From NCBI GenBank assembly GCA_963820525.1, contig CAWGAA010000001.1, positions 672,001 through 736,000 on the forward strand: a stretch of 64,000 nt of DNA, written 5' to 3'. How positions within the stretch are numbered: position 1 is the stretch's first letter; each line of letters opens with the position of its first letter. Of the stretch, positions 1 to 64,000 are shown piece by piece. Source of the DNA: an uncultured Spirochaetota bacterium (GTDB lineage Bacteria > Spirochaetota > Spirochaetia > SZUA-6 > Fen-1364). Both the position numbers and the translations under genes were made by a program. The notes under the pieces are model-generated. The model was not told where the DNA came from, ran no database searches, and was given only the letters and a program-made list of their open reading frames with translations.

Positions 1-1040
1 AACTGTTCAAAAATCTCGGTGCCGGGGTACGGCGTGAGGATGTTGAAGGTGGCGGAAGGGATGCGAGTTCTCTGGAGGAACTCCAGCGTCCGGTCGAAGA
101 TCGACGGATCGTCGTCGTCGAAGCCGAACACTAAGGAAGCGTGCAGGAGGATGCCTCGGTCGATTATCTCGCGCACCGCGTCTTCCGTCTCCGCAAGGCC
201 CCTCATGCCCTTGCTCATGCGCGCGATCTTGCTCTCCGATACGGATTCCAGCCCGACGAACAGCCCGCGGCATCCCGCGGCGGCCGCCATGTCCAGCAGC
301 TTGCGGTTTCGCACGAATGAAATGGAGGCCTGGCCGCCCCATTTGATATTCAACCTGCCGAGGGCCGCGAACAGCCGCTCCGCGTAGCCTTGATCGCCCA
401 CGATGTTGTCGTCGAGGAACATGACGGAGGAGGCGCCGCTTCTCTCGATGTCCTCGACGACGCGCCGGATCTCCACGTGCCTGATTCGGCGGCCGAACAC
501 GCTTTTCACGCAGCAGAACTCGCAGGCATAGGGACATCCCCGCGAGGTGACCACCGGAACGACCCCGAGCACCGACCATGAACGGCGCGACTCGCGGCGG
601 GGAAGAGGGTAATCGTCGAGGTTCCATTCGCTTCCCCCTCTATAGAAGGGCTTCAGATTCCCGGCCTCGGCGTCGGCAAGGAGGCCCGCCCAGACCGGCT
701 CCGCCTCGCCCACCACGACTGCGTCGGAGTACTGCGCGGCTTCCTCGGGAAGAACCGACGGGTGGACTCCCCCCAACACGACCGGCTTTCCCCTTCGGCG
801 GAACTCCCGGGCAATCTGGTACGCCCGGGGCGCCGTGGCCGTCATGCAGGTAATGCCCACAAGATCGCAATCCGCGGAAAGATCGAGGGTTTCTACTTCC
901 TCATCCACCACGGTGACCTCATGGCCTTCCGGGGTGAGAGCCGCGACGTAGAGCAGGGATATCTGGGGAAAACGGATCAGGGGGCTTATCCTGCGGCTGG
1001 ATTCCAGGGACTTCGAAGGCGCTATCAGGAGAACCTTCAT
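1..1040 (-). CDS. B12-binding domain radical SAM protein (3' end runs off window)
   Basis: Not in the ORF track because there is no stop in the window. Manual translation from ATG 1040 after GGAGG: MKVLLIAPS...LVGITCMT...VVLGGVHPS...VVGEAE...TSRGCPYACEFC (CxxxCxxC)...FLDDN...FVGLES...ILTPYPGT. Confidence 0.88.
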   Translation of the reverse strand, partial: MKVLLIAPSKSLESSRRISPLIRFPQISLLYVAALTPEGHEVTVVDEEVETLDLSADCDLVGITCMTATAPRAYQIAREFRRRGKPVVLGGVHPSVLPEEAAQYSDAVVVGEAEPVWAGLLADAEAGNLKPFYRGGSEWNLDDYPLPRRESRRSWSVLGVVPVVTSRGCPYACEFCCVKSVFGRRIRHVEIRRVVEDIERSGASSVMFLDDNIVGDQGYAERLFAALGRLNIKWGGQASISFVRNRKLLDMAAAAGCRGLFVGLESVSESKIARMSKGMRGLAETEDAVREIIDRGILLHASLVFGFDDDDPSIFDRTLEFLQRTRIPSATFNILTPYPGTEIFEQ

Positions 1041-1216
1041 TGCTCGTGACCTCCATTCAGCGCACAGTGGATTAAACTGCGATTTGCGCCGGCACGACCG
1101 ACTTTCCTTTATGCGTCGATAGTATACCCGTTTTTCAGGAGAAAAATCCAGCCGTGTCTGGCGCGCCGCCAGTCAGCCAGGCGATTTTGTCCGCGGCCCC
1201 TTTTTTACTATGTTAA

Positions 1217-3283
1217 ATGAAGAGCGCCAAAATGCCGCAAAACCTCGACGAGCTGTGCGTGAACTCGATTCGATTCCTTTCGATAGACGCGGTGGAGAAA
1301 GCGGACAGCGGCCATCCCGGCATGCCCATGGGAGCGGCGCCGATGGCGTACGTGCTGTGGACACGATTCCTCAAGCACAATCCCGCTGACCCCGCATGGT
1401 TCGACCGCGATCGCTTCGTGCTCTCAGCCGGCCACGGCTCCATGCTCCTCTACAGCCTGCTCTACCTCACGGGATATGACCTGCCCTTGGATGAGCTCGC
1501 CCGCTTCCGTCAGTGGGGAAGCCGGACCCCCGGGCACCCCGAGCGAGGGCTCGCTCCCGGCGTGGAGGTTACCACGGGCCCCCTTGGCCAGGGCTTTGCC
1601 AACGGGATGGGTATGGCCATCACTGAGGCATACCTCGCCGCCCGGTACAATCGCCCCGGATTCCCCATCATAGACCATTACACCTACGCCATCGTGAGCG
1701 ACGGCGACCTCATGGAGGGGGTGGCATCGGAGGCGGCCTCGCTGGCCGGGCACCTGAAGCTGGGAAAGCTCATCTCCCTCTACGACGACAACCACGTGAC
1801 GCTGGCCGCGGGAACGCCCTTGAGCTTCTCGGAGGACCGTGCCGCTCGATTCGAAGCGTACGGCTGGCACACCCAGATGGTGGAGGATGGCAACGACCTC
1901 CGGGAGATCGAGGGCGCCATCAGTGAGGCGCAGAAACGGCTCGACCGACCGCACCTGATCCTTGTCCACACCCACCTCGGGTATGGATCGCCTCACAAGC
2001 AGGATACCTTTGGCGCACACGGCTCGCCGCTGGGCGCCGATGAAGCGGCGGCCACAAAGAAGAACCTCCATTGGCCCGAGGATAAGCCCCTGAGCGTTCC
2101 GGCATCCGCTTTGGAGCGGTTTCGCGAAGCCCTCGGCCGGGGCGCGGAGCTTCAAGCCCGATGGAAGAGCCTTTTCGCCGCGTATGCCAAGGCCTTCCCT
2201 GAGCCCGCCGCAGAGCTGGAAAGGCTGATGAAAGGCGAGCTCCCCCAGGGATGGGAATCGAGCATTCCTCGCTTTGCGGCGCAGCCCAAGGGAATGGCCA
2301 CACGCGTCGCCTCGGGCAAGATCCTGGCTGCTCTCGCCTCCCGGCTTCCCGAGTTGATCGGAGGCTCGGCCGACCTCAACCCCTCAACCCACACGGCGCT
2401 CGCCGGGCTCGGCGACTTCGAAAGCCCGCTGGCACCGCAGAGCGATACGCAGGGAAGCGCTGGAGGAGGATGGGGCTACGCGGGGCGCAACATCCACTTC
2501 GGCGTGCGGGAGCATGGCATGGGGGCCATCGTGAACGGAATGGCCGCTCACGGGGGGACGCTCCCTTTCGGCTCCACGTTTCTCATCTTTTCCGACTACA
2601 TGCGGCCGCCCCTACGCCTCGCCGCGCTGATGGAACTGCACGTCATCCATATCTTCACCCACGACAGCATCGGGCTCGGCGAGGACGGCCCCACCCACCA
2701 GCCCGTGGAGCAGCTGTTGGGGCTGCGCTCGGTACCGGGTCTCATCCTCCTGCGGCCGGCGGACGCAAACGAAACCGCCGCCTCCTGGAAGATCGCGGTC
2801 GAGCGCCGGGGCCATCCCGTGGCGCTCGCCCTTTCCCGCCAGAACCTGCCCATCCTCGAGTTGGAGCGCTACCCCGCAATCCCTCAGGGAGTGTCGCGCG
2901 GAGGATACGTTCTTGCCGACAGCCCGGAAGCAAAGCGGCTCCGCCTGATTCTCGTCGCCACGGGCTCCGAGGTGCACCTGGCCCTTGCGGCCCGCGAGCA
3001 GTTGACCGGCTCGGGTGTGGGCGCACGTGTTGTAAGCCTTCCCTGCTGGAGCATCTTCGAGGAGCAGACGCCGGAGTACCGCTCCGCTGTCCTTCCCCCC
3101 GGCGTGCCCATCCTCGCCATCGAGGCCGGGGTCTCCCTGGGATGGAAGCCGTACATCGGCCAGGGGGTGGAGGTGATCGGCGTCGACCGCTTCGGGGCCT
3201 CGGCGCCCGGAGACACTGTGATGAAGGAATACGGCTTGAGCGTGGACAACGTCTGCCGCAAGGCCCTCTCCTTTGTCCAATAA
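1217..3283 (+). CDS. tkt: Transketolase (start may be 1232)
   Basis: [33 protein letters not shown] motif SDGDLMEG...[21 protein letters not shown]. Confidence 0.97.
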
Positions 3284-3492
3284 CTCTTGCGAGGAGTCTG
3301 CGTCTATGAAAGAGAATCCTCTTCGAAAGCTCGCCACGGCTACGAGAGGGTGGACGCCCCGGGGGTCTTCAATACCCGTTGGTCGTAGCGGTTCCGTCAT
3401 TCTCGTTATCTTCGGGCGGCCGGCGACCTCACGCGTCGCAAGCTCGGCCCGGGGCCCTCGTGCATCGCGCCCCCGTGCTACGCCCCCGCCCT

Positions 3493-5452
3493 TCAGTACT
3501 TCAGGTTGAAGGCCAGCAGGTTCCAGGAGAAAACGAACCACAGATAGCCCAGGCACGCGATCGCGATCAGCGTGTCCCCGATCCTTGCCACGATCCATCG
3601 CCCTTTCCCCATCCAGGAGCGCACGGCGTTGTACAAGGGCGCGATGGTCCCAACGACTCCAAGCCACCCGATGATCTGCAGGAAACGCAGCCAGGGCTCG
3701 AGCCGCGCGCTCTGCAGGTGGATGTCCGTGAATGCACGCATGAAGGTTGCGCCCCACGCTGCGAGAAACGCGACCTCAAGGGCAGGCACCAGGCGGACGG
3801 CAAGCCTCAGCCATTTTTCTCGCGAACCGAGCTGGAGCGGCCTGCCATAGTGGCGGCGGATCAATGCAGCAGCCGGCCAGATCAGCAAGGTGAGGATCAA
3901 TACCAGGACGCTTGCGATGAGAAGGGACATGGCGAAGCCGCTCGCCTGGCTCCACGAGGCCTGCTGGAAGATCATGAAGGGATAGTCCAGCACGAAAACC
4001 CTGCGCCCGGATTCGTCCTTCTTGAAGCCGACCATATCCTGACCGTCCACCTGCCGGAAAAGCATGGGGGCGATCTCCTGGAAACGTTTCGGCCGGCCGC
4101 TCAAGTCCCGTGACAGATTGGCGCTTATCGTCCCGTCGGGATTGGGATACACCTTAAGCTCTCCGACGAGACCCACCAGCTTCATGATCGTGGAATCCGC
4201 GCGGCGGCTGGTGATGTACCAGCCAGAGACCGATCGCGCGTCGGAGGCCGTGCTCGGCGGGGGCTGGATTGCCGGCGGTGAGTAGGGAAAGTAGCGGTCC
4301 AGGAGCTTTTGCAGCACGGCGGCCCGAAGGTCCACTCCGCCCTTGCCCGCGCTGTTGAGCGAGATGAAAAAACCCACCCCGATATCGGAAATAAGCGCGA
4401 GCTCGCTGTGGAAGGCGAGCGTGTCTCCTCCGTGCCCGATGATGCGGTGCCCGTTTCTGGACTCCTCGTAGAATCCGAGCGCCATCGCGTTCATCGGGGG
4501 CAGGTTGACGAAGGCGCGCGCATGCATGAGGCGGGCCGTCTCGGGCCGAAGGATCCGCGCATCGCCGTAGCGGCCGTCCTCAAGGTGAGCGATCATGAAC
4601 CGGGCGATATCGGATGCAGTGGTTGACAAGCCTCCCGCCGGAACCGCCTGCACGATCTCGAAGGGCTTCGGCGGCTGCGAGGAGAGAAAATATCCGCCGG
4701 CCATGAGCGGCGCCAGGGCTTCCGGAAGGGGTTGGCGGAAGGTGGAGAGCTTCATTCCCAGGGGCTTGAAGATATGAGCGTCGATGTAGTCGGGGTACGG
4801 CTCGCCGGACACCCGCTCGACGATGTAGCCGGCGAGCGCCGCGGCGTAGTTGGAGTACGCCGGCGTCGTTCCGGGCGGAAAGATCCGGCGCGGCAGATGG
4901 GCCTTGAGATACTCGCCCAGCGGCTTCATGTCCCGGGCGTCGGCTATGAAGAGCTCCTCCAGCGTCTCCTCGAAGCCCGAGGTATGGGTCATGATGTTTC
5001 GAAGCGTGATCGGTTTTCCAAACGCCGAGGGTATGGTGAAGTCGAGGTAATCGCCGATGTCCCGGTCCAGGTCCAGCTTCCCCTGCTCCACGAGCTGCAT
5101 GACCGCAGTCCACGTGAAGAGCTTCGATATCGATCCCGGCCGAAAAAGCGTTTTTTCGGGAATCACCGGGATCTTCCGTGCCACGTCCGCATATCCGTAG
5201 CCGCCCGCAAAGAGGAGCTTCCCATCCTTGACTACCGCCACAGCTACGCCGGCGATGTCGCTTCGCTCGAGCTTCCAGGGGGAGAATACCGTCAAGGAAT
5301 GAGGCCACATCGGAGGCCGTCATCGAGGCCGGCTTGCCGGGCGTCCGAACCGCTTGCGCGCCAAGCTCTGCTCCCTGGGCCCACACCCCGAGGGAAACGA
5401 CGGATGCAACAGCCGCGGAAAAAAGCGCCTGCGAGAGCACTGAACGTCTCAT
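3493..5452 (-). pseudogene. Beta-lactamase-family serine hydrolase with signal peptide and C-terminal TM helices; +1 frameshift near 5272-5280 (or sequencing error)
   Basis: SxxK (RPGSISK), YSN and GHGG motifs in 3493..5310. The signal peptide MRRSVLSQALFSAAVA...SFLDGILPL lies in another frame and joins KLERSDIAGVAV after a 1-nt shift. Confidence 0.8.
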
Positions 5453-5514
5453 AAGAGCCCAGCATCTCATGGGATGCCCTGGGATTCAAGGCCGCGTGAG
5501 ATCGCCCGCGGCCG

Positions 5515-6048
5515 CTATGAAGGATATGAGATTCTCGTGCCCTCCACCCTGGCGAAAGACGTCAGTATATGGGGCCGGGCCTCCCCTTGTGCGATGATGT
5601 GCTCCACCCGAATGCCTCTCACCGTCAGGGCATCCGCGATCATCGACCTGTGACAGCGCCACGGCACGGCCTCGGCGCACATGATCGCCACGTGGTTTAG
5701 CGACGCCTCCTTCATCAGCTCCGCCAGATTCAGCTCGAACTCCTCTGTTTGCATGTAATCCGCGTATCCGCGGAACGAGGCGTTTCGCCATCCCGTATTC
5801 GTGGAGTCCCTCCGCGTATGACGAAGGCCTCCCAGTCCCTTCATATGGGCGTAGGCTATCCCTGCGGCACGAAGGCTTGCCTCAAGCGCCTCGGCGTTGA
5901 ACTGGGGGTTCCGCGCTGAGCCGGCGAGAGTCCTTACATCGATCAGCTTCACCACGCCATGCTCCCGCAAGAGCCGGATGAGCTCCTCCACCGTTCGCGT
6001 CGAATGCCCGATGGTAAAAATCGGGCCTGTCCCACTGGCTTCACTCAT
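5515..6048 (-). CDS. DUF488 family protein
   Basis: IFTIGHSTR, LIDVR, PQFN, LGGLR, IMCAEAVPWRCHRS; start overlaps the upstream stop (ATGA). Confidence 0.9.
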   Translation of the reverse strand: MSEASGTGPIFTIGHSTRTVEELIRLLREHGVVKLIDVRTLAGSARNPQFNAEALEASLRAAGIAYAHMKGLGGLRHTRRDSTNTGWRNASFRGYADYMQTEEFELNLAELMKEASLNHVAIMCAEAVPWRCHRSMIADALTVRGIRVEHIIAQGEARPHILTSFARVEGTRISYPS

Positions 6049-6968
6049 TGAATGTTCCCCGCCTCCGCCAGCCCATTCAAGAGAAGGTGGAAATACACGA
6101 GCCCGGAGTACGGGCGCCACCTCTCCATCAGGCGCCTGCCCTCTTCCGCCGAAAGAGCCTCTTCTCGCCCGAGCAGGCGGCGCAGGGAGCTCAGGGCGCC
6201 TGAATCTGCCGCGGGAAAAACATTGAGCCGGCCTAGCCCGCGAAGAAGGACGTACTGGGCGGACCATGGCCCGACGCCGCGCAGCCTCGTGAGCGTCTCC
6301 ACGACCGATGCGTCATCGAGAGTTGAGAGACGATCGGCGTCAAACGCTCCGGAGGCGAAGGCCTCGGCAGCCTCCACGAGAGATCTTGCCTTCGTCGCGC
6401 TGAAGCCCAGCTCACGCAGGGACTCCGGGTCGATCTTCGCCAGCACCGCTGGACGGGGAAACGCGTGAAGGGCGGCTCCGTAGGAGACCGCGCGTTCTCC
6501 CCACGCCTCCGCTAACCGATTGAGCATGGTAATGCCCTGCGTGAGCGTGATCTGCTGGCAGCATATCGCGTTGGCAAGGGCTTCGAAGAGGGACGGATAT
6601 CGCGGCGGCTTAAATCCATAGAACCTGCGGGTGAGATCTTGCAACATCGGGCCCCTCTTCGCCATGGCATGGAAATTGTCCAGATTGATTCGAAGACCAA
6701 GGAGGCGCTCCAGGGTCTCAACGATCCATGCCTTCGCGCTTGCCGTGAGATAGGGGCCATTTGCCTGAACGAGAAGCACGGGATTCTCCGGCGGGCCATC
6801 CTGGCTTACGGCCACCTCCACGGCCCCGCCCTTCAGAGCGAGGGCCCTGCTGTAGGTCTTCCCGTCCCACCGGTCGATCGTGCTGTGCGCGCGTCGCTTG
6901 AGTGCCCAGGCGATAAGCTCGAGCCTGAACGGCGGCGCCGCCTTCATCCGCAATGATAGATTTTCCAA
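6045..6968 (-). CDS. alkA: DNA-3-methyladenine glycosylase II (AlkA-like HhH-GPD)
   Basis: FEALANAICCQQI, AFPRP, HhH motif LRGVGPWSAQY, FPAAD, WRPY. Confidence 0.85.
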   Translation of the reverse strand: MENLSLRMKAAPPFRLELIAWALKRRAHSTIDRWDGKTYSRALALKGGAVEVAVSQDGPPENPVLLVQANGPYLTASAKAWIVETLERLLGLRINLDNFHAMAKRGPMLQDLTRRFYGFKPPRYPSLFEALANAICCQQITLTQGITMLNRLAEAWGERAVSYGAALHAFPRPAVLAKIDPESLRELGFSATKARSLVEAAEAFASGAFDADRLSTLDDASVVETLTRLRGVGPWSAQYVLLRGLGRLNVFPAADSGALSSLRRLLGREEALSAEEGRRLMERWRPYSGLVYFHLLLNGLAEAGNIQ

Positions 6969-6990
6969 ATGCGTGGGCGCCGGCGGTCTT

Positions 6991-7449
6991 TCACCGCTGT
7001 TCGACGCGATAGGTCCCGGCCGGCGTTCGAAAACCGATGGAGAGGCGGTTCCACCCGTTAATGACGATCACGGCGAGCGTTAGGTCCACGAGCTCCTTGG
7101 GATTGAATTCCCGGCTCGCCCGCTGGTACACATCGTCGGAGACGTGTCCGTCCCGCAGCCTGGTGAGAGCCTCCGTCCACTCGAGGGCGGAGCGCTCGCG
7201 CTCGGTGTAGTACGGCGCCTCGCGCCACGCGTCCAGGCCGTACAACCGCTGCTCCGTCTCGCCCCGGGCGCGCGCCACCTTGCCGTGCATGTCCAGGCAA
7301 TAGGCGCAGCCGTTGATCTGGGAGACACGCATCTTGATCAGCTCCAGGAGGCCCGGCTCGAGCCCGCTCCTCTTGGCATAGCTGTCCAGCTCCTGCATGG
7401 CCCTGGTGCCGTCTGGAGAGACCTTCGCATAATCTATCCTCTGTTCCAT
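6991..7449 (-). CDS. Carboxymuconolactone decarboxylase / AhpD-like protein
   Basis: ELIKMRVSQINGCAYCLDMH, ERERSALEWTEALT, INGWNRL; start taken at MEQRIDY. Confidence 0.92.
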   Translation of the reverse strand: MEQRIDYAKVSPDGTRAMQELDSYAKRSGLEPGLLELIKMRVSQINGCAYCLDMHGKVARARGETEQRLYGLDAWREAPYYTERERSALEWTEALTRLRDGHVSDDVYQRASREFNPKELVDLTLAVIVINGWNRLSIGFRTPAGTYRVEQR

Positions 7450-7453
7450 CCAG

Positions 7454-8296
7454 CTACTCCTTGTACGTGACCACGCGCCCCCAGAGGCTCTTGGTCCCCC
7501 AGATGCCCGAGCGCAGGCATTCCAGCTGCACGATCTGGCTGTGGTCGACGAACAGGTTGACCTCCGGACCGTAATTCTTGACGTACCATGCGAAAACCTC
7601 AGGCTCTGCAGCCTCGAACATGGGTACCTCAAGGCCCAATGCCTTGATGATCTTCGCCGGGACGTCGGTCCGCCACGTCTTCACATTCTCCGTGATTCCC
7701 TCGGACTCGATCATTATCTGGGACGCGCCGGCGTCGATGAACCTCTTGGCCTGGGAGATTGCCCACTCGGGGTCGCGCGTCCCCTCTGCTTCGAGCTCCG
7801 CCTCGGTGGATGCTCCGCCCGCTCCGAACTGGATCCCCACCTCGGGCTTCGCCTTCATACCCGCCTTGCTCACCTTTTCCACCAGCCGCAGCCAGTCGTC
7901 CAGGGGAATCGTGATGAAGCCGCTGGAAATCTCCACGATGTCGAAGCCCAGGGCCTTGCATTCCTGCAGGTATCCGTTCACGGCATCCGGGCCGAGGGTG
8001 AGAACATGCTCGATGAACCCGCCCGTCGAAACCTTCACGGCAAAGGTGTGGCACAGGTCGATCAACTCCTTGACCGCGCTCCTGGGCATCAGGCTGAAGG
8101 ACCCCCCGGCGAACTTCAGCGTGTCCACGTATGCGCCCATGGTCTCCAGCACGTCCTGGAGGTAACGCTTTCCCATCGGCGTGTAGTACGGGCCACGTAT
8201 TTCGGTCACTCCCCTCGTTCGAGGCTTGGGCTGGCGCTCGTTGACCCTGAGAAAGGGGAACGCCCGCGTCTCGTCTGTTTTTCGTTTTTCTTCCAT
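7454..8296 (-). CDS. comA: Phosphosulfolactate synthase (ComA) family protein
   Basis: KPRTRGVTEI, YVDTLKFAGGS, VEISSGF, KPEVG, IMIESEG, FEA, VNLFVD...LECLRSG. Confidence 0.88.
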   Translation of the reverse strand: MEEKRKTDETRAFPFLRVNERQPKPRTRGVTEIRGPYYTPMGKRYLQDVLETMGAYVDTLKFAGGSFSLMPRSAVKELIDLCHTFAVKVSTGGFIEHVLTLGPDAVNGYLQECKALGFDIVEISSGFITIPLDDWLRLVEKVSKAGMKAKPEVGIQFGAGGASTEAELEAEGTRDPEWAISQAKRFIDAGASQIMIESEGITENVKTWRTDVPAKIIKALGLEVPMFEAAEPEVFAWYVKNYGPEVNLFVDHSQIVQLECLRSGIWGTKSLWGRVVTYKE

Positions 8297-8307
8297 AGAA
8301 TACCTCC

Positions 8308-9678
8308 CTATCGAGCGTTCGCCAGCAGGGCGACGAGTTCGCTCACGCGTATCGATTCCAGGCTTTCCACCGCGTGTATGATGTCGGAGCGCAGCTTGGC
8401 ATCTGCATGGGCTCCGGCAAGACCGTCGAACTTGTGTACGACGTGCTGGAAAGACATGGGGCGGGTATGGAATCCTTCATAGTCCTTCTTCTCCTTCACC
8501 AATACCCTTCCGACGCGGAGCGTAACCTTCAAGCGGCAGGCCATTTCCTCGGGGAACCTCCTGCTGAGCTCTGCGTCTGGATGGACCGTGATCTTTCGAA
8601 GGAGAGACTGAATGTCTTCGCCGCCAATCCGCTCGGGGCGATACTGGGCCGGCATCACCTGGTCGTCCAGAACGGCCGCCGCAAGCATGTAGTGGAGGCT
8701 GTGATCCGCCTCCTCCTTGGTGCGGACCCGCGTCTTGTCCCCCTCTTCTCCGCCTCCGATGATGTTATACGCCACGTCGAAGGTCTCCAGTTCTATCTGC
8801 TTCACGTCATCTGCTCCGAACTCTCCCTCGCGCTTGAGCTCCAGGATCCCCTCGATGGCGGACTGGGAATGGATCTCCGCATTGAATCTCTTGACGATGG
8901 TGCGCGTGACGCGCTCCAGGTCCTCGCGCGACCAGTCGATGTGGAATCTTCCCGCGATCGCGTCCATGAATCCCTTGTTGCCCTCGAAGACCTCCAGAGG
9001 GCCGGTGATCCCGTGCTTGGCCAGGAAAGCCGCGTGCATGGCGCCGAATCCGGCGTTGGGGTACGCAAGCCCCTTCCAGTTGGACAGGGCACCGGTGCGC
9101 GTTACACGAAGCGCATTGAATGCCGTCCCCGCGATGGCGATGGCATGGGCGGTTTTTTCCCTATCCAGTCCGAGAGCCTTGGATATCCCGGCAGCCAGGC
9201 CATAGAGGCCTTGAACCGTGTGGTCGAACCCTTTGGCACGAACCGGCGCTTCGTCGCTCAGCCTGCACTGCACCTGGTACGCGATGGCCAGCGCGGTCAT
9301 GAGATCCCTTCCCGTGCCCCCCGCGTACTCGCAGCCTGCGAGCACCGCGGAGAGGTTGTCCGAGGGGTGGCAGGTTTCTCCCTTGGCGAGATAGCTGTCG
9401 TTGAAGTCAAGGTACCGAACGAGGGCGCCGTTTGCGAAGGATGCACGGTCGGGAGCCGTCTTCCCCCCGCCGATCACGGTGCACAATCCGTTTCCACCCA
9501 GCTCGCTCACCTGCGCAAGCACCCTCCGCACGGGCGGCCCATCAAGCGCCCCAAGCGCGCAGCCCAGCGCGTCCAGGACACGGACCTTCAACTGGGCGCG
9601 AGCTGCTTCGCTCAAATCCTCGAATGAGCGCGCGGCCACGAACTCGGCCAGAGATTGAACCAGCGTCTTTTTTTCCAT
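8308..9678 (-). CDS. MmgE/PrpD family protein (2-methylcitrate dehydratase-like)
   Basis: VRYLDFNDSY, CHPSDN, GFDHT, LSNWKG, GITGP..VFEG..G, EEADHSL; start taken at MEKKTLVQ. Confidence 0.9.
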   Translation of the reverse strand: MEKKTLVQSLAEFVAARSFEDLSEAARAQLKVRVLDALGCALGALDGPPVRRVLAQVSELGGNGLCTVIGGGKTAPDRASFANGALVRYLDFNDSYLAKGETCHPSDNLSAVLAGCEYAGGTGRDLMTALAIAYQVQCRLSDEAPVRAKGFDHTVQGLYGLAAGISKALGLDREKTAHAIAIAGTAFNALRVTRTGALSNWKGLAYPNAGFGAMHAAFLAKHGITGPLEVFEGNKGFMDAIAGRFHIDWSREDLERVTRTIVKRFNAEIHSQSAIEGILELKREGEFGADDVKQIELETFDVAYNIIGGGEEGDKTRVRTKEEADHSLHYMLAAAVLDDQVMPAQYRPERIGGEDIQSLLRKITVHPDAELSRRFPEEMACRLKVTLRVGRVLVKEKKDYEGFHTRPMSFQHVVHKFDGLAGAHADAKLRSDIIHAVESLESIRVSELVALLANAR

Positions 9679-10088
9679 CAAATAAAAAATAGTGTCGGGA
9701 GCACTATCCTGGCTACTTCCTAGTACACACGCTACGTGTCGCGGACGGAAACAAAGTTCCTGTTGAGCACGCAAAGTTTTTCTATTTAGAGGAGCCGGTA
9801 TTACGCTCCGAAACGACTTTAGCTTAATTTTCTATCTATACGATATTATGCCAATAACTAATCCTTGATTAACTTGCATGATGTCTTATAATACCTTTCG
9901 AATCTCGAGGAGTCGTTTCGGCGACATTCGAGTCCTTCTAATTATACTCATTTTAAGAGTTCGTAATGAGAACGAAGGGGAGATTTCTACGCTCTTTTAA
10001 ACAACTCTTGCGTATCCTGAAATTTCTTCTACGCAATAAAAAAAATTAATCACGCTCTGCAAATGTGGCAATTCAAATCTTCTACAGA

Positions 10089-11324
10089 TTAAAGGCCATC
10101 TGCCGGGCTTGTCACTCCCAGCTTATTCTTTGTGGCAACATGTGTATAAATCATCGTGGTCGAGACATCCGAGTGCCCCATGAGCTCCTGAATGCTTCTT
10201 ATGTCGTATCCCTTCTCCACCAGGTGAGTCGCAAAACTATGCCGCAAAGTGTGTATAGTGGCGTGTTTTACTATCCCGGCCTCCCTGACGGCTCGTCTGA
10301 AAGCCTTTTGAAGGGTCGTCGCATATACGTGATGCCTGCGAATGACGTGCGTCATTGGATCTATTGAAAGATTTTCAGAAGGGAATACCCAAAACCAACC
10401 CCATTCTTTGCTGGCGCTGGTGTATTTCCTATCCAGTGCTGCAGGGACGGTTACTCCCGCTTCCAATTTCGCCCTGTCCTGATTGTAGATGATCCTGACT
10501 CGCTCGAGATGTTTTTTCAGCATTTCAACGAGCTTATCCGCAAGGATAGTTTCACGGTCTTTGTCTCCCTTGCCGGACCGTATCGTCAAGCAGTTTCTCT
10601 CGAAATCGACATCCTTTATTCGCAAGGACAGACACTCCTGCAGCCTGAGGCCGCCGCCATAGATCATCGTTGCCATCAAACGCGCAGTTCCTTTCAGCTG
10701 TTCAAGTATTCTCTTCACCTCTTCTTGTGCAAGAACCACAGGAAGTCTTCTTTGGATTTTCGAAGGGACAACGGTACTCAAAGAGTTAATCTCTATTCCC
10801 AGAACATTCCTGTAGATGAACAATAATGCGTTAAATGCGAGCCTCTGTGTTGCTGCCGATATCTTCTTTTCCACTGCAAGGTATGAAAGGAAGCTCTTTA
10901 AGTCTTGTTCCGTGATCTTTCCACATTCCTTTTCACTGACATACGATCGAAAACGCGCTATCCACGACATATAAGATTTTTCCGTCCGGAACGACAAATG
11001 CTTCAGCCTCATTATCCGAGAGACGCATTCTACCAATTTCTTCCATGTCATTGCTTCCGGGTTTGGAATAACGAGTACCTTTCTGACCACCTGCATCCCT
11101 TTGCATGACAGATAATAGTTGTAGAGCTGAATAGCATACCGAGCCTGCTTTACCTGCCAGTCTTCGTATTTCTTGCTAATATAGGAAATGAAGCCGTTGA
11201 AGTTCTGATTATCTTTCGAGAATTGCCTATAGTTCGTATATATCTCAACCCATTTCTGATAAGCGAGTCTGTCTTTCTCTCTAATGTCCGCTTTGGCCCT
11301 AAGGAACTCTAAGTAGGATGTCAT
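10089..11324 (-). CDS. intI: Integron integrase (tyrosine recombinase), long N-terminus
   Basis: GGGLRLQECLSLR, GKGDKDR, HTLRHSFATH, LMGHSDVSTTMIYTH, plus the integron-specific insert VPAALDRKYTSASKEWGWFWVFPS; adjacent to the attC array and divergent from it. Confidence 0.97.
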   Translation of the reverse strand: MTSYLEFLRAKADIREKDRLAYQKWVEIYTNYRQFSKDNQNFNGFISYISKKYEDWQVKQARYAIQLYNYYLSCKGMQVVRKVLVIPNPEAMTWKKLVECVSRIMRLKHLSFRTEKSYMSWIARFRSYVSEKECGKITEQDLKSFLSYLAVEKKISAATQRLAFNALLFIYRNVLGIEINSLSTVVPSKIQRRLPVVLAQEEVKRILEQLKGTARLMATMIYGGGLRLQECLSLRIKDVDFERNCLTIRSGKGDKDRETILADKLVEMLKKHLERVRIIYNQDRAKLEAGVTVPAALDRKYTSASKEWGWFWVFPSENLSIDPMTHVIRRHHVYATTLQKAFRRAVREAGIVKHATIHTLRHSFATHLVEKGYDIRSIQELMGHSDVSTTMIYTHVATKNKLGVTSPADGL

Positions 11325-11429
11325 AACATGTCTCCTCTCGCTTTATAGAGCAGCACTAGAACACAACGCCCAAACCATTACTGCTGCTTGAGGAGATTTT
11401 GGAGATTATCCGTCGATCTTTAGGCTATG

Positions 11430-11484
11430 CGAACAACCCCAGCGGCAACTTTTCGATAAAACTCTATAATATAAATGTTATATC
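11430..11484 (+). other. Putative attI site, core GTTATAT at 11477-11483 (5' limit approximate)
   Basis: First G/TT crossover after intI with no attC hairpin before it. The following cassette matches the attC-preceded copies at 21971 and 34554 from TTATATCC onward. Confidence 0.75.
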
Positions 11485-11872
11485 CAATCTAGATTTATAT
11501 TGATTATCGAATAGGCAACGAATTAGTAATTCAATAAAAAGAGATAATACGTGTTTCAATAGCTTGTTTAACCATGATGGCGTTGGCATTGCTCTGGAAG
11601 GATGGCGGTGTTGTACTAATGTTGCTTGCTTGCTCTTAGTTTCAATACACTGCACGTCACCGTGGCTTAATGGTCAACGATTTCATTATAGGGCTCGGAT
11701 CAAGCTCTTTCTCTTGAAACAACAACTCTTTTCTGTTGTCCTCAACACCATCATACTGGATGGATATAACATGCTGTTGGAGTTGTCCGCCTAGGCTACG
11801 CGTCGTTACTTATAGCTACGTTTGCTAGGGTTCCTTCGGTTGCTGATTCGGGGCGGCAACTCAACAGCGTCG
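11478..11872 (+). repeat. ORF-less family A cassette, first position in array
   Basis: ATGATGGCGTTG...CAACACCATCAT element plus attC; near-identical to 21971 and 34554. Confidence 0.9.
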
Positions 11873-11878
11873 TTAGCT
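11764..11878 (+). repeat. attC site (first of 81 counted; several subtypes)
   Basis: R'' ATATAAC, arm GTTG(G)AGTTG(T)CCGCC pairing with GGCGGCAACTCAAC, R' GTTAGCT. Confidence 0.95.
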
Positions 11879-11959
11879 GCTTCTTTATTTCTTTTACACA
11901 TTTTCCTAGTCTGTATTGGCTTTATTTTCTAGATATGATTTAATATTTGTAGCATTACA

Positions 11960-12421
11960 ATGCCAACCTTTAGAAAGGCTACTATTTCCGATATCGAATC
12001 TCTAATTTCCTTGCGCTTATCTTTTATAAATGAACTACATAAAGATTCTCCTGCTACAGACATTTCTTTGGAAACGGATCTGCGATCCTATTTCTCACAG
12101 AATATTAAAAGCAATCAGTTTATCGCTTGGCTAGCTATTGAAAATGACCAGATTATTGCTACTAGCGGATTGACTTTCTATCTATTACCACCCAATTCCA
12201 AGAATCCATCTGGCAAAGTAGCGTATATAATGAATATGTACACCCTGCCACATTTTAGGAACAAAGGCATTGCAAATGAATTATTTAAAAGAATTATTAA
12301 AGAAGCTCAATCACTTGGATATACGGAGCTATGCCTTCATGCAACAGAAATGGCAATTGGTATATATAAGAAATATGGTTTTATTGAACCACATGATAAG
12401 GAGTTGATGAAATATATTTGA
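11960..12421 (+). CDS. GNAT N-acetyltransferase (cassette)
   Basis: AYIMNMYTLPHFRNKGIA acetyl-CoA motif, IYKKYGF. Confidence 0.92.
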   Translation: MPTFRKATISDIESLISLRLSFINELHKDSPATDISLETDLRSYFSQNIKSNQFIAWLAIENDQIIATSGLTFYLLPPNSKNPSGKVAYIMNMYTLPHFRNKGIANELFKRIIKEAQSLGYTELCLHATEMAIGIYKKYGFIEPHDKELMKYI

Positions 12422-12587
12422 AAATAAGTCGCAATCATTTCAGCAATAATAGAATTTATTAATGAATATTAAGAGAAGCAGCTAACATGTCGTTGCAGCT
12501 GACCGCCCAAGCTACGCGTCGTCACTTTATACTACGCGCACATACTCGTTTGCTTTTCCTAATGCGGGGCGGCAGCTGAACTCATTG

Positions 12588-14935
12588 TTATATCCATCTA
12601 AATTTATATTGATTAGTGAAGAAGCATCGGATTATTAATTCGATAATAATAAAAGACGTATTTCAATTGCCTATTTGCCTATGATGGCGTTGGCATTGCT
12701 CTGGAAGGATGGCTGTGTTGTACTACATTGCTTGCTTTTCTTTAGTTTCAGTACATGGCACGTCACCTCGGCTTGCCAACACCGATTGCATTCAACGGCT
12801 CGGATCAAGCTCCTTCAATTGATTAGATAGATCTTTTCTGCTTTCCTCAACGCCATCATACTGGATGGATATAACATGCTGTTGGAGTTGTCCGCCTAGG
12901 CTACGCATCGTTACTGATAGCTACGCGCGCTGAAGCATTTGTACTTGGATGATTCGGGGCGGCAACTCAACAGCGTCGTTATCTCCATCTAGATTTATAT
13001 TGATTAGTAAATAAGCAACCAATTATTAATTCAAGAATATTGGATAATACGTTTTTCAATAGCTTGCTTTCCCATGATGGCGTTGGCATTGAGCGGGAAG
13101 GATGGCTGTGTTGTACTAGTTTGCCTGCTTGTTTTTAGGTTCAATACACTGCGCGTCACCTTGGCTTATTGTCACCGATTACATTATAGGGCTCTGATCA
13201 AGCTCTTTTAATTGATTCGATTGCTCTTTTTCTGCATTCCTCAACGCCATCATACTGGATGGAGATAACATGTCGTTGCAGCTGACCGCCCAAGCTACGC
13301 ATCGTCACTTGAAACTACGCGCGCTCAGGTATTTCTTTTTTTTGAGGCGGGGCGGCAGCTGAACTCCTCGTTATCTCCATCTAGATTTATATTGATTAGC
13401 AATGAAGTTAAGAATTATTAATTAAATAATCTTGGATAAGACGCTTTTCAATTTCATGTTTGCCCATGATGGCGTTGGCCTTTCTCTGGAAGGATGGCGG
13501 TGTTGTACTAGGTTGCACGCTTGTTTTTAGTTTCAATGCATGGCACGTCACCTTGGCTTATTATCACCGATTACATTCAACGGCTCGAATCAAGCTCTTT
13601 CAATTGATTCGCTAGATCTTTTCTGCTTTCCTCAACGCCATCATACTGGATGGAGATAACATGTCGTTGCAGCTGACCGCCCAAGCTACGCGTCGTCACT
13701 TGAAACTATGCGTGCTCAGCTATTTCCTTTTTTTGAGGCGGGGCGGCAGCTGAACTCCTTGTTATATCCATCTAGATTTATATTAATTAGTGAAGAAGCA
13801 TAGGATTATTAATTCGAGAATAATAAAAGACGTTTTTCAATCGCTTATTTGCCTATGATGGCGTTGGCATTGCTCTGTAAGGATGGCGGTGTTGTACTAC
13901 ATTGCTTGCTTTTCTTTAGTTTCAATACTTTGCACGTCACCTCGGTTTGCCAACACCGATTACATTCAACGGCTCGGATCAAGCTCCTTCAATTGATTCG
14001 ATAGATCTTTTCTGCTTTCTTCAACGCCATCATACTGGATGGATATAACATGCTGTTGGAGTTGTCCGCCTAGGCTACGCGTCGTTACTGATAGCTACGC
14101 GCGCTGAAGCATTTGTACTTGTATGATTCGGGGCGGCAACTCAACAGCGTCGTTATATCCATCTCAATTTAAATTGATTATCAATAAAGCATTGAATTAT
14201 TAATTCAATAATATAGGATAAGACGCTTTTCAATTTCATATTTGCCCATGATGGCGTTGGTATTTGGCGGGAAGGTTGGCGGTGTTGTATTACCTTGCCT
14301 GCTTTTCTTTAGTTTCAATGTATGGCACGTCACCTTGGCTTATTGTCACCGATTACATTCTACGGCTCGGATCAAGCTCTTTCAATTGATTCGATAGATC
14401 TTTTCTGCTTTCCTCAACGCCATCATACTGGATGGATATAACCAGTCGTTGCAGCTGACCGCCTAGGCTACGCGGCGTTAGTGAAAACTACGCGTGCTCA
14501 ATCATCTGTTCTTTCCTGATTCGGGGCGGCAGCTGAACTCCATGTTATCTCCATCTAAATTTACTTTGATTAGCAATGAAGTAAGTAAATATTAATTCAA
14601 AGATCTTGTATAAGACGTTTTTCAATAGCTTGTTTGCCTATGATGGCGTTGGCATTGCTCTGCAAGGATGGCGGTGCTGTACTAGGTTGCATGCTTGTTT
14701 TTAGTTTCAATGCATGGCACGTCACCTTGGCTTATTATCACCGATTACATTCTACGGCTCGGATCAAGCTCTTTCAATTGATTCGCTAGATCTTTTCTGC
14801 TTTCCTCAACGCCATCATACTGGATGGAGATAACATGTCGTTGCAGCTGACCGCCCAAGCTACGCGTCGTTACCTGAAACTACGCGTGCTAAGGTATTTA
14901 ATTTTTTTGAGGCGGGGCGGCAGCTGAACTCCTTG
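12588..14935 (+). repeat. Six tandem family A cassettes (starts 12588, 12979, 13371, 13762, 14153, 14545)
   Basis: ~391 bp period, each with the ATGATGGCGTTG/CAACGCCATCAT IR and its own attC. Confidence 0.92.
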
Positions 14936-14964
14936 TTAGCCCGCATTGAGATGGTCAGGTAGAT

Positions 14965-15504
14965 ATGAAAGCAGCTATTCTCGAGTGGATAGTGTCAATC
15001 CTGATTGAACATAAGAGCTTACTCTCCATCGCGATCAAACAGCGTTCAAAGTTCGAAGGATGGCTGAAGTATGAACTTGCTAGTCGTATGCTAGCAAAGG
15101 GTGCAACTAGCATGGAGGTAGAAGCAGCGTATCCAAGTTCAAAAACCAGATCCGACATCCATCTGAAAATAAGTGGCAAGGACTACTACATTGAACTAAA
15201 AACAGCGAACACAAATTGGAACATTAAAGGCACTACGAAAAAGGCGAAACCCATTACGATGAATGTGAACGGAATCATTAAAGATATCGAGAAGCTACGG
15301 TCACTATGCGATAGAGGAATTAGTGCGTTCATCTTGTTTCCGGTTCCCCTTGAAAAAGAGAAGTATTGGAAGTACATGGAACGCATTTCAAAAGAAACCA
15401 ACATTGATTTGTCCAAAACGTTGAAGTTCAGAACAATGACGACAAGTCTTGGAGGCAAAGACAAGGCTGATATCCTTATCTGCGTCTTAGAGGTGTCCAA
15501 CTAG
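14965..15504 (+). CDS. Hypothetical protein, PD-(D/E)XK nuclease-like (cassette)
   Basis: FEGWLKYEL...EVEAAY...RSDIHL...YYIELK spacing fits a restriction-endonuclease fold. Confidence 0.6.
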   Translation: MKAAILEWIVSILIEHKSLLSIAIKQRSKFEGWLKYELASRMLAKGATSMEVEAAYPSSKTRSDIHLKISGKDYYIELKTANTNWNIKGTTKKAKPITMNVNGIIKDIEKLRSLCDRGISAFILFPVPLEKEKYWKYMERISKETNIDLSKTLKFRTMTTSLGGKDKADILICVLEVSN

Positions 15505-15763
15505 ACAGCAGCAGTATCGCTAGGATGACCATGATACGCAAATAGGGTCTACAGAGCTAGGAAAATAAAACGGGAAAGAACAGACAATTCGAAATAAGCG
15601 CAATGGGATAATCAGAAAGATGTCACGAAACCGCAAGGACAATAAAATCGGCTGCGGGCTAACAAGTCGTTGCAGCTGACGCCGGGAGTTCCAGCTGTTT
15701 CGATTGAGTTTGGTCTACCGTGGTCCTTCGGTTGCTGATTCGGCGGCGCAGCTGAACTCCATG

Positions 15764-16156
15764 TTATATCCAATCTAGATTTATATTGATTATCGAATAG
15801 GCAACGAATTAGTAATTCAATAAAAAGAGATAATACGTGTTTCAATAGCTTGTTTAACCATGATGGCGTTGGCATTGCTCTGGAAGGATGGCGGTGTTGT
15901 ACTACATTGCCTGCTTGTCTTTAGTTTCAAGGCATGGCACGCCACCTTGGCTTATTATCACTGATTACATTCTACGGCTTAGATCAAGCTCTTTCTCTTG
16001 AAACAACAACTCTTTTCTGTTGTCCTCAACGCCATCATACTGGATGGATATAACATGCTGTTGGAGTTGTCCGCCTAGGCTACGCGTCGTTACTTATAGC
16101 TACGTTTGCTAGGGTTCCTTCGGTTGCTGATTCGGGGCGGCAACTCAACAGCGTCG
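15764..16156 (+). repeat. Family A cassette (mosaic)
   Basis: Flanks match the 11478 type; the middle matches the 32909 type. Confidence 0.9.
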
Positions 16157-16271
16157 TTAGACGCGTATAGGCTATCGTTCGAGTGTCTTTTTTCCATAAC
16201 CTTGAGCAAATGCTTGATAATCTACAATCAAGTCTTTCGTAAATAATTTATTTGCACCTGGAAATTGTTTC

Positions 16272-16808
16272 ATGCATATAACTCTCATGAGACACTTCAA
16301 AGTTCAATATCATTGGAAACCCTCTTATACTTCCGATGAATATGCTTCAGCAGATGCGGAATACGACAATGCAGATGTAATTGACCAACAAATACATCTT
16401 TCCAAAGAATATACAATGATTTTCGTAAGTACTTTAAGGCGGACTCAACAGACATTATACTATTTGTTTGGAAATGTTCCTTTTAAACAAACAAACCTAT
16501 TAGATGAAGTTCGGCTAGCTCCTTTTATGTATTCTAGAATCCGTCTCCCTCTTCTTATGTGGCTTATCATGGGTAGAATACAATGGTTCTTAAATATTAA
16601 ACGCCAACCAGAGGCCAGAACAGATACTATAAGAAGAGCCGAAGATTTTATAAAGACGATAAAAGCGCTAAATGGAAATGTATTAATTATAGGTCATGGC
16701 TTCTTCCTAAGAGTACTGGCGAGTAAGATTATTGGAATGGGATTTGTAGGAAAGGCTTTCGATTATTTACATAATGGTGAATATCATACATATTATTTCA
16801 AATCCTGA
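16272..16808 (+). CDS. Histidine phosphatase / phosphoglycerate mutase family (cassette)
   Basis: ITLMRHF, VSTLRRTQQT, LLDEV, VLIIGHG. Confidence 0.8.
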   Translation: MHITLMRHFKVQYHWKPSYTSDEYASADAEYDNADVIDQQIHLSKEYTMIFVSTLRRTQQTLYYLFGNVPFKQTNLLDEVRLAPFMYSRIRLPLLMWLIMGRIQWFLNIKRQPEARTDTIRRAEDFIKTIKALNGNVLIIGHGFFLRVLASKIIGMGFVGKAFDYLHNGEYHTYYFKS

Positions 16809-16975
16809 AAAATATTAAATACTTAAGACTCTTTTAGAAGCTTTATATTGTTTATAATTCTTATACGCGTCTAACAAGTCGTTGCAGTTGACCGCCTAAG
16901 TTACGTTTCTTTACTTGAGACTATGTTTGCTAAGTTCCTTCGGTTGCTGATTCGGGGCGGCAACTGAACTCCATG

Positions 16976-17414
16976 TTATATTCACGCATATTGAAGATTC
17001 TTAGATAATTTCAGTATTAGTTCCCTGTATACGTATGCTTGAGTATTGCTATCATAAAGGGCTTTTTTCCTATTTGAGTAATGTTGTGAGATTCACCTCT
17101 TTCATTTCTTTTCTTTCCTTTGCGCGGGCCCTGGTAGTCACTAGGTCAAAGCTCGCGCCACTCTTTTGGTGGCCTCTCTTACCTTTTAACCTTGTTTTCT
17201 TTCGTTCAAGGTTGAAGTCTAGATTCAACCTGTTGCGGTCAGCTTTTTTCACTCTCTTATAGTTCTCTGCATCGGCCCGCGCTAGTCTCTTATGTTTCCG
17301 CGTAAATATAACAAGTCGTTGCAGCTGACCGCCTAGGCTACGCGTCGTTAGAAATAACTACGCTCGTTCAAGTATTTGTTCTTTCTTGATTCGGGGCGGC
17401 AGCTGAACTCCATG
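16976..17414 (+). repeat. ORF-less family C cassette (divergent relative of B)
   Basis: GCGCGGGCC 17122-17130 / GGCCCGCGC 17274-17282, AGCTCGCGCC motif; near-identical copy at 38700. Confidence 0.88.
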
Positions 17415-17447
17415 TTATCCGTTCATCAGAAAGGTGGTAACAAAATA

Positions 17448-18110
17448 ATGGCAATTGCTCAAGTTGTTCTTGAATATATCAAGATATTGATATGGCCCCT
17501 AAGTGTCTTTATTTTCGTAATTATCTTCCGCATTCCACTTATAGAATTCCTTAGAAAAGTTCGTCACGCTGATCTTCCAGGTGGGTTGTCGCTTGATCTA
17601 CAAGAAAATATTCTTGAAGCTAAAGAGCTATCGCGAAAAGTTCAGAAAGAATATCACCAACAAGATGATACTCAAAAGCCATCTATTCCATTAACAGAAG
17701 CCAATGCTAGAATAATTCAATTGGGCCTTATGCCCTCTCCAAGTGGCCTTGATATGAATTATTACCGTGCACTAGCAAATCAGGATCCAACACTGGCATT
17801 AGCTGGACTAAGAATTGAAATTGAAATATTGGCAAAGAACCTTGCAAAAGGATTTAAGGTTACTATCAGAACCAATGATTCAGGACATATTTTACTTAGG
17901 AAATTGGCAGATAGTGGCGCTATAACACAAAACCAATTTCGCCTTGCCGAAAGAGTATTGCAATTATGCAATATTGCAATTCACGGTCAATTTGTTTCAC
18001 TTGAACAGACTGATAAAATACTCGAAATATCAGATATCTTAGCAGAGCAATATATTTCTTGGCTTAGCTGGGGGTTTAGCGATAATTGGAAGCTAATGAA
18101 TGAAAAATAA
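17448..18110 (+). CDS. Hypothetical protein, N-terminal TM helix and HEPN/DUF4145-like C-terminus (cassette)
   Basis: Hydrophobic ILIWPLSVFIFVIIF; LRIEIE...LLRKL...LCNIAIHG; start moved to the ATG after AGGTGG. Confidence 0.6.
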   Translation: MAIAQVVLEYIKILIWPLSVFIFVIIFRIPLIEFLRKVRHADLPGGLSLDLQENILEAKELSRKVQKEYHQQDDTQKPSIPLTEANARIIQLGLMPSPSGLDMNYYRALANQDPTLALAGLRIEIEILAKNLAKGFKVTIRTNDSGHILLRKLADSGAITQNQFRLAERVLQLCNIAIHGQFVSLEQTDKILEISDILAEQYISWLSWGFSDNWKLMNEK

Positions 18111-18251
18111 CCAAAGTGATACATATTTTATCTTACATGAACGGATAACAAGTCGTTGCAGCTGACCGCCTAGGCTACGTTTCGTTGCAGCCAACTACGC
18201 TTACTAAAGTATCTGTTCTTTCTTGATTCGGGGCGGCAGCTGAACTCCATG

Positions 18252-19428
18252 TTATATCCATCTAGATTTATATTGATTAGCAAATAAGCAACGAATTATT
18301 AATTCAATAATAGAATATAATACGCTTTTCAATAGCTTTTTTGCCCATGATGGCGTTGGCATTGTTCTGGAAGGATGGCGGTGTTGTACTACATTGGTTG
18401 CTTGTTTTTAGTTTCAATGTATGGCACGTCACCTTGGCTTATTGTCACCGATTACATTCAACGGCTCGTATCAAGCTCTTTCAATTGATTCGATAGATCT
18501 CTTCTGCTTTCCTCAACGCCATCATACTGGATGGACATAACATGCGGTTGGAGTTGTCCGCCTAGGTTACGCGTCGTTACCGATTGTTACGCTTGCTATG
18601 GTTCCTTCGGTTGCTGATTCGGGGCGGCAACTCAACCGCGTCGTTATCTCCATCTAGATTTATATTGATTAGCAAATAAGCAACGAATTATCAATTCAAG
18701 AATATTTGATAAGACGTTTTTCAATATTTTGCTTTCCCATGATGGCGTTGGCATTGGGCGGGAAGGATGGCGGTGTTGTACTAGTTTGCCTGCTTGTTTT
18801 TAGGTTCAACACACTGCGCGTCACCTTGGCTTATTGTCACCGATTACACTATTGGGCTCGGATCAAGCTCCTTTAATTGATTCGATTGCTCTTTTTCTGC
18901 TTTCCTCAACGCCATCATACCGGATGGAGATAACATGTCGTTGCAGCTGACCGCCCAAGCTACGCGCCGTTATTCGAAACTACGCGCGCTCAGGTATTTC
19001 CTCTTTTTGAGGCGGGGCGGCAGCTGAACTCCTTGTTATATCCATCTAGATTTATATTGAGTAGCAAATAAGCAACGAATCATTAATTCAATAATAGAAT
19101 ATAAGACGCTTTTCAATGGCTTTTTTGCCCATGATGGCGTTGGCATTGTTCTGGAAGGATGGCGGTGTTGTACTACATTTGGTTGCTTGTTTTTAGTTTC
19201 AATGTATGGCACGTCACCTTGGCTTATTGTCACCGATTACATTCGACGGCTCGTATCTAGCTCTTTCAATTGATTCGATAGATCTTTTCTGCTTTCCTCA
19301 ACTCCATCATACTGGATGGACATAACATGCGGTTGGAGTTGTCCGCCTAGGTTACGCGTCGTTACTGATTGTTACGCTTGCTATGGTTCCTTCGGTTGCT
19401 GATTCGGGGCGGCAACTCAACCGCGTCG
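18252..19428 (+). repeat. Three tandem family A cassettes (18252, 18644, 19036)
   Basis: Family A IR and motifs, each followed by attC. Confidence 0.92.
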
Positions 19429-19464
19429 TTAGACGGCAAAAGTTTTAAATAATAGAGGTGCAAT

Positions 19465-20196
19465 ATGATTACTGAATTCCCTAAGAACATTCATGACAAG
19501 CTGAAAACCTATGTCTACTTATATATTGATCCAAGAGATAATAGCATATTCTATGTAGGAAAAGGTGTCGGTAATCGTGCTTTTTCTCATCTAAAAGATT
19601 TTTCTGAAACATAAAAGTCTGAACGTATCCAAGAAATTACCCAACATGGCTCATGTCCAAGAATCGAAATATTAATCCACGGCCTTGATGATGAAACGGC
19701 AAAGAGGGTTGAAGCTTCGTTAATCGATTTGCTTGGAATTGATACTTTATTAAATCAAGTTAGAGGATACCAATCAAAAGAGTATGGCAGAATGTCACCA
19801 GAACAATTAATCGCAGTCTATGACGTGGAAAAGGTTGAAATAGAAGAACCCTCGATACTTATAACTATCAATAAATCCTTTCACTACGGAATGCAGCCTA
19901 TTGAACTATATGATGCAACCAGATCAGCGTGGGTTATTGGTGAAAGGAAACGTGCCGCAAAATATGCATTAGCTGTCTATTCGGGAGTTGTTCAAGAAGT
20001 TTATGAAATTAAGGATTGGTACCCATCACATTCTACTTTCAATACAAAAAACTATGAAGATGAAATTGAATCAAATGAGGATAGATGGGAATTTGTAGGA
20101 AAATTAGCTGACAATAAAATTAGAAATAAATATAAATTTAAAAATGTATCTGAATATGTTGGAGCTCAGAACCCTATAAAATATGTAAAATGCTAG
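19465..20196 (+). pseudogene. GIY-YIG (LEM-3-like) nuclease with premature TAA at 19612-19614 (cassette)
   Basis: ATG 19465 after [34 protein letters not shown]...SET*KSERI...VEASLID, in frame with ORF 19729..20196. Confidence 0.85.
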
Positions 20197-20315
20197 ATTT
20201 GCCGTCTAACATGCTGTTGGAGTTGACCCCTGGAATTTCAATTTGAACTGCTGCTTGCTTCTCGGACTCTACTGTAGCTTGGCCCTTCGGGCGGCGGGGC
20301 AACTCAACAGCGTTG

Positions 20316-20737
20316 TTACATCCACGCTAATAATTTCTTTGAGAGAATATTTTGCCTATTCTGTTTTGAATTATTCAAAGCAAATAAAGAATTCGATTTA
20401 GCAATCTTGCAGGTTTTACTTTGTTGAATTCCTCTGATACTTTTGCGCGGGCCATGTAAGTTCCCATTGGAACAGCTTGCGCCCATTAGCTGAAAGGGCA
20501 TCATCAACTTTTAACATCATTTTCTTTCGCTATGCCCGAATTCTATCATCAATCAACTAACCTTATATTTTCTTCATATCGTGAAGCTTCTTTGCTGGCC
20601 CGCGCATATTGTTCTGTTTCCGCGTAGATGTAACATGCGGTTGGAGCAGACCGCTTGGACTACGCGTCGTTACTGATTGCTACGCAAGTTAAAGTAATTG
20701 TACCTGTATGATACGGCGCGGCTGCTCAACCGCGTCG
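20316..20737 (+). repeat. ORF-less family B cassette
   Basis: TGCGCGGGCCA 20444-20454 / TGGCCCGCGCA 20596-20606 IR plus attC. Confidence 0.92.
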
Positions 20738-20783
20738 TTATGACGCCCAAATTTTCAGTAGCTTGAATTGCTAATCTGATGAC

Positions 20784-20839
20784 TTGACTTCATGCCTATT
20801 GATCGATAAGATTATAGTTGTACGTAGAACTTATCGATC
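20784..20839 (+). promoter_or_regulatory. Putative TA promoter and operator
   Basis: TTGACT-N17-TAAGAT overlapped by the IR GATCGATAAG / CTTATCGATC (20801-20839). Confidence 0.6.
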
Positions 20840-20849
20840 GGAGGCTACT

Positions 20850-21056
20850 ATGGCTACAGTAACCATATCCCCTAAGTTTCAAGTTGTGATTCCTAAGGAT
20901 GTCAGACAGAAACTTGGACTTACTCCTGGCCAGAAAGTGCAGACCATCCTTTTTGAAGATCGAATTGAACTAATTCCCGTGAAGGCCATTAAAAAGATGA
21001 AAGGTTTCCTTAAAGGAATTGATACTCATATTCCTAGAGAATCTGATAGAATATGA
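20850..21056 (+). CDS. vapB: AbrB/MazE-type antitoxin (VapB)
   Basis: MATVTISPKFQVVIPKDVRQKLGLTPGQKV; GGAGG RBS; ATGA overlap with the toxin. Confidence 0.88.
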   Translation: MATVTISPKFQVVIPKDVRQKLGLTPGQKVQTILFEDRIELIPVKAIKKMKGFLKGIDTHIPRESDRI

Positions 21057-21430
21057 ATGTTGTTGATTCTAGCGCTTGGCTTGAATATTTAGCTGCTGGT
21101 CCAAATGCTTCATTCTTCTCTGAACCAATTGAGAATATAGCTGAACTAATAGTTCCTACTATTAGTTTATATGAAGTATTCAAGCGCATAGTCCAACAAA
21201 GATCAGAGAATGAAGCTCTTCAAGTAATAGCTGTCATGCAACAAGGCAGGCTAGCAGAATTGGATCAAAGAACTGCATTAAGCGCAGCTCGTATAAGTAT
21301 AGATCATCAATTACCCATGGCAGACAGCATAATATTGGCAACAGCAAGAATAAATAATGCAATTCTATGGACTCAAGATTCTCATTTTAAAGGAATTCAA
21401 AATGTAAAATATGCTAAATCACAAACCTAA
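21053..21430 (+). CDS. vapC: PIN-domain toxin VapC
   Basis: VVDSSAWLEY, SLYEV, MADSIILATA, WTQDSHF. Confidence 0.92.
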   Translation: MNVVDSSAWLEYLAAGPNASFFSEPIENIAELIVPTISLYEVFKRIVQQRSENEALQVIAVMQQGRLAELDQRTALSAARISIDHQLPMADSIILATARINNAILWTQDSHFKGIQNVKYAKSQT

Positions 21431-21579
21431 TATTTAATAGTTTTTAATTATAAGATTTTTCGGGGGCGTCATAACATGCTGTTGGAGTTGACCGCCTAGC
21501 CTACGTGTCGTGACTTAGAGCTACGCGCGGTAGAGCCTTTTGTACTTGGATGACTCGGGGCGGCAACTCAACAGCGTCG

Positions 21580-22365
21580 TTATCTCCATCTAGATTTATA
21601 TTGATTAGCAATGAAGTTAAGAATTATTAATTAAATAATCTTGGATAAGACGCTTTTCAATTTCATGTTTGCCCATGATGGCGTTGGCCTTTCTCTGGAA
21701 GGATGGCGGTGTTGTACTAGGTTGCACGCTTGTTTTTAGTTTCAATGCATGGCACGTCACCTTGGCTTATTATCACCGATTACATTCAACGGCTCTAATC
21801 AAGCTCTTTCAATTGATTCGCTAGATCTTTTCTGCTTTCCTCAACGCCATCATACTGGATGGAGATAACATGTCGTTGCAGCTGACCGCCCAAGCTACGC
21901 GTCGTCACTTGAAACTATGCGTGCTCAGCTATTTCCTTTTTTTGAGGCGGGGCGGCAGCTGAACTCCTTGTTATATCCAATCTAGATTTATATTGATTAT
22001 CGAATAGGCAACGAATTAGTAATTCAATAAAAAGAGATAATACGTGTTTCAATAGCTTGTTTAACCATGATGGCGTTGGCATTGCTCTGGAAGGATGGCG
22101 GTGTTGTACTAATGTTGCTTGCTTGCTCTTAGTTTCAATACACTGCACGTCACCGTGGCTTAATGGTCAACGATTTCATTATAGGGCTCGGATCAAGCTC
22201 TTTCTCTTGAAACAACAACTCTTTTCTGTTGTCCTCAACGCCATCATACTGGATGGATATAACATGCTGTTGGAGTTGTCCGCCTAGGCTACGCGTCGTT
22301 ACTTATAGCTACGTTTGCTAGGGTTCCTTCGGTTGCTGATTCGGGGCGGCAACTCAACAGCGTCG
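21580..22365 (+). repeat. Two family A cassettes (21580, 21971)
   Basis: Near-identical to 13371 and 11478 respectively. Confidence 0.92.
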
Positions 22366-22792
22366 TTATATCCACGCTAAAGAAATTCTTTGTGAGAATA
22401 TTTTGCTTCTTCTGTTTTGAATTACTCAAAGCAAATGAAGAATTCTCTTTCACAATCTTGCGGGTTTTACCTTGTTGAATTCTTTTGATACCTGTGCGCG
22501 GGCCATCTACGTTCCTGTTGGAACAGCTCGCGCATGTTAGCAAAAGGGGCATTAATTACCTTTTTTAGCATCACTTTCTTTCGCTTTTCCTGAATTCTAT
22601 CATCAATCAACTAACCTGATATTTTATCCATATCGTGAAGCTTGTCCTTCGGCCCGCGCATATTGGTCTGTTTCCACGTAGATATAACATGCTGTTGGAG
22701 TTGACCGCCTAGGCTACGCTTCATTACCAATAGCTACGGGCGGTAAAGCATTTTGTACTTGGATGATTCGGGGCGGCAACTCAACAGCGTCG
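22366..22792 (+). repeat. Family B cassette (B2 subtype)
   Basis: TGCGCGGGCC/GGCCCGCGCA IR; near-identical to 47330 and 54966. Confidence 0.9.
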
Positions 22793-22884
22793 TTAGGCAG
22801 TCCAAAATTTGAGCATCTCGCAGGCGTAGTGCCCGTCATCAACATGACTTGCCGTATTCCGCTCAGTCAAGTAGCATACTGCAC

Positions 22885-23385
22885 ATGAGGATTCGGTGCA
22901 CACTGAGGCTTGCAGCCAAGATAAAAGCGCTTTTACCCGATGAATCAGATGAGCTATCTCTACCAACTGAATGGTATGCGAACCTGATTAGGCATGAGGG
23001 AACTCAATTCATAATAGCAATGAATTCAGGTACACTCGCAACTGTGCTCTTCCGCGGCAAGGGCATCATCTCCTCAATTGACTTGGCTGATGCATTGAGC
23101 TCAACGGCAAGTCGCATGTTCAAACGTAATGGATGGACGTTTGCTTTAGGACGATTTGTAGACACCGATCAAAGGAATCTGGAAATCCTTCCAACAAACG
23201 ACAAACGCATACTTGGCTCCCTTACAGAAATGATTCGATTGATAAAGGGGCATCTTGAGTACGGCGACAGAGATATTGACGCAATAGCTGACAAGGTCAA
23301 CCAAGCACCAATGTCGTATATAGATCATAAAGCCCCAAAGTGGCTTTTGGATGATCTCTGCAAGAAAGCAAAAAATGAACTTTGA
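22885..23385 (+). CDS. Hypothetical protein, DUF6933-like (cassette)
   Basis: MRIRCTLRLAAK...EWYANL...TNDKRILGSLTE pattern recognised from memory, not searched. Confidence 0.6.
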   Translation: MRIRCTLRLAAKIKALLPDESDELSLPTEWYANLIRHEGTQFIIAMNSGTLATVLFRGKGIISSIDLADALSSTASRMFKRNGWTFALGRFVDTDQRNLEILPTNDKRILGSLTEMIRLIKGHLEYGDRDIDAIADKVNQAPMSYIDHKAPKWLLDDLCKKAKNEL

Positions 23386-23639
23386 TATTGACTGCGGTTC
23401 TTCCCAAAGGGCATTGTCGCCGTGAAGTTGATTTCATTCACACGAAAGAGATGGGAATTGATGAATTAAAATGCAATTTGATCGAAAAAAAGATCTTCAG
23501 TAAGGAAAAGCAAATGATTTCAAATGGCCTGCCTAACAAGTCGTTGCAGTTGACGCCTTGAATTCTGTCTGAAAGATAGAGCGCTATCTGGTACAACTGT
23601 CACGGCTGGGGTGATTCGGCGGCGCAACTGAACTCCATG

Positions 23640-24488
23640 TTACATCCACGCTAATAATTTCTTTGAGAGAATATTTTGCCTGTTCTGTTTTGAATTATTC
23701 AAAGCAAATAAAGAATTCGATTTAGCAATCTTGCAGGTTTTACTTTGGTGAATTCCTCTGATACTTTTGCGCGGGCCATGTAAGTTCCCATTGGAACAGC
23801 TCGCGCTCATTAGCTGAAAGGGCGTTATTAACCTTTCTGGAATCGTATTCTTTCGCTATTGGTTGAATTCTATCATCAATCAACTAACCTTATATTTTTT
23901 TCATATCGTGAAGCTTCTTTGCTGGCCCGCGCATATTGTTCTGTTTCCGCGTAGATGTAACATGCGGTTGGAGCAGACCGCTTTGACTACGCATCGTTAC
24001 TGATAGCTACGCGTGTTAAAACCAATTGTACCTGGATGATGCGGCGCGGCTGCTCAACCGCGTCGTTACATCCACGCTAATAATTTCTTTGAGAGAATAT
24101 TTTGCCTGTTCTGTTTTGAATTATTCAAAGCAAATAAAGAATTCGATTTAGCAATCTTGCAGGTTTTACTTTGGTGAATTCCTCTGATACTTTTGCACGG
24201 GCCATGTAAGTTCCCATTGGAACAGCTCGCGCCCATTAGCTGAAAGGGCATCATCAACTTTTAACATTATTTTCTTTCGATATGCCCGAATTCTATTATC
24301 AATCAACTAACCTTATTTTTTCTTCATATCGTGAAGCTTCTTTGCTGGCCCGCGCATATTGTTCTTTTTCCGCGTAGATGTAACATGCGGTTGGAGCAGA
24401 CCGCTTGGACTACGCATCGTTACTTATAGCTACGCGTGTTAAAACCAATTGTACCTGGATGATGCGGCGCGGCTGCTCAACCGCGTCG
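23640..24488 (+). repeat. Two family B cassettes (23640, 24066)
   Basis: Family B IR and motifs, each with attC. Confidence 0.9.
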
Positions 24489-25207
24489 TTATGATTTGCG
24501 AGGCTTTCGACACGGAGGACTTATGGAAAAAAGTGGTGAGAACTCTCTTGATCAGATGATACAGTATATCAAGCAATGGCTTGAAACCAATCAGCGCAAC
24601 CAAATGGCTGTCAGACCGCTTACCGATATTCTAGAAGTGCTTGAGTGGGCAAAACAGACCATAGATGAACTTCAAAATGCACATAGTGCTACGGAAAGAC
24701 TCGGGACCCTATTTGTACAATTTGACAAGACTTATGGAACCCTAATTGAGTTCTTACCGCCGGCACCGCAGGTCAACATAGAAGGAATTGATAGGCTCGC
24801 TTCTGCTACAACCAGTCTCGCATCTTCAGGCCTGCTTGGAATATCCGGGTCCGTTTATCCAAACATGGGTCCGCAGTGGTTAGCCGGAAGGTTTAATGCC
24901 TTCGCAAAGATGCAGGAAAGGCACGAAACAATTTCTAAAGTACGGAAGCTCTTGCTTAAGCTCGAGGCGAAGAATTCCCACCCTCCCAATATCGTGGATG
25001 AATATGACTTGATGATAGAAAAGGGATTTTATTTTAGGGGAAATGAAATTGATCAGATAACCTCTGCCGGAATAACAATGAGAAATGTTCTTGAACACGT
25101 AAATGGCAAGCTTTTATCCCTTGTAGCATGGTCAAAAGGTGAGAAAAAGAAATGGTCTAAAATGGTTGAATTTCTCAAAGCCGATGCGCTCGCGCCAATT
25201 GAGCTAG

Positions 25208-26947
25208 CCCACATTTCTCACAAATAGCGTAGCTGAATCTCAAGAACGCATAGAATGTGCTTCGGTACTATTGGGATGAATCTTCAAAGCTGCGGGAGAC
25301 TCCGAAACCCACTTTTCAGATGTTTCAAGATCTCCTGCATGCCACATTCCGTGAAAAACGTCTTGAACTGTCCACAGAAGTGGACCTCAGGGCATAAGGA
25401 TCCCGCTGAGCTTATGCCTCGAGTGGGTAGTTCAGCTACCCGTCTGAAATACAGCCGTTCTGATTCGATAGATCGCCTGACGGAAGAGCTCTTGGTAGGG
25501 ATAGCCGCTTGCGAAGCTCACATAGATGCGACGTACGCTCAGACGGACCTGCGCGCCGATCTTCAACACCTTCAGCCGAATCGTGTCACACTGCGCAGTG
25601 GCAAGCTCCGTACCCTTCAAGGCAATCCTTCGCAACGCGCTCATGATCAGGTATGCCACGGAGGAAAACCACAACCGCAGCTGGTTTGCCCTCATCGTCG
25701 CGGAGCTGGTCCGGTCCGCGAAAAGGTAGAGTTGTTGTTCCTTGATACGGTTTTCCATGTCCCCTCGGGCGCAGTATAGATCCTCATAGAGTACTTGAGC
25801 AGGGAACCGGTCCTGAGGGAGGGAGGTGACGACAAACCGCGGGTTCTCCCCCTTGAGCAGGTACTCCGCTTTGGCAACAACGCGCCTGCTTTTCGACCAG
25901 GTCTTCTTCGTGCGGTACATCAACTCGGCGTATCTTCGCTGCGGCAGCCCCGTGGATATGCACTGCCGCCTGGATTCGGATAGTTGCCGACGGATCTTGC
26001 GCAACAAACGCTGGTTTTTCGCGATTCCGAACAGGAAATCCACGTCGTTTCCCTCGCACCAGCTCATGATCGCTTCACGGCAGAACCCGCTGTCTGCCCG
26101 TGCAATAATGCGCACATCAGGCCACCGCTCCCGGATCTGGGCCACGATTCTGGCCAACTCCACCTCGGCGCCCGCGCTGGCATCTATATTCGAAGGGCGC
26201 AACTTTGCGCACAAGAGATGGTCGCCGCAGAAGATGTACAGCGGCAGGTAGCAGTAGCAATCGTAGTAGCCATGGAAGAACCTGCCTTCCTGCTCCCCAT
26301 GCACGGGATCGTCGGTGGCATCAAGATCAAGCACGATTTCCGCGGGGGGCTGCTGGAAGGAGTCCAGAAAGGCATTCACCAGGAACATCTCCACCATAGT
26401 ATGGTTGACCGTGATTTTCTTGTACCGGTGTGTGAATAGACTCGTCCCGCCGCTTGTCTCTAAACGGTTCAGGGTGCTCTTTCCGGCAAGAGCGTTTCCC
26501 TTATCCCGGTTCTGCCGTCTGTTTTCCCCGCTCACATCCAGTTTCCCGCACACGGCGGCAAGAACGGGATCTTTTCTCAGCCGGTCATGATCGTTGAGGT
26601 CTTCGTAGCCAAGGCATATGCCGAATACTCTTTGGCTGATCAATTCCTCAACTGTGTGTTCGATATAGCCTTTCTCGCGGTAGTCGGTAAAGCAGTCAGC
26701 AAACGCCTTTATGAATCCCGTGGCCTGCTCAAGCTCTCTGAGAATAAGCGCGCCAGCATCTGAGCTGATCGTGCCCCCATCGAAGTTAGCGACGACCTTT
26801 TTCTCTCCGAGGTCTTGAAAGCTGAATAAGGATGGAGTACAGTCTGTTTGCATCGTTTGGCCTTTCATTCCTTGTATATTCTGTTTGTGGCAAAGCAATT
26901 ATACCAGAGTGAAAGGCCTTTTTGTATCTATTTGTGAGAAATGCGGG
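25208..26947 (-). mobile_element. IS1380-family insertion sequence, 1740 bp
   Basis: TIRs CCCACATTTCTCACAAATAG / CTATTTGTGAGAAATGCGGG (19/20); CTAG target duplication at 25204-25207 and 26948-26951. Confidence 0.93.
25432..26898 (-). CDS. IS1380-family DDE transposase (start may be the later MQTDC)
   Basis: FDGGTISSDAG, GYEDLNDHDRLR, LDLDATDD..HGEQE, RADSGF, RGDMENRIKE. Confidence 0.93.
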   Translation of the reverse strand: MLCHKQNIQGMKGQTMQTDCTPSLFSFQDLGEKKVVANFDGGTISSDAGALILRELEQATGFIKAFADCFTDYREKGYIEHTVEELISQRVFGICLGYEDLNDHDRLRKDPVLAAVCGKLDVSGENRRQNRDKGNALAGKSTLNRLETSGGTSLFTHRYKKITVNHTMVEMFLVNAFLDSFQQPPAEIVLDLDATDDPVHGEQEGRFFHGYYDCYCYLPLYIFCGDHLLCAKLRPSNIDASAGAEVELARIVAQIRERWPDVRIIARADSGFCREAIMSWCEGNDVDFLFGIAKNQRLLRKIRRQLSESRRQCISTGLPQRRYAELMYRTKKTWSKSRRVVAKAEYLLKGENPRFVVTSLPQDRFPAQVLYEDLYCARGDMENRIKEQQLYLFADRTSSATMRANQLRLWFSSVAYLIMSALRRIALKGTELATAQCDTIRLKVLKIGAQVRLSVRRIYVSFASGYPYQELFRQAIYRIRTAVFQTGS

Positions 26948-27359
26948 CTAGAGCTTCTTCTTGATCAGGAAAATATCTGGGAGCACCTTCATTCAACCCT
27001 ATCGGACATGGCAAAGCATATGTCAGAAGTAGATATCCGCATGATTGCTGTCCAAGTAGTAATGCATCTATTTGTATCGCTCTCACTTTTAAAGTTGTGA
27101 TTTTGCCTGTTTCGGCGCAAATCATAACAAGTCGTTGCAGTTGACCGCCTAATTTATGTTTCGTTACTCGAGACTACGTTTGCTAATGTCCTTCGGTTGC
27201 TGATTCGGGGCGGCAACTGAACTCCATGTTATCTTGCCATAGTAAATACCCAGTTGTGCATTTTTCATGCCATTGCATTTGTTTTAAGAATTCATCACAA
27301 CATTAAGCATGATTACCATATGTTGACACTGTGCGCACAATGGGGTATATTCCTTATTG

Positions 27360-27638
27360 ATGCAGTTCGCCTTTGACAAGGAGAAGAATGACCTTCTTTA
27401 TAAACGGCGTGGGGTAACTTTTCCCATGGTAATTGAGGCGATTGCAGATAAGGGAATTCTATTGAATTTTGATCACCCAAATCAATTGAAATATCCAAAC
27501 CAAAAGGTACTTGTTGTTGATTTGGAAGGATATGCATACTGCGTACCTTATATTATTCAAGGAACTACTTGGTTCTTGAAAACGATCTATCCAAGCAGAC
27601 GTTTCAAGTACCTAATCGAAGGAGAAACCAATGGATAG
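27360..27638 (+). CDS. BrnT-like toxin
   Basis: MQFAFDKEKNDLL..RRGVTF, HPNQ.KYPNQ, FLKTIYPSR; toxin-first overlapping pair. Confidence 0.75.
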   Translation: MQFAFDKEKNDLLYKRRGVTFPMVIEAIADKGILLNFDHPNQLKYPNQKVLVVDLEGYAYCVPYIIQGTTWFLKTIYPSRRFKYLIEGETNG

Positions 27639-27933
27639 ATATAATCCGAAATACATTGACCGTGAAGAGAAAGATCTCATGCAAGACATTGACAAAATAG
27701 ATCTCCGTAAGGTTAGAAAGCCGACCCAAAAGGTACAAGGACAACTCAGGAGAGCTGCAAAGAGGCACCTAGAAAAAGAATTGAAAATGAATATTAGAAT
27801 TGACCCCTATGAATTATCAAAGATTAAAGAAAAGGCAGAAATGGAAGGATTAAAATACCAAAGCCTCGTAAAGAGCGTACTACACAAATACATTACTGGC
27901 CAATTGATTGAAAAAGGGAAAAAAGCTGTATAG
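27631..27933 (+). CDS. CopG/RHH-like antitoxin
   Basis: KMNIRI...LSKIKEKAEMEGLKYQSLVKSVLHKY; overlaps the toxin stop. Confidence 0.78.
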   Translation: MDRYNPKYIDREEKDLMQDIDKIDLRKVRKPTQKVQGQLRRAAKRHLEKELKMNIRIDPYELSKIKEKAEMEGLKYQSLVKSVLHKYITGQLIEKGKKAV

Positions 27934-28245
27934 GAATTATGGCTAAAATCTTATTATTAAAATAGATAAATGGCAAGATAACATGCGGTTGGAGTTGTCC
28001 GCCTAGGCTACGTTCATCAACAGTAAGCTAAGTTTGCTAGGGCCCTTCGGTTGCTGATTCGGGGCGGCAACTCAACCGCGTCGTTATGACGCCTCAAGAT
28101 TTGGCCGATTGAGGCAAACGGACTGGAATGCCTCGGGGAAGAGGGTCAGGCGTCCATGCCTGACCCTCTTCCCCTCATTGGTATCATTCGAGACCTCTAT
28201 CTCCGAACTATAATCAAATATACCGAATCGCCTTGTGAGGGCTCC

Positions 28246-28274
28246 TTGACTATACATACCAATAATGGTATGTT
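28246..28274 (+). promoter_or_regulatory. Putative TA promoter with palindromic operator
   Basis: TTGACT-N17-TATGTT containing ACATACCA-ATAA-TGGTATGT (28254-28273). Confidence 0.65.
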
Positions 28275-28279
28275 TCGAC

Positions 28280-28612
28280 ATGCAATATGAAGTCGTATTG
28301 TTGGAGCCTGCAACGGACTTCCTACGCAACCTCGAGGGGAAGCTGCAAGCAAAAGCGTTCCGATCAATCGAACTTCTAGGGCATTTTGGAACACAATTGA
28401 TCATGCCGCACTCCAAAAAGCTCAGCGGATACGATCTGTGGGAATTGCGGGTTCGACATGCAGGCATGATCTGCCGACTATTCTATTTCCACGATCGGGA
28501 TAGGATCTTTGTTGTGACTTCTGGATATGTTAAGAAGAGTGACAGGACTAATCCAAAGGAGATAAAGAGGGCACTCCGGCTTAAGATGGAGCACCTTGGA
28601 GGGACCACATAA
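28280..28612 (+). CDS. RelE/ParE-family (HigB/Gp49-like) toxin
   Basis: MPHSKKL.GYDLWELRV, RLFYF, GYVKKSDRT..KEI.RA. Confidence 0.88.
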   Translation: MQYEVVLLEPATDFLRNLEGKLQAKAFRSIELLGHFGTQLIMPHSKKLSGYDLWELRVRHAGMICRLFYFHDRDRIFVVTSGYVKKSDRTNPKEIKRALRLKMEHLGGTT

Positions 28613-28905
28613 TGAAGCAGACTCGATATGAGGATTTGCTCAACCGTCAATTGAAGAACCCTCAGTTCCGGAAAGAATATGAAGCGTTAGAGGGTGAGTT
28701 CACCCTGGCAAAAGAAATAATCGCACTTCGTATCAAGAATAGACTTACGCAGAAACAACTCGCACAGCAAATCGGAACCTCCCAGCCCGCCATTGCTCGG
28801 ATTGAATCTGGTAGCTACCGGAATGTCTCGCTCTCATTTCTTAGGCGGATCGCAGATGCACTTGGAGCCGTGCCGGAAATACATCTGAAAAAGAAAGGTG
28901 CATGA
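28612..28905 (+). CDS. XRE-family HTH antitoxin (HigA-like)
   Basis: LTQKQLAQQIGTSQPAIARIESG; TAATG coupling to the toxin. Confidence 0.9.
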   Translation: MKQTRYEDLLNRQLKNPQFRKEYEALEGEFTLAKEIIALRIKNRLTQKQLAQQIGTSQPAIARIESGSYRNVSLSFLRRIADALGAVPEIHLKKKGA

Positions 28906-29167
28906 GCGCTATTACAACCGTGAGCTGAATAGCTTTCCACGCCCTCGCCATCCCTGGCTCGGGCGCATGTCCTGATAGATAGCGGAAGCGCTGACAATTT
29001 GTAGACGATCCATATTGGAGTCGTCATAACATGCTGTTGGAGTTGACCGCCTAGGCTATGCGTCGCTTAGCTATAGCTACGCTCATTGAAGCCTTTGTAC
29101 TTGGATGATTCGGGGCGGCAACTCAACAGCGTCGTTATGCCGTCTTGAGATTGATGGAGGTGTCAAA

Positions 29168-30013
29168 GTGAGTGAGTACTTCCTGCAAGTTGAATACTGG
29201 CCTCAAAAGCTGCCGAATGCGCATCGAGAGCTACTGAAAGGAATCATCAGGAACATTTCTACACGTTCAGATCTACTAGGACTGGCCATCGGTGGTTCCT
29301 TCATATCCGGAGAAATGGACGAGTATTCAGACCTGGACCTAAAGGTTGTTGCGAACGCAAAGGAATGGCAAGCGGTAAACGAAGCTCGGAAGCAGATAGC
29401 CGCGTCCGTCGGCCCCTTGCTCGCTACATTCACGGCGGAGCATATTGGCGTTCCACAGATGCTCATATGCCTGTATGGCGAGCTTCCCATACATGTAGAT
29501 CTGGACTTCATGGTTCCTGAGCAATTTGCTTCAAGGCCGGAGGATCCGGTGATACTGTGGGATCGCAACGGGATGTTGCATGCCGTATTGTCCCACAGCA
29601 AACCATACTCAACGTCGGTGGACTGGCAGTGGATCGAAGATAGGTTTTGGACTTGGATACACTACGTAGCAACAAGAGTCGCACGGGGAGAATTGTTTGA
29701 AACGATTCGATTCCTGTCACTTATAGGAGAGAAAGTACTGGGGCCGATAGCTGTCGAGATCTCAGGTGGCAAGTCACACGGGCTACGTCGTTTTGAGCAG
29801 ATTGCAGGCAAATACCTGGACCCAATACGATCAACAGTCGTCTCCTACAATAGGGATGAGATGGTTCAAGCGCTTTTCAACGTGGTGGATATCTACAGGT
29901 CCTTTCGGAAGAACCATGCACCAGGTACCCTGAGAATGAACGAGAAAGCGGAAGAAGTAGTCATTCTCTATCTTGAGAACATATCAAGGCAAGTCGCTAC
30001 AGAGACGGCATAA
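29168..30013 (+). CDS. Nucleotidyltransferase-domain protein (aminoglycoside/lincosamide NTase-like fold) (cassette)
   Basis: GGSF..GEMDEYSDLDL Pol-beta motif, HVDLDF, RGELFE; GTG start after GGAGG; substrate unknown. Confidence 0.78.
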   Translation: MSEYFLQVEYWPQKLPNAHRELLKGIIRNISTRSDLLGLAIGGSFISGEMDEYSDLDLKVVANAKEWQAVNEARKQIAASVGPLLATFTAEHIGVPQMLICLYGELPIHVDLDFMVPEQFASRPEDPVILWDRNGMLHAVLSHSKPYSTSVDWQWIEDRFWTWIHYVATRVARGELFETIRFLSLIGEKVLGPIAVEISGGKSHGLRRFEQIAGKYLDPIRSTVVSYNRDEMVQALFNVVDIYRSFRKNHAPGTLRMNEKAEEVVILYLENISRQVATETA

Positions 30014-30309
30014 CATGCTGTTGAACTTGACGCCTTAACCTTAGGGCAGCCATCGCTGCCTGTGTTCGTAGAACATAATTGCGATGGGCTTCGTGTCGGC
30101 GGCGCAAGTTAACAGCGTCGTTATCTCCCCCAAGGGAGCATTCAAGTGCGATTGTCAAGACCTCGCACAATTAGCGATTTCGGCATCTTGCACCTGTCGA
30201 CAGGCTGACCAGTCTGCAGATTGGCGATTTTAATTTGCCTATGTTCTTACTGACCCAAATCGATTGAAGTACGCTTAGGCATTGCACCTTAGCGTTCAGG
30301 GAGAATCCG

Positions 30310-30838
30310 ATGAAGTTTGATCTGACCCTAAACTGGCAGTCCGTGTTGACCCTTGCCGCCTTGCTTTCATCATGGACAATTCCCCTTTTGCTCGACTTTC
30401 TTCGGAGACGAAGGCAGTCGGATATTGTCCGCAAGAGTATCTCTTTATATCTTGATTCACTCGAGATCAAAGCTAGGCTTTGGCTGCGCTTCTATTTTGA
30501 CGGGGACGTAAAACTTCCCAAAGGAAGGAGATCGTTTGAATACACAAACAAGCAAAATCACGACGCGTTGGAGTGACCTGTTCCGTTCAAGTGATCTCGG
30601 CAACTTGGAGAAGGAGGAGTTGCTGAAATTCGTCCAGTACTTTAAGGCCTCACAGGAAATGAGGTCCCAGGAAGACTTCAAAAAATACGTTTCCCGGATA
30701 GGTGACGAATCGCTTAGGCAAGTGTTTCCGCAGGGCCCCCACTTTCAGAATATACTAAGGACTACCGCCAAGGCAATGTCTGCTTCTCATAGGTTGGCCG
30801 CTCGACAAGCCGGGGCCACAGTTCCTCGTCGCAGGTAG
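30310..30838 (+). pseudogene. Hypothetical membrane-anchored cassette gene, probably frameshifted near 30570
   Basis: Overlapping ORFs 30310..30576 and 30536..30838 in different frames together fill one cassette. Confidence 0.55.
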
Positions 30839-31123
30839 CGCATTCATAGATGCCGCGATTCTATCGATCATCGTGGGTCAATTACGAAATGCGGGAGATA
30901 ACATGCTGTTGGAGTTGACCGCCTAGGCTATGCTTCGTAACCAATAGCTACGCGCATTAAAGCATTTGTACTTGGATGATTCGGGGCGGCAACTCAACAG
31001 CGTCGTTATGTCTCTCTATTTTTGGATAACGGGCGCTGTAAGGTATACTCACTGGCAGCATCCCAGATTACCACTTGCAGAACATCAGTCGTGGTGGTAA
31101 GTTTATATTGAAAGGAGAGATCT

Positions 31124-31978
31124 GTGAGATTCAACATCGTTAGTCTATCAATCATTCTATCAATCTTTGCAACATCCACATGGGCACAGACCAACGTTGA
31201 GACTTATGGGGTCACCTATAGGACAATAGATGGCAAAGAGCTTCAAATGGATATTCAGAGGCCTCAACCTGTGGGTGTTCCGAAACCAGTAATCGTATTT
31301 CTTTGCGGTAACGGCTGGGGATATGAGAGGACTATAAACCGCGAATCATTCTGGTATGCTCTGGACCTTGCTAATGAACATGGATATGTCGCAGTCACCG
31401 TAGACTACAGCTCATCAGCGCAGAACTCCAACGGCAGGCCAATTGGAACTTTTCCGTCCCAAATCTATGACGTTAAAAGTGCTATACGCTTTCTGAAGGC
31501 AAATGCAAAGCAGTACGATATCGATCCAACTCGGATTGGAGTCATTGGCTTCTCATCAGGAGGAAACTTGGCGCTGCTACTCGCGCTTACGCTTCCGGCA
31601 GATGGACTCGAGGGGCATGACGACTATCTCCAGTATTCCAGCTCAGTGCAAGCCGTTGTCAATCTTTCGGGGGCAACAGATCTAGTTAGTTGGAATAAAG
31701 AGCCATTTGTCAGTGCATATTTGGGAGGCTCTCTTCAGGCAAAGCCAGAACAATACAAGAGAGCTAGTCCCATCAACTATGTGAAGCCAGGCATGGCGCC
31801 GGTCTTAACCATCCATGGGGAAAAGGATATGATTGTCTCCCCCGATCAGGCACGGATGCTTGACGCGCGAATGAAAGAAGTGGGCGCGTCTCACACTTTG
31901 ATTATTAAAAGTGACTTAGGTCATAATGATGAGATTGATCAGAATGTATGGGATTTCTTGGAGAAAGCTCTAAAATAA
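31124..31978 (+). CDS. Secreted alpha/beta hydrolase (esterase/lipase) (cassette)
   Basis: Signal peptide, GFSSGG nucleophile elbow, IHGEKD..V, GH; apparently identical copy at 48266. Confidence 0.92.
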   Translation: MRFNIVSLSIILSIFATSTWAQTNVETYGVTYRTIDGKELQMDIQRPQPVGVPKPVIVFLCGNGWGYERTINRESFWYALDLANEHGYVAVTVDYSSSAQNSNGRPIGTFPSQIYDVKSAIRFLKANAKQYDIDPTRIGVIGFSSGGNLALLLALTLPADGLEGHDDYLQYSSSVQAVVNLSGATDLVSWNKEPFVSAYLGGSLQAKPEQYKRASPINYVKPGMAPVLTIHGEKDMIVSPDQARMLDARMKEVGASHTLIIKSDLGHNDEIDQNVWDFLEKALK

Positions 31979-32126
31979 CTTATCGGCGTAAAAGGACGAA
32001 AATTCAGCCAGGAGAGACATAACATGCTGTTGGAGCAGACCGCTTAGGCTACGCGTCGTTACTAATTCATACGTGTGCTAAAGTAATTGTACCTGTATGA
32101 TGCTGCGCGGCTGCTCAACAGCGTCG

Positions 32127-33299
32127 TTATATCCATCTAGATTTATATTGATTAGCGAATAGACAACGAATTATTAATTCAATAATAGAAGATAAGACGC
32201 TTTTCAATAGCTTTTTGCCCATGATGGCGTTGACATTGCTCCGTAAGGATGGCGGTGTTGTACTACATTGCTTGCTTTTCTTTAGTTTCAATACATGGCA
32301 CGTCACCTCGTCTTGCCAACACCGATTGCATTCAACGGCTCGGATCAAGCTCCTTCAATTGATTCGATAGACCTTTTCTGCTTTCCTCAACGCCATCATA
32401 CTGGATGGATATAACATGCTGTTGGAGTTGTCCGCCTAGGCTACGCGTCGTTACTTATAGCTACGTTTGCTAGGGTTCCTTCGGTTGCTGATTCGGGGCG
32501 GCAACTCAACAGCGTCGTTATCTCCATCTAGATTTATATTGATTAGCAATGAAGTTAAGAATTATTAATTAAATAATCTTGGATAAGACGCTTTTCAATT
32601 TCATGTTTGCCCATGATGGCGTTGGCCTTTCTCTGGAAGGATGGCGGTGTTGTACTAGGTTGCACGCTTGTTTTTAGTTTCAATGCATGGCACGTCACCT
32701 TGGCTTATTATCACCGATTACATTCAACGGCTCTAATCAAGCTCTTTCAATTGATTCGCTAGATCTTTTCTGCTTTCCTCAACGCCATCATACTGGATGG
32801 AGATAACATGTCGTTGCAGCTGACCGCCCAAGCTACGCGTCGTCACTTGAAACTATGCGTGCTCAGCTATTTCCTTTTTTTGAGGCGGGGCGGCAGCTGA
32901 ACTCCTTGTTATCTCCATCTCAATTTATCTTGATTAGAAATGAAGTAAAGAATTATTAATTCAATGATCTTTGATAAGACGTTTTTCAATAGCTTGTTTG
33001 CACATGATGGCGTTGGCATTGCTCTGGAAGGATGGCGATGTTGTACTACATTGCCTGCTTGTCTTTAGTTTCAATGCATGGCACGCCACCTTGGCTTATT
33101 ATCACCGATTACATTCTACGGCTTAGATCAAGCTCTTTCAAATGATTCGCTAGATCTTTTCTGCTTTCCTCAACGCCATCATACTGGATGGAGATAACAT
33201 GTCGTTGCAGCTGACCGCCCAAGTTACGCGTCGTCACTTGAAACTACGCGTTCTCAGGTATTTCATTTTCTTGAGGCGGGGCGGCAGCTGAACTCCTTG
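32127..33299 (+). repeat. Three family A cassettes (32127, 32518, 32909)
   Basis: Family A IR and motifs. Confidence 0.92.
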
Positions 33300-33352
33300 T
33301 TATCTCTCCCTAAGACTTGACTGTTGTGCATATTTTATGCATCATTGTGCAT

Positions 33353-33553
33353 ATGAGAACTACTCTTAACATCGACCCTACTCTCCTTAGAGAGGCAACA
33401 AGACTAACAGGGATATCCGAAAAGACTTCCCTTGTCCGTATGGGCCTTCAGGCCCTGATCTCCAAAGAAAGTTCTAAGCGTTTGGCTGAGCTTGGCGGAA
33501 CTGAAAAGAGTCTTCGTTCTATCCCAAGAAGACGACCTAAGAAGACAGCATGA
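33353..33553 (+). CDS. vapB: VapB-type antitoxin
   Basis: MRTTLNID..LL.EA.RLTGI.EKT.LV..GL.ALI; ATGA overlap; TGCATA-TTT-TATGCA palindrome upstream. Confidence 0.88.
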   Translation: MRTTLNIDPTLLREATRLTGISEKTSLVRMGLQALISKESSKRLAELGGTEKSLRSIPRRRPKKTA

Positions 33554-33906
33554 TCCTAGTTGATACTTCTGTTTGGATAGATCATTTTCGAAATGACAAT
33601 GCAGAGCTGCGCAAGTTATTAAACAACAATGAAGTTATGACTCACCCTTTTATTATTGGTGAACTTGCTTGCGGACTCATACAAAATAGATCAGAAATAC
33701 TTAACCTTCTGGCCGAGTTGCCTGCTGTTATAACGGCAGATCATCAGGAAGTGCTAAAGCTCATCGAATCAAAGAAACTCTATGGTTCTGGAATTGGATT
33801 GATTGATGCACATTTAATTGCATCAGCGCTAATAACCAAAGTTGGAATCTTCACTCTTGATAAACCTTTGGCAAAAGCAACTTCATATCTTGGAATAAAC
33901 CAATAA
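33550..33906 (+). CDS. vapC: PIN-domain toxin VapC
   Basis: MILVDTSVWIDHF, HPFIIGELACG, IDAHLIASA, TLDK. Confidence 0.92.
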   Translation: MILVDTSVWIDHFRNDNAELRKLLNNNEVMTHPFIIGELACGLIQNRSEILNLLAELPAVITADHQEVLKLIESKKLYGSGIGLIDAHLIASALITKVGIFTLDKPLAKATSYLGINQ

Positions 33907-34162
33907 ATTTCATAGTTATCATAGGATGTTTCATTCAACTGTTGAGAATCTCTATATTCAGTATCCTCATAGAAGGTTATATTGACCCGTTTGGAATAAG
34001 TCATGCTTGGATATCAGTTTTCCAGCACATAAAACGAATTAATGAAAGGGAGAGATAACATGCTGTTGGAGTTGACCCCTTAGCCTACGTTTTGAAAGTG
34101 TAGCATGTGTTGCTAAACCGCCACTACCCTGCTTCGGGCGGCGGGGCAACTCAACAGCGTTG

Positions 34163-34948
34163 TTATCTCCATCTAGATTTATATTGATTAGCAAATAGGC
34201 GACAAATTCTTAATTCAAGAATATTGGATAAGACGTTTTTCAATAGCTTGCTTTCCCATGATGGCGTTGGCATTGAGCGGGAAGGATGGCGGTGTTGTAC
34301 TAGTTTGCCTGCTTGTTTTTAGGTTCAATACACTGCTCGTCACCTTGGCTTATTGTCACCGATTACACTATAGGGCTCGGATCAAGTTCTTTTAATTGAT
34401 TCGATTGCTCTTTTTCTGCTTTCCTCAACGCCATCATACTGGATGTAGATAACATGTCGTTGCAGCTGACCGCCCAAGCTACGCATCGTCACTTAAAACT
34501 ACGCGCGCTCAGGTATTTCTTTTTTTGATGCGGGGCGGCAGCTGAACTCCTCGTTATATCCAATCTAGATTTATATTGATTATCGAATAGGCAACGAATT
34601 AGTAATTCAATAAAAAGAGATAATACGTGTTTCAATAGCTTGTTTAACCATGATGGCGTTGGCATTGCTCTGGAAGGATGGCGGTGTTGTACTAATGTTG
34701 CTTGCTTGCTCTTAGTTTCAATACACTGCACGTCACCGTGGCTTAATGGTCAACGATTTCATTATAGGGCTCGGATCAAGCTCTTTCTCTTGAAACAACA
34801 ACTCTTTTCTGTTGTCCTCAACGCCATCATACTGGATGGATATAACATGCTGTTGGAGTTGTCCGCCTAGGCTACGCGTCGTTACTTATAGCTACGTTTG
34901 CTAGGGTTCCTTCGGTTGCTGATTCGGGGCGGCAACTCAACAGCGTCG
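34163..34948 (+). repeat. Two family A cassettes (34163, 34554)
   Basis: Family A IR and motifs. Confidence 0.92.
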
Positions 34949-35035
34949 TTGTGCGGGCTCTACGGCTCTGTGGGGGCGGCACCTTTCGTGAATGCTCGAG
35001 TGGTCATCGACCGTCCCTTCCCGAGGGAGGTAATC

Positions 35036-35560
35036 ATGATACGTCAGTCGCGGCCTGTTGATTTCGATGCGATCTACACGATCATCAACAATGCAGCAAT
35101 TGCCTACAAAGGTATCATTCCAGACGACAGATGGCACGATCCCTATATGACTCGGGCGGAGCTGCATGAGCAAATTGACGGCGGCGTAAAGTTCTCCTGC
35201 TACTGTGAAGATGATGAGGTTCTTGGCGTAATGGGGATCCAGGACAAGAATGACGTCTTTCTAATACGGCATGCATATGTTCTTACAACCAGCCGGAACA
35301 AGGGAATTGGAACAAAGCTCCTAAAGGAACTAACACGCAACTCGGAAAAACCTGTTTTGATCGGAACCTGGAAAGCCGCAACATGGGCAATTGGCTTCTA
35401 TCTTAAGAATGATTTCAAGCTTGTCACGGAAGAAGAGAAGGGAGTTCTGTTGAGGAAGTACTGGAGTATTCCGGAAAGGCAAGTTGAAACCTCAGTGGTT
35501 CTTGCAGATGGAAAGTATGAAAAGGCAAAAGCCAAGCTCTTATCGCCAGGTTCAGGCTGA
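35036..35560 (+). CDS. GNAT N-acetyltransferase (cassette)
   Basis: LIRHAYV..SRNKGIGTKLL, WAIGFY.KN.F; start after GGAGG. Confidence 0.9.
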   Translation: MIRQSRPVDFDAIYTIINNAAIAYKGIIPDDRWHDPYMTRAELHEQIDGGVKFSCYCEDDEVLGVMGIQDKNDVFLIRHAYVLTTSRNKGIGTKLLKELTRNSEKPVLIGTWKAATWAIGFYLKNDFKLVTEEEKGVLLRKYWSIPERQVETSVVLADGKYEKAKAKLLSPGSG

Positions 35561-35775
35561 AATGACCTTAGCAGGCATGATCGAATAGCCCTATCTATGT
35601 GGACATCGCCGTAGGATCAGGGCTTAAGGAGAGCCGCACAACAAGTCGTTGAAGCCGACCCCTTGACATCCGGCTGAAAGTGGGGCAGCGGATTCGTAAA
35701 AGCCGTCACGGTTGATCTGATGCGGCGGGGCGGCTTAACTCCATGTTATCTCCATCTCAATTTATCTTGATTAGA

Positions 35776-36340
35776 GTCTCCTACGGGGAGAAACCCCCTC
35801 GTCTTTAGACGAAGACTTTAGTAGGCTTGCGGTACGATGAAGCAGTATCGAAAAGCGTCGCACTGCGTCTATGATTTGAAGTATCATATAGTGTGGATCA
35901 CCAAGTACCGCAAGCCAGTGTGGGGGAAAGAGATAGGAACCCGCGTAAGAGATCTGATACGAATGATTTGCGCGAGCCTGGACGTAGAGATCGTGAAAGG
36001 GAACATCAGCCGCGATCACGTGCATCTGCTGCTGAGCGTGCCGCCGACTCTATCGGTATCCAGGCTCGTGCAGCGCATGAAGGGGCTGACATCACGGAAG
36101 CTGCTCATGGAAAACAAAGGGTTGAACAAAACATTCTGGGGCAGGCATCTTTGGGCCCGCGGGTATTTCGTGGCGAGCACAGGGAACGTGACCGAAGAGA
36201 TGATCGCCCGCTACATCGAGAATCAGCAGGACACAGAGCGGGACCAAGATGCCGACTTCAAAGTAGAACCGTGATGTCGGCCCCAGTCGGCTTTAGCCGA
36301 CAAGCGCAAACCCCCCGACTTAAGTCGGGGGTGGTTTAGA
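35776..36340 (+). mobile_element. IS200/IS605-family element, tnpA only, ~565 bp
   Basis: Ends defined by the empty-site copy at 32909 (ambiguous within TTAGA); subterminal hairpins TCGTCT-TT-AGACGA and CCCCCGACTTAAGTCGGGGG. Confidence 0.92.
35837..36274 (+). CDS. tnpA: IS200 Y1 HUH transposase
   Basis: YHIVWITKYRK, DHVHLL (HUH), LWARGYF, YIENQ. Confidence 0.96.
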   Translation: MKQYRKASHCVYDLKYHIVWITKYRKPVWGKEIGTRVRDLIRMICASLDVEIVKGNISRDHVHLLLSVPPTLSVSRLVQRMKGLTSRKLLMENKGLNKTFWGRHLWARGYFVASTGNVTEEMIARYIENQQDTERDQDADFKVEP

Positions 36341-36701
36341 AATGAAGTAAAGAATTATTAATTCAATGATCTTTGATAAGACGTTTTTCAATAGCTTGTT
36401 TGCACATGATGGCGTTGGCATTGCTCTGGAAGGATGGCGATGTTGTACTACATTGCCTGCTTGTCTTTAGTTTCAATGCATGGCACGCCACCTTGGCTTA
36501 TTATCACCGATTACATTCTACGGCTTAGATCAAGCTCTTTCAAATGATTCGCTAGATCTTTTCTGCTTTCCTCAACGCCATCATACTGGATGGAGATAAC
36601 ATGTCGTTGCAGCTGACCGCCCAAGTTACGCGTCGTCACTTGAAACTACGCGTTCTCAGGTATTTCATTTTCTTGAGGCGGGGCGGCAGCTGAACTCCTT
36701 G

Positions 36702-37123
36702 TTACATCCACGCTAATAATTTCTTTGAGAGAATATTTTGCCTGTTCTGTTTTGAATTATTCAAAGCAAATAAAGAATTCGATTTAGCAATCTTGCAGGT
36801 TTTACTTTGGTGAATTCCTCTGATACTTTTGCGCGGGCCATGTAAGTTCCCATTGGAACAGCTCGCGCCCATTAGCTGAAAGGGCATTATCAACTTTTAA
36901 CATCATTTTCTTTCGCTATGCCCGAATTCTATCATCAATCAACTAACCTTATATTTTCTTCATATCGTGAAGCTTCTTTGCTGGCCCGCGCATATTGTTC
37001 TGTTTCCGCGTAGATGTAACATGCGGTTGGAGCAGACCGCTTGGACTGCTCGTCGTTACTGATTCTTCCTCGTGTTAAATCAAATGAACCTATATGATGC
37101 GGCGCGGCTGCTCAACCGCGTCG
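36702..37123 (+). repeat. Family B cassette
   Basis: Family B IR and motifs. Confidence 0.9.
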
Positions 37124-38699
37124 TTATCTCCATCTAGATTTATATTGATTAGCAAATAAGCAACGAATTATCAATTCAAGAATATTTGATAAGACGTTTT
37201 TCAATATTTTGCTTTCCCATGATGGCGTTGGCATTGGGCGGGAAGGATGGCGGTGTTGTACTAGTTTGCCTGCTTGTTTTTAGGTTCAACACACTGCGCG
37301 TCACCTTGGCTTATTGTCACCGATTACACTATTGGGCTCGGATCAAGCTCCTTTAATTGATTCGATTGCTCTTTTTCTGCTTTCCTCAACGCCATCATAC
37401 CGGATGGAGATAACATGTCGTTGCAGCTGACCGCCCAAGCTACGCGCCGTTATTCGAAACTACGCGCGCTCAGGTATTTCCTCTTTTTGAGGCGGGGCGG
37501 CAGCTGAACTCCTTGTTATATCCAACCAGATTCATATTGATTAGTAATGATTTAAGAATCTTTAAATCAATAATCTTGGATAAGACGTTTTTCAATTAAT
37601 GGCTGTTACATGATGGCGTTGGCATTGTTCTGGAAGGATGGCGGTGTTGTACTACATTTGGTTGCTTTTTTTAGTTTCAATGTATAGCACGTCACCTTGG
37701 CCTATTGTCACCGATTACATTATAAGGCCCTGATCAAGTCATTTTGATTGATACGATGAATCTTCTTCTGCTTTCCTACAACGCCATCATACTTGGTGGA
37801 TATAACATGCTGTTGGAGTTGTCCGCCTTGGCTACGCTTCTTTACAAATAACTACGCACGGTAAAGCCGATTGTACTTGGATGATTCGGGGCGGCAACTC
37901 AACAGCGTCGTTATATCCAACCAGATTCATATTGATTAGCAATGATTTAAGGAATCCTTAATTCAATAATCTTGGATAAGATGTTTTTCAATTGATTGCT
38001 TTCCCATGATGGCGTTGGCATTGTTCTGGAAGGATGGCGGTGTTGTACTACATTTGGTTTCTTATTTTTAGTTTCAAAGTATGGCACGTCACCTTGGCTT
38101 ATTATCACCGATTACATTATAAGGCTCTGATCAAGTCATTTCGATTGATACGATGAATCTTCTTCTGCTTTCCTACAACGCCATCATACTTGGTGGATAT
38201 AACATGCTGTTGGAGTTGTCCGCCTAGGCTACGCTTCGTTACAAATAACTACGCACGGTAAAGCCGATTGTACTTGGATGATTCGGGGCGGCAACTCAAC
38301 AGCGTCGTTATCTCCATCTAGATTTATATTGATTAGCAAACAAGCAACGAATTATTAATTCAAGAATATTGGAGAAGACGTTTTTCAATAGCTTGCTTTC
38401 CCATGATGGCGTTGGCATTGGGCGGGAAGGATGGCTGTGTTGTACTAGTTTGCCTGCTTGTTTTTAGGTTCAATACTCTGCTCGTCACCTTTGCTTATTG
38501 TCACCGATTACATTATAGGGCTCGTATCAAGCTCTTTTAATTGATTCGATTACTCTTTTTCTGCTTTCCTCAACGCCATCATACTGGATGGAGATAACAT
38601 GTCGTTGCAGCTGACCGCCCAAGCTACGCGCCTTCACTTGAAACTACGCGCGCTCAGGTATTTCCTTTTTTTGAGTCGGGGCGGCAGCTGAACTCCTCG
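37124..38699 (+). repeat. Four family A cassettes (37124, 37516, 37911, 38308)
   Basis: Family A IR; 37124 matches 18644 and 37911 matches 50797. Confidence 0.92.
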
Positions 38700-39138
38700 T
38701 TATATTCACGCATATTGAAGATTCTTAGATAATTTCAGTATTAGTTCCCTGTATACGTATGCTTGAGTATTGCTATCATAAAGGGCTTTTTTCCTATTTG
38801 AGTAATGTTGTGAGATTCACCTCTTTCATTTCTTTTCTTTCCTTTGCGCGGGCCCTGGTAGTCACTAGGTCAAAGCTCGCGCCACTCTTTTGGTAGCCTC
38901 TCTTACCTTTTAACCTTGTTTTCTTTCGTTCAAGGTTGAAGTCTAGATTCAACCTGTTGCGGTCAGCTTTTTTCACTCTCTTATAGTTCTCTGCATCGGC
39001 CCGCGCTAGTCTCTTATGTTTCCGCGTAAATATAACAAGTCGTTGCAGCTGACCGCCTAGGCTACGCGTCGTTAGAAATAACTACGCTCGTTCAAGTATT
39101 TTTTCTTTCTTGATTCGGGGCGGCAGCTGAACTCCATG
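38700..39138 (+). repeat. Family C cassette, second copy
   Basis: Near-identical to 16976. Confidence 0.9.
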
Positions 39139-39184
39139 TTGGATGGCGCTTCGACAACAGGCCTTCTTGCGGTAGACTGATGCC

Positions 39185-39982
39185 ATGAAGAAAGCAAACG
39201 AAACAAGCGCTGCGGAAGCATTCGCTCTTGTTCTTTCAGCAATCAACAACAAGGTGTACCGTCTGCTCGATTCACCCGACGAGAAGAATAGGGTCACTTC
39301 CGACATTGATTATGTATATGCATCCGCCTCTGGCAGAGGGTCTCATGTGGCGGCTGAGCATACAATCGTTGAATCCTTTGAGGGACAGCTTGCTTACGTC
39401 AACCAATCTTTTGATGTCGCGGCCGAGATCAATACTATTTGCAAGGGCAAGATCCCCCCAGACCGATATTTCTTCCTGGCCATACCAGATCTCCTTGTTA
39501 GATCGCTAGACAGACCGAGACGAACCGCCTTTGTCGAACATATTTCTTCAGTCATTGCCAAGGAATGCTTGCATCTACAAGAGGACGGGCACACCAAAAT
39601 ACCGTTCAATGAACATGATATCTGGCTGATGTGCCGAGGCAGTCATCCAGAAATGAACGGGAATGTCTTTCGAATCCCCAAGGCGCCGGAAGAGGGAGAT
39701 ACCTTACAGCGCCAGAGACTTGCTCGCGCTCTTACGATGAAGTTGCCCAACCTATGCAAGTATAAGCTCAAGGGCTTCACAACGGCTCTGCTGCTTGAAG
39801 ATATTTCTGGGGGCCTCTCCAACATCGGTTTCCATGGCCGATCGATAAAAGTTCTGCATCGGATTGCGATACGGTTTTTCGTAAACTATGTCGTTGTCTT
39901 TGCATCCAACAATCAGCGTATGATAGTCGGCAATGTCTGGAAGGAAAACGGAAGGTGGTATGGAAACGTTCCCTATGCCTAG
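39185..39982 (+). CDS. Hypothetical protein, C-terminally truncated duplicate of 43968..44816
   Basis: An extra C (TATGCCTAG vs TATGCTAGA) creates a stop 17 codons early. Confidence 0.8.
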   Translation: MKKANETSAAEAFALVLSAINNKVYRLLDSPDEKNRVTSDIDYVYASASGRGSHVAAEHTIVESFEGQLAYVNQSFDVAAEINTICKGKIPPDRYFFLAIPDLLVRSLDRPRRTAFVEHISSVIAKECLHLQEDGHTKIPFNEHDIWLMCRGSHPEMNGNVFRIPKAPEEGDTLQRQRLARALTMKLPNLCKYKLKGFTTALLLEDISGGLSNIGFHGRSIKVLHRIAIRFFVNYVVVFASNNQRMIVGNVWKENGRWYGNVPYA

Positions 39983-40175
39983 AAGATTCCATTTCACTTA
40001 CGATATAACTGGTAAAATGCAGATTGGCACTTAGGTATCAACAGAGCGGCCTTTCGGAGATGCGCCATCCAACAAGTCGTTGCAGCTGACGCCTAAGATT
40101 TCGTCTGAAAGATACAGCTCTGTTTCATAGAACCGTCGGGGCTGTGGTGACTCGGCGGCGCAGCTGAACTCTATG

Positions 40176-40990
40176 TTATATCCATCTAGATTTATATTGA
40201 TTAGCAAATAATCAACGAATTATTAATTCAAGAATAGAAGATAAGACGCCTTTCAATAGCTTGCTTGCCCATTATGGCGTTGGCATTGTTCTGCAAGGAT
40301 AGCGGTGTTGTACTACATTGGTTGCTTGTCTTTAGTTTCAATTTATGGCACGTCACCTTGGCTAATTGTCACCGATTACATTCAACGGCTCGGATCAAGC
40401 TCTTTTAATTGATTCGATAGATCTTTTCTGCTTTCCTCAACGCCATCATACTGGATGGATATAACATGCTGTTGGAGTTGACCGCCTAGGCTACGCTTCG
40501 TTACTAATAACTACGCTAGCTGAAGTATTTGTACTTGGCTGATTCGGGGCGGCAACTCAACAGCGTCGTTACATCCACGCTAATAATTTCTTTGAGAGAA
40601 TATTTTGCCTATTCTGTTTTGAATTATTCAAAGCAAATAAAGAATTCGATTTAACAATCTTGCAGGTTTTACTTTGTTGAATTCCTCTGATACTTTTGCG
40701 CGGGCCATGTAAGTTCCCATTGGAACAGCTCGCGCCCATTAGCTGAAAGGGCATTATCAACTTTTAACATCATTTTCTTTAGCTATGCCCGAATTCTATC
40801 ATCAATCAACTAACCTTATATTTTCTTCATATCGTGAAGCTTCTTTGCTGGCCCGCGCATATTGTTCTGTTTCCGCGTAGATGTAACATGCGGTTGGAGC
40901 AGACCGCTTGGACTGCTAGTCGTTACTGATTCTTCCTCGTGTTAAATCAAATGAACCTATATGATGCGGCGCGGCTGCTCAACCGCGTCG
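40176..40990 (+). repeat. Family A (40176) plus family B (40569) cassettes
   Basis: The pair recurs as a block at 42719-43533. Confidence 0.9.
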
Positions 40991-41066
40991 TTATGCATAC
41001 TTGAAAACTACTATAGGTGCTTTTATTTACACTATAGGTTGGCTTGAGGTATTGGAGGAACCGACA

Positions 41067-41804
41067 TTGTCCGCAACTGATAAGTATGCCGACGTCGCCG
41101 AACGGTATGGTGAAATGCTGCAGGATGACCCAAGCCGCGAGATGTTCTTCAAAAGAACATTTGATAAGTTTCATGCAAAGAGCATTTTGGATTGCGCATG
41201 CGGAACTGGAAAGGACTTATTGCTTTTCCACTCCATGGGCTACGTCGTAATCGGATCAGACCTCTCTGATTCTATGCTCAAAGTATCGCAAAAAGCCATT
41301 AGCGAACACCGGGCAAACATTATTCTGAGAAAGGGAGACTTCCAGAATCTAAGGGCAGTACATAGTGAGGTGTTTGATGCGGTACTATGCCTGAGCAATT
41401 CGATAAACGAAGCCGAGGTTGATCCAATTAGGGCATTAGAAAGTATGAAACAGGTACTCAAGCCCGACGGAATCATCATCCTGGACCAGGGCCAGACAGA
41501 TTTGTCGATGCAGGATCCGCCCTCTTATGTGCCAATAATGAACAATCAGAATCTGTCACGACTCTACACAATGACATACGACAAAGACATAATGACCGTG
41601 AACATTTTCGATTTCATCCATGATGAGAAAGCAAAGAAGTACGATTTTAGCCACAGCCAGTTCAAAATCTGCATCAGACTTTATGCAGATTGGAGAGCAA
41701 TTCTACAGAGGGCTAACCTGAAAGCAGAATTCTATGGAAATTGGGAAGGGGAAAAATACGATCCAAATAGAAGCAAAAGGTTGATCATCGTTGCTAGGAA
41801 ATGA
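41067..41804 (+). CDS. Class I SAM-dependent methyltransferase (cassette)
   Basis: ILDCACGTG, GSDLSDSML, FDAVLCL.NS, LKPDG; TTG start after GGAGG (ORF track start 41001). Confidence 0.9.
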   Translation: MSATDKYADVAERYGEMLQDDPSREMFFKRTFDKFHAKSILDCACGTGKDLLLFHSMGYVVIGSDLSDSMLKVSQKAISEHRANIILRKGDFQNLRAVHSEVFDAVLCLSNSINEAEVDPIRALESMKQVLKPDGIIILDQGQTDLSMQDPPSYVPIMNNQNLSRLYTMTYDKDIMTVNIFDFIHDEKAKKYDFSHSQFKICIRLYADWRAILQRANLKAEFYGNWEGEKYDPNRSKRLIIVARK

Positions 41805-41938
41805 AGTTAAGAGCAAATCGAAAGTATGCATAACAAGTCGTTGAAGCCGACCCCTTAAATTGCGTGTGGAGAGTGGGGCCTACGCTCCGTAAAAACGGCC
41901 AAGGCTGATTTTATTCGGCGGGGCGGCTTAACTCCATG

Positions 41939-43921
41939 TTATCTCCATCTAGATTTATATTGATTAGCAAATAAGCAACCAATTATTAATTCAAGAATAT
42001 TGGATAGGACGTTTTTCAATAGCATGCTTCCCCATGATGGCGTTGGCATTGGGCGGGAAGGATGGCTGTGTTGTACTAGTTTGCCTGCTTGTTTTTAGGT
42101 TCAATACACTGCGCGTCACCTTGGCTTATTGTCACCGATTACATTATAGGGCTCGGATTAAGCTCTTTTAATTGATTCGATTGCTCTTTTTCTGTTTTCC
42201 TCAACGCCATCATACTGGATGGAGATAACATGTCGTTGCAGCTGACCGCCCAAGCTACGCGCCTTCACTTGAAACTACGCGCGCTCAGGTATTTCCTTTT
42301 GTTGAGTCGGGGCGGCAGCTGAACTCCTCGTTATATCCATCTAGAATTATATTGATTAGTGAAGAAGCATCGGATTATTAATTCGATAATAATAAAATAC
42401 GTTTTTCAATTGCCTGTTTGCCTATGATGGCGTTGGCATTGCTCTGGAAGGATGGCGGTGTTGTACTACATTGCTTGCTTGTCTTTAGTTTCAAGGCATG
42501 GCACGTCACCTTGGCATATGTCACCGATTACATTCTACGGCTCGGATCAAGCTCTTTCAATTGATTCGATAGGTCTTTTCTGTTTTCCTCAACGCCATCA
42601 TACTGGATGGATATAACATGTCGTTGCAGCTGACCGCCCATGCTACGCGTCGTCACTTGAAATTACGCGTGCTCAAGTATTTCCTTTTGTTGAGTCGGGG
42701 CGGCAGCTGAACTCATTGTTATATCCATCTAGATTTATATTGATTAGCAAATAATCAACGAATTATTAATTCAAGAATAGAAGATAAGACGCCTTTCAAT
42801 AGCTTGCTTGCCCATTATGGCGTTGGCATTGTTCTGCAAGGATAGCGGTGTTGTACTACATTGGTTGCTTGTCTTTAGTTTCAATTTATGGCACGTCACC
42901 TTGGCTAATTGTCACCGATTACATTCAACGGCTCGGATCAAGCTCTTTTAATTGATTCGATAGATCTTTTCTGCTTTCCTCAACGCCATCATACTGGATG
43001 GATATAACATGCTGTTGGAGTTGACCGCCTAGGCTACGCTTCGTTACTAATAACTACGCTAGCTGAAGTATTTGTACTTGGCTGATTCGGGGCGGCAACT
43101 CAACAGCGTCGTTACATCCACGCTAATAATTTCTTTGAGAGAATATTTTGCCTATTCTGTTTTGAATTATTCAAAGCAAATAAAGAATTCGATTTAACAA
43201 TCTTGCAGGTTTTACTTTGTTGAATTCCTCTGATACTTTTGCGCGGGCCATGTAAGTTCCCATTGGAACAGCTCGCGCCCATTAGCTGAAAGGGCATTAT
43301 CAACTTTTAACATCATTTTCTTTAGCTATGCCCGAATTCTATCATCAATCAACTAACCTTATATTTTCTTCATATCGTGAAGCTTCTTTGCTGGCCCGCG
43401 CATATTGTTCTGTTTCCGCGTAGATGTAACATGCGGTTGGAGCAGACCGCTTGGACTGCTAGTCGTTACTGATTCTTCCTCGTGTTAAATCAAATGAACC
43501 TATATGATGCGGCGCGGCTGCTCAACCGCGTCGTTATATCCATCTAGAATTATATTGATTAGTGAAGAAGCATCGGATTATTAATTCGATAATAATAAAA
43601 TACGTTTTTCAATTGCCTGTTTGCCTATGATGGCGTTGGCATTGCTCTGGAAGGATGGCGGTGTTGTACTACATTGCTTGCTTGTCTTTAGTTTCAAGGC
43701 ATGGCACGTCACCTTGGCATATGTCACCGATTACATTCTACGGCTCGGATCAAGCTCTTTCAATTGATTCGATAGGTCTTTTCTGTTTTCCTCAACGCCA
43801 TCATACTGGATGGATATAACATGTCGTTGCAGCTGACCGCCCATGCTACGCGTCGTCACTTGAAATTACGCGTGCTCAAGTATTTCCTTTTGTTGAGTCG
43901 GGGCGGCAGCTGAACTCATTG
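41939..43921 (+). repeat. Run of ORF-less cassettes: A 41939, A 42331, A 42719, B 43112, A 43534
   Basis: Family IRs and attCs; 43534 matches 42331. Confidence 0.9.
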
Positions 43922-43967
43922 TTGGATGGCGCTTCGACAACAGGCCTTCTTGCGGTAGACTGATGCC

Positions 43968-44816
43968 ATGAAGAAAGCAAACGAAACAAGCGCTGCGGAA
44001 GCATTCGCTCTTGTTCTTTCAGCAATCAACAACAAGGTGTACCGTCTGCTCGATTCACCCGACGAGAAGAATAGGGTCACTTCCGACATTGATTATGTAT
44101 ATGCATCCGCCTCTGGCAGAGGGTCTCATGTGGCGGCTGAGCATACAATCGTTGAATCCTTTGAGGGACAGCTTGCTTACGTCAACCAATCTTTTGATGT
44201 CGCGGCCGAGATCAATACTATTTGCAAGGGCAAGATCCCCCCAGACCGATATTTCTTCCTGGCCATACCAGATCTCCTTGTTAGATCGCTAGACAGACCG
44301 AGACGAACCGCCTTTGTCGAACATATTTCTTCAGTCATTGCCAAGGAATGCTTGCATCTACAAGAGGACGGGCACACCAAAATACCGTTCAATGAACATG
44401 ATATCTGGCTGATGTGCCGAGGCAGTCATCCAGAAATGAACGGGAATGTCTTTCGAATCCCCAAGGCGCCGGAAGAGGGAGATACCTTACAGCGCCAGAG
44501 ACTTGCTCGCGCTCTTACGATGAAGTTGCCCAACCTATGCAAGTATAAGCTCAAGGGCTTCACAACGGCTCTGCTGCTTGAAGATATTTCTGGGGGCCTC
44601 TCCAACATCGGTTTCCATGGCCGATCGATAAAAGTTCTGCATCGGATTGCGATACGGTTTTTCGTAAACTATGTCGTTGTCTTTGCATCCAACAATCAGC
44701 GTATGATAGTCGGCAATGTCTGGAAGGAAAACGGAAGGTGGTATGGAAACGTTCCCTATGCTAGAAGATTCCATTTCACTTACGATATAACTGGTAAAAT
44801 GCAGATTGGCACTTAG
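43968..44816 (+). CDS. Hypothetical protein, possible PD-(D/E)XK-like fold (cassette)
   Basis: The ORF fills the cassette; DIDY...AAEHT..E is only weakly nuclease-like. Confidence 0.6.
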   Translation: MKKANETSAAEAFALVLSAINNKVYRLLDSPDEKNRVTSDIDYVYASASGRGSHVAAEHTIVESFEGQLAYVNQSFDVAAEINTICKGKIPPDRYFFLAIPDLLVRSLDRPRRTAFVEHISSVIAKECLHLQEDGHTKIPFNEHDIWLMCRGSHPEMNGNVFRIPKAPEEGDTLQRQRLARALTMKLPNLCKYKLKGFTTALLLEDISGGLSNIGFHGRSIKVLHRIAIRFFVNYVVVFASNNQRMIVGNVWKENGRWYGNVPYARRFHFTYDITGKMQIGT

Positions 44817-44957
44817 GTATCAACAGAGCGGCCTTTCGGAGATGCGCCATCCAACAAGTCGTTGCAGCTGACGCCTAAGATTTCGTCTGAAAGATACAGC
44901 TCTGTTTCATAGAACCGTCGGGGCTGTGGTGACTCGGCGGCGCAGCTGAACTCCTTG

Positions 44958-45229
44958 TTAGGCGCAAGCATATTTGCTTATCAAGATATCTCTTTGATTG
45001 GAAAAAGGATTTTGCATAAGAAGACGTGGATAGGAGATATCAAAGAACGCGGGCCTTTCTGGCTTGCCCCTAGTAATCAGTAGATGCTACCACTCGCGTT
45101 CAGTCGGCCCGCTATGCTTCCGCCTAACATTTCGTTGCAGCTGACCGCCCAAGCTACGCGTCGTTACCGCAAACTACGCTCACTTACGGATTTGTTTATT
45201 CTCATGCGGGGCGGCAGCTGAACTCTGTG
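44958..45229 (+). other. Mini ORF-less cassette (type D)
   Basis: ~170 bp body with GCGGGCC 45049-45055 / GGCCCGC 45106-45112, then attC. Confidence 0.8.
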
Positions 45230-45278
45230 TTAGATGGCTTTTCTTTATTGTATTTAATTTCAACAATAGGATACATCC

Positions 45279-46403
45279 ATGATTATTAGTGATTTTTATT
45301 CATTACCACGTCATTTTATTAGTGATTTATATGATCTTTCAACTTTCATAACTTCACCACGTAGTTTTTTCCAAAAAATTAGCAAAGAATCCACTCCGTC
45401 AACAGTTCGTCGCCTCTTCCTCTATGGATTTACTTTTGACTTATTAATATTTGTATTTCTTTTCCCAATGCTTTATGGAAAATCAAGTATCTCAATTTAT
45501 CATATATTAATGCTTGGCACATTAGAAACTTTATTAGCTATTTTTCCAGGACTAATCTTTTATTTAGCAACCAGATTTCTTTCAATAAAACCTAGCCTTA
45601 AGGTTGTAATTTCTTGTGCAGTTACTTGTAAATTTTTGTTTCTTATTCCTACCGTTTTATTTTTTGTATTTTATATCTATAGCGAAAGTATATTAGTTTT
45701 AATCTTAAGAAGTATTTTCGCTGCTATTGGAGCATTGAGCATCCCTTTGGCATGCCCATTTCTCGTCTCTCCATCTTCAAAGAGAAGACTTTTAGTCGCA
45801 CTGTTATCTCTTCTGCTTCTTTTTGGTTTTCGTTTAGGATTTGCCTCTCTCTTAATTAATGGAAGATCATATATTGCTGAACGCTTAATGATATTTACAT
45901 TAGCATATGATCCAGTTGGAAATGAACTAGACAAATTACCTGCTAAAGATCTGCTAGAATCATATAATATGACAGATTTATTGTACTATCAGAAACAAGT
46001 TCTTGCATCATTACGTCAGGAAGGTTCTAAAGTTTATATTAATCAAAAGAATTATAATGATAGCAGCAAGAACCTAAATAATGAATATTCAAAAATCGAT
46101 AAATACGTTCAGGATAGAATATCTTCTCTAATGCAAAAAATTGCAGATGCTAAATTCATAACAACAATTGAGCTATTAAAAGCTGATGTATCTTCTCTAA
46201 AAACTCTATCTGATTTCAATAAATATAGAATCGTTGAGTCAATTACTGATGAAAGTGATCTGCTAAATTTGATGAAGAATATGAATAATGTACAAATCCA
46301 TCTACACGATTATTATGAATCAAATAAGGTTTTTCAATCTATCGTTTCTTCTTCAGTTTTGCCGAGATATCAACTCAGGAGAATAGGTTTAATTATTTGG
46401 TAA
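45279..46403 (+). CDS. Hypothetical multi-pass membrane protein with helical C-terminal domain (cassette)
   Basis: About five hydrophobic segments in the N-terminal half; AGGA RBS; fills the cassette. Confidence 0.8.
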   Translation: MIISDFYSLPRHFISDLYDLSTFITSPRSFFQKISKESTPSTVRRLFLYGFTFDLLIFVFLFPMLYGKSSISIYHILMLGTLETLLAIFPGLIFYLATRFLSIKPSLKVVISCAVTCKFLFLIPTVLFFVFYIYSESILVLILRSIFAAIGALSIPLACPFLVSPSSKRRLLVALLSLLLLFGFRLGFASLLINGRSYIAERLMIFTLAYDPVGNELDKLPAKDLLESYNMTDLLYYQKQVLASLRQEGSKVYINQKNYNDSSKNLNNEYSKIDKYVQDRISSLMQKIADAKFITTIELLKADVSSLKTLSDFNKYRIVESITDESDLLNLMKNMNNVQIHLHDYYESNKVFQSIVSSSVLPRYQLRRIGLIIW

Positions 46404-46516
46404 GCCATCTAACATGCTGTTGGAGTTGACCCCTTAGGCTACGTTTGGAAAGTACAGCATATGTTGCTAAACCGCTGCTACCCTGCTTCGGGCGGTGGGG
46501 CAACTCAACAGCGTCG

Positions 46517-48147
46517 TTACATGCAACGCTAAGAAATATCTTATTGAAGATTCCATATGGCTGCTTAGGATTACTCAAGATAAATGAAGACTATTCGATT
46601 CAGCTGCATATGCTACCTTGTTGAATTCTTGTCTTACTTTTGCGCGGGCCATGTAAGTTCCTATTGGAACAGCTCGCGCCCATTAGCTGAAAGGGCATTA
46701 TTAACCTTTCCTGCATCATTTTCTTTCGCTTTGCCTGAATTCTATCATCAATCAACTAACCTTAGATTTCCTTCATATCTTGAAGCTTCTTTGTTGGCCC
46801 GCGCATATTGTTCTGTTTCCGCGTAGATGTAACATTCGGTTGGAGCAGACCGCTTAGCCTACGCTTCGTTACTTATTCCTACGTGTGTTAAAGCAATTGT
46901 ACCTGTATTATGCGGCGCGGCTGCTCAACCGGGCGTTATATCCAATCAGATTTATGGTGATTAGCAATGAATTAAAGAATTATTAATTCAATAATATTTG
47001 ATAAGAGGTTTTTCAATAACTTGCTTTCCCATGATGGCGTTGTCATTGCTCTGGAAGATTGGCGGTGTTGTACTACATTTCCTGCTTATTGCTAGCTTCA
47101 ATACACTGCACGTCACCTTGGCGTATTATCACCGATTACATTCAACGACTCGGATCAAGTTCATTTAATTGATTCGATAGCATTTTTTCTGCTTTCCTCA
47201 ACGCCATCATACTGGATGGATATAACATGCTGTTGGAGTTGTCCGCCTAGGTTACGCGTCGCTACTGATAGCTACGCGCGTTGAAGTTCTTGTACTTGGA
47301 TGATTCGGGGCGGCAACTCAACAGCGTCGTTATATCCACGCTAAAGAAATTCTTTGTGAGAATATTTTGCTTCTTCTGTTTTGAATTACTCAAAGCAAAT
47401 GAAGAATTCTCTTTCACAATCTTGCGGGTTTTACCTTGTTGAATTCTTTTGATACCTGTGCGCGGGCCATCTACGTTCCTGTTGGAACAGCTCGCGCATG
47501 TTAGCCAAAGGGGCATTAATTACCTTTTTTAGCATCACTTTCTTTCGCTTTTCCTGAATTCTATCATCAATCAACTAACCTGATATTTTATCCATATCGT
47601 GAAGCTTGTCCTTCGGCCCGCGCATATTGGTCTGTTTCCGCGTAGATATAACATGCTGTTGGAGTTGACCGCCTAGGCTACGCTTCATTACCAATAGCTA
47701 CGGGCGGTAAAGCATTTTGTACTTGGATGATTCGGGGCGGCAACTCAACAGCGTCGTTATATCCATCTTGATTTATATTGATTAGTGAAGAAGCATAGGA
47801 TTATTAATTCGATAATAATAAAAGACGTTTTTCAATTGCCTATTTGCCTATGATGGCGTTGACATTGCTCTGTAAGGATGGCGGTGTTGTACTACATTGC
47901 TTGCTTTTCTTTAGTTTCAATACATGGCACGTCACCTCGGCTTGCCAACACCGATTGCATTCAACGGCTCGGATCAAGCTCCTTCAATTGATTCGATAGA
48001 TCTTTTCTGCTATCCTCAACGCCATCATACTGGATGGATATAACATGCTGTTGGAGTTGTCCGCCTAGGCTACGCGTCGTTACCAATAGCTACGCGCATT
48101 GAAGTCTTGGTACTTGGATGATTCGGGGCGGCAACTCAACAGCGTCG
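46517..48147 (+). repeat. Run of ORF-less cassettes: B3 46517, A 46936, B2 47330, A 47757
   Basis: Family IRs and attCs. Confidence 0.9.
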
Positions 48148-48265
48148 TTATGTCTCTCTATTTTTGGATAACGGGCGCTGTAAGGTATACTCACTGGCAG
48201 CATCCCAGATTACCACTTGCAGAACATCAGTCGTGGTGGTAAGTTTATATTGAAAGGAGAGATCT

Positions 48266-49120
48266 GTGAGATTCAACATCGTTAGTCTATCAATCATTCT
48301 ATCAATCTTTGCAACATCCACATGGGCACAGACCAACGTTGAGACTTATGGGGTCACCTATAGGACAATAGATGGCAAAGAGCTTCAAATGGATATTCAG
48401 AGGCCTCAACCTGTGGGTGTTCCGAAACCAGTAATCGTATTTCTTTGCGGTAACGGCTGGGGATATGAGAGGACTATAAACCGCGAATCATTCTGGTATG
48501 CTCTGGACCTTGCTAATGAACATGGATATGTCGCAGTCACCGTAGACTACAGCTCATCAGCGCAGAACTCCAACGGCAGGCCAATTGGAACTTTTCCGTC
48601 CCAAATCTATGACGTTAAAAGTGCTATACGCTTTCTGAAGGCAAATGCAAAGCAGTACGATATCGATCCAACTCGGATTGGAGTCATTGGCTTCTCATCA
48701 GGAGGAAACTTGGCGCTGCTACTCGCGCTTACGCTTCCGGCAGATGGACTCGAGGGGCATGACGACTATCTCCAGTATTCCAGCTCAGTGCAAGCCGTTG
48801 TCAATCTTTCGGGGGCAACAGATCTAGTTAGTTGGAATAAAGAGCCATTTGTCAGTGCATATTTGGGAGGCTCTCTTCAGGCAAAGCCAGAACAATACAA
48901 GAGAGCTAGTCCCATCAACTATGTGAAGCCAGGCATGGCGCCGGTCTTAACCATCCATGGGGAAAAGGATATGATTGTCTCCCCCGATCAGGCACGGATG
49001 CTTGACGCGCGAATGAAAGAAGTGGGCGCGTCTCACACTTTGATTATTAAAAGTGACTTAGGTCATAATGATGAGATTGATCAGAATGTATGGGATTTCT
49101 TGGAGAAAGCTCTAAAATAA
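48266..49120 (+). CDS. Secreted alpha/beta hydrolase, duplicate of 31124..31978
   Basis: Identical translation in the ORF track. Confidence 0.92.
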   Translation: MRFNIVSLSIILSIFATSTWAQTNVETYGVTYRTIDGKELQMDIQRPQPVGVPKPVIVFLCGNGWGYERTINRESFWYALDLANEHGYVAVTVDYSSSAQNSNGRPIGTFPSQIYDVKSAIRFLKANAKQYDIDPTRIGVIGFSSGGNLALLLALTLPADGLEGHDDYLQYSSSVQAVVNLSGATDLVSWNKEPFVSAYLGGSLQAKPEQYKRASPINYVKPGMAPVLTIHGEKDMIVSPDQARMLDARMKEVGASHTLIIKSDLGHNDEIDQNVWDFLEKALK

Positions 49121-49268
49121 CTTATCGGCGTAAAAGGACGAAAATTCAGCCAGGAGAGACATAACATGCTGTTGGAGCAGACCGCTTAGGCTACGCGTCG
49201 TTACTAATTCATACGTGTGCTAAAGTAATTGTACCTGTATGATGCTGCGCGGCTGCTCAACAGCGTCG

Positions 49269-49660
49269 TTATATCCATCTCAATTTAAATTGATTATCAA
49301 TAAAGCATTGAATTATTAATTCAATAATATAGGATAAGACGCTTTTCAATTTCATATTTGCCCATGATGGCGTTGGCATTGTTCTGGAAGGATGGCGGTG
49401 TTGTACTACATTGCCTGCTTGTCTTTAGTTTTATTGCATGGCACGTCACCTTGGCTTATTGTCACCGATTACATTCTACGGCTCGGATCAAGCTCTTTCA
49501 ATTGATTCGATAGATCTTTTCTGCTTTCCTCAACGCCATCATACTGGATGGATATAACCAGTCGTTGCAGCTGACCGCCTAGGCTACGCGGCGTTAGTGA
49601 AAACTACGCGTGCTCAATCATCTGTTCTTTCCTGATTCGGGGCGGCAGCTGAACTCCATG
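49269..49660 (+). repeat. Family A cassette (mosaic)
   Basis: Leader, 3' part and attC match 14153; the central block differs. Confidence 0.9.
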
Positions 49661-49795
49661 TTATGTCTCTCTTTTATTGGCTATCAAGTTTTGCAATAAA
49701 TAATCATTCCTGTCGGCCGCGTTGACTACCGAGAAGACCGCTGATAGACTTCCTATACATCGCAGCCGCAGGCGTCCCAGGAAAAGGAGAGATGC

Positions 49796-50650
49796 ATGAA
49801 AACTATCATCATAGGCTTGGCTTTCATTCTGTCCATCTCGGTTGCCTCACTACAAGCGCAGTCCTATGTAGAAATGTATGGGGTCACTTACAGGAACATC
49901 AGTGGCAGAGAACTTCAAATGGACATTCAGAAACCTCAGCCCGTAGGCATTCCGAAGCCGGCAGTTGTGTTTCTTTGCGGGAATGGTTTTGGATACTATA
50001 GGACTTTGAACCGAGAGCAATTCTGGTACGCACTGGACCTGGCTAATGAACACGGATATGTCGCAATTACTGTTGACTATAGTTCGTCAATGCAGAACTC
50101 CAACGGCCGTCCTATCGGGACTTTCCCGGCCCAGATCTATGACGTAAAGAGCGCTATACGGTTTCTCAGGGCAAATGCAAGCGAGTATGACATTGATCCA
50201 ACGCGCATTACGGTCGTTGGCTTCTCATCGGGAGGAAGTTTGGCGTTGCTGCTCGGGCTTACGGTTCCGGCAGATGGACTTGAAGGGCAGGACGACAATC
50301 TCCAGTACTCCAGCTCGGTGAAAGCCGTTGTCAATCTGTCTGGGCCAACTGACTTCGTCAGCCTGAGCAAGGAGCCATATGTCATCGCGTATTTAGGTGG
50401 CTCTCTTCAGGCAAATCCAGAGCAGTACAAAGCGGCCAGTCCCATCAATTATGTCAAATCGGGTACACCACCGGTTCTAACTATGCATGGGCAAAACGAC
50501 ACTTTTGTCTCCCCTGATCAGGCACGGATTCTTGATGCACGAATGAAAGAAGTGGGAGCTACTCATACTTTGATAATTAAAAAAGGGCTTGGACATACTT
50601 ACGATATCGATCAAAACGTTTGGGATTTCTTGGAGAAAGCACTCAAGTGA
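49796..50650 (+). CDS. Secreted alpha/beta hydrolase, diverged paralogue
   Basis: Colinear with the 48266 protein (GFSSGG, MHGQND, GH) with a different signal peptide and attC. Confidence 0.92.
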   Translation: MKTIIIGLAFILSISVASLQAQSYVEMYGVTYRNISGRELQMDIQKPQPVGIPKPAVVFLCGNGFGYYRTLNREQFWYALDLANEHGYVAITVDYSSSMQNSNGRPIGTFPAQIYDVKSAIRFLRANASEYDIDPTRITVVGFSSGGSLALLLGLTVPADGLEGQDDNLQYSSSVKAVVNLSGPTDFVSLSKEPYVIAYLGGSLQANPEQYKAASPINYVKSGTPPVLTMHGQNDTFVSPDQARILDARMKEVGATHTLIIKKGLGHTYDIDQNVWDFLEKALK

Positions 50651-50796
50651 TTGGTGGTGTAAAAAATCACAACTAGAGTGAGAGAGACATAACATGCGGT
50701 TGAAGTAGACCGCGAAGCTCCCTCTTATCAATTTCAACTGTATTCTGATTTCATTATAGTTGACTACTACATCGGCGCGGCTACTTAACCGCGTCG

Positions 50797-51978
50797 TTAT
50801 ATCCAACCAGATTCATATTGATTAGCAATGATTTAAGGAATCCTTAATTCAATAATCTTGGATAAGATGTTTTTCAATTGATTGCTTTCCCATGATGGCG
50901 TTGGCATTGTTCTGGAAGGATGGCGGTGTTGTACTACATTTGGTTTCTTATTTTTAGTTTCAAAGTATGGCACGTCACCTTGGCTTATTATCACCGATTA
51001 CATTATAAGGCTCTGATCAAGTCATTTCGATTGATACGATGAATCTTCTTCTGCTTTCCTACAACGCCATCATACTTGGTGGATATAACATGCTGTTGGA
51101 GTTGTCCGCCTAGGCTACGCTTCGTTACAAATAACTACGCACGGTAAAGCCGATTGTACTTGGATGATTCGGGGCGGCAACTCAACAGCGTCGTTATATC
51201 CATCTAGATTTATATTGATTAGCAAATATGGAACGAATTATTAATTCAAGAATAGAAGATAAGACGTTTTTCAATAGCTTGATTTCCCATGATGGCGTTG
51301 GTATTTGGCGGGAAGGTTGGCGGTGTTGTATTACCTTGCCTGCTTTTCTTTAGTTTCAATACATGGCGCGTCACCTTGGCTTTCTAACACCGATTACATT
51401 CAACGGCTCTGATCAAGCTCTTTCAATTGATACGATAGATCCTTTCTGTTTTCCTCAACGCCATCATACTGGATGGATATAACATGCGGTTGGAGTTGTC
51501 CGCCTAGGCTACGAGTCGTTACATTTTGCTTCACTTGCTAGGGTTCCTTCGGTTGCTGATTCGGGGCGGCAACTCAACCGCGTCGTTATCTCCATCTCAA
51601 TTTATCTTGATTAGAAATGAAGCAACGAATTAATAATTCAATAATATAGGATAAGATGTTTTTCAATTTCATGTTTGCCCATGATGGCGTTGGCATTGTT
51701 CTGGAAGGATGGCGGTGTTGTACTACATTTGGTTGCTTGTTTTTAATTTCAATGAATGGCACGTCACCTTGGCTTATTGTCACCGTTTACATTCAACGGC
51801 TCTGATCAAGCTCTTTCAATTGATTCGCTAAAATCTTTTCTGTTTTCCTCAACGCCATCATACTGGATGGAGATAACATGTCGTTGCAGCTGACCGCCCA
51901 GGCTACGCTTCGTCACTTTAATTACGCGTGCTCAAGTATTTGTTTTTTCTTGATTCGGGGCGGCAGCTGAACTCCTTG
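50797..51978 (+). repeat. Three family A cassettes (50797, 51194, 51586)
   Basis: Family A IR and motifs. Confidence 0.92.
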
Positions 51979-52014
51979 TTACGCGCTCATAAATTAAACA
52001 CATTGTGAAAATAG

Positions 52015-52707
52015 ATGAGTATTGCAATCTTTGCATTCATAAAAATAGACAATAATTTGAGCCATCTTGAGTTCTTTCAAGAAGGTCGTCTATTTATGCG
52101 GACGCTAAGGTATTTCAAGAATTATGAAGACAAATGCCTTCATGGTCGTGGTGATAAACTTGAAGGAAGTATAGGTGTTTTTCAGCCCTCTCAAGTTAAA
52201 TTAGAACTCAATGGAATTCCACTAAATTCATTTCAATTTCAGGATCAAATAATTGTTCATAGTGAAAGCCTTCTCGAAAAGCATACCTTTTGTCTTATAA
52301 CATCATATATAAATGACGAAAGTCCGATGATTTCAGATGAAAAGTCTAAACACTTCAAACTTGATTCTAAAAACTACAAATTTGGCGGGTGGCTTCTTAT
52401 CATCAGAGATCCACAAGAATTTCTTAACAGAGTAAAACAATCTTTTAAGCAGCAACATATCATTTATCGAATTGGAATGGTTAAATATTATAACTTCGTT
52501 GAAACTAATACAATGTTTGATGACATTGAGACAGGCTTTCAAAAACCGTTTGAGTTCAGCCATCAAAATGAATTCCGAATTTTAATAGACTCTCCTATTA
52601 TTGATGAACAGTGCATAATTGTAAAAATTCCCTCTATAAAGGATATATCACTGATCATAAAAACTGATGAATTGAATGATCATCTTCATCTAAATATGAA
52701 TCAGTGA
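52015..52707 (+). CDS. Hypothetical protein, homologous to 62986..63615 (cassette)
   Basis: Shared G.L.M..L.YF...ED, RGD, FG..L.....QEF.NR, F.K...F..Q.E.R motifs. Confidence 0.75.
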   Translation: MSIAIFAFIKIDNNLSHLEFFQEGRLFMRTLRYFKNYEDKCLHGRGDKLEGSIGVFQPSQVKLELNGIPLNSFQFQDQIIVHSESLLEKHTFCLITSYINDESPMISDEKSKHFKLDSKNYKFGGWLLIIRDPQEFLNRVKQSFKQQHIIYRIGMVKYYNFVETNTMFDDIETGFQKPFEFSHQNEFRILIDSPIIDEQCIIVKIPSIKDISLIIKTDELNDHLHLNMNQ

Positions 52708-52821
52708 GCGCGTAACATGCTGTTGGAGTTGACCCCTAGAATCTTAGTTTGAACTGCTACTTCCCTCTCGGACTCTACTGTAGCTTGTCCCTTCGGGCGG
52801 CGGGGCAACTCAACAGCGTCG

Positions 52822-53665
52822 TTACATGCAACGCTAAGAAATATCTTATTGAAGATTCCATATGGCTGCTTAGGATTACTCAAGATAAATGAAGACTATT
52901 CGATTCAGCTGCATATGCTACCTTGTTGAATTCTTGTCTTACTTTTGCGCGGGCCATGTAAGTTCCTATTGGAACAGCTCGCGCCCATTAGCTGAAAGGG
53001 CATTATTAACCTTTCCTGCATCATTTTCTTTCGCTTTGCCTGAATTCTATCATCAATCAACTAACCTTAGATTTCCTTCATATCTTGAAGCTTCTTTGTT
53101 GGCCCGCGCATATTGTTCTGTTTCCGCGTAGATGTAACATTCGGTTGGAGCAGACCGCTTAGCCTACGCTTCGTTACTTATTCCTACGTGTGTTAAAGCA
53201 ATTGTACCTGTATTATGCGGCGCGGCTGCTCAACCGGGCGTTACATTCAACGCTAAGAATTCTTTTGTAGGAAGATTCCCTTTGTTTTTCTATTATAACT
53301 CAAGATAAATGAAGACTATTCAATTTAGCTATATTGCATATTTTACCTCGTTGAATTCTTGTCTTACTTTTACGCGGGCCATGTAAGTTCCCATTGGAAC
53401 AGCTCGCGCTCATTAGCTGAAAGGGCGTTATTAACCTTTCTGGAATCGTATTCTTTCGCTATTGGTTGAATTCTATCATCAATCAATCAACCTTGTATTT
53501 CGTTCATATCTTAGACTTCTCTGTTGGCCCGCGCATATTGTTTTGTTTCCGCGTGGATGTAACATTCGGTTGGAGCAGACCGCTTGGGCTACGCATCGTT
53601 ACTAATTGCTACGCTTGCTAAAATAATTGTACCTAGATGATTCGGCGCGGCTGCTCAACCGTGCG
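52822..53665 (+). repeat. Two family B cassettes (B3 52822, B4 53241)
   Basis: Family B motifs; 52822 matches 46517. Confidence 0.9.
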
Positions 53666-53733
53666 TTAGGTGGCTATATGCATTTCGATAGAGGGCTTGG
53701 TCAATTCGGCCTTGTGCCGTTATGGAGGTAGGC

Positions 53734-54204
53734 ATGCCTTTCAACAGTATTGTTGGGCAGTACCTAAAAAACTGCGTGAACGGTCAATTTGATTTTCTCC
53801 AGACCGACAGTCTTGCCAAGAAGAATGCCTTCCCTGATGACTATGGGGTCTACCTAATTCAGGATGCCATAAGCAAGCAATTCCTGTACGTTGGTAAGTC
53901 GGGCACAATCTACAACAACTACAATTGCGACAGTGGATTTGGCAACAAGTCTATCTTTGACCTCCCTAATCAAACGTTAAGGGCGCGCATTCAGGCAAAA
54001 CATTCAAAGTCGGAAACTCGCGAGCAGTTTTACAAAAGAATAATGAATCGTGATAAAATAGCAAAGCTCATCTTCATCTACTTCATCACGATGACAAAAG
54101 CCAGTCATCAAGGGATCAAGTATCCATTTGAGGCAGAGGCCGAGCTACTTTCAGCATTTATACGCCAGTTCGGAAACCTTCCGGAGTGGAACAAATCCGC
54201 ATAA
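53734..54204 (+). CDS. GIY-YIG nuclease-like protein (cassette)
   Basis: GVYLI...FLYVGKSG, LRARI, EAELL...LPEWN; start after GGAGG. Confidence 0.72.
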   Translation: MPFNSIVGQYLKNCVNGQFDFLQTDSLAKKNAFPDDYGVYLIQDAISKQFLYVGKSGTIYNNYNCDSGFGNKSIFDLPNQTLRARIQAKHSKSETREQFYKRIMNRDKIAKLIFIYFITMTKASHQGIKYPFEAEAELLSAFIRQFGNLPEWNKSA

Positions 54205-54567
54205 AACTATTTTGGAAGAGCAGACTGATTCTGATAGAAACCATTTTGAATCGTGATGGACGATAATGCACAAGCAGTTAGACTTGGAAAAGGTCAGAGC
54301 GTTTAAAACTAAAGGCATGCAGATTTTGAGCAAAATAGGTATTGCTTTGGATGCAATTCCCGTGGGAGCCCTGTTCTCATCATTAGATCATTAAGCCTTG
54401 GAATTTCTTTAGCATGCTCGAAGGGCACCAATGCTTTTGCTATATCGAAAAGAAAGCCACCTAACAAGTCGCTGCAGTTGACCCCTTAGAGGCCGGTTAA
54501 ATCGGAACATGCAGTTCCAAAGTCCGTGCAGCGCTGGCTTGATGCGGCGGGGCAACTGAGCTCAATG

Positions 54568-55786
54568 TTATATCCAATCTAGATTTATATTGATTATCGA
54601 ATAGGCAACGAATTATTAATTCAATAAAAAGAGATAATACGTGTTTCAATAGCTTGTTTAACCATGATGGCGTTGGCATTTCTCTGGAAGGATGGCGGTG
54701 TTGTACTAATGTTGCTTGCTTGCTCTTAGTTTCAATACACTGCACGTCACCGTGGCTTAATGGTCAACGATTTCATTATAGGGCTCGGATCAAGCTCTTT
54801 CGATTGATTCGATAGATCTTTTTCTGTTTTCCTCAACGCCATCATACTGGATGGATATAACATGCTGTTGGAGTTGTCCGCCTAGGCTACGCGTCGTGAC
54901 AAAAAGCTACGCGCGGCAAAGCCTTTTGTACTTGGATTATTCGGGGCGGCAACTCAACAGCGTCGTTATATCCACGCTAAAGAAATTCTTTGTGAGAATA
55001 TTTTGCTTCTTCTGTTTTGAATTACTCAAAGCAAATGAAGAATTCTCTTTCACAATCTTGCGGGTTTTACCTTGTTGAATTCTTTTGATACCTGTGCGCG
55101 GGCCATCTACGTTCCTGTTGGAACAGCTCGCGCATGTTAGCAAAAGGGGCATTAATTACCTTTTTTAGCATCACTTTCTTTCGCTTTTCCTGAATTCTAT
55201 CATCAATCAACTAACCTGATATTTTATCCATATCGTGAAGCTTGTCCTTCGGCCCGCGCATATTGGTCTGTTTCCGCGTAGATATAACATGCTGTTGGAG
55301 TTGACCGCCTAGGCTACGCTTCATTACCAATAGCTACGGGCGGTAAAGCATTTTGTACTTGGATGATTCGGGGCGGCAACTCAACAGCGTCGTTATATCC
55401 ATCTAGATTTATATTGATTAGCAAATAAGCAACGAATTATTAATTCAAGAATAGAATATAAGAAGCTTTTCAATAGCTTTATTTCCCATGATGGCGTTGG
55501 CATTGTTCTGGAAGGATGGTGGTGTTGTACTAGTTTGCCTGCTTGTTTTTAGTTTCAAGGCATGGCGCGTCACCTTGCCTTATTATCACCGATTACATTC
55601 TACGGCTCAGATCAAGCTCTTTCAATTGATTCGATAGATCTTTTCTGCCTTCCTCAACGCCATCATACTGGATGGACATAACATGCGGTTGGAGTTGACC
55701 GCCCAGGCTACGCTCCGTGACTTATTGTTATGCGCGCTAGAGTCTTTTGTTCTTGGATGATTCGGGGCGGCAACTCAACAGCGTCG
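54568..55786 (+). repeat. Run of ORF-less cassettes: A 54568, B2 54966, A 55393
   Basis: Family IRs and attCs. Confidence 0.9.
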
Positions 55787-55966
55787 TTAGCTCCCCTCTG
55801 AAATGCACTTTATTTATTTTCCTTAATGATTTTTCATATTAATGGCTTTCAAACATAATGTGGGCTATGTTATTCGTATTGCAGTAGTCCTTTCTATTCC
55901 CGTCCTAATTTATGTTTGACAAATTGGTATTATTTGTCAACATTTTACTAATGTAAGGAGAGAACA

Positions 55967-56272
55967 ATGGCAGACTACACTTTTGATGGCAAAGCCTTAA
56001 GGAAAAGCACTGGACAAAAAATGGGAGAGGTTGATAGAACCTCTATAAGATCTTGGAATAGTGCTCGGCTTGGTGAAATTCAGGGTAAGAATATTCGTGA
56101 TGCTCATGGCAAAAAGGTTTTGGAATTTGATGGCAAGAATGTAAAGGATGACATGGGCAAGAAACTTATGACAATTCAAGATATTCAAAAGATTATAGAT
56201 GGAGAAGCTGGAATATCTTTAGTCGCAGCATGGTACTTTTTAGTTAAGAGTCAGCAATCGAATATGACATAA
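55967..56272 (+). CDS. Small hypothetical protein with ~15-aa internal repeats (cassette)
   Basis: AAGGAG RBS; repeats DGKALRKSTGQKMGE / QGKNIRDAHGKKVLE / DGKNVKDDMGKKL. Confidence 0.75.
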   Translation: MADYTFDGKALRKSTGQKMGEVDRTSIRSWNSARLGEIQGKNIRDAHGKKVLEFDGKNVKDDMGKKLMTIQDIQKIIDGEAGISLVAAWYFLVKSQQSNMT

Positions 56273-56739
56273 ATTGTAGAAAATAAGGTCCGACCTTACC
56301 GATTTGATGGAATCTTCATTTACTTTCCTCATAACCTCTCGGTGCTTACAGAAGGTAGACGTCTCGCTGCAACCCTGAGAGTTCTCCTGTTGAAAGACAT
56401 CTTTCCGTTTTATACACATAAACCATGATGAAATAGTTCAAAGACTATAGCCCTGTTTTAGCAAAACATATTATGAATAAAGTAAAATAAATATATAAAG
56501 AAAAAAGGGGAGCTAACATGCTGTTGGAGTTGTCCGCCTAGGCTACGCTTCGTTACCAGTAGCTACGCTAGCTGAAGTCTTTGTACTTGGATGATTCGGG
56601 GCGGCAACTCAACAGCGTCGTTATGTTGTCATAAAGCGAGCGCGTCAGTGATGACGAATTTAGCGAGTGACGGAGGCATTACGAACACTGCAGAATGCCG
56701 TAAGATGTCTTGAGGTGGATCCATAGAAAGGACTCTCCA

Positions 56740-57324
56740 ATGAGCAAGGTGCTGCTAATTGATTACGAAAACGTTCAGGGGATTAACCTTGGGCAGATAG
56801 TAGGAACGGACTATAGAGTGTGTATATTCACTGGAAGTTCTCAAAGTAAGATACCAATTGACCTAGTCAGTTCCACTCAGGCCTTGGGCAATAGACTGGA
56901 ATGGATCAGAATTGATGGCAATGGACCGAATGCACTGGACTTTCACATTGCATATTACCTCGGTTCGCATATCGCTAAGTTTCCTAGCAATGAGTACTTT
57001 GTATTGTCCAAGGACAAGGGATTTGATCCTTTGATGAAACACATTGCAAAGGAGAATTTGACCTGCAAGAGAATAACAAATATATCGGAACTCCTCTCAA
57101 ACAAAAAAGTAAAGGGGCCAGATGGAGACTATGAAAAAGTACTTTTGAACTTAAAGAAGATTGAGAAAAGCAAACGACCCAAGAATACAAAGACCCTCAA
57201 GCAGCATATGAAAACGATAGTTGGTAGAACTCAAACTGAGGATAGACTCAATCGCATAGTTGAACAACTCTTCGCTTCTAAGGTGATAATTGAACAAGAC
57301 GGCAGACTGATGTACAAGACTTGA
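56740..57324 (+). CDS. PIN/NYN-like domain protein (cassette)
   Basis: LLIDYENVQ, GPNALDFHIAYYLG, LSKDKGFDPL. Confidence 0.85.
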   Translation: MSKVLLIDYENVQGINLGQIVGTDYRVCIFTGSSQSKIPIDLVSSTQALGNRLEWIRIDGNGPNALDFHIAYYLGSHIAKFPSNEYFVLSKDKGFDPLMKHIAKENLTCKRITNISELLSNKKVKGPDGDYEKVLLNLKKIEKSKRPKNTKTLKQHMKTIVGRTQTEDRLNRIVEQLFASKVIIEQDGRLMYKT

Positions 57325-57486
57325 CAACATAACATGCTGTTGGAGTTGACCGCCTAGGCTACGCTTCGTGACTCATAACTACGCGCGGTAAAGCCTTTTG
57401 TACTTGGATGATTCGGGGCGGCAACTCAACAGCGTCGTTATGCGTGTCTGTGAAACTAACCTAGCCTGAAGTAAGTGAGGCACCTA

Positions 57487-58458
57487 ATGTATCCCTATGA
57501 AGATCTCGGGAAAATCCTCTCAAGGCAACTGAAGGCAATGTCAGCTATCCCAGACTTGTCGAAATCATTGCAGCTCCTAAGGCAGCCCTTACTTCCGAAC
57601 GGCTTGATAGAGGCTGTAAAGGCAATTAGCTCCCAAAACATGTCATCAATCTTCAAGCTTTCCCAAGATATGAACCGCATTACTGGCATTACATCCGGAT
57701 TGTACCAGACCTTTGCCAGAATGAACTGGCCCGCCGTCCAAACAGCAATCGCTTTGAGAGACTTCTATTCGCCATCCTTCAAAGCCATAGAAGCAATCCA
57801 AAAGAGTATTGCCTCTACCGCGTTTCCCTTGATCTCGATGAATGAGGTTAGAAGCTTATCAGGCGCGGCCAACATCTACAAGGACTTAGCGTCGGCTGCA
57901 GACTTGGCAGCAAATTCCCACAGTTTCATCCACGAAGAATTGGCCACGATAAGCGAAGTCGAAGATTTCAGTGACGATGCTGAGGTTGAAGAAGGATTCA
58001 GAAAGATAGAGACGTCCATCGTAGAACAGATTCGGAAGACACCTGCTATCCGAATATCTTTCGAAGGATGGGTTAGCCTGCTGCTTACGCTGTTCATCTT
58101 TCTCTATGGAAAGATATCATCAGATGAATTCCAAGCGCGAATTGAAGCTAAGGCCGATTCGCTCGAAAGGCTTGACAACAGGATTATAGAGTCACAGAAG
58201 AAGATATACGATGCCTTGGTTCAGCACATGATCAGCAGTGAGGCAGGGGGAACTGCATACGTTGTTACAAGGGAAGTAACCCTAAGAGCAAGACCATCAT
58301 CAAGAGCACAGGCCGTTGCGCGTTTATTTCCAAATCAGATCTTAAAACTTGATTCCCGAAAAGGAAAATGGATTCGCGTAACCTTTTTCGACTACGTTGC
58401 TGCCAGTGTTCGGACCGGATGGGTCCTCAAGAAATATACCAAACGAATAGCCAAATAG
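57487..58458 (+). CDS. Hypothetical protein with TM helix and C-terminal bacterial SH3 domain (cassette)
   Basis: WVSLLLTLFIFLY; VTLRARPSS...GKWIRV...GWV..KY. Confidence 0.75.
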   Translation: MYPYEDLGKILSRQLKAMSAIPDLSKSLQLLRQPLLPNGLIEAVKAISSQNMSSIFKLSQDMNRITGITSGLYQTFARMNWPAVQTAIALRDFYSPSFKAIEAIQKSIASTAFPLISMNEVRSLSGAANIYKDLASAADLAANSHSFIHEELATISEVEDFSDDAEVEEGFRKIETSIVEQIRKTPAIRISFEGWVSLLLTLFIFLYGKISSDEFQARIEAKADSLERLDNRIIESQKKIYDALVQHMISSEAGGTAYVVTREVTLRARPSSRAQAVARLFPNQILKLDSRKGKWIRVTFFDYVAASVRTGWVLKKYTKRIAK

Positions 58459-58576
58459 GATCTGAGACACGCATAACAAGTCGTTGAAGCCGACGCCTTA
58501 ACTTCAGACTGTTTCGTAGAGACTTCTTCCGCAATGCTTCACAAGGTCTGATTCGGCGGCGCGGCTTAACTCTATG

Positions 58577-58968
58577 TTATCTCCATCTAGATTTATAGTG
58601 ATTAGCAAATAAGCAACGAATTATTAATTCAAGAATATTGGATAAGACGTTTTTTAATAGCTTGCTTTCCCATGATGGCGTTGGCATTGAGCGGGAAGGA
58701 TGGCTGTGTTGTACTAGTTTGCCTGCTTGTTTTTAGGTTCAATACACTGCTCGTCACCTTGGCTTATTGTCACCGATTACATTATAGGGCTCGGATCAAG
58801 CTCTTTTAATTGATTCGATTGCTCTTTTTCTGTTTTCCTCAACGCCATCATACTGGATGGAGATAACATGTCGTTGCAGCTGACCGCCCAAGCTACGCGC
58901 CTTTACTTGAAACTACGCGTGCTCAGGTATTTCCTTTTCTTGAGGCGGGGCGGCAGCTGAACTCCTCG
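58577..58968 (+). repeat. Family A cassette
   Basis: Family A IR and motifs. Confidence 0.92.
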
Positions 58969-59193
58969 TTATATCCACGCTAAAGAAATTCTTTGGGAGA
59001 ATGTTCTGCTTCTTCTGTTTTGAATTACTCAAAGCAAATTAAGAATTCTATTTCGCAATCTTGCAGGTTTTACCTTGTTGAATTCTTCTGATACCTTTGC
59101 GCGGGCGTAACCGTCAAATAAACCCCACCTTGCGGCCGGCATAAAAAGCCGCGATCCTGAGCCCACTCAATTCAGGGAATCAGGAGGCCGTAG

Positions 59194-59535
59194 ATGGAGT
59201 CAAGACAGGAGAATCGAAAACAACCACGCAGAAACGCAGAGAAATGGAGCGAGCTCATCACCGCGTGGCGATCAAGCGGGAAGACGAGAAAGGCATGGTG
59301 CCAGGAACAAGGGATACCCTACGAATCCCTGAGGCGATGGGTGAAGCGATTGCGCGGCTCCGCCGACGGATTGTCATTTGTAGGAATCCGCGACACATCC
59401 CAAGCCCTGGATGCTGCGGAGCAGGCGCGCGTGAGAGTAAGCAGAGATGGAGATATTGAACTGTATGGAAACATCGGCGAGGAGCTTCTGCGCAGAGTGC
59501 TGCGCGTGATGCGGGAGACGGCTGATGTTCATTGA
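59194..59535 (+). CDS. tnpA: IS66 accessory protein TnpA
   Basis: W.ELI..WRSSG.TRKAWC.EQGI....LRRW HTH; position in the element. Confidence 0.88.
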   Translation: MESRQENRKQPRRNAEKWSELITAWRSSGKTRKAWCQEQGIPYESLRRWVKRLRGSADGLSFVGIRDTSQALDAAEQARVRVSRDGDIELYGNIGEELLRRVLRVMRETADVH

Positions 59536-59872
59536 ATGGAGCAACGTCAAGATATTTGTTCGTCCGGGCGCGACGGATTTGAGAAAACAGATAAACGGAC
59601 TGGCCATCCTGGTACAGACGGCGATGGGCAAAGATCCGCTTTCCGGACACCTCTACCTTTTCAGCAATCATGAGAAACGTCTCCTGAAGGTCCTGTACTG
59701 GGATCGAAACGGGTTCTGCATGTGGCAGAAAAGGCTGGAGCGGGATCGCTTCCCCTGGCCAAGAACGGAAGAGGCAGCGCGGGAGATCAGCTTGGAGCAG
59801 CTTCGGATGCTGCTTTCGGGAATCGACTTCTGGAACGCGCACCAGAGCCTCGCGTATACCGCGGTCGTATAA
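59525..59872 (+). CDS. tnpB: IS66 accessory protein TnpB
   Basis: TDLRKQINGL, LYLFSN, KVLYWDRNGF..W.KRLE..RFPWP. Confidence 0.93.
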   Translation: MFIEWSNVKIFVRPGATDLRKQINGLAILVQTAMGKDPLSGHLYLFSNHEKRLLKVLYWDRNGFCMWQKRLERDRFPWPRTEEAAREISLEQLRMLLSGIDFWNAHQSLAYTAVV

Positions 59873-59911
59873 AAACATCTAGATTTTAAGGCCCCATCAT
59901 GGTATTCTCAT

Positions 59912-61558
59912 GTGGTGAACGAAAAACTGGGAGAACTACCGAACAACGTCGAACAGCTGCACGAGCTGGTTCGACGGATTGTCAGGGAGCACGATGAAGA
60001 GCTCGCTCGACTGCAGGCCGAGTTGGAGAAGGAGCGCAGCGAACGAATCGAGCACCAAAACAAGGCCATAGAGCATTTCGAAGAGCTGCAGCTTCTGCGG
60101 CGCAAGCTCTTTGGCCGCAGCGCCGAGAAGCTATCCGAGGAGGAGCAAAAGCAGCTTCTTCTTTTCAACGAGGCGGAGGATATCGTATTCAGCCAACAAC
60201 AGGAGCCTGCCGCCGAGGAGCGCATTGAGGTAAGGGCGCACACGCGGGTGAAGCGGGGCAGAAAGCCGCTGCCGCCTGAGCTTCCCCGTGTGGAGATGGT
60301 CCACGACATAAGTGAAGAAGACAAGAAATGTGCCTGCGGACAGGAGCTTACACGTATCGGAGAGGAAAGCCTCGAGAAACTTGAGGTCATCCCGCCCCAG
60401 ATACGGGTACGGCGGCACCTGAGACCCCAGTACGCCTGCAAGGCCTGCGAAGGCTCCGGGGATGAGGACCGTCCCGCGGTGCGGATCGCCCCGGCGGTGA
60501 GGCAGCTTCTTCCCAAGAGCATCGCCTCACCGGCACTGGTGGCCTACATAATGACGGCGAAGTTCTGCGACGCCCTGCCGTTCTACCGCCAAGAGAAGCA
60601 GTTTCAGCGCATCGGAGTAGATATCAGCCGCCAGGACATGGCCAACTGGAGCATCGCGGTATTCCATAGGCTTGCGCCGGTTATCGAGCTACTTCGAGCA
60701 GAGATTCGAAGAGGCCCGCATGTAGGAATCGACGAGACGACCCTTCAGGTGATGGGGGAGCCGGATCGCCCCAATACTTCAAAGTCGTATATGTGGGTGT
60801 TCCTGGGAGGCAGTCCGAAAAGACCCGTGGTTGAGTTTCAGTATCATCCCACACGATCCGGTAAGGTTCCCCTTGAGGCTCTGCGGGGTTACAACGGCTT
60901 CATCCAGACTGATGGCTATGACGGATATAACGAAGTGGGAAGCCAACCCGGAGTCATTCACGCGACCTGTTGGGCGCACTCGCGTAGAAAGTTCTTCGAG
61001 GCCAAGGAGGCATCCAAGCAGGCGGGAAGTGTCGATGAGGCCCTGGCACGAATCGATGCTCTGTTCAGGATCGAGCGGACCTTAAGAGCTCAAGAGCTTT
61101 CACCGCAGGAGTTCGTCCGCCAACGGCGAGAGCAGGCCGAACCCGTGTTGGAAAAGCTCAAGGCGTGGCTTCACAAGCGTCAGGGGCAGGTTCCCCCGTC
61201 TCTGCTTCTGGGCAAAGCGATCGCCTACACCATCGAGCAGTGGCCCAAGATGATTCGGTACCTGGACAGTCCCGATTTGGGTCCGAGTAATAACGCGGTC
61301 GAGCAGGCGATACGGCCGTTTGTGGTGGGAAGAAAAAATTGGATGCTATCTGGGAGCCCCGCGGGCGCCGAAGCCAGTGCGGGGTGGTACAGTATCATCG
61401 AGACGGCCAAACTGAACGGCGTGGAGCCCTACCTATATCTTCGCTACATTCTCTCGCGGCTTCCTGAGAGCGACAACCCTGAGGATTATCGTGAGCTGCT
61501 TCCCTGGAATGTTCCACGCGAGTCTCTGCTGAACTTTGATTCCGGTCATTTGTTCTGA
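59912..61558 (+). CDS. tnpC: IS66 DDE transposase TnpC
   Basis: LFGRSAEK, zinc finger, LPFYRQ, IDET, QTDGY, CWAHSRRKF, NNAVEQAIRP.VVGRKNW. Confidence 0.95.
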   Translation: MVNEKLGELPNNVEQLHELVRRIVREHDEELARLQAELEKERSERIEHQNKAIEHFEELQLLRRKLFGRSAEKLSEEEQKQLLLFNEAEDIVFSQQQEPAAEERIEVRAHTRVKRGRKPLPPELPRVEMVHDISEEDKKCACGQELTRIGEESLEKLEVIPPQIRVRRHLRPQYACKACEGSGDEDRPAVRIAPAVRQLLPKSIASPALVAYIMTAKFCDALPFYRQEKQFQRIGVDISRQDMANWSIAVFHRLAPVIELLRAEIRRGPHVGIDETTLQVMGEPDRPNTSKSYMWVFLGGSPKRPVVEFQYHPTRSGKVPLEALRGYNGFIQTDGYDGYNEVGSQPGVIHATCWAHSRRKFFEAKEASKQAGSVDEALARIDALFRIERTLRAQELSPQEFVRQRREQAEPVLEKLKAWLHKRQGQVPPSLLLGKAIAYTIEQWPKMIRYLDSPDLGPSNNAVEQAIRPFVVGRKNWMLSGSPAGAEASAGWYSIIETAKLNGVEPYLYLRYILSRLPESDNPEDYRELLPWNVPRESLLNFDSGHLF

Positions 61559-61997
61559 ATAAAGCAGGAGCGCACCCCCTCGGCGTCCGAATTCAGGGGT
61601 GGGGTTTATTTGACGGTTACGCGCGGGCCATCTACGTTCCTGTTGGAACAGCTCGCGCACGTTAGCTAAAGGGGCATTAATTACCTTTTTTAGCATCACT
61701 TTCTTTCGCTTTGCTTGAATTCTATCATCAATCAACTAACCTGATATTTGCTCCATATCGTTAGGCTTGTCTTTTGGCCCGCGCATATTGGTCTGTTTCC
61801 GCGTAGATATAACATGCTGTTGGAGTTGACCGCCTAGGCTACGCGTCGTTACTTATAGCTACGCGTATTAAAGCTCTTGTACTTGGATGATTCGGGGCGG
61901 CAACTCAACAGCGTCGTTAGATTTCTTAAAGATAGAGAAACTATTTGCTGACCACAAATGCTGTTAGAAACGCTCGTCGCTTTCCTGTGGAGATAGC

Positions 61998-62744
61998 ATG
62001 ATAGTCAAATTTCTTGGAACTGGTGGTTTTATCAACAGAGGAATACCATACAATTCCTTCCTGATTGATAATGTCCACCTTATCGAAGCTCCACCAGACC
62101 TTATGATTTCCCTATATAATAATGGAATACATTGTCACCAGCTCAATAGTATTTTTCTCTCTCACTTTCATGGTGACCATTATTTCGGAATGCCTTTCTT
62201 CATCCTAAATCTGTTCAATTATTACCTTGAATATGATAAGCCAATCAAAAGGATTAATCTAATTGGCCCAAAAGGTATTAGAGACAATATAATTGAGTTA
62301 CAGAAGGTTGCGGTTGCTCCAGACAATCCATCTGTTTCCTGGATAGACGACGTATTTGATTTCGTTGAAATCGATCAATTCTTTAAAGTTCAATTTAGCG
62401 ATTCAAGCGAAATGATCTTTCACCGAATGAACCATACCATGGAAACATACGGCTTTTCCATTATAGATCAGGGCAAGTATAAACTCACTTATTTGGCTGA
62501 CACTAAATGGGATGCTTCCTTCAGTCAGATTTTATTGAAAAAGCCTCAAGTTGTTATTTGTGACCTCAACAGTAACTCTTTTGATAAAATAAAAGCACAT
62601 ATGTCGGAATCTGATATTATCGAGAAGGCTATGCGTATAACTGGAAAGGATACTCAATATATAGGAACACACTTAAGAGATAATCAATCCATTGATAGAG
62701 AGAATCTTCAGTATGCCCAAACGGGAAAAGAATATCAAATATAA
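61998..62744 (+). CDS. MBL-fold metallo-hydrolase (RNase Z-like) (cassette)
   Basis: FLGTGG, SHFHGDH, H..ETYG, YLADT, H, TH. Confidence 0.88.
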   Translation: MIVKFLGTGGFINRGIPYNSFLIDNVHLIEAPPDLMISLYNNGIHCHQLNSIFLSHFHGDHYFGMPFFILNLFNYYLEYDKPIKRINLIGPKGIRDNIIELQKVAVAPDNPSVSWIDDVFDFVEIDQFFKVQFSDSSEMIFHRMNHTMETYGFSIIDQGKYKLTYLADTKWDASFSQILLKKPQVVICDLNSNSFDKIKAHMSESDIIEKAMRITGKDTQYIGTHLRDNQSIDRENLQYAQTGKEYQI

Positions 62745-62985
62745 GAAATCTAACATGCTGTTGGAGTTGACCGCCTAGGCTACGCGTCGTGACAAAAAGC
62801 TACGCGCGGCAAAGCCTTTTGTACTTGTATGATTCGGGGCGGCAACTCAACAGCGTCGTTATATGCCATTTTTCCTATAGGCCTTCTTTTGCTCTCCTTG
62901 GCATTATATTTTTCACTACTAGTCTGCCTTTAAGGTTTTTCTTTGAAAAGTGCCAAATTCGTACAGTTCTTTGGAGATTATATCG

Positions 62986-63615
62986 ATGGGTGAACATGCA
63001 ACACTGATAAAATTTGGCGATAGCCAGCATCTTTTAGAGCTACAAGAAGATGGTCTTCTGTATATGAATAATCTTCCATATTTCTGGCATATAGAGGATA
63101 GCTTCCTTCGCGGAGATTCAGAAGATAGTGTTGCTGAAGTCCATAGAGGATCTATCGGATCTGTAACATTTAACGATGGCACAGTATTGAACATTTCTGA
63201 TTGGAACCTGCTACTACCTCCATCTTACCCAGAAAAGATTAACATTTTCTGCATGTATGCATTACGTCCTTTTGCCTATAGTTTTCCTGTCAATGAACAA
63301 AACTACATGTTCGGAGATACCGCACTAGTTCTGCTACAGCCTCAAGAATTCATAAATAGGATACATTCCTTTCTCCAAGACAGGAGTATTCCGCATCACG
63401 CAGCCTTGGTAGCATATGTAAATACTGATAACCAAGGTAGAATGGGCCCATTTGTTAAACGAAATAATTTCATCTATCAATCTGAATGGAGATTGGTTTG
63501 CTATGAAGGTCCGGGCAATGCACGAACTGACATCAGAATTGGAAGCATAAGAGATATTTCCAAAATCATCCCTAGCAAAGAAATCAATAATCAAATTAAG
63601 ATAAATGGCATATAA
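62986..63615 (+). CDS. Hypothetical protein, homologous to 52015..52707 (cassette)
   Basis: Shared motifs as above; start after GGAG; stop overlaps R''. Confidence 0.75.
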   Translation: MGEHATLIKFGDSQHLLELQEDGLLYMNNLPYFWHIEDSFLRGDSEDSVAEVHRGSIGSVTFNDGTVLNISDWNLLLPPSYPEKINIFCMYALRPFAYSFPVNEQNYMFGDTALVLLQPQEFINRIHSFLQDRSIPHHAALVAYVNTDNQGRMGPFVKRNNFIYQSEWRLVCYEGPGNARTDIRIGSIRDISKIIPSKEINNQIKINGI

Positions 63616-63720
63616 CATGCTGTTGGAGCAGACCGCTTAAGCTACGCTTCGTTACCAATGACTACGCGCGGCAAAGCCTATTGTATTTAGCTGATGCGGC
63701 GCGGCTGCTCAACAGCGTCG

Positions 63721-64000
63721 TTACATCCACGCTAATAATTTCTTTGATAGAATATTTTGCCTGTTCTGTTTTGAATTATTCAAAGCAAATAAAGAATTCG
63801 ATTTAGCAATCTTGCAGGTTTTACTTTGGTGAATTCCTCTGATACTTTTGCGCGGGCCATGTAAGTTCCCATTGGAACAGCTCGCGCCCATTAGCTGAAA
63901 GGGCATCATCAACTTTTAACATCATTTTCTTTCGCTATGCCCGAATTCTATCATCAATCAATTAACCTTATATTTTCTTCATATCGTGAAGCTTCTTTGC
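63721..64000 (+). repeat. Family B cassette, cut by window end
   Basis: Near-identical to the start of 20316. Confidence 0.9.

Follow-up and report, generated by a model that had tools for sequence, protein, structure and literature searches.

The cassette array and its integrase

The window analysed here, i.e. the whole 64,000-nucleotide stretch of DNA from an uncultured Spirochaetota bacterium, contains an integron integrase gene (intI) on the minus strand, an attI region, and a long run of cassettes on the plus strand (Table 1; genome coordinates carry the prefix C1). The intI product matches the Pfam families Phage_integrase and Phage_int_SAM_4, and scores 410 bits against the NCBIfam model TIGR02249 "integron integrase" (cut-off 265). 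A consensus scan places a promoter-like site at 11433-11405 of the minus strand, pointing at intI. The G of the crossover is position 11477, and cassette 1 begins at 11478.

Using nhmmer with an attC profile made from the window's own sites, we find 82 matches in the window and 179 over the whole array region, every one on the plus strand, and none to the left of attI within the window. Throughout, the 5' start of a cassette is complementary to the R'' flank of that same cassette. The whole array comprises 175 cassettes in ~141 kb, with the last one ending at C1:824370, and toxin-antitoxin cassettes (PIN/MazE, Gp49/HTH) are common in it. With an integron-type tyrosine recombinase adjoining attI, and cassettes in one orientation that each end in an attC with paired R and L boxes, the locus is a sedentary chromosomal integron by both features tested.

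An earlier note on this DNA described an array of cassettes after attI, and the attC profile confirms this, delimiting 81 complete cassettes and a partial 82nd in the window. The note counted 54 of about 82 cassettes without a conserved ORF, a figure that we revise to 50 to 52 of 81 (62-64%). Its 37 cassettes of a family A are recovered as 36 intact copies plus one with a leader insert, and its 14 of a family B as 12 B copies and two of a divergent subtype, B2. The single cassette that it called D is probably a shortened B-like one, and no counterpart to its two C cassettes was found.

Family A has 61 intact copies genome-wide, 36 of them in the window, where size and alignment give cassettes of 388-398 bp. 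The 61 copies comprise 45 distinct sequences, are ~89% identical to one another, and form tandem runs of up to six. As the earlier note stated, an A cassette occupies the first position after attI; it is one base off a group of five identical copies, and the change sits in its right arm. Family B, including B2, has 36 copies genome-wide and 14 in the window, and local alignment of B with B2 gives z = 8. Together, A and B account for 97 of the 175 cassettes (55% of the array). The shortened B-like cassette has GCGGGCC and GGCCCGC ~57 nt apart, along with the motifs CTCGCG and TTCCGC, and its longest ORF is 45 aa.

Table 1. Features of the integron in the window (window positions)
Feature	Position	Strand	Basis or details
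intI, integron integrase gene	10089..11324	-	411-aa ORF; family match over residues 99-411
attI region	11400..11479	+	crossover GTT 11477-11479; read from sequence and script check
Complete cassettes (n = 81)	11478..63720	+	nhmmer attC profile, cassette table
Start of 82nd cassette, family B copy, truncated by window edge	63721..64000	+	whole-genome cassette list/clustering
First cassette after attI, A copy	11478..11872	+	cassette table, alignment
Representative A cassette	12979..13370	+	size, alignment
Parts of representative A	leader 12979-13073; left arm 13074-13085; interior 13086-13241; right arm 13242-13253; tail 13254-13264; attC from 13265	+	alignment
Further A copies	12588-12978; 13371-14935 (4 copies); 15764-16156; 18252-19428 (3); 21580-22365 (2); 32127-33299 (3); 34163-34948 (2); 37124-38699 (4); 40176-40568; 41939-43111 (3); 43534-43921; 46936-47329; 47757-48147; 49269-49660; 50797-51978 (3); 54568-54965; 55393-55786; 58577-58968	+	
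A cassette with ~565 bp GC-rich leader insert	35746..36701	+	arms 36406-36417, 36573-36584
Representative B cassette	23640..24065	+	left arm 23769-23777, right arm 23924-23932, attC from 23958
Further B copies	20316-20737; 22366-22792; 24066-24488; 36702-37123; 40569-40990; 43112-43533; 46517-46935; 47330-47756; 52822-53665 (2 copies); 54966-55392	+	
Subtype B2, arms as in B	16976..17414	+	arms 17122-17130, 17274-17282
Second B2 copy in window	38700-39138	+	
272-bp gene-less cassette with shortened B-like core	44958..45229	+	read from sequence
Cassette with B-like start and IS66-family transposase gene (59912-61555)	58969..61916	+	

Neither family has a conserved coding frame

Family A contains an ORF of 45-51 aa, partly hydrophobic, that starts at ATGATG within the left arm and ends with the right arm just beyond its stop codon. 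At 135-153 bp, this ORF is at the edge of the 150-bp limit that Boucher et al. report applying to Vibrio cassettes. This arrangement would suit a type I toxin-antitoxin-like module or a small-peptide gene, in which the right arm would mask the start codon through long-range pairing and an antisense RNA would arise from the promoter-like site on the minus strand. Consistent with this, the frame is open for at least 45 aa in 26 of 42 unique copies, an antisense promoter-like site falls within it, and PIN/MazE and Gp49/HTH cassettes are frequent in the same array. However, the pN/pS of the A ORF is 0.94 with the third codon position the least variable, frameshifts or stops reduce it to 21-40 aa in 16 of the 42 unique copies, and a scan of gap-free blocks finds none that combines an open frame with low pN/pS. 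Its ATG, as read from the sequence, is not preceded by a Shine-Dalgarno-like sequence, and B has no ORF at the corresponding place. Type I systems have a conserved small hydrophobic toxin ORF; the A ORF is often truncated and shows no purifying selection, and we consider such a module very improbable.

In family B, no single ORF is found in every copy, and the reading frames of B and B2 differ. Protein coding is therefore rejected for A, based on pN/pS and broken frames, and for B, based on the missing common ORF; both families are gene-less cassettes without a conserved coding frame.

Two unrelated families share one layout and near-invariant arms

The order of elements is the same in A and B: an AT-rich leader, GC-rich arms ~150 nt apart, a short tail, and attC. 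The arms are ATGATGGCGTTG/CAACGCCATCAT in A and GCGCGGGCC/GGCCCGCGC in B. Local alignment of A against B scores lower than shuffled sequences do on average (z = -1.2 to -0.1), and common ancestry is rejected. In both families the arms are the least variable stretches, with ~10 times fewer changes than the remaining cassette. Specifically, an alignment column of A has on average 0.21 parsimony changes within the arms, compared with 1.91 for interior columns and 3.2 for leader columns; the corresponding values for B are 0.17, 1.21 and 1.52. Base composition is ruled out as the cause of this constancy, as 20,000 composition-matched draws reach the low arm totals observed 0 times (A: 5 changes, where the draws average 60; B: 3 changes, where they average 30.4). 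These results uphold three statements of the earlier note, i.e. that A and B share one layout, that they are unrelated in sequence, and that the arms of the inverted repeat barely change while leader and interior diverge.

Some interior blocks are nearly as conserved as the arms, which may point to a host function or to an RNA. An A copy with a mutated right arm (CAACTCCATCAT) occurs twice with different neighbours, so intact arms are not strictly required. The four transitions found in arms are all G>A on the plus strand, and these keep a G-T wobble only if the minus (bottom) strand folds, a weak hint as to which strand does so. Among singletons across the cassettes, G>A and C>T are about equally frequent (20 and 19, respectively), and no general mutational strand bias is seen.

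Structured RNAs and promoters as alternative explanations

The first of the two readings offered in the earlier note was that A and B are diversified structured RNAs, and the note proposed a cmscan search against Rfam. Under that reading, the cassettes would encode structured non-coding RNAs of ~175 nt (regulatory, decoy or defence) that are closed by the inverted repeat, and stored and diversified by the integron. Constraint on the arms and on several interior blocks agrees with this, as do the single layout of two unrelated families, a sigma-70-like minus-strand site that 19 of the 42 unique A copies have at the same position, and the precedent of a cassette-borne sRNA in Xanthomonas, as summarized in a review (PMC8876359). 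The Rfam search goes against it: the Rfam 15 covariance models return 0 matches over the whole window at gathering scores, and with E up to 5 the sole match in 11400-24500 is to a snoRNA model that is unrelated and falls in neither A nor B, so that neither family is matched even at permissive thresholds.

Covariation also argues against structured RNAs, while folding gives a mixed result. In a sample of 12 unique copies from each family, the interiors on their own have the stability of dinucleotide-shuffled sequence whichever strand is folded (z = -0.15 to -0.5); with the arms included z is -2.4 to -4.2, i.e. the added stability comes from the arms only. The RNAalifold covariation terms are -0.09 kcal/mol for A and -0.32 kcal/mol for B, the covariation score of 0.041 compares with 0.040 in shuffles and is attained by 79 of 500 of them, and all 8 arm substitutions are uncompensated, in a test whose power is low because most pairs never vary and the copies are so similar (~89% identity). 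Furthermore, the recurrent minus-strand promoter-like site is internal to the element, and its transcript would therefore not contain both arms. Regarding targets in trans, 44 15-mers are in common with the rest of the genome vs. roughly 64 expected by chance, by our own estimate. As such, the claim of diversified structured RNAs gains no support from Rfam, from interior folds or from covariation, all at the level of their controls or without a match, and we regard it as quite unlikely.

A and B could also be promoter cassettes like the gene-less ones of Vibrio and Treponema, with their AT-rich DNA starting transcription. In the sense direction they would drive downstream cassettes, and in antisense they would silence upstream ones or, from first position, raise intI expression. 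Sense promoter activity is described for most of 30 gene-less Vibrio cassettes (PMC11014356), and antisense promoters of ORF-less cassettes have been proposed in the review literature to boost integrase expression (PMC8876359). The leaders have 27-28% GC in a genome of 60% GC. Of the 42 unique A copies, 22 have a minus-strand promoter-like site vs. 14.7 +/- 2.6 in shuffles, whereas sense sigma-70-like matches are depleted both in A (0 of 42 vs. 15 +/- 3.1) and in B (1 of 23 vs. 8.2 +/- 2.6); the copies share descent, so these counts overstate significance. The first-position A copy lacks a consensus match at the recurrent site, and promoter function leaves the invariant arms and the tandem A runs unexplained. 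Blanco et al. (2024) state that such promoters of Vibrio cassettes cannot be found in silico, and the consensus scan thus decides little either way. Overall, we see this explanation as unlikely.

Distribution of A and B and reliability of the assembly

Searches with blastn over the 5.05-Mb genome return 67 A and 36 B matches (plus 7 with a B2 query), all within C1:683-825 kb on the plus strand, and none outside the array. No copy of family A turns up in the 60 relatives searched and no copy of family B in 91 other genomes of the order, and plasmid and phage collections contain no match to either. A scan of 185,579 species genomes for the inverted-repeat pattern reveals one chance match, located in a hydrolase gene of a Gemmatimonadaceae MAG. 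The integrase is present in 42 of the 91 other genomes, and the arrays of these relatives have the same attC type. Their attC spacing is ordinary, i.e. at least 579 bp in the 10 integrase-flanking stretches examined, although 2 of these are without any attC match and several stop at contig ends, so mini-cassettes may have been lost in short-read assemblies.

Close matches to A and B are found in metagenomes. Four metagenome runs from three studies include short contigs that match A and B with few or no differences, some reaching into other cassettes; the joints at cassette borders have short sides (21-30 nt) and are hints only, and gaps and depths of read coverage are left out of account. A metagenome scan for the inverted repeat recovers one contig (JGI), from a close relative, in which an ORF cassette, an A and a B2 are joined via attC sites. 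Its A copy is 97% identical, and the adjoining ORF cassette sits 76 kb from that A copy in the present genome. A and B have many paralogues in one array and homologues otherwise only in this 97%-identity contig, and they probably represent a lineage-specific expansion.

Arrays of 390-440 bp repeats are difficult to assemble, and the genome looks metagenome-derived, given that its best-matching samples are sediment and wetland metagenomes. An assembly artefact is nonetheless extremely improbable: the distinct A sequences lie among varied unique neighbours, the assembly has 4 contigs and zero N, contigs from independent studies carry exact or near-exact A and B sequences and extend into other cassettes, and the JGI contig links three cassettes through attC sites. 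The exact order and copy number of the repeats are given as assembled.

Proposed mobility and apparent replication orientation

Of the 26 pairs of A copies with 100% identity, 25 differ in both neighbours, as do 7 of 8 such pairs of B. We propose, with a probability of about one half, that A and B are two unrelated families of non-autonomous, non-coding mini-cassettes that are mobilised singly by IntI and have multiplied within this array, a mobility that we infer from cassette arrangement. In this respect, they behave like self-propagating passengers of the integron. The earlier note offered a similar option, selfish mini-cassettes amplified by the integrase, and the data agree with it: A and B are confined to the array and are not found in relatives, identical copies are flanked by different cassettes, the position next to attI is held by an A copy, and strong conservation is limited to the arms and attC. 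The A copy adjoining attI suggests a recent integration. Insertion at attI alone leaves identical copies deep in the array unexplained.

The dnaA gene lies at C1:2.617 Mb, which is the minimum of the cumulative GC skew, while the maximum is at 0.22 Mb. In the array's arm, 74 of 112 windows have negative GC skew vs. 12 of 40 elsewhere (P = 1.7e-7), and the rRNA operon of the same arm is on the minus strand; long-ORF strand bias carries no information on orientation in this GC-rich genome. By these three markers (skew, dnaA and the strand of the rRNA operon), the bottom strand of the array, which is the one that recombines, appears to be on the lagging-strand template, assuming the four-contig assembly and the canonical bottom-strand assignment. 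Loot et al. (2017; PMC5371416) report that excision is higher, and declines as cassettes get longer, when the lagging-strand template carries the bottom strands, and the 2017 survey reports arrays in that orientation as never above 22 cassettes (PMC5371416). The attC sites of A and B differ only marginally in folding from those of other cassettes (MFE difference, P = 0.017), and we build nothing on this difference.

If A and B are such mini-cassettes, IntI would move them one cassette at a time. Their small size would favour excision, as would the orientation of the array, and excision followed by re-insertion into the sister chromosome would produce more copies. The near-invariant arms and attC would be expected to act in cis during copying, while leader and interior drift. 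The arms might help in single-stranded DNA, e.g. by clamping the body and bringing the flanking attC sites together; this is the weakest step, and that the arms take part in recombination at all is a guess. Selfish spread and host benefit (e.g. promoters) are compatible with each other.

A bolder version of this proposal is possible, and we put it forward tentatively. In it, the invariant arms, with repeated partner motifs in body and tail, would be a new cis-acting aid to IntI recombination of single-stranded DNA, and A and B would be true integron parasites, the cassette counterpart of MITEs, whose runaway spread would have been enabled by a 175-cassette array in the apparently "wrong" orientation described above. 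Similar to MITEs, A and B are short and non-coding, keep their inverted repeats while the interior drifts, and would depend on an enzyme encoded elsewhere. Unlike MITEs, they have no copy outside the array and no visible target-site duplication, and their mobility would depend on attC and IntI, with no transposase involved. Nowhere else in the genome do the extended arm motifs occur, and no IS there shares arm sequences. A MITE origin is rejected, as copies are array-confined, target-site duplications are not visible, and there is no parent IS with the same ends.

Comparison with known gene-less cassettes

Boucher et al. (2006; PMC1382264) report that gene-less cassettes with normal attC make up 6-49% of Vibrio arrays of 36-219 cassettes. 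The non-coding cassettes that they describe are strongly paralogous, one family numbering 45 in V. vulnificus CMCP6 and 34 in strain YJ016, and have close homologues in related hosts only; the authors offered the same two explanations, i.e. selfish elements or promoters/RNA. The earlier note cited non-coding Vibrio cassettes as background and understated the precedent, in that paralogous families fill up to 49% of an array (PMC1382264). Highly paralogous gene-less cassettes have been known from Vibrio since 2006, and A and B are a further case of that pattern. They differ from the Vibrio families in their non-Vibrio host with ~60% GC, in their unrelated sequences, and in forming two unrelated families of 61 and 36 copies that fill over half of the array. 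A further difference, as judged from the descriptions in Boucher et al. (2006), which make no mention of one, is the constant inverted repeat that closes the body.

Promoter cassettes (Tansirichaiya et al. 2019, PMC6557892; Blanco et al. 2024, PMC11014356) resemble A and B in being short, gene-less, AT-rich and located in arrays. Their sense or antisense activity, which alters the expression of neighbour cassettes, was reportedly measured, whereas the promoter-like sites of A and B come from consensus scans; those promoter cassettes are also 491-666 bp long and mostly single- or few-copy, unlike A and B, in which sense-strand consensus matches are depleted. The sRNA-Xcc1 of Xanthomonas, as presented in a review (PMC8876359), is a non-coding product of an integron cassette, as was proposed for A and B; these differ in being unmatched among 4227 Rfam families, which may or may not include sRNA-Xcc1.

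These findings extend the Vibrio observation to an unrelated, uncultured lineage of sediments and wetlands, and suggest that integrons of very large size repeatedly come to carry gene-less passengers. As far as the literature that we found goes, two features are additions to it. The first is the presence, in two unrelated families, of short inverted repeats ~10 times more constant than the remaining cassette; the second is an array of 175 cassettes despite an apparent orientation in which experiments show excision to be frequent and dependent on cassette length. Should the arms prove to be cis-acting in recombination, cassette mobility could be tuned through them in a simple way, and they would bear on a question posed in 2006, namely whether cassettes of this kind are selfish or benefit their host.

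The integron and its array

The window opens with 10 kb of core genome at 58–65% GC, and GC content is ~43% from ~11.4 kb onward. An attC profile, trained on 55 of these cassette recombination sites taken from the window, has 82 matches there, on the + strand without exception. Each cassette opens with 10–14 bases complementary to the sequence flanking its own R'' box; this places the cassette borders between G and TT of the right-hand R' box, the same position as in canonical integrons. The whole array holds 175 cassettes in a genome of 5.05 Mb (4 contigs, no N).

Clustering assigns 97 of these cassettes to two gene-less families, i.e. A (61 in the genome, 388–398 bp) and B (31, 418–427 bp), together with the divergent B subtype B2 (5, 439–440 bp). 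The window's share is 36 A, 12 B, and 2 B2, plus three variants. These counts match the 37 A, 14 B, and 1 D of the earlier note, whereas its two C cassettes were not recognized. As that note described, A and B are not related in sequence but share one layout: an AT-rich leader (27–28% GC), two short GC-rich inverted-repeat arms separated by ~150 nt, a short tail, and attC. B2 is related to B in sequence.

The remaining cassettes look like ordinary array content, including GNAT acetyltransferases, PIN/MazE and Gp49/HTH toxin–antitoxin pairs, hydrolases, methyltransferases, and several IS elements. Toxin–antitoxin-type cassettes are dispersed along the array, as they are in Vibrio superintegrons. 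IS elements are numerous; a 338-aa transposase (HTH_38 plus rve domains) has eight copies on the − strand, alongside several DDE_Tnp_1_4 transposases, IS66 within a B-type cassette, one IS110-family, and one IS1595-family gene. The attC stem has two unpaired extra bases, which read G and T in the ORF-sense direction and therefore C and A on the bottom strand; in described attC sites, it is the bottom strand that has G and T.

Features of the integron, its array, and related loci (window positions unless a contig or locus is named)
Feature	Position	Strand	Remarks
Integron integrase ORF (intI)	10089-11324	-	Pfam Phage_integrase and SAM_4; NCBIfam TIGR02249, 410 bits (cut-off 265)
attI (integration site), crossover G	11477		Cassettes begin at 11478
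Complete cassettes in window	11478-63720	+	81; the 82nd begins after and is incomplete
attC stem, example	12871-12983		Two unpaired extra bases
Toxin-antitoxin-type cassettes	20784-21427, 28265-28902, 33550-33903		MazE with PIN, Gp49 with HTH protein, lone PIN
IS elements, window examples	25435-26898(-), 59912-61555(+)		
IS elements, other examples	L032:8110-9123(-), L033:12791-14194(-)		Within array
A variant	35746-36701		GC-rich ~565-bp leader insert (region 35824-36331, several inverted repeats of 10-16 nt); otherwise normal A
Short cassette	44958-45229		272 bp, shortened B-like core
B-type cassette with IS66 element	58969-61916		
Whole array	C1:683,478-824,370		175 cassettes
Second integron-type integrase, outside window	C1:1954225-1963776		48% identity to first; six attC matches adjoining
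Small attC cluster, outside window	C2:539459-541699		No integrase

Coding potential and RNA structure

A and B cassettes have no conserved ORF, as had been claimed. In A, an ORF begins at ATGATG inside the left arm and reaches at least 45 aa in 26 of 42 unique copies, but is shortened to 21–40 aa in the other 16; its pN/pS is 0.94 and its least variable codon position is the third. Gap-free blocks of the A alignment contain no frame that is both stop-free and constrained, the attC flank excepted. The B copies do not have any one ORF in common, and the arm shared by B and B2 would be read in a different frame in each.

The earlier note also proposed that these cassettes encode structured RNAs. 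Cores with their arms are more stable than dinucleotide-shuffled sequence (z −2.4 to −4.2), but this advantage is lost once the arms are left out, the interiors giving z −0.15 to −0.5 on both strands (12 unique copies per family in both comparisons). RNAalifold covariation terms are near zero, at −0.09 kcal/mol for 42 unique A cores and −0.32 for 24 unique B/B2 cores, with one pair changed on both sides in each set. The covariation score of the A alignment (0.041) is close to that of shuffles (0.040) and is reached by 79 of 500, in a test of low power because the copies are ~89% identical. All eight arm substitutions are uncompensated. Rfam has no match at gathering scores in the whole window and none in A or B at E up to 5 (13 kb of array scanned). 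As such, a structured RNA in A or B is unsupported rather than refuted.

Of 42 unique A copies, 19 have a sigma-70-like − strand site (TTGAAA, 17 nt, TAGAAT or TATAAT) at one shared position. Sense-strand matches are depleted in A (0 of 42 vs 15 ± 3.1 in shuffles) and B (1 of 23 vs 8.2 ± 2.6), although shared descent overstates the significance of both. For gene-less Vibrio cassettes, promoters are reported not to be callable in silico (Blanco et al. 2024, PMC11014356).

Mobility and distribution of the two families

All A and B copies lie within the array and on the + strand, with none at the second integrase locus or the C2 attC cluster. We find 21 groups of 100%-identical cassettes, and both neighbors differ in 25 of 26 identical A pairs and 7 of 8 identical B pairs, which indicates that single cassettes moved, rather than segments being duplicated. 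New cassettes enter next to attI, and the cassette adjoining attI is, as previously noted, an A copy that a single base separates from a group of five identical copies.

Searches of 60 relatives for A and of 91 other genomes from the order for B found neither family; 42 of the 91 have the integrase. The relatives' arrays match the same attC profile with attC spacing of at least 579 bp in the stretches fetched, but short-read assemblies may have dropped such repeats. A scan for the A-arm pattern in one genome per species (185,579 species) gives a single chance match, within a gene, and plasmid and phage collections give none.

Metagenome contigs from four runs in three studies contain exact or near-exact matches to A and B. 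In a JGI contig, an A copy (97% identity) is joined to a 90%-identical ORF cassette and to the start of a B2; the counterpart of that ORF cassette sits 76 kb from the matching A copy in the source genome. A related population thus has these families in another arrangement, and this speaks against an assembly artefact.

Given copies confined to the array, differing neighbors, A beside attI, and absence from the relatives searched, the best-supported reading is the alternative in the earlier note, i.e. that A and B are mini-cassettes amplified by the integrase, to which we give roughly even odds.

Conservation of the arms

We measured constraint as parsimony changes per column on maximum-likelihood trees of unique copies. 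As expected from the earlier description, the arms are nearly invariant (A 0.21, B 0.17) while interiors (1.91, 1.21) and leaders (3.2, 1.52) diverge. GC richness does not explain this, since G/C columns outside the arms change faster than A/T columns. Specifically, A arms show 5 changes against a mean of 60 in composition-matched draws (minimum 15, 20,000 draws), and B arms 3 against 30.4 (minimum 13). Further well-conserved stretches are AGCTCGCGC and TTTCCGCGT in B, and include GGATGGCGGTGTTGTACT in A.

Across the array, all eight arm substitutions fall on a + strand G (4 G>A, 3 G>T, 1 G>C), despite C and G being equally numerous in the arms; singleton changes across cassettes are unbiased (G>A 20, C>T 19). 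In the leaders and interiors of A and B, change is 1.1 to 2.5 times faster at G/C columns than at A/T columns, and the array has ~43% GC against ~60% for the genome, which suggests that cassette DNA drifts towards AT.

Comparison with Vibrio and orientation of the array

The A/B case is of a kind already reported in Vibrio, where 6–49% of array cassettes are non-coding and strongly paralogous (a single family accounts for 45 cassettes in V. vulnificus CMCP6 and for 34 in YJ016), with homologues reported in related hosts only; the explanations put forward there were that they are selfish or that they serve as promoters or RNAs (Boucher et al. 2006, PMC1382264). Promoter activity is reported for the majority of 30 gene-less cassettes from Vibrio (PMC11014356). 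The present case differs in host lineage, in having 55% of its array taken up by two unrelated families, in the strong constraint on a body-closing inverted repeat, of which our searches of open-access text found no description for non-coding cassettes, and in its apparent replication orientation.

dnaA (C1:2.617 Mb) coincides with the cumulative GC skew minimum, and the corresponding maximum lies at 0.22 Mb. Of the 112 windows between the two extremes, 74 have negative skew, vs 12 of 40 elsewhere (P = 1.7e-7), and the rRNA operon of the same replication arm is on the − strand. Forks should thus cross the array from right to left, against the cassettes, so that the − strand (attC bottom strand, by the canonical assignment) apparently lies on the lagging-strand template, judging from a four-contig assembly. 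According to Loot et al. (2017, PMC5371416), 25 of 30 chromosomal integrons surveyed have the opposite orientation, lagging-template arrays hold at most 22 cassettes, compared with 175 here, and excision in this orientation is more frequent, declining with cassette length. If the strand assignment holds, we are dealing with an outlier whose orientation would favor exactly the shortest cassettes.
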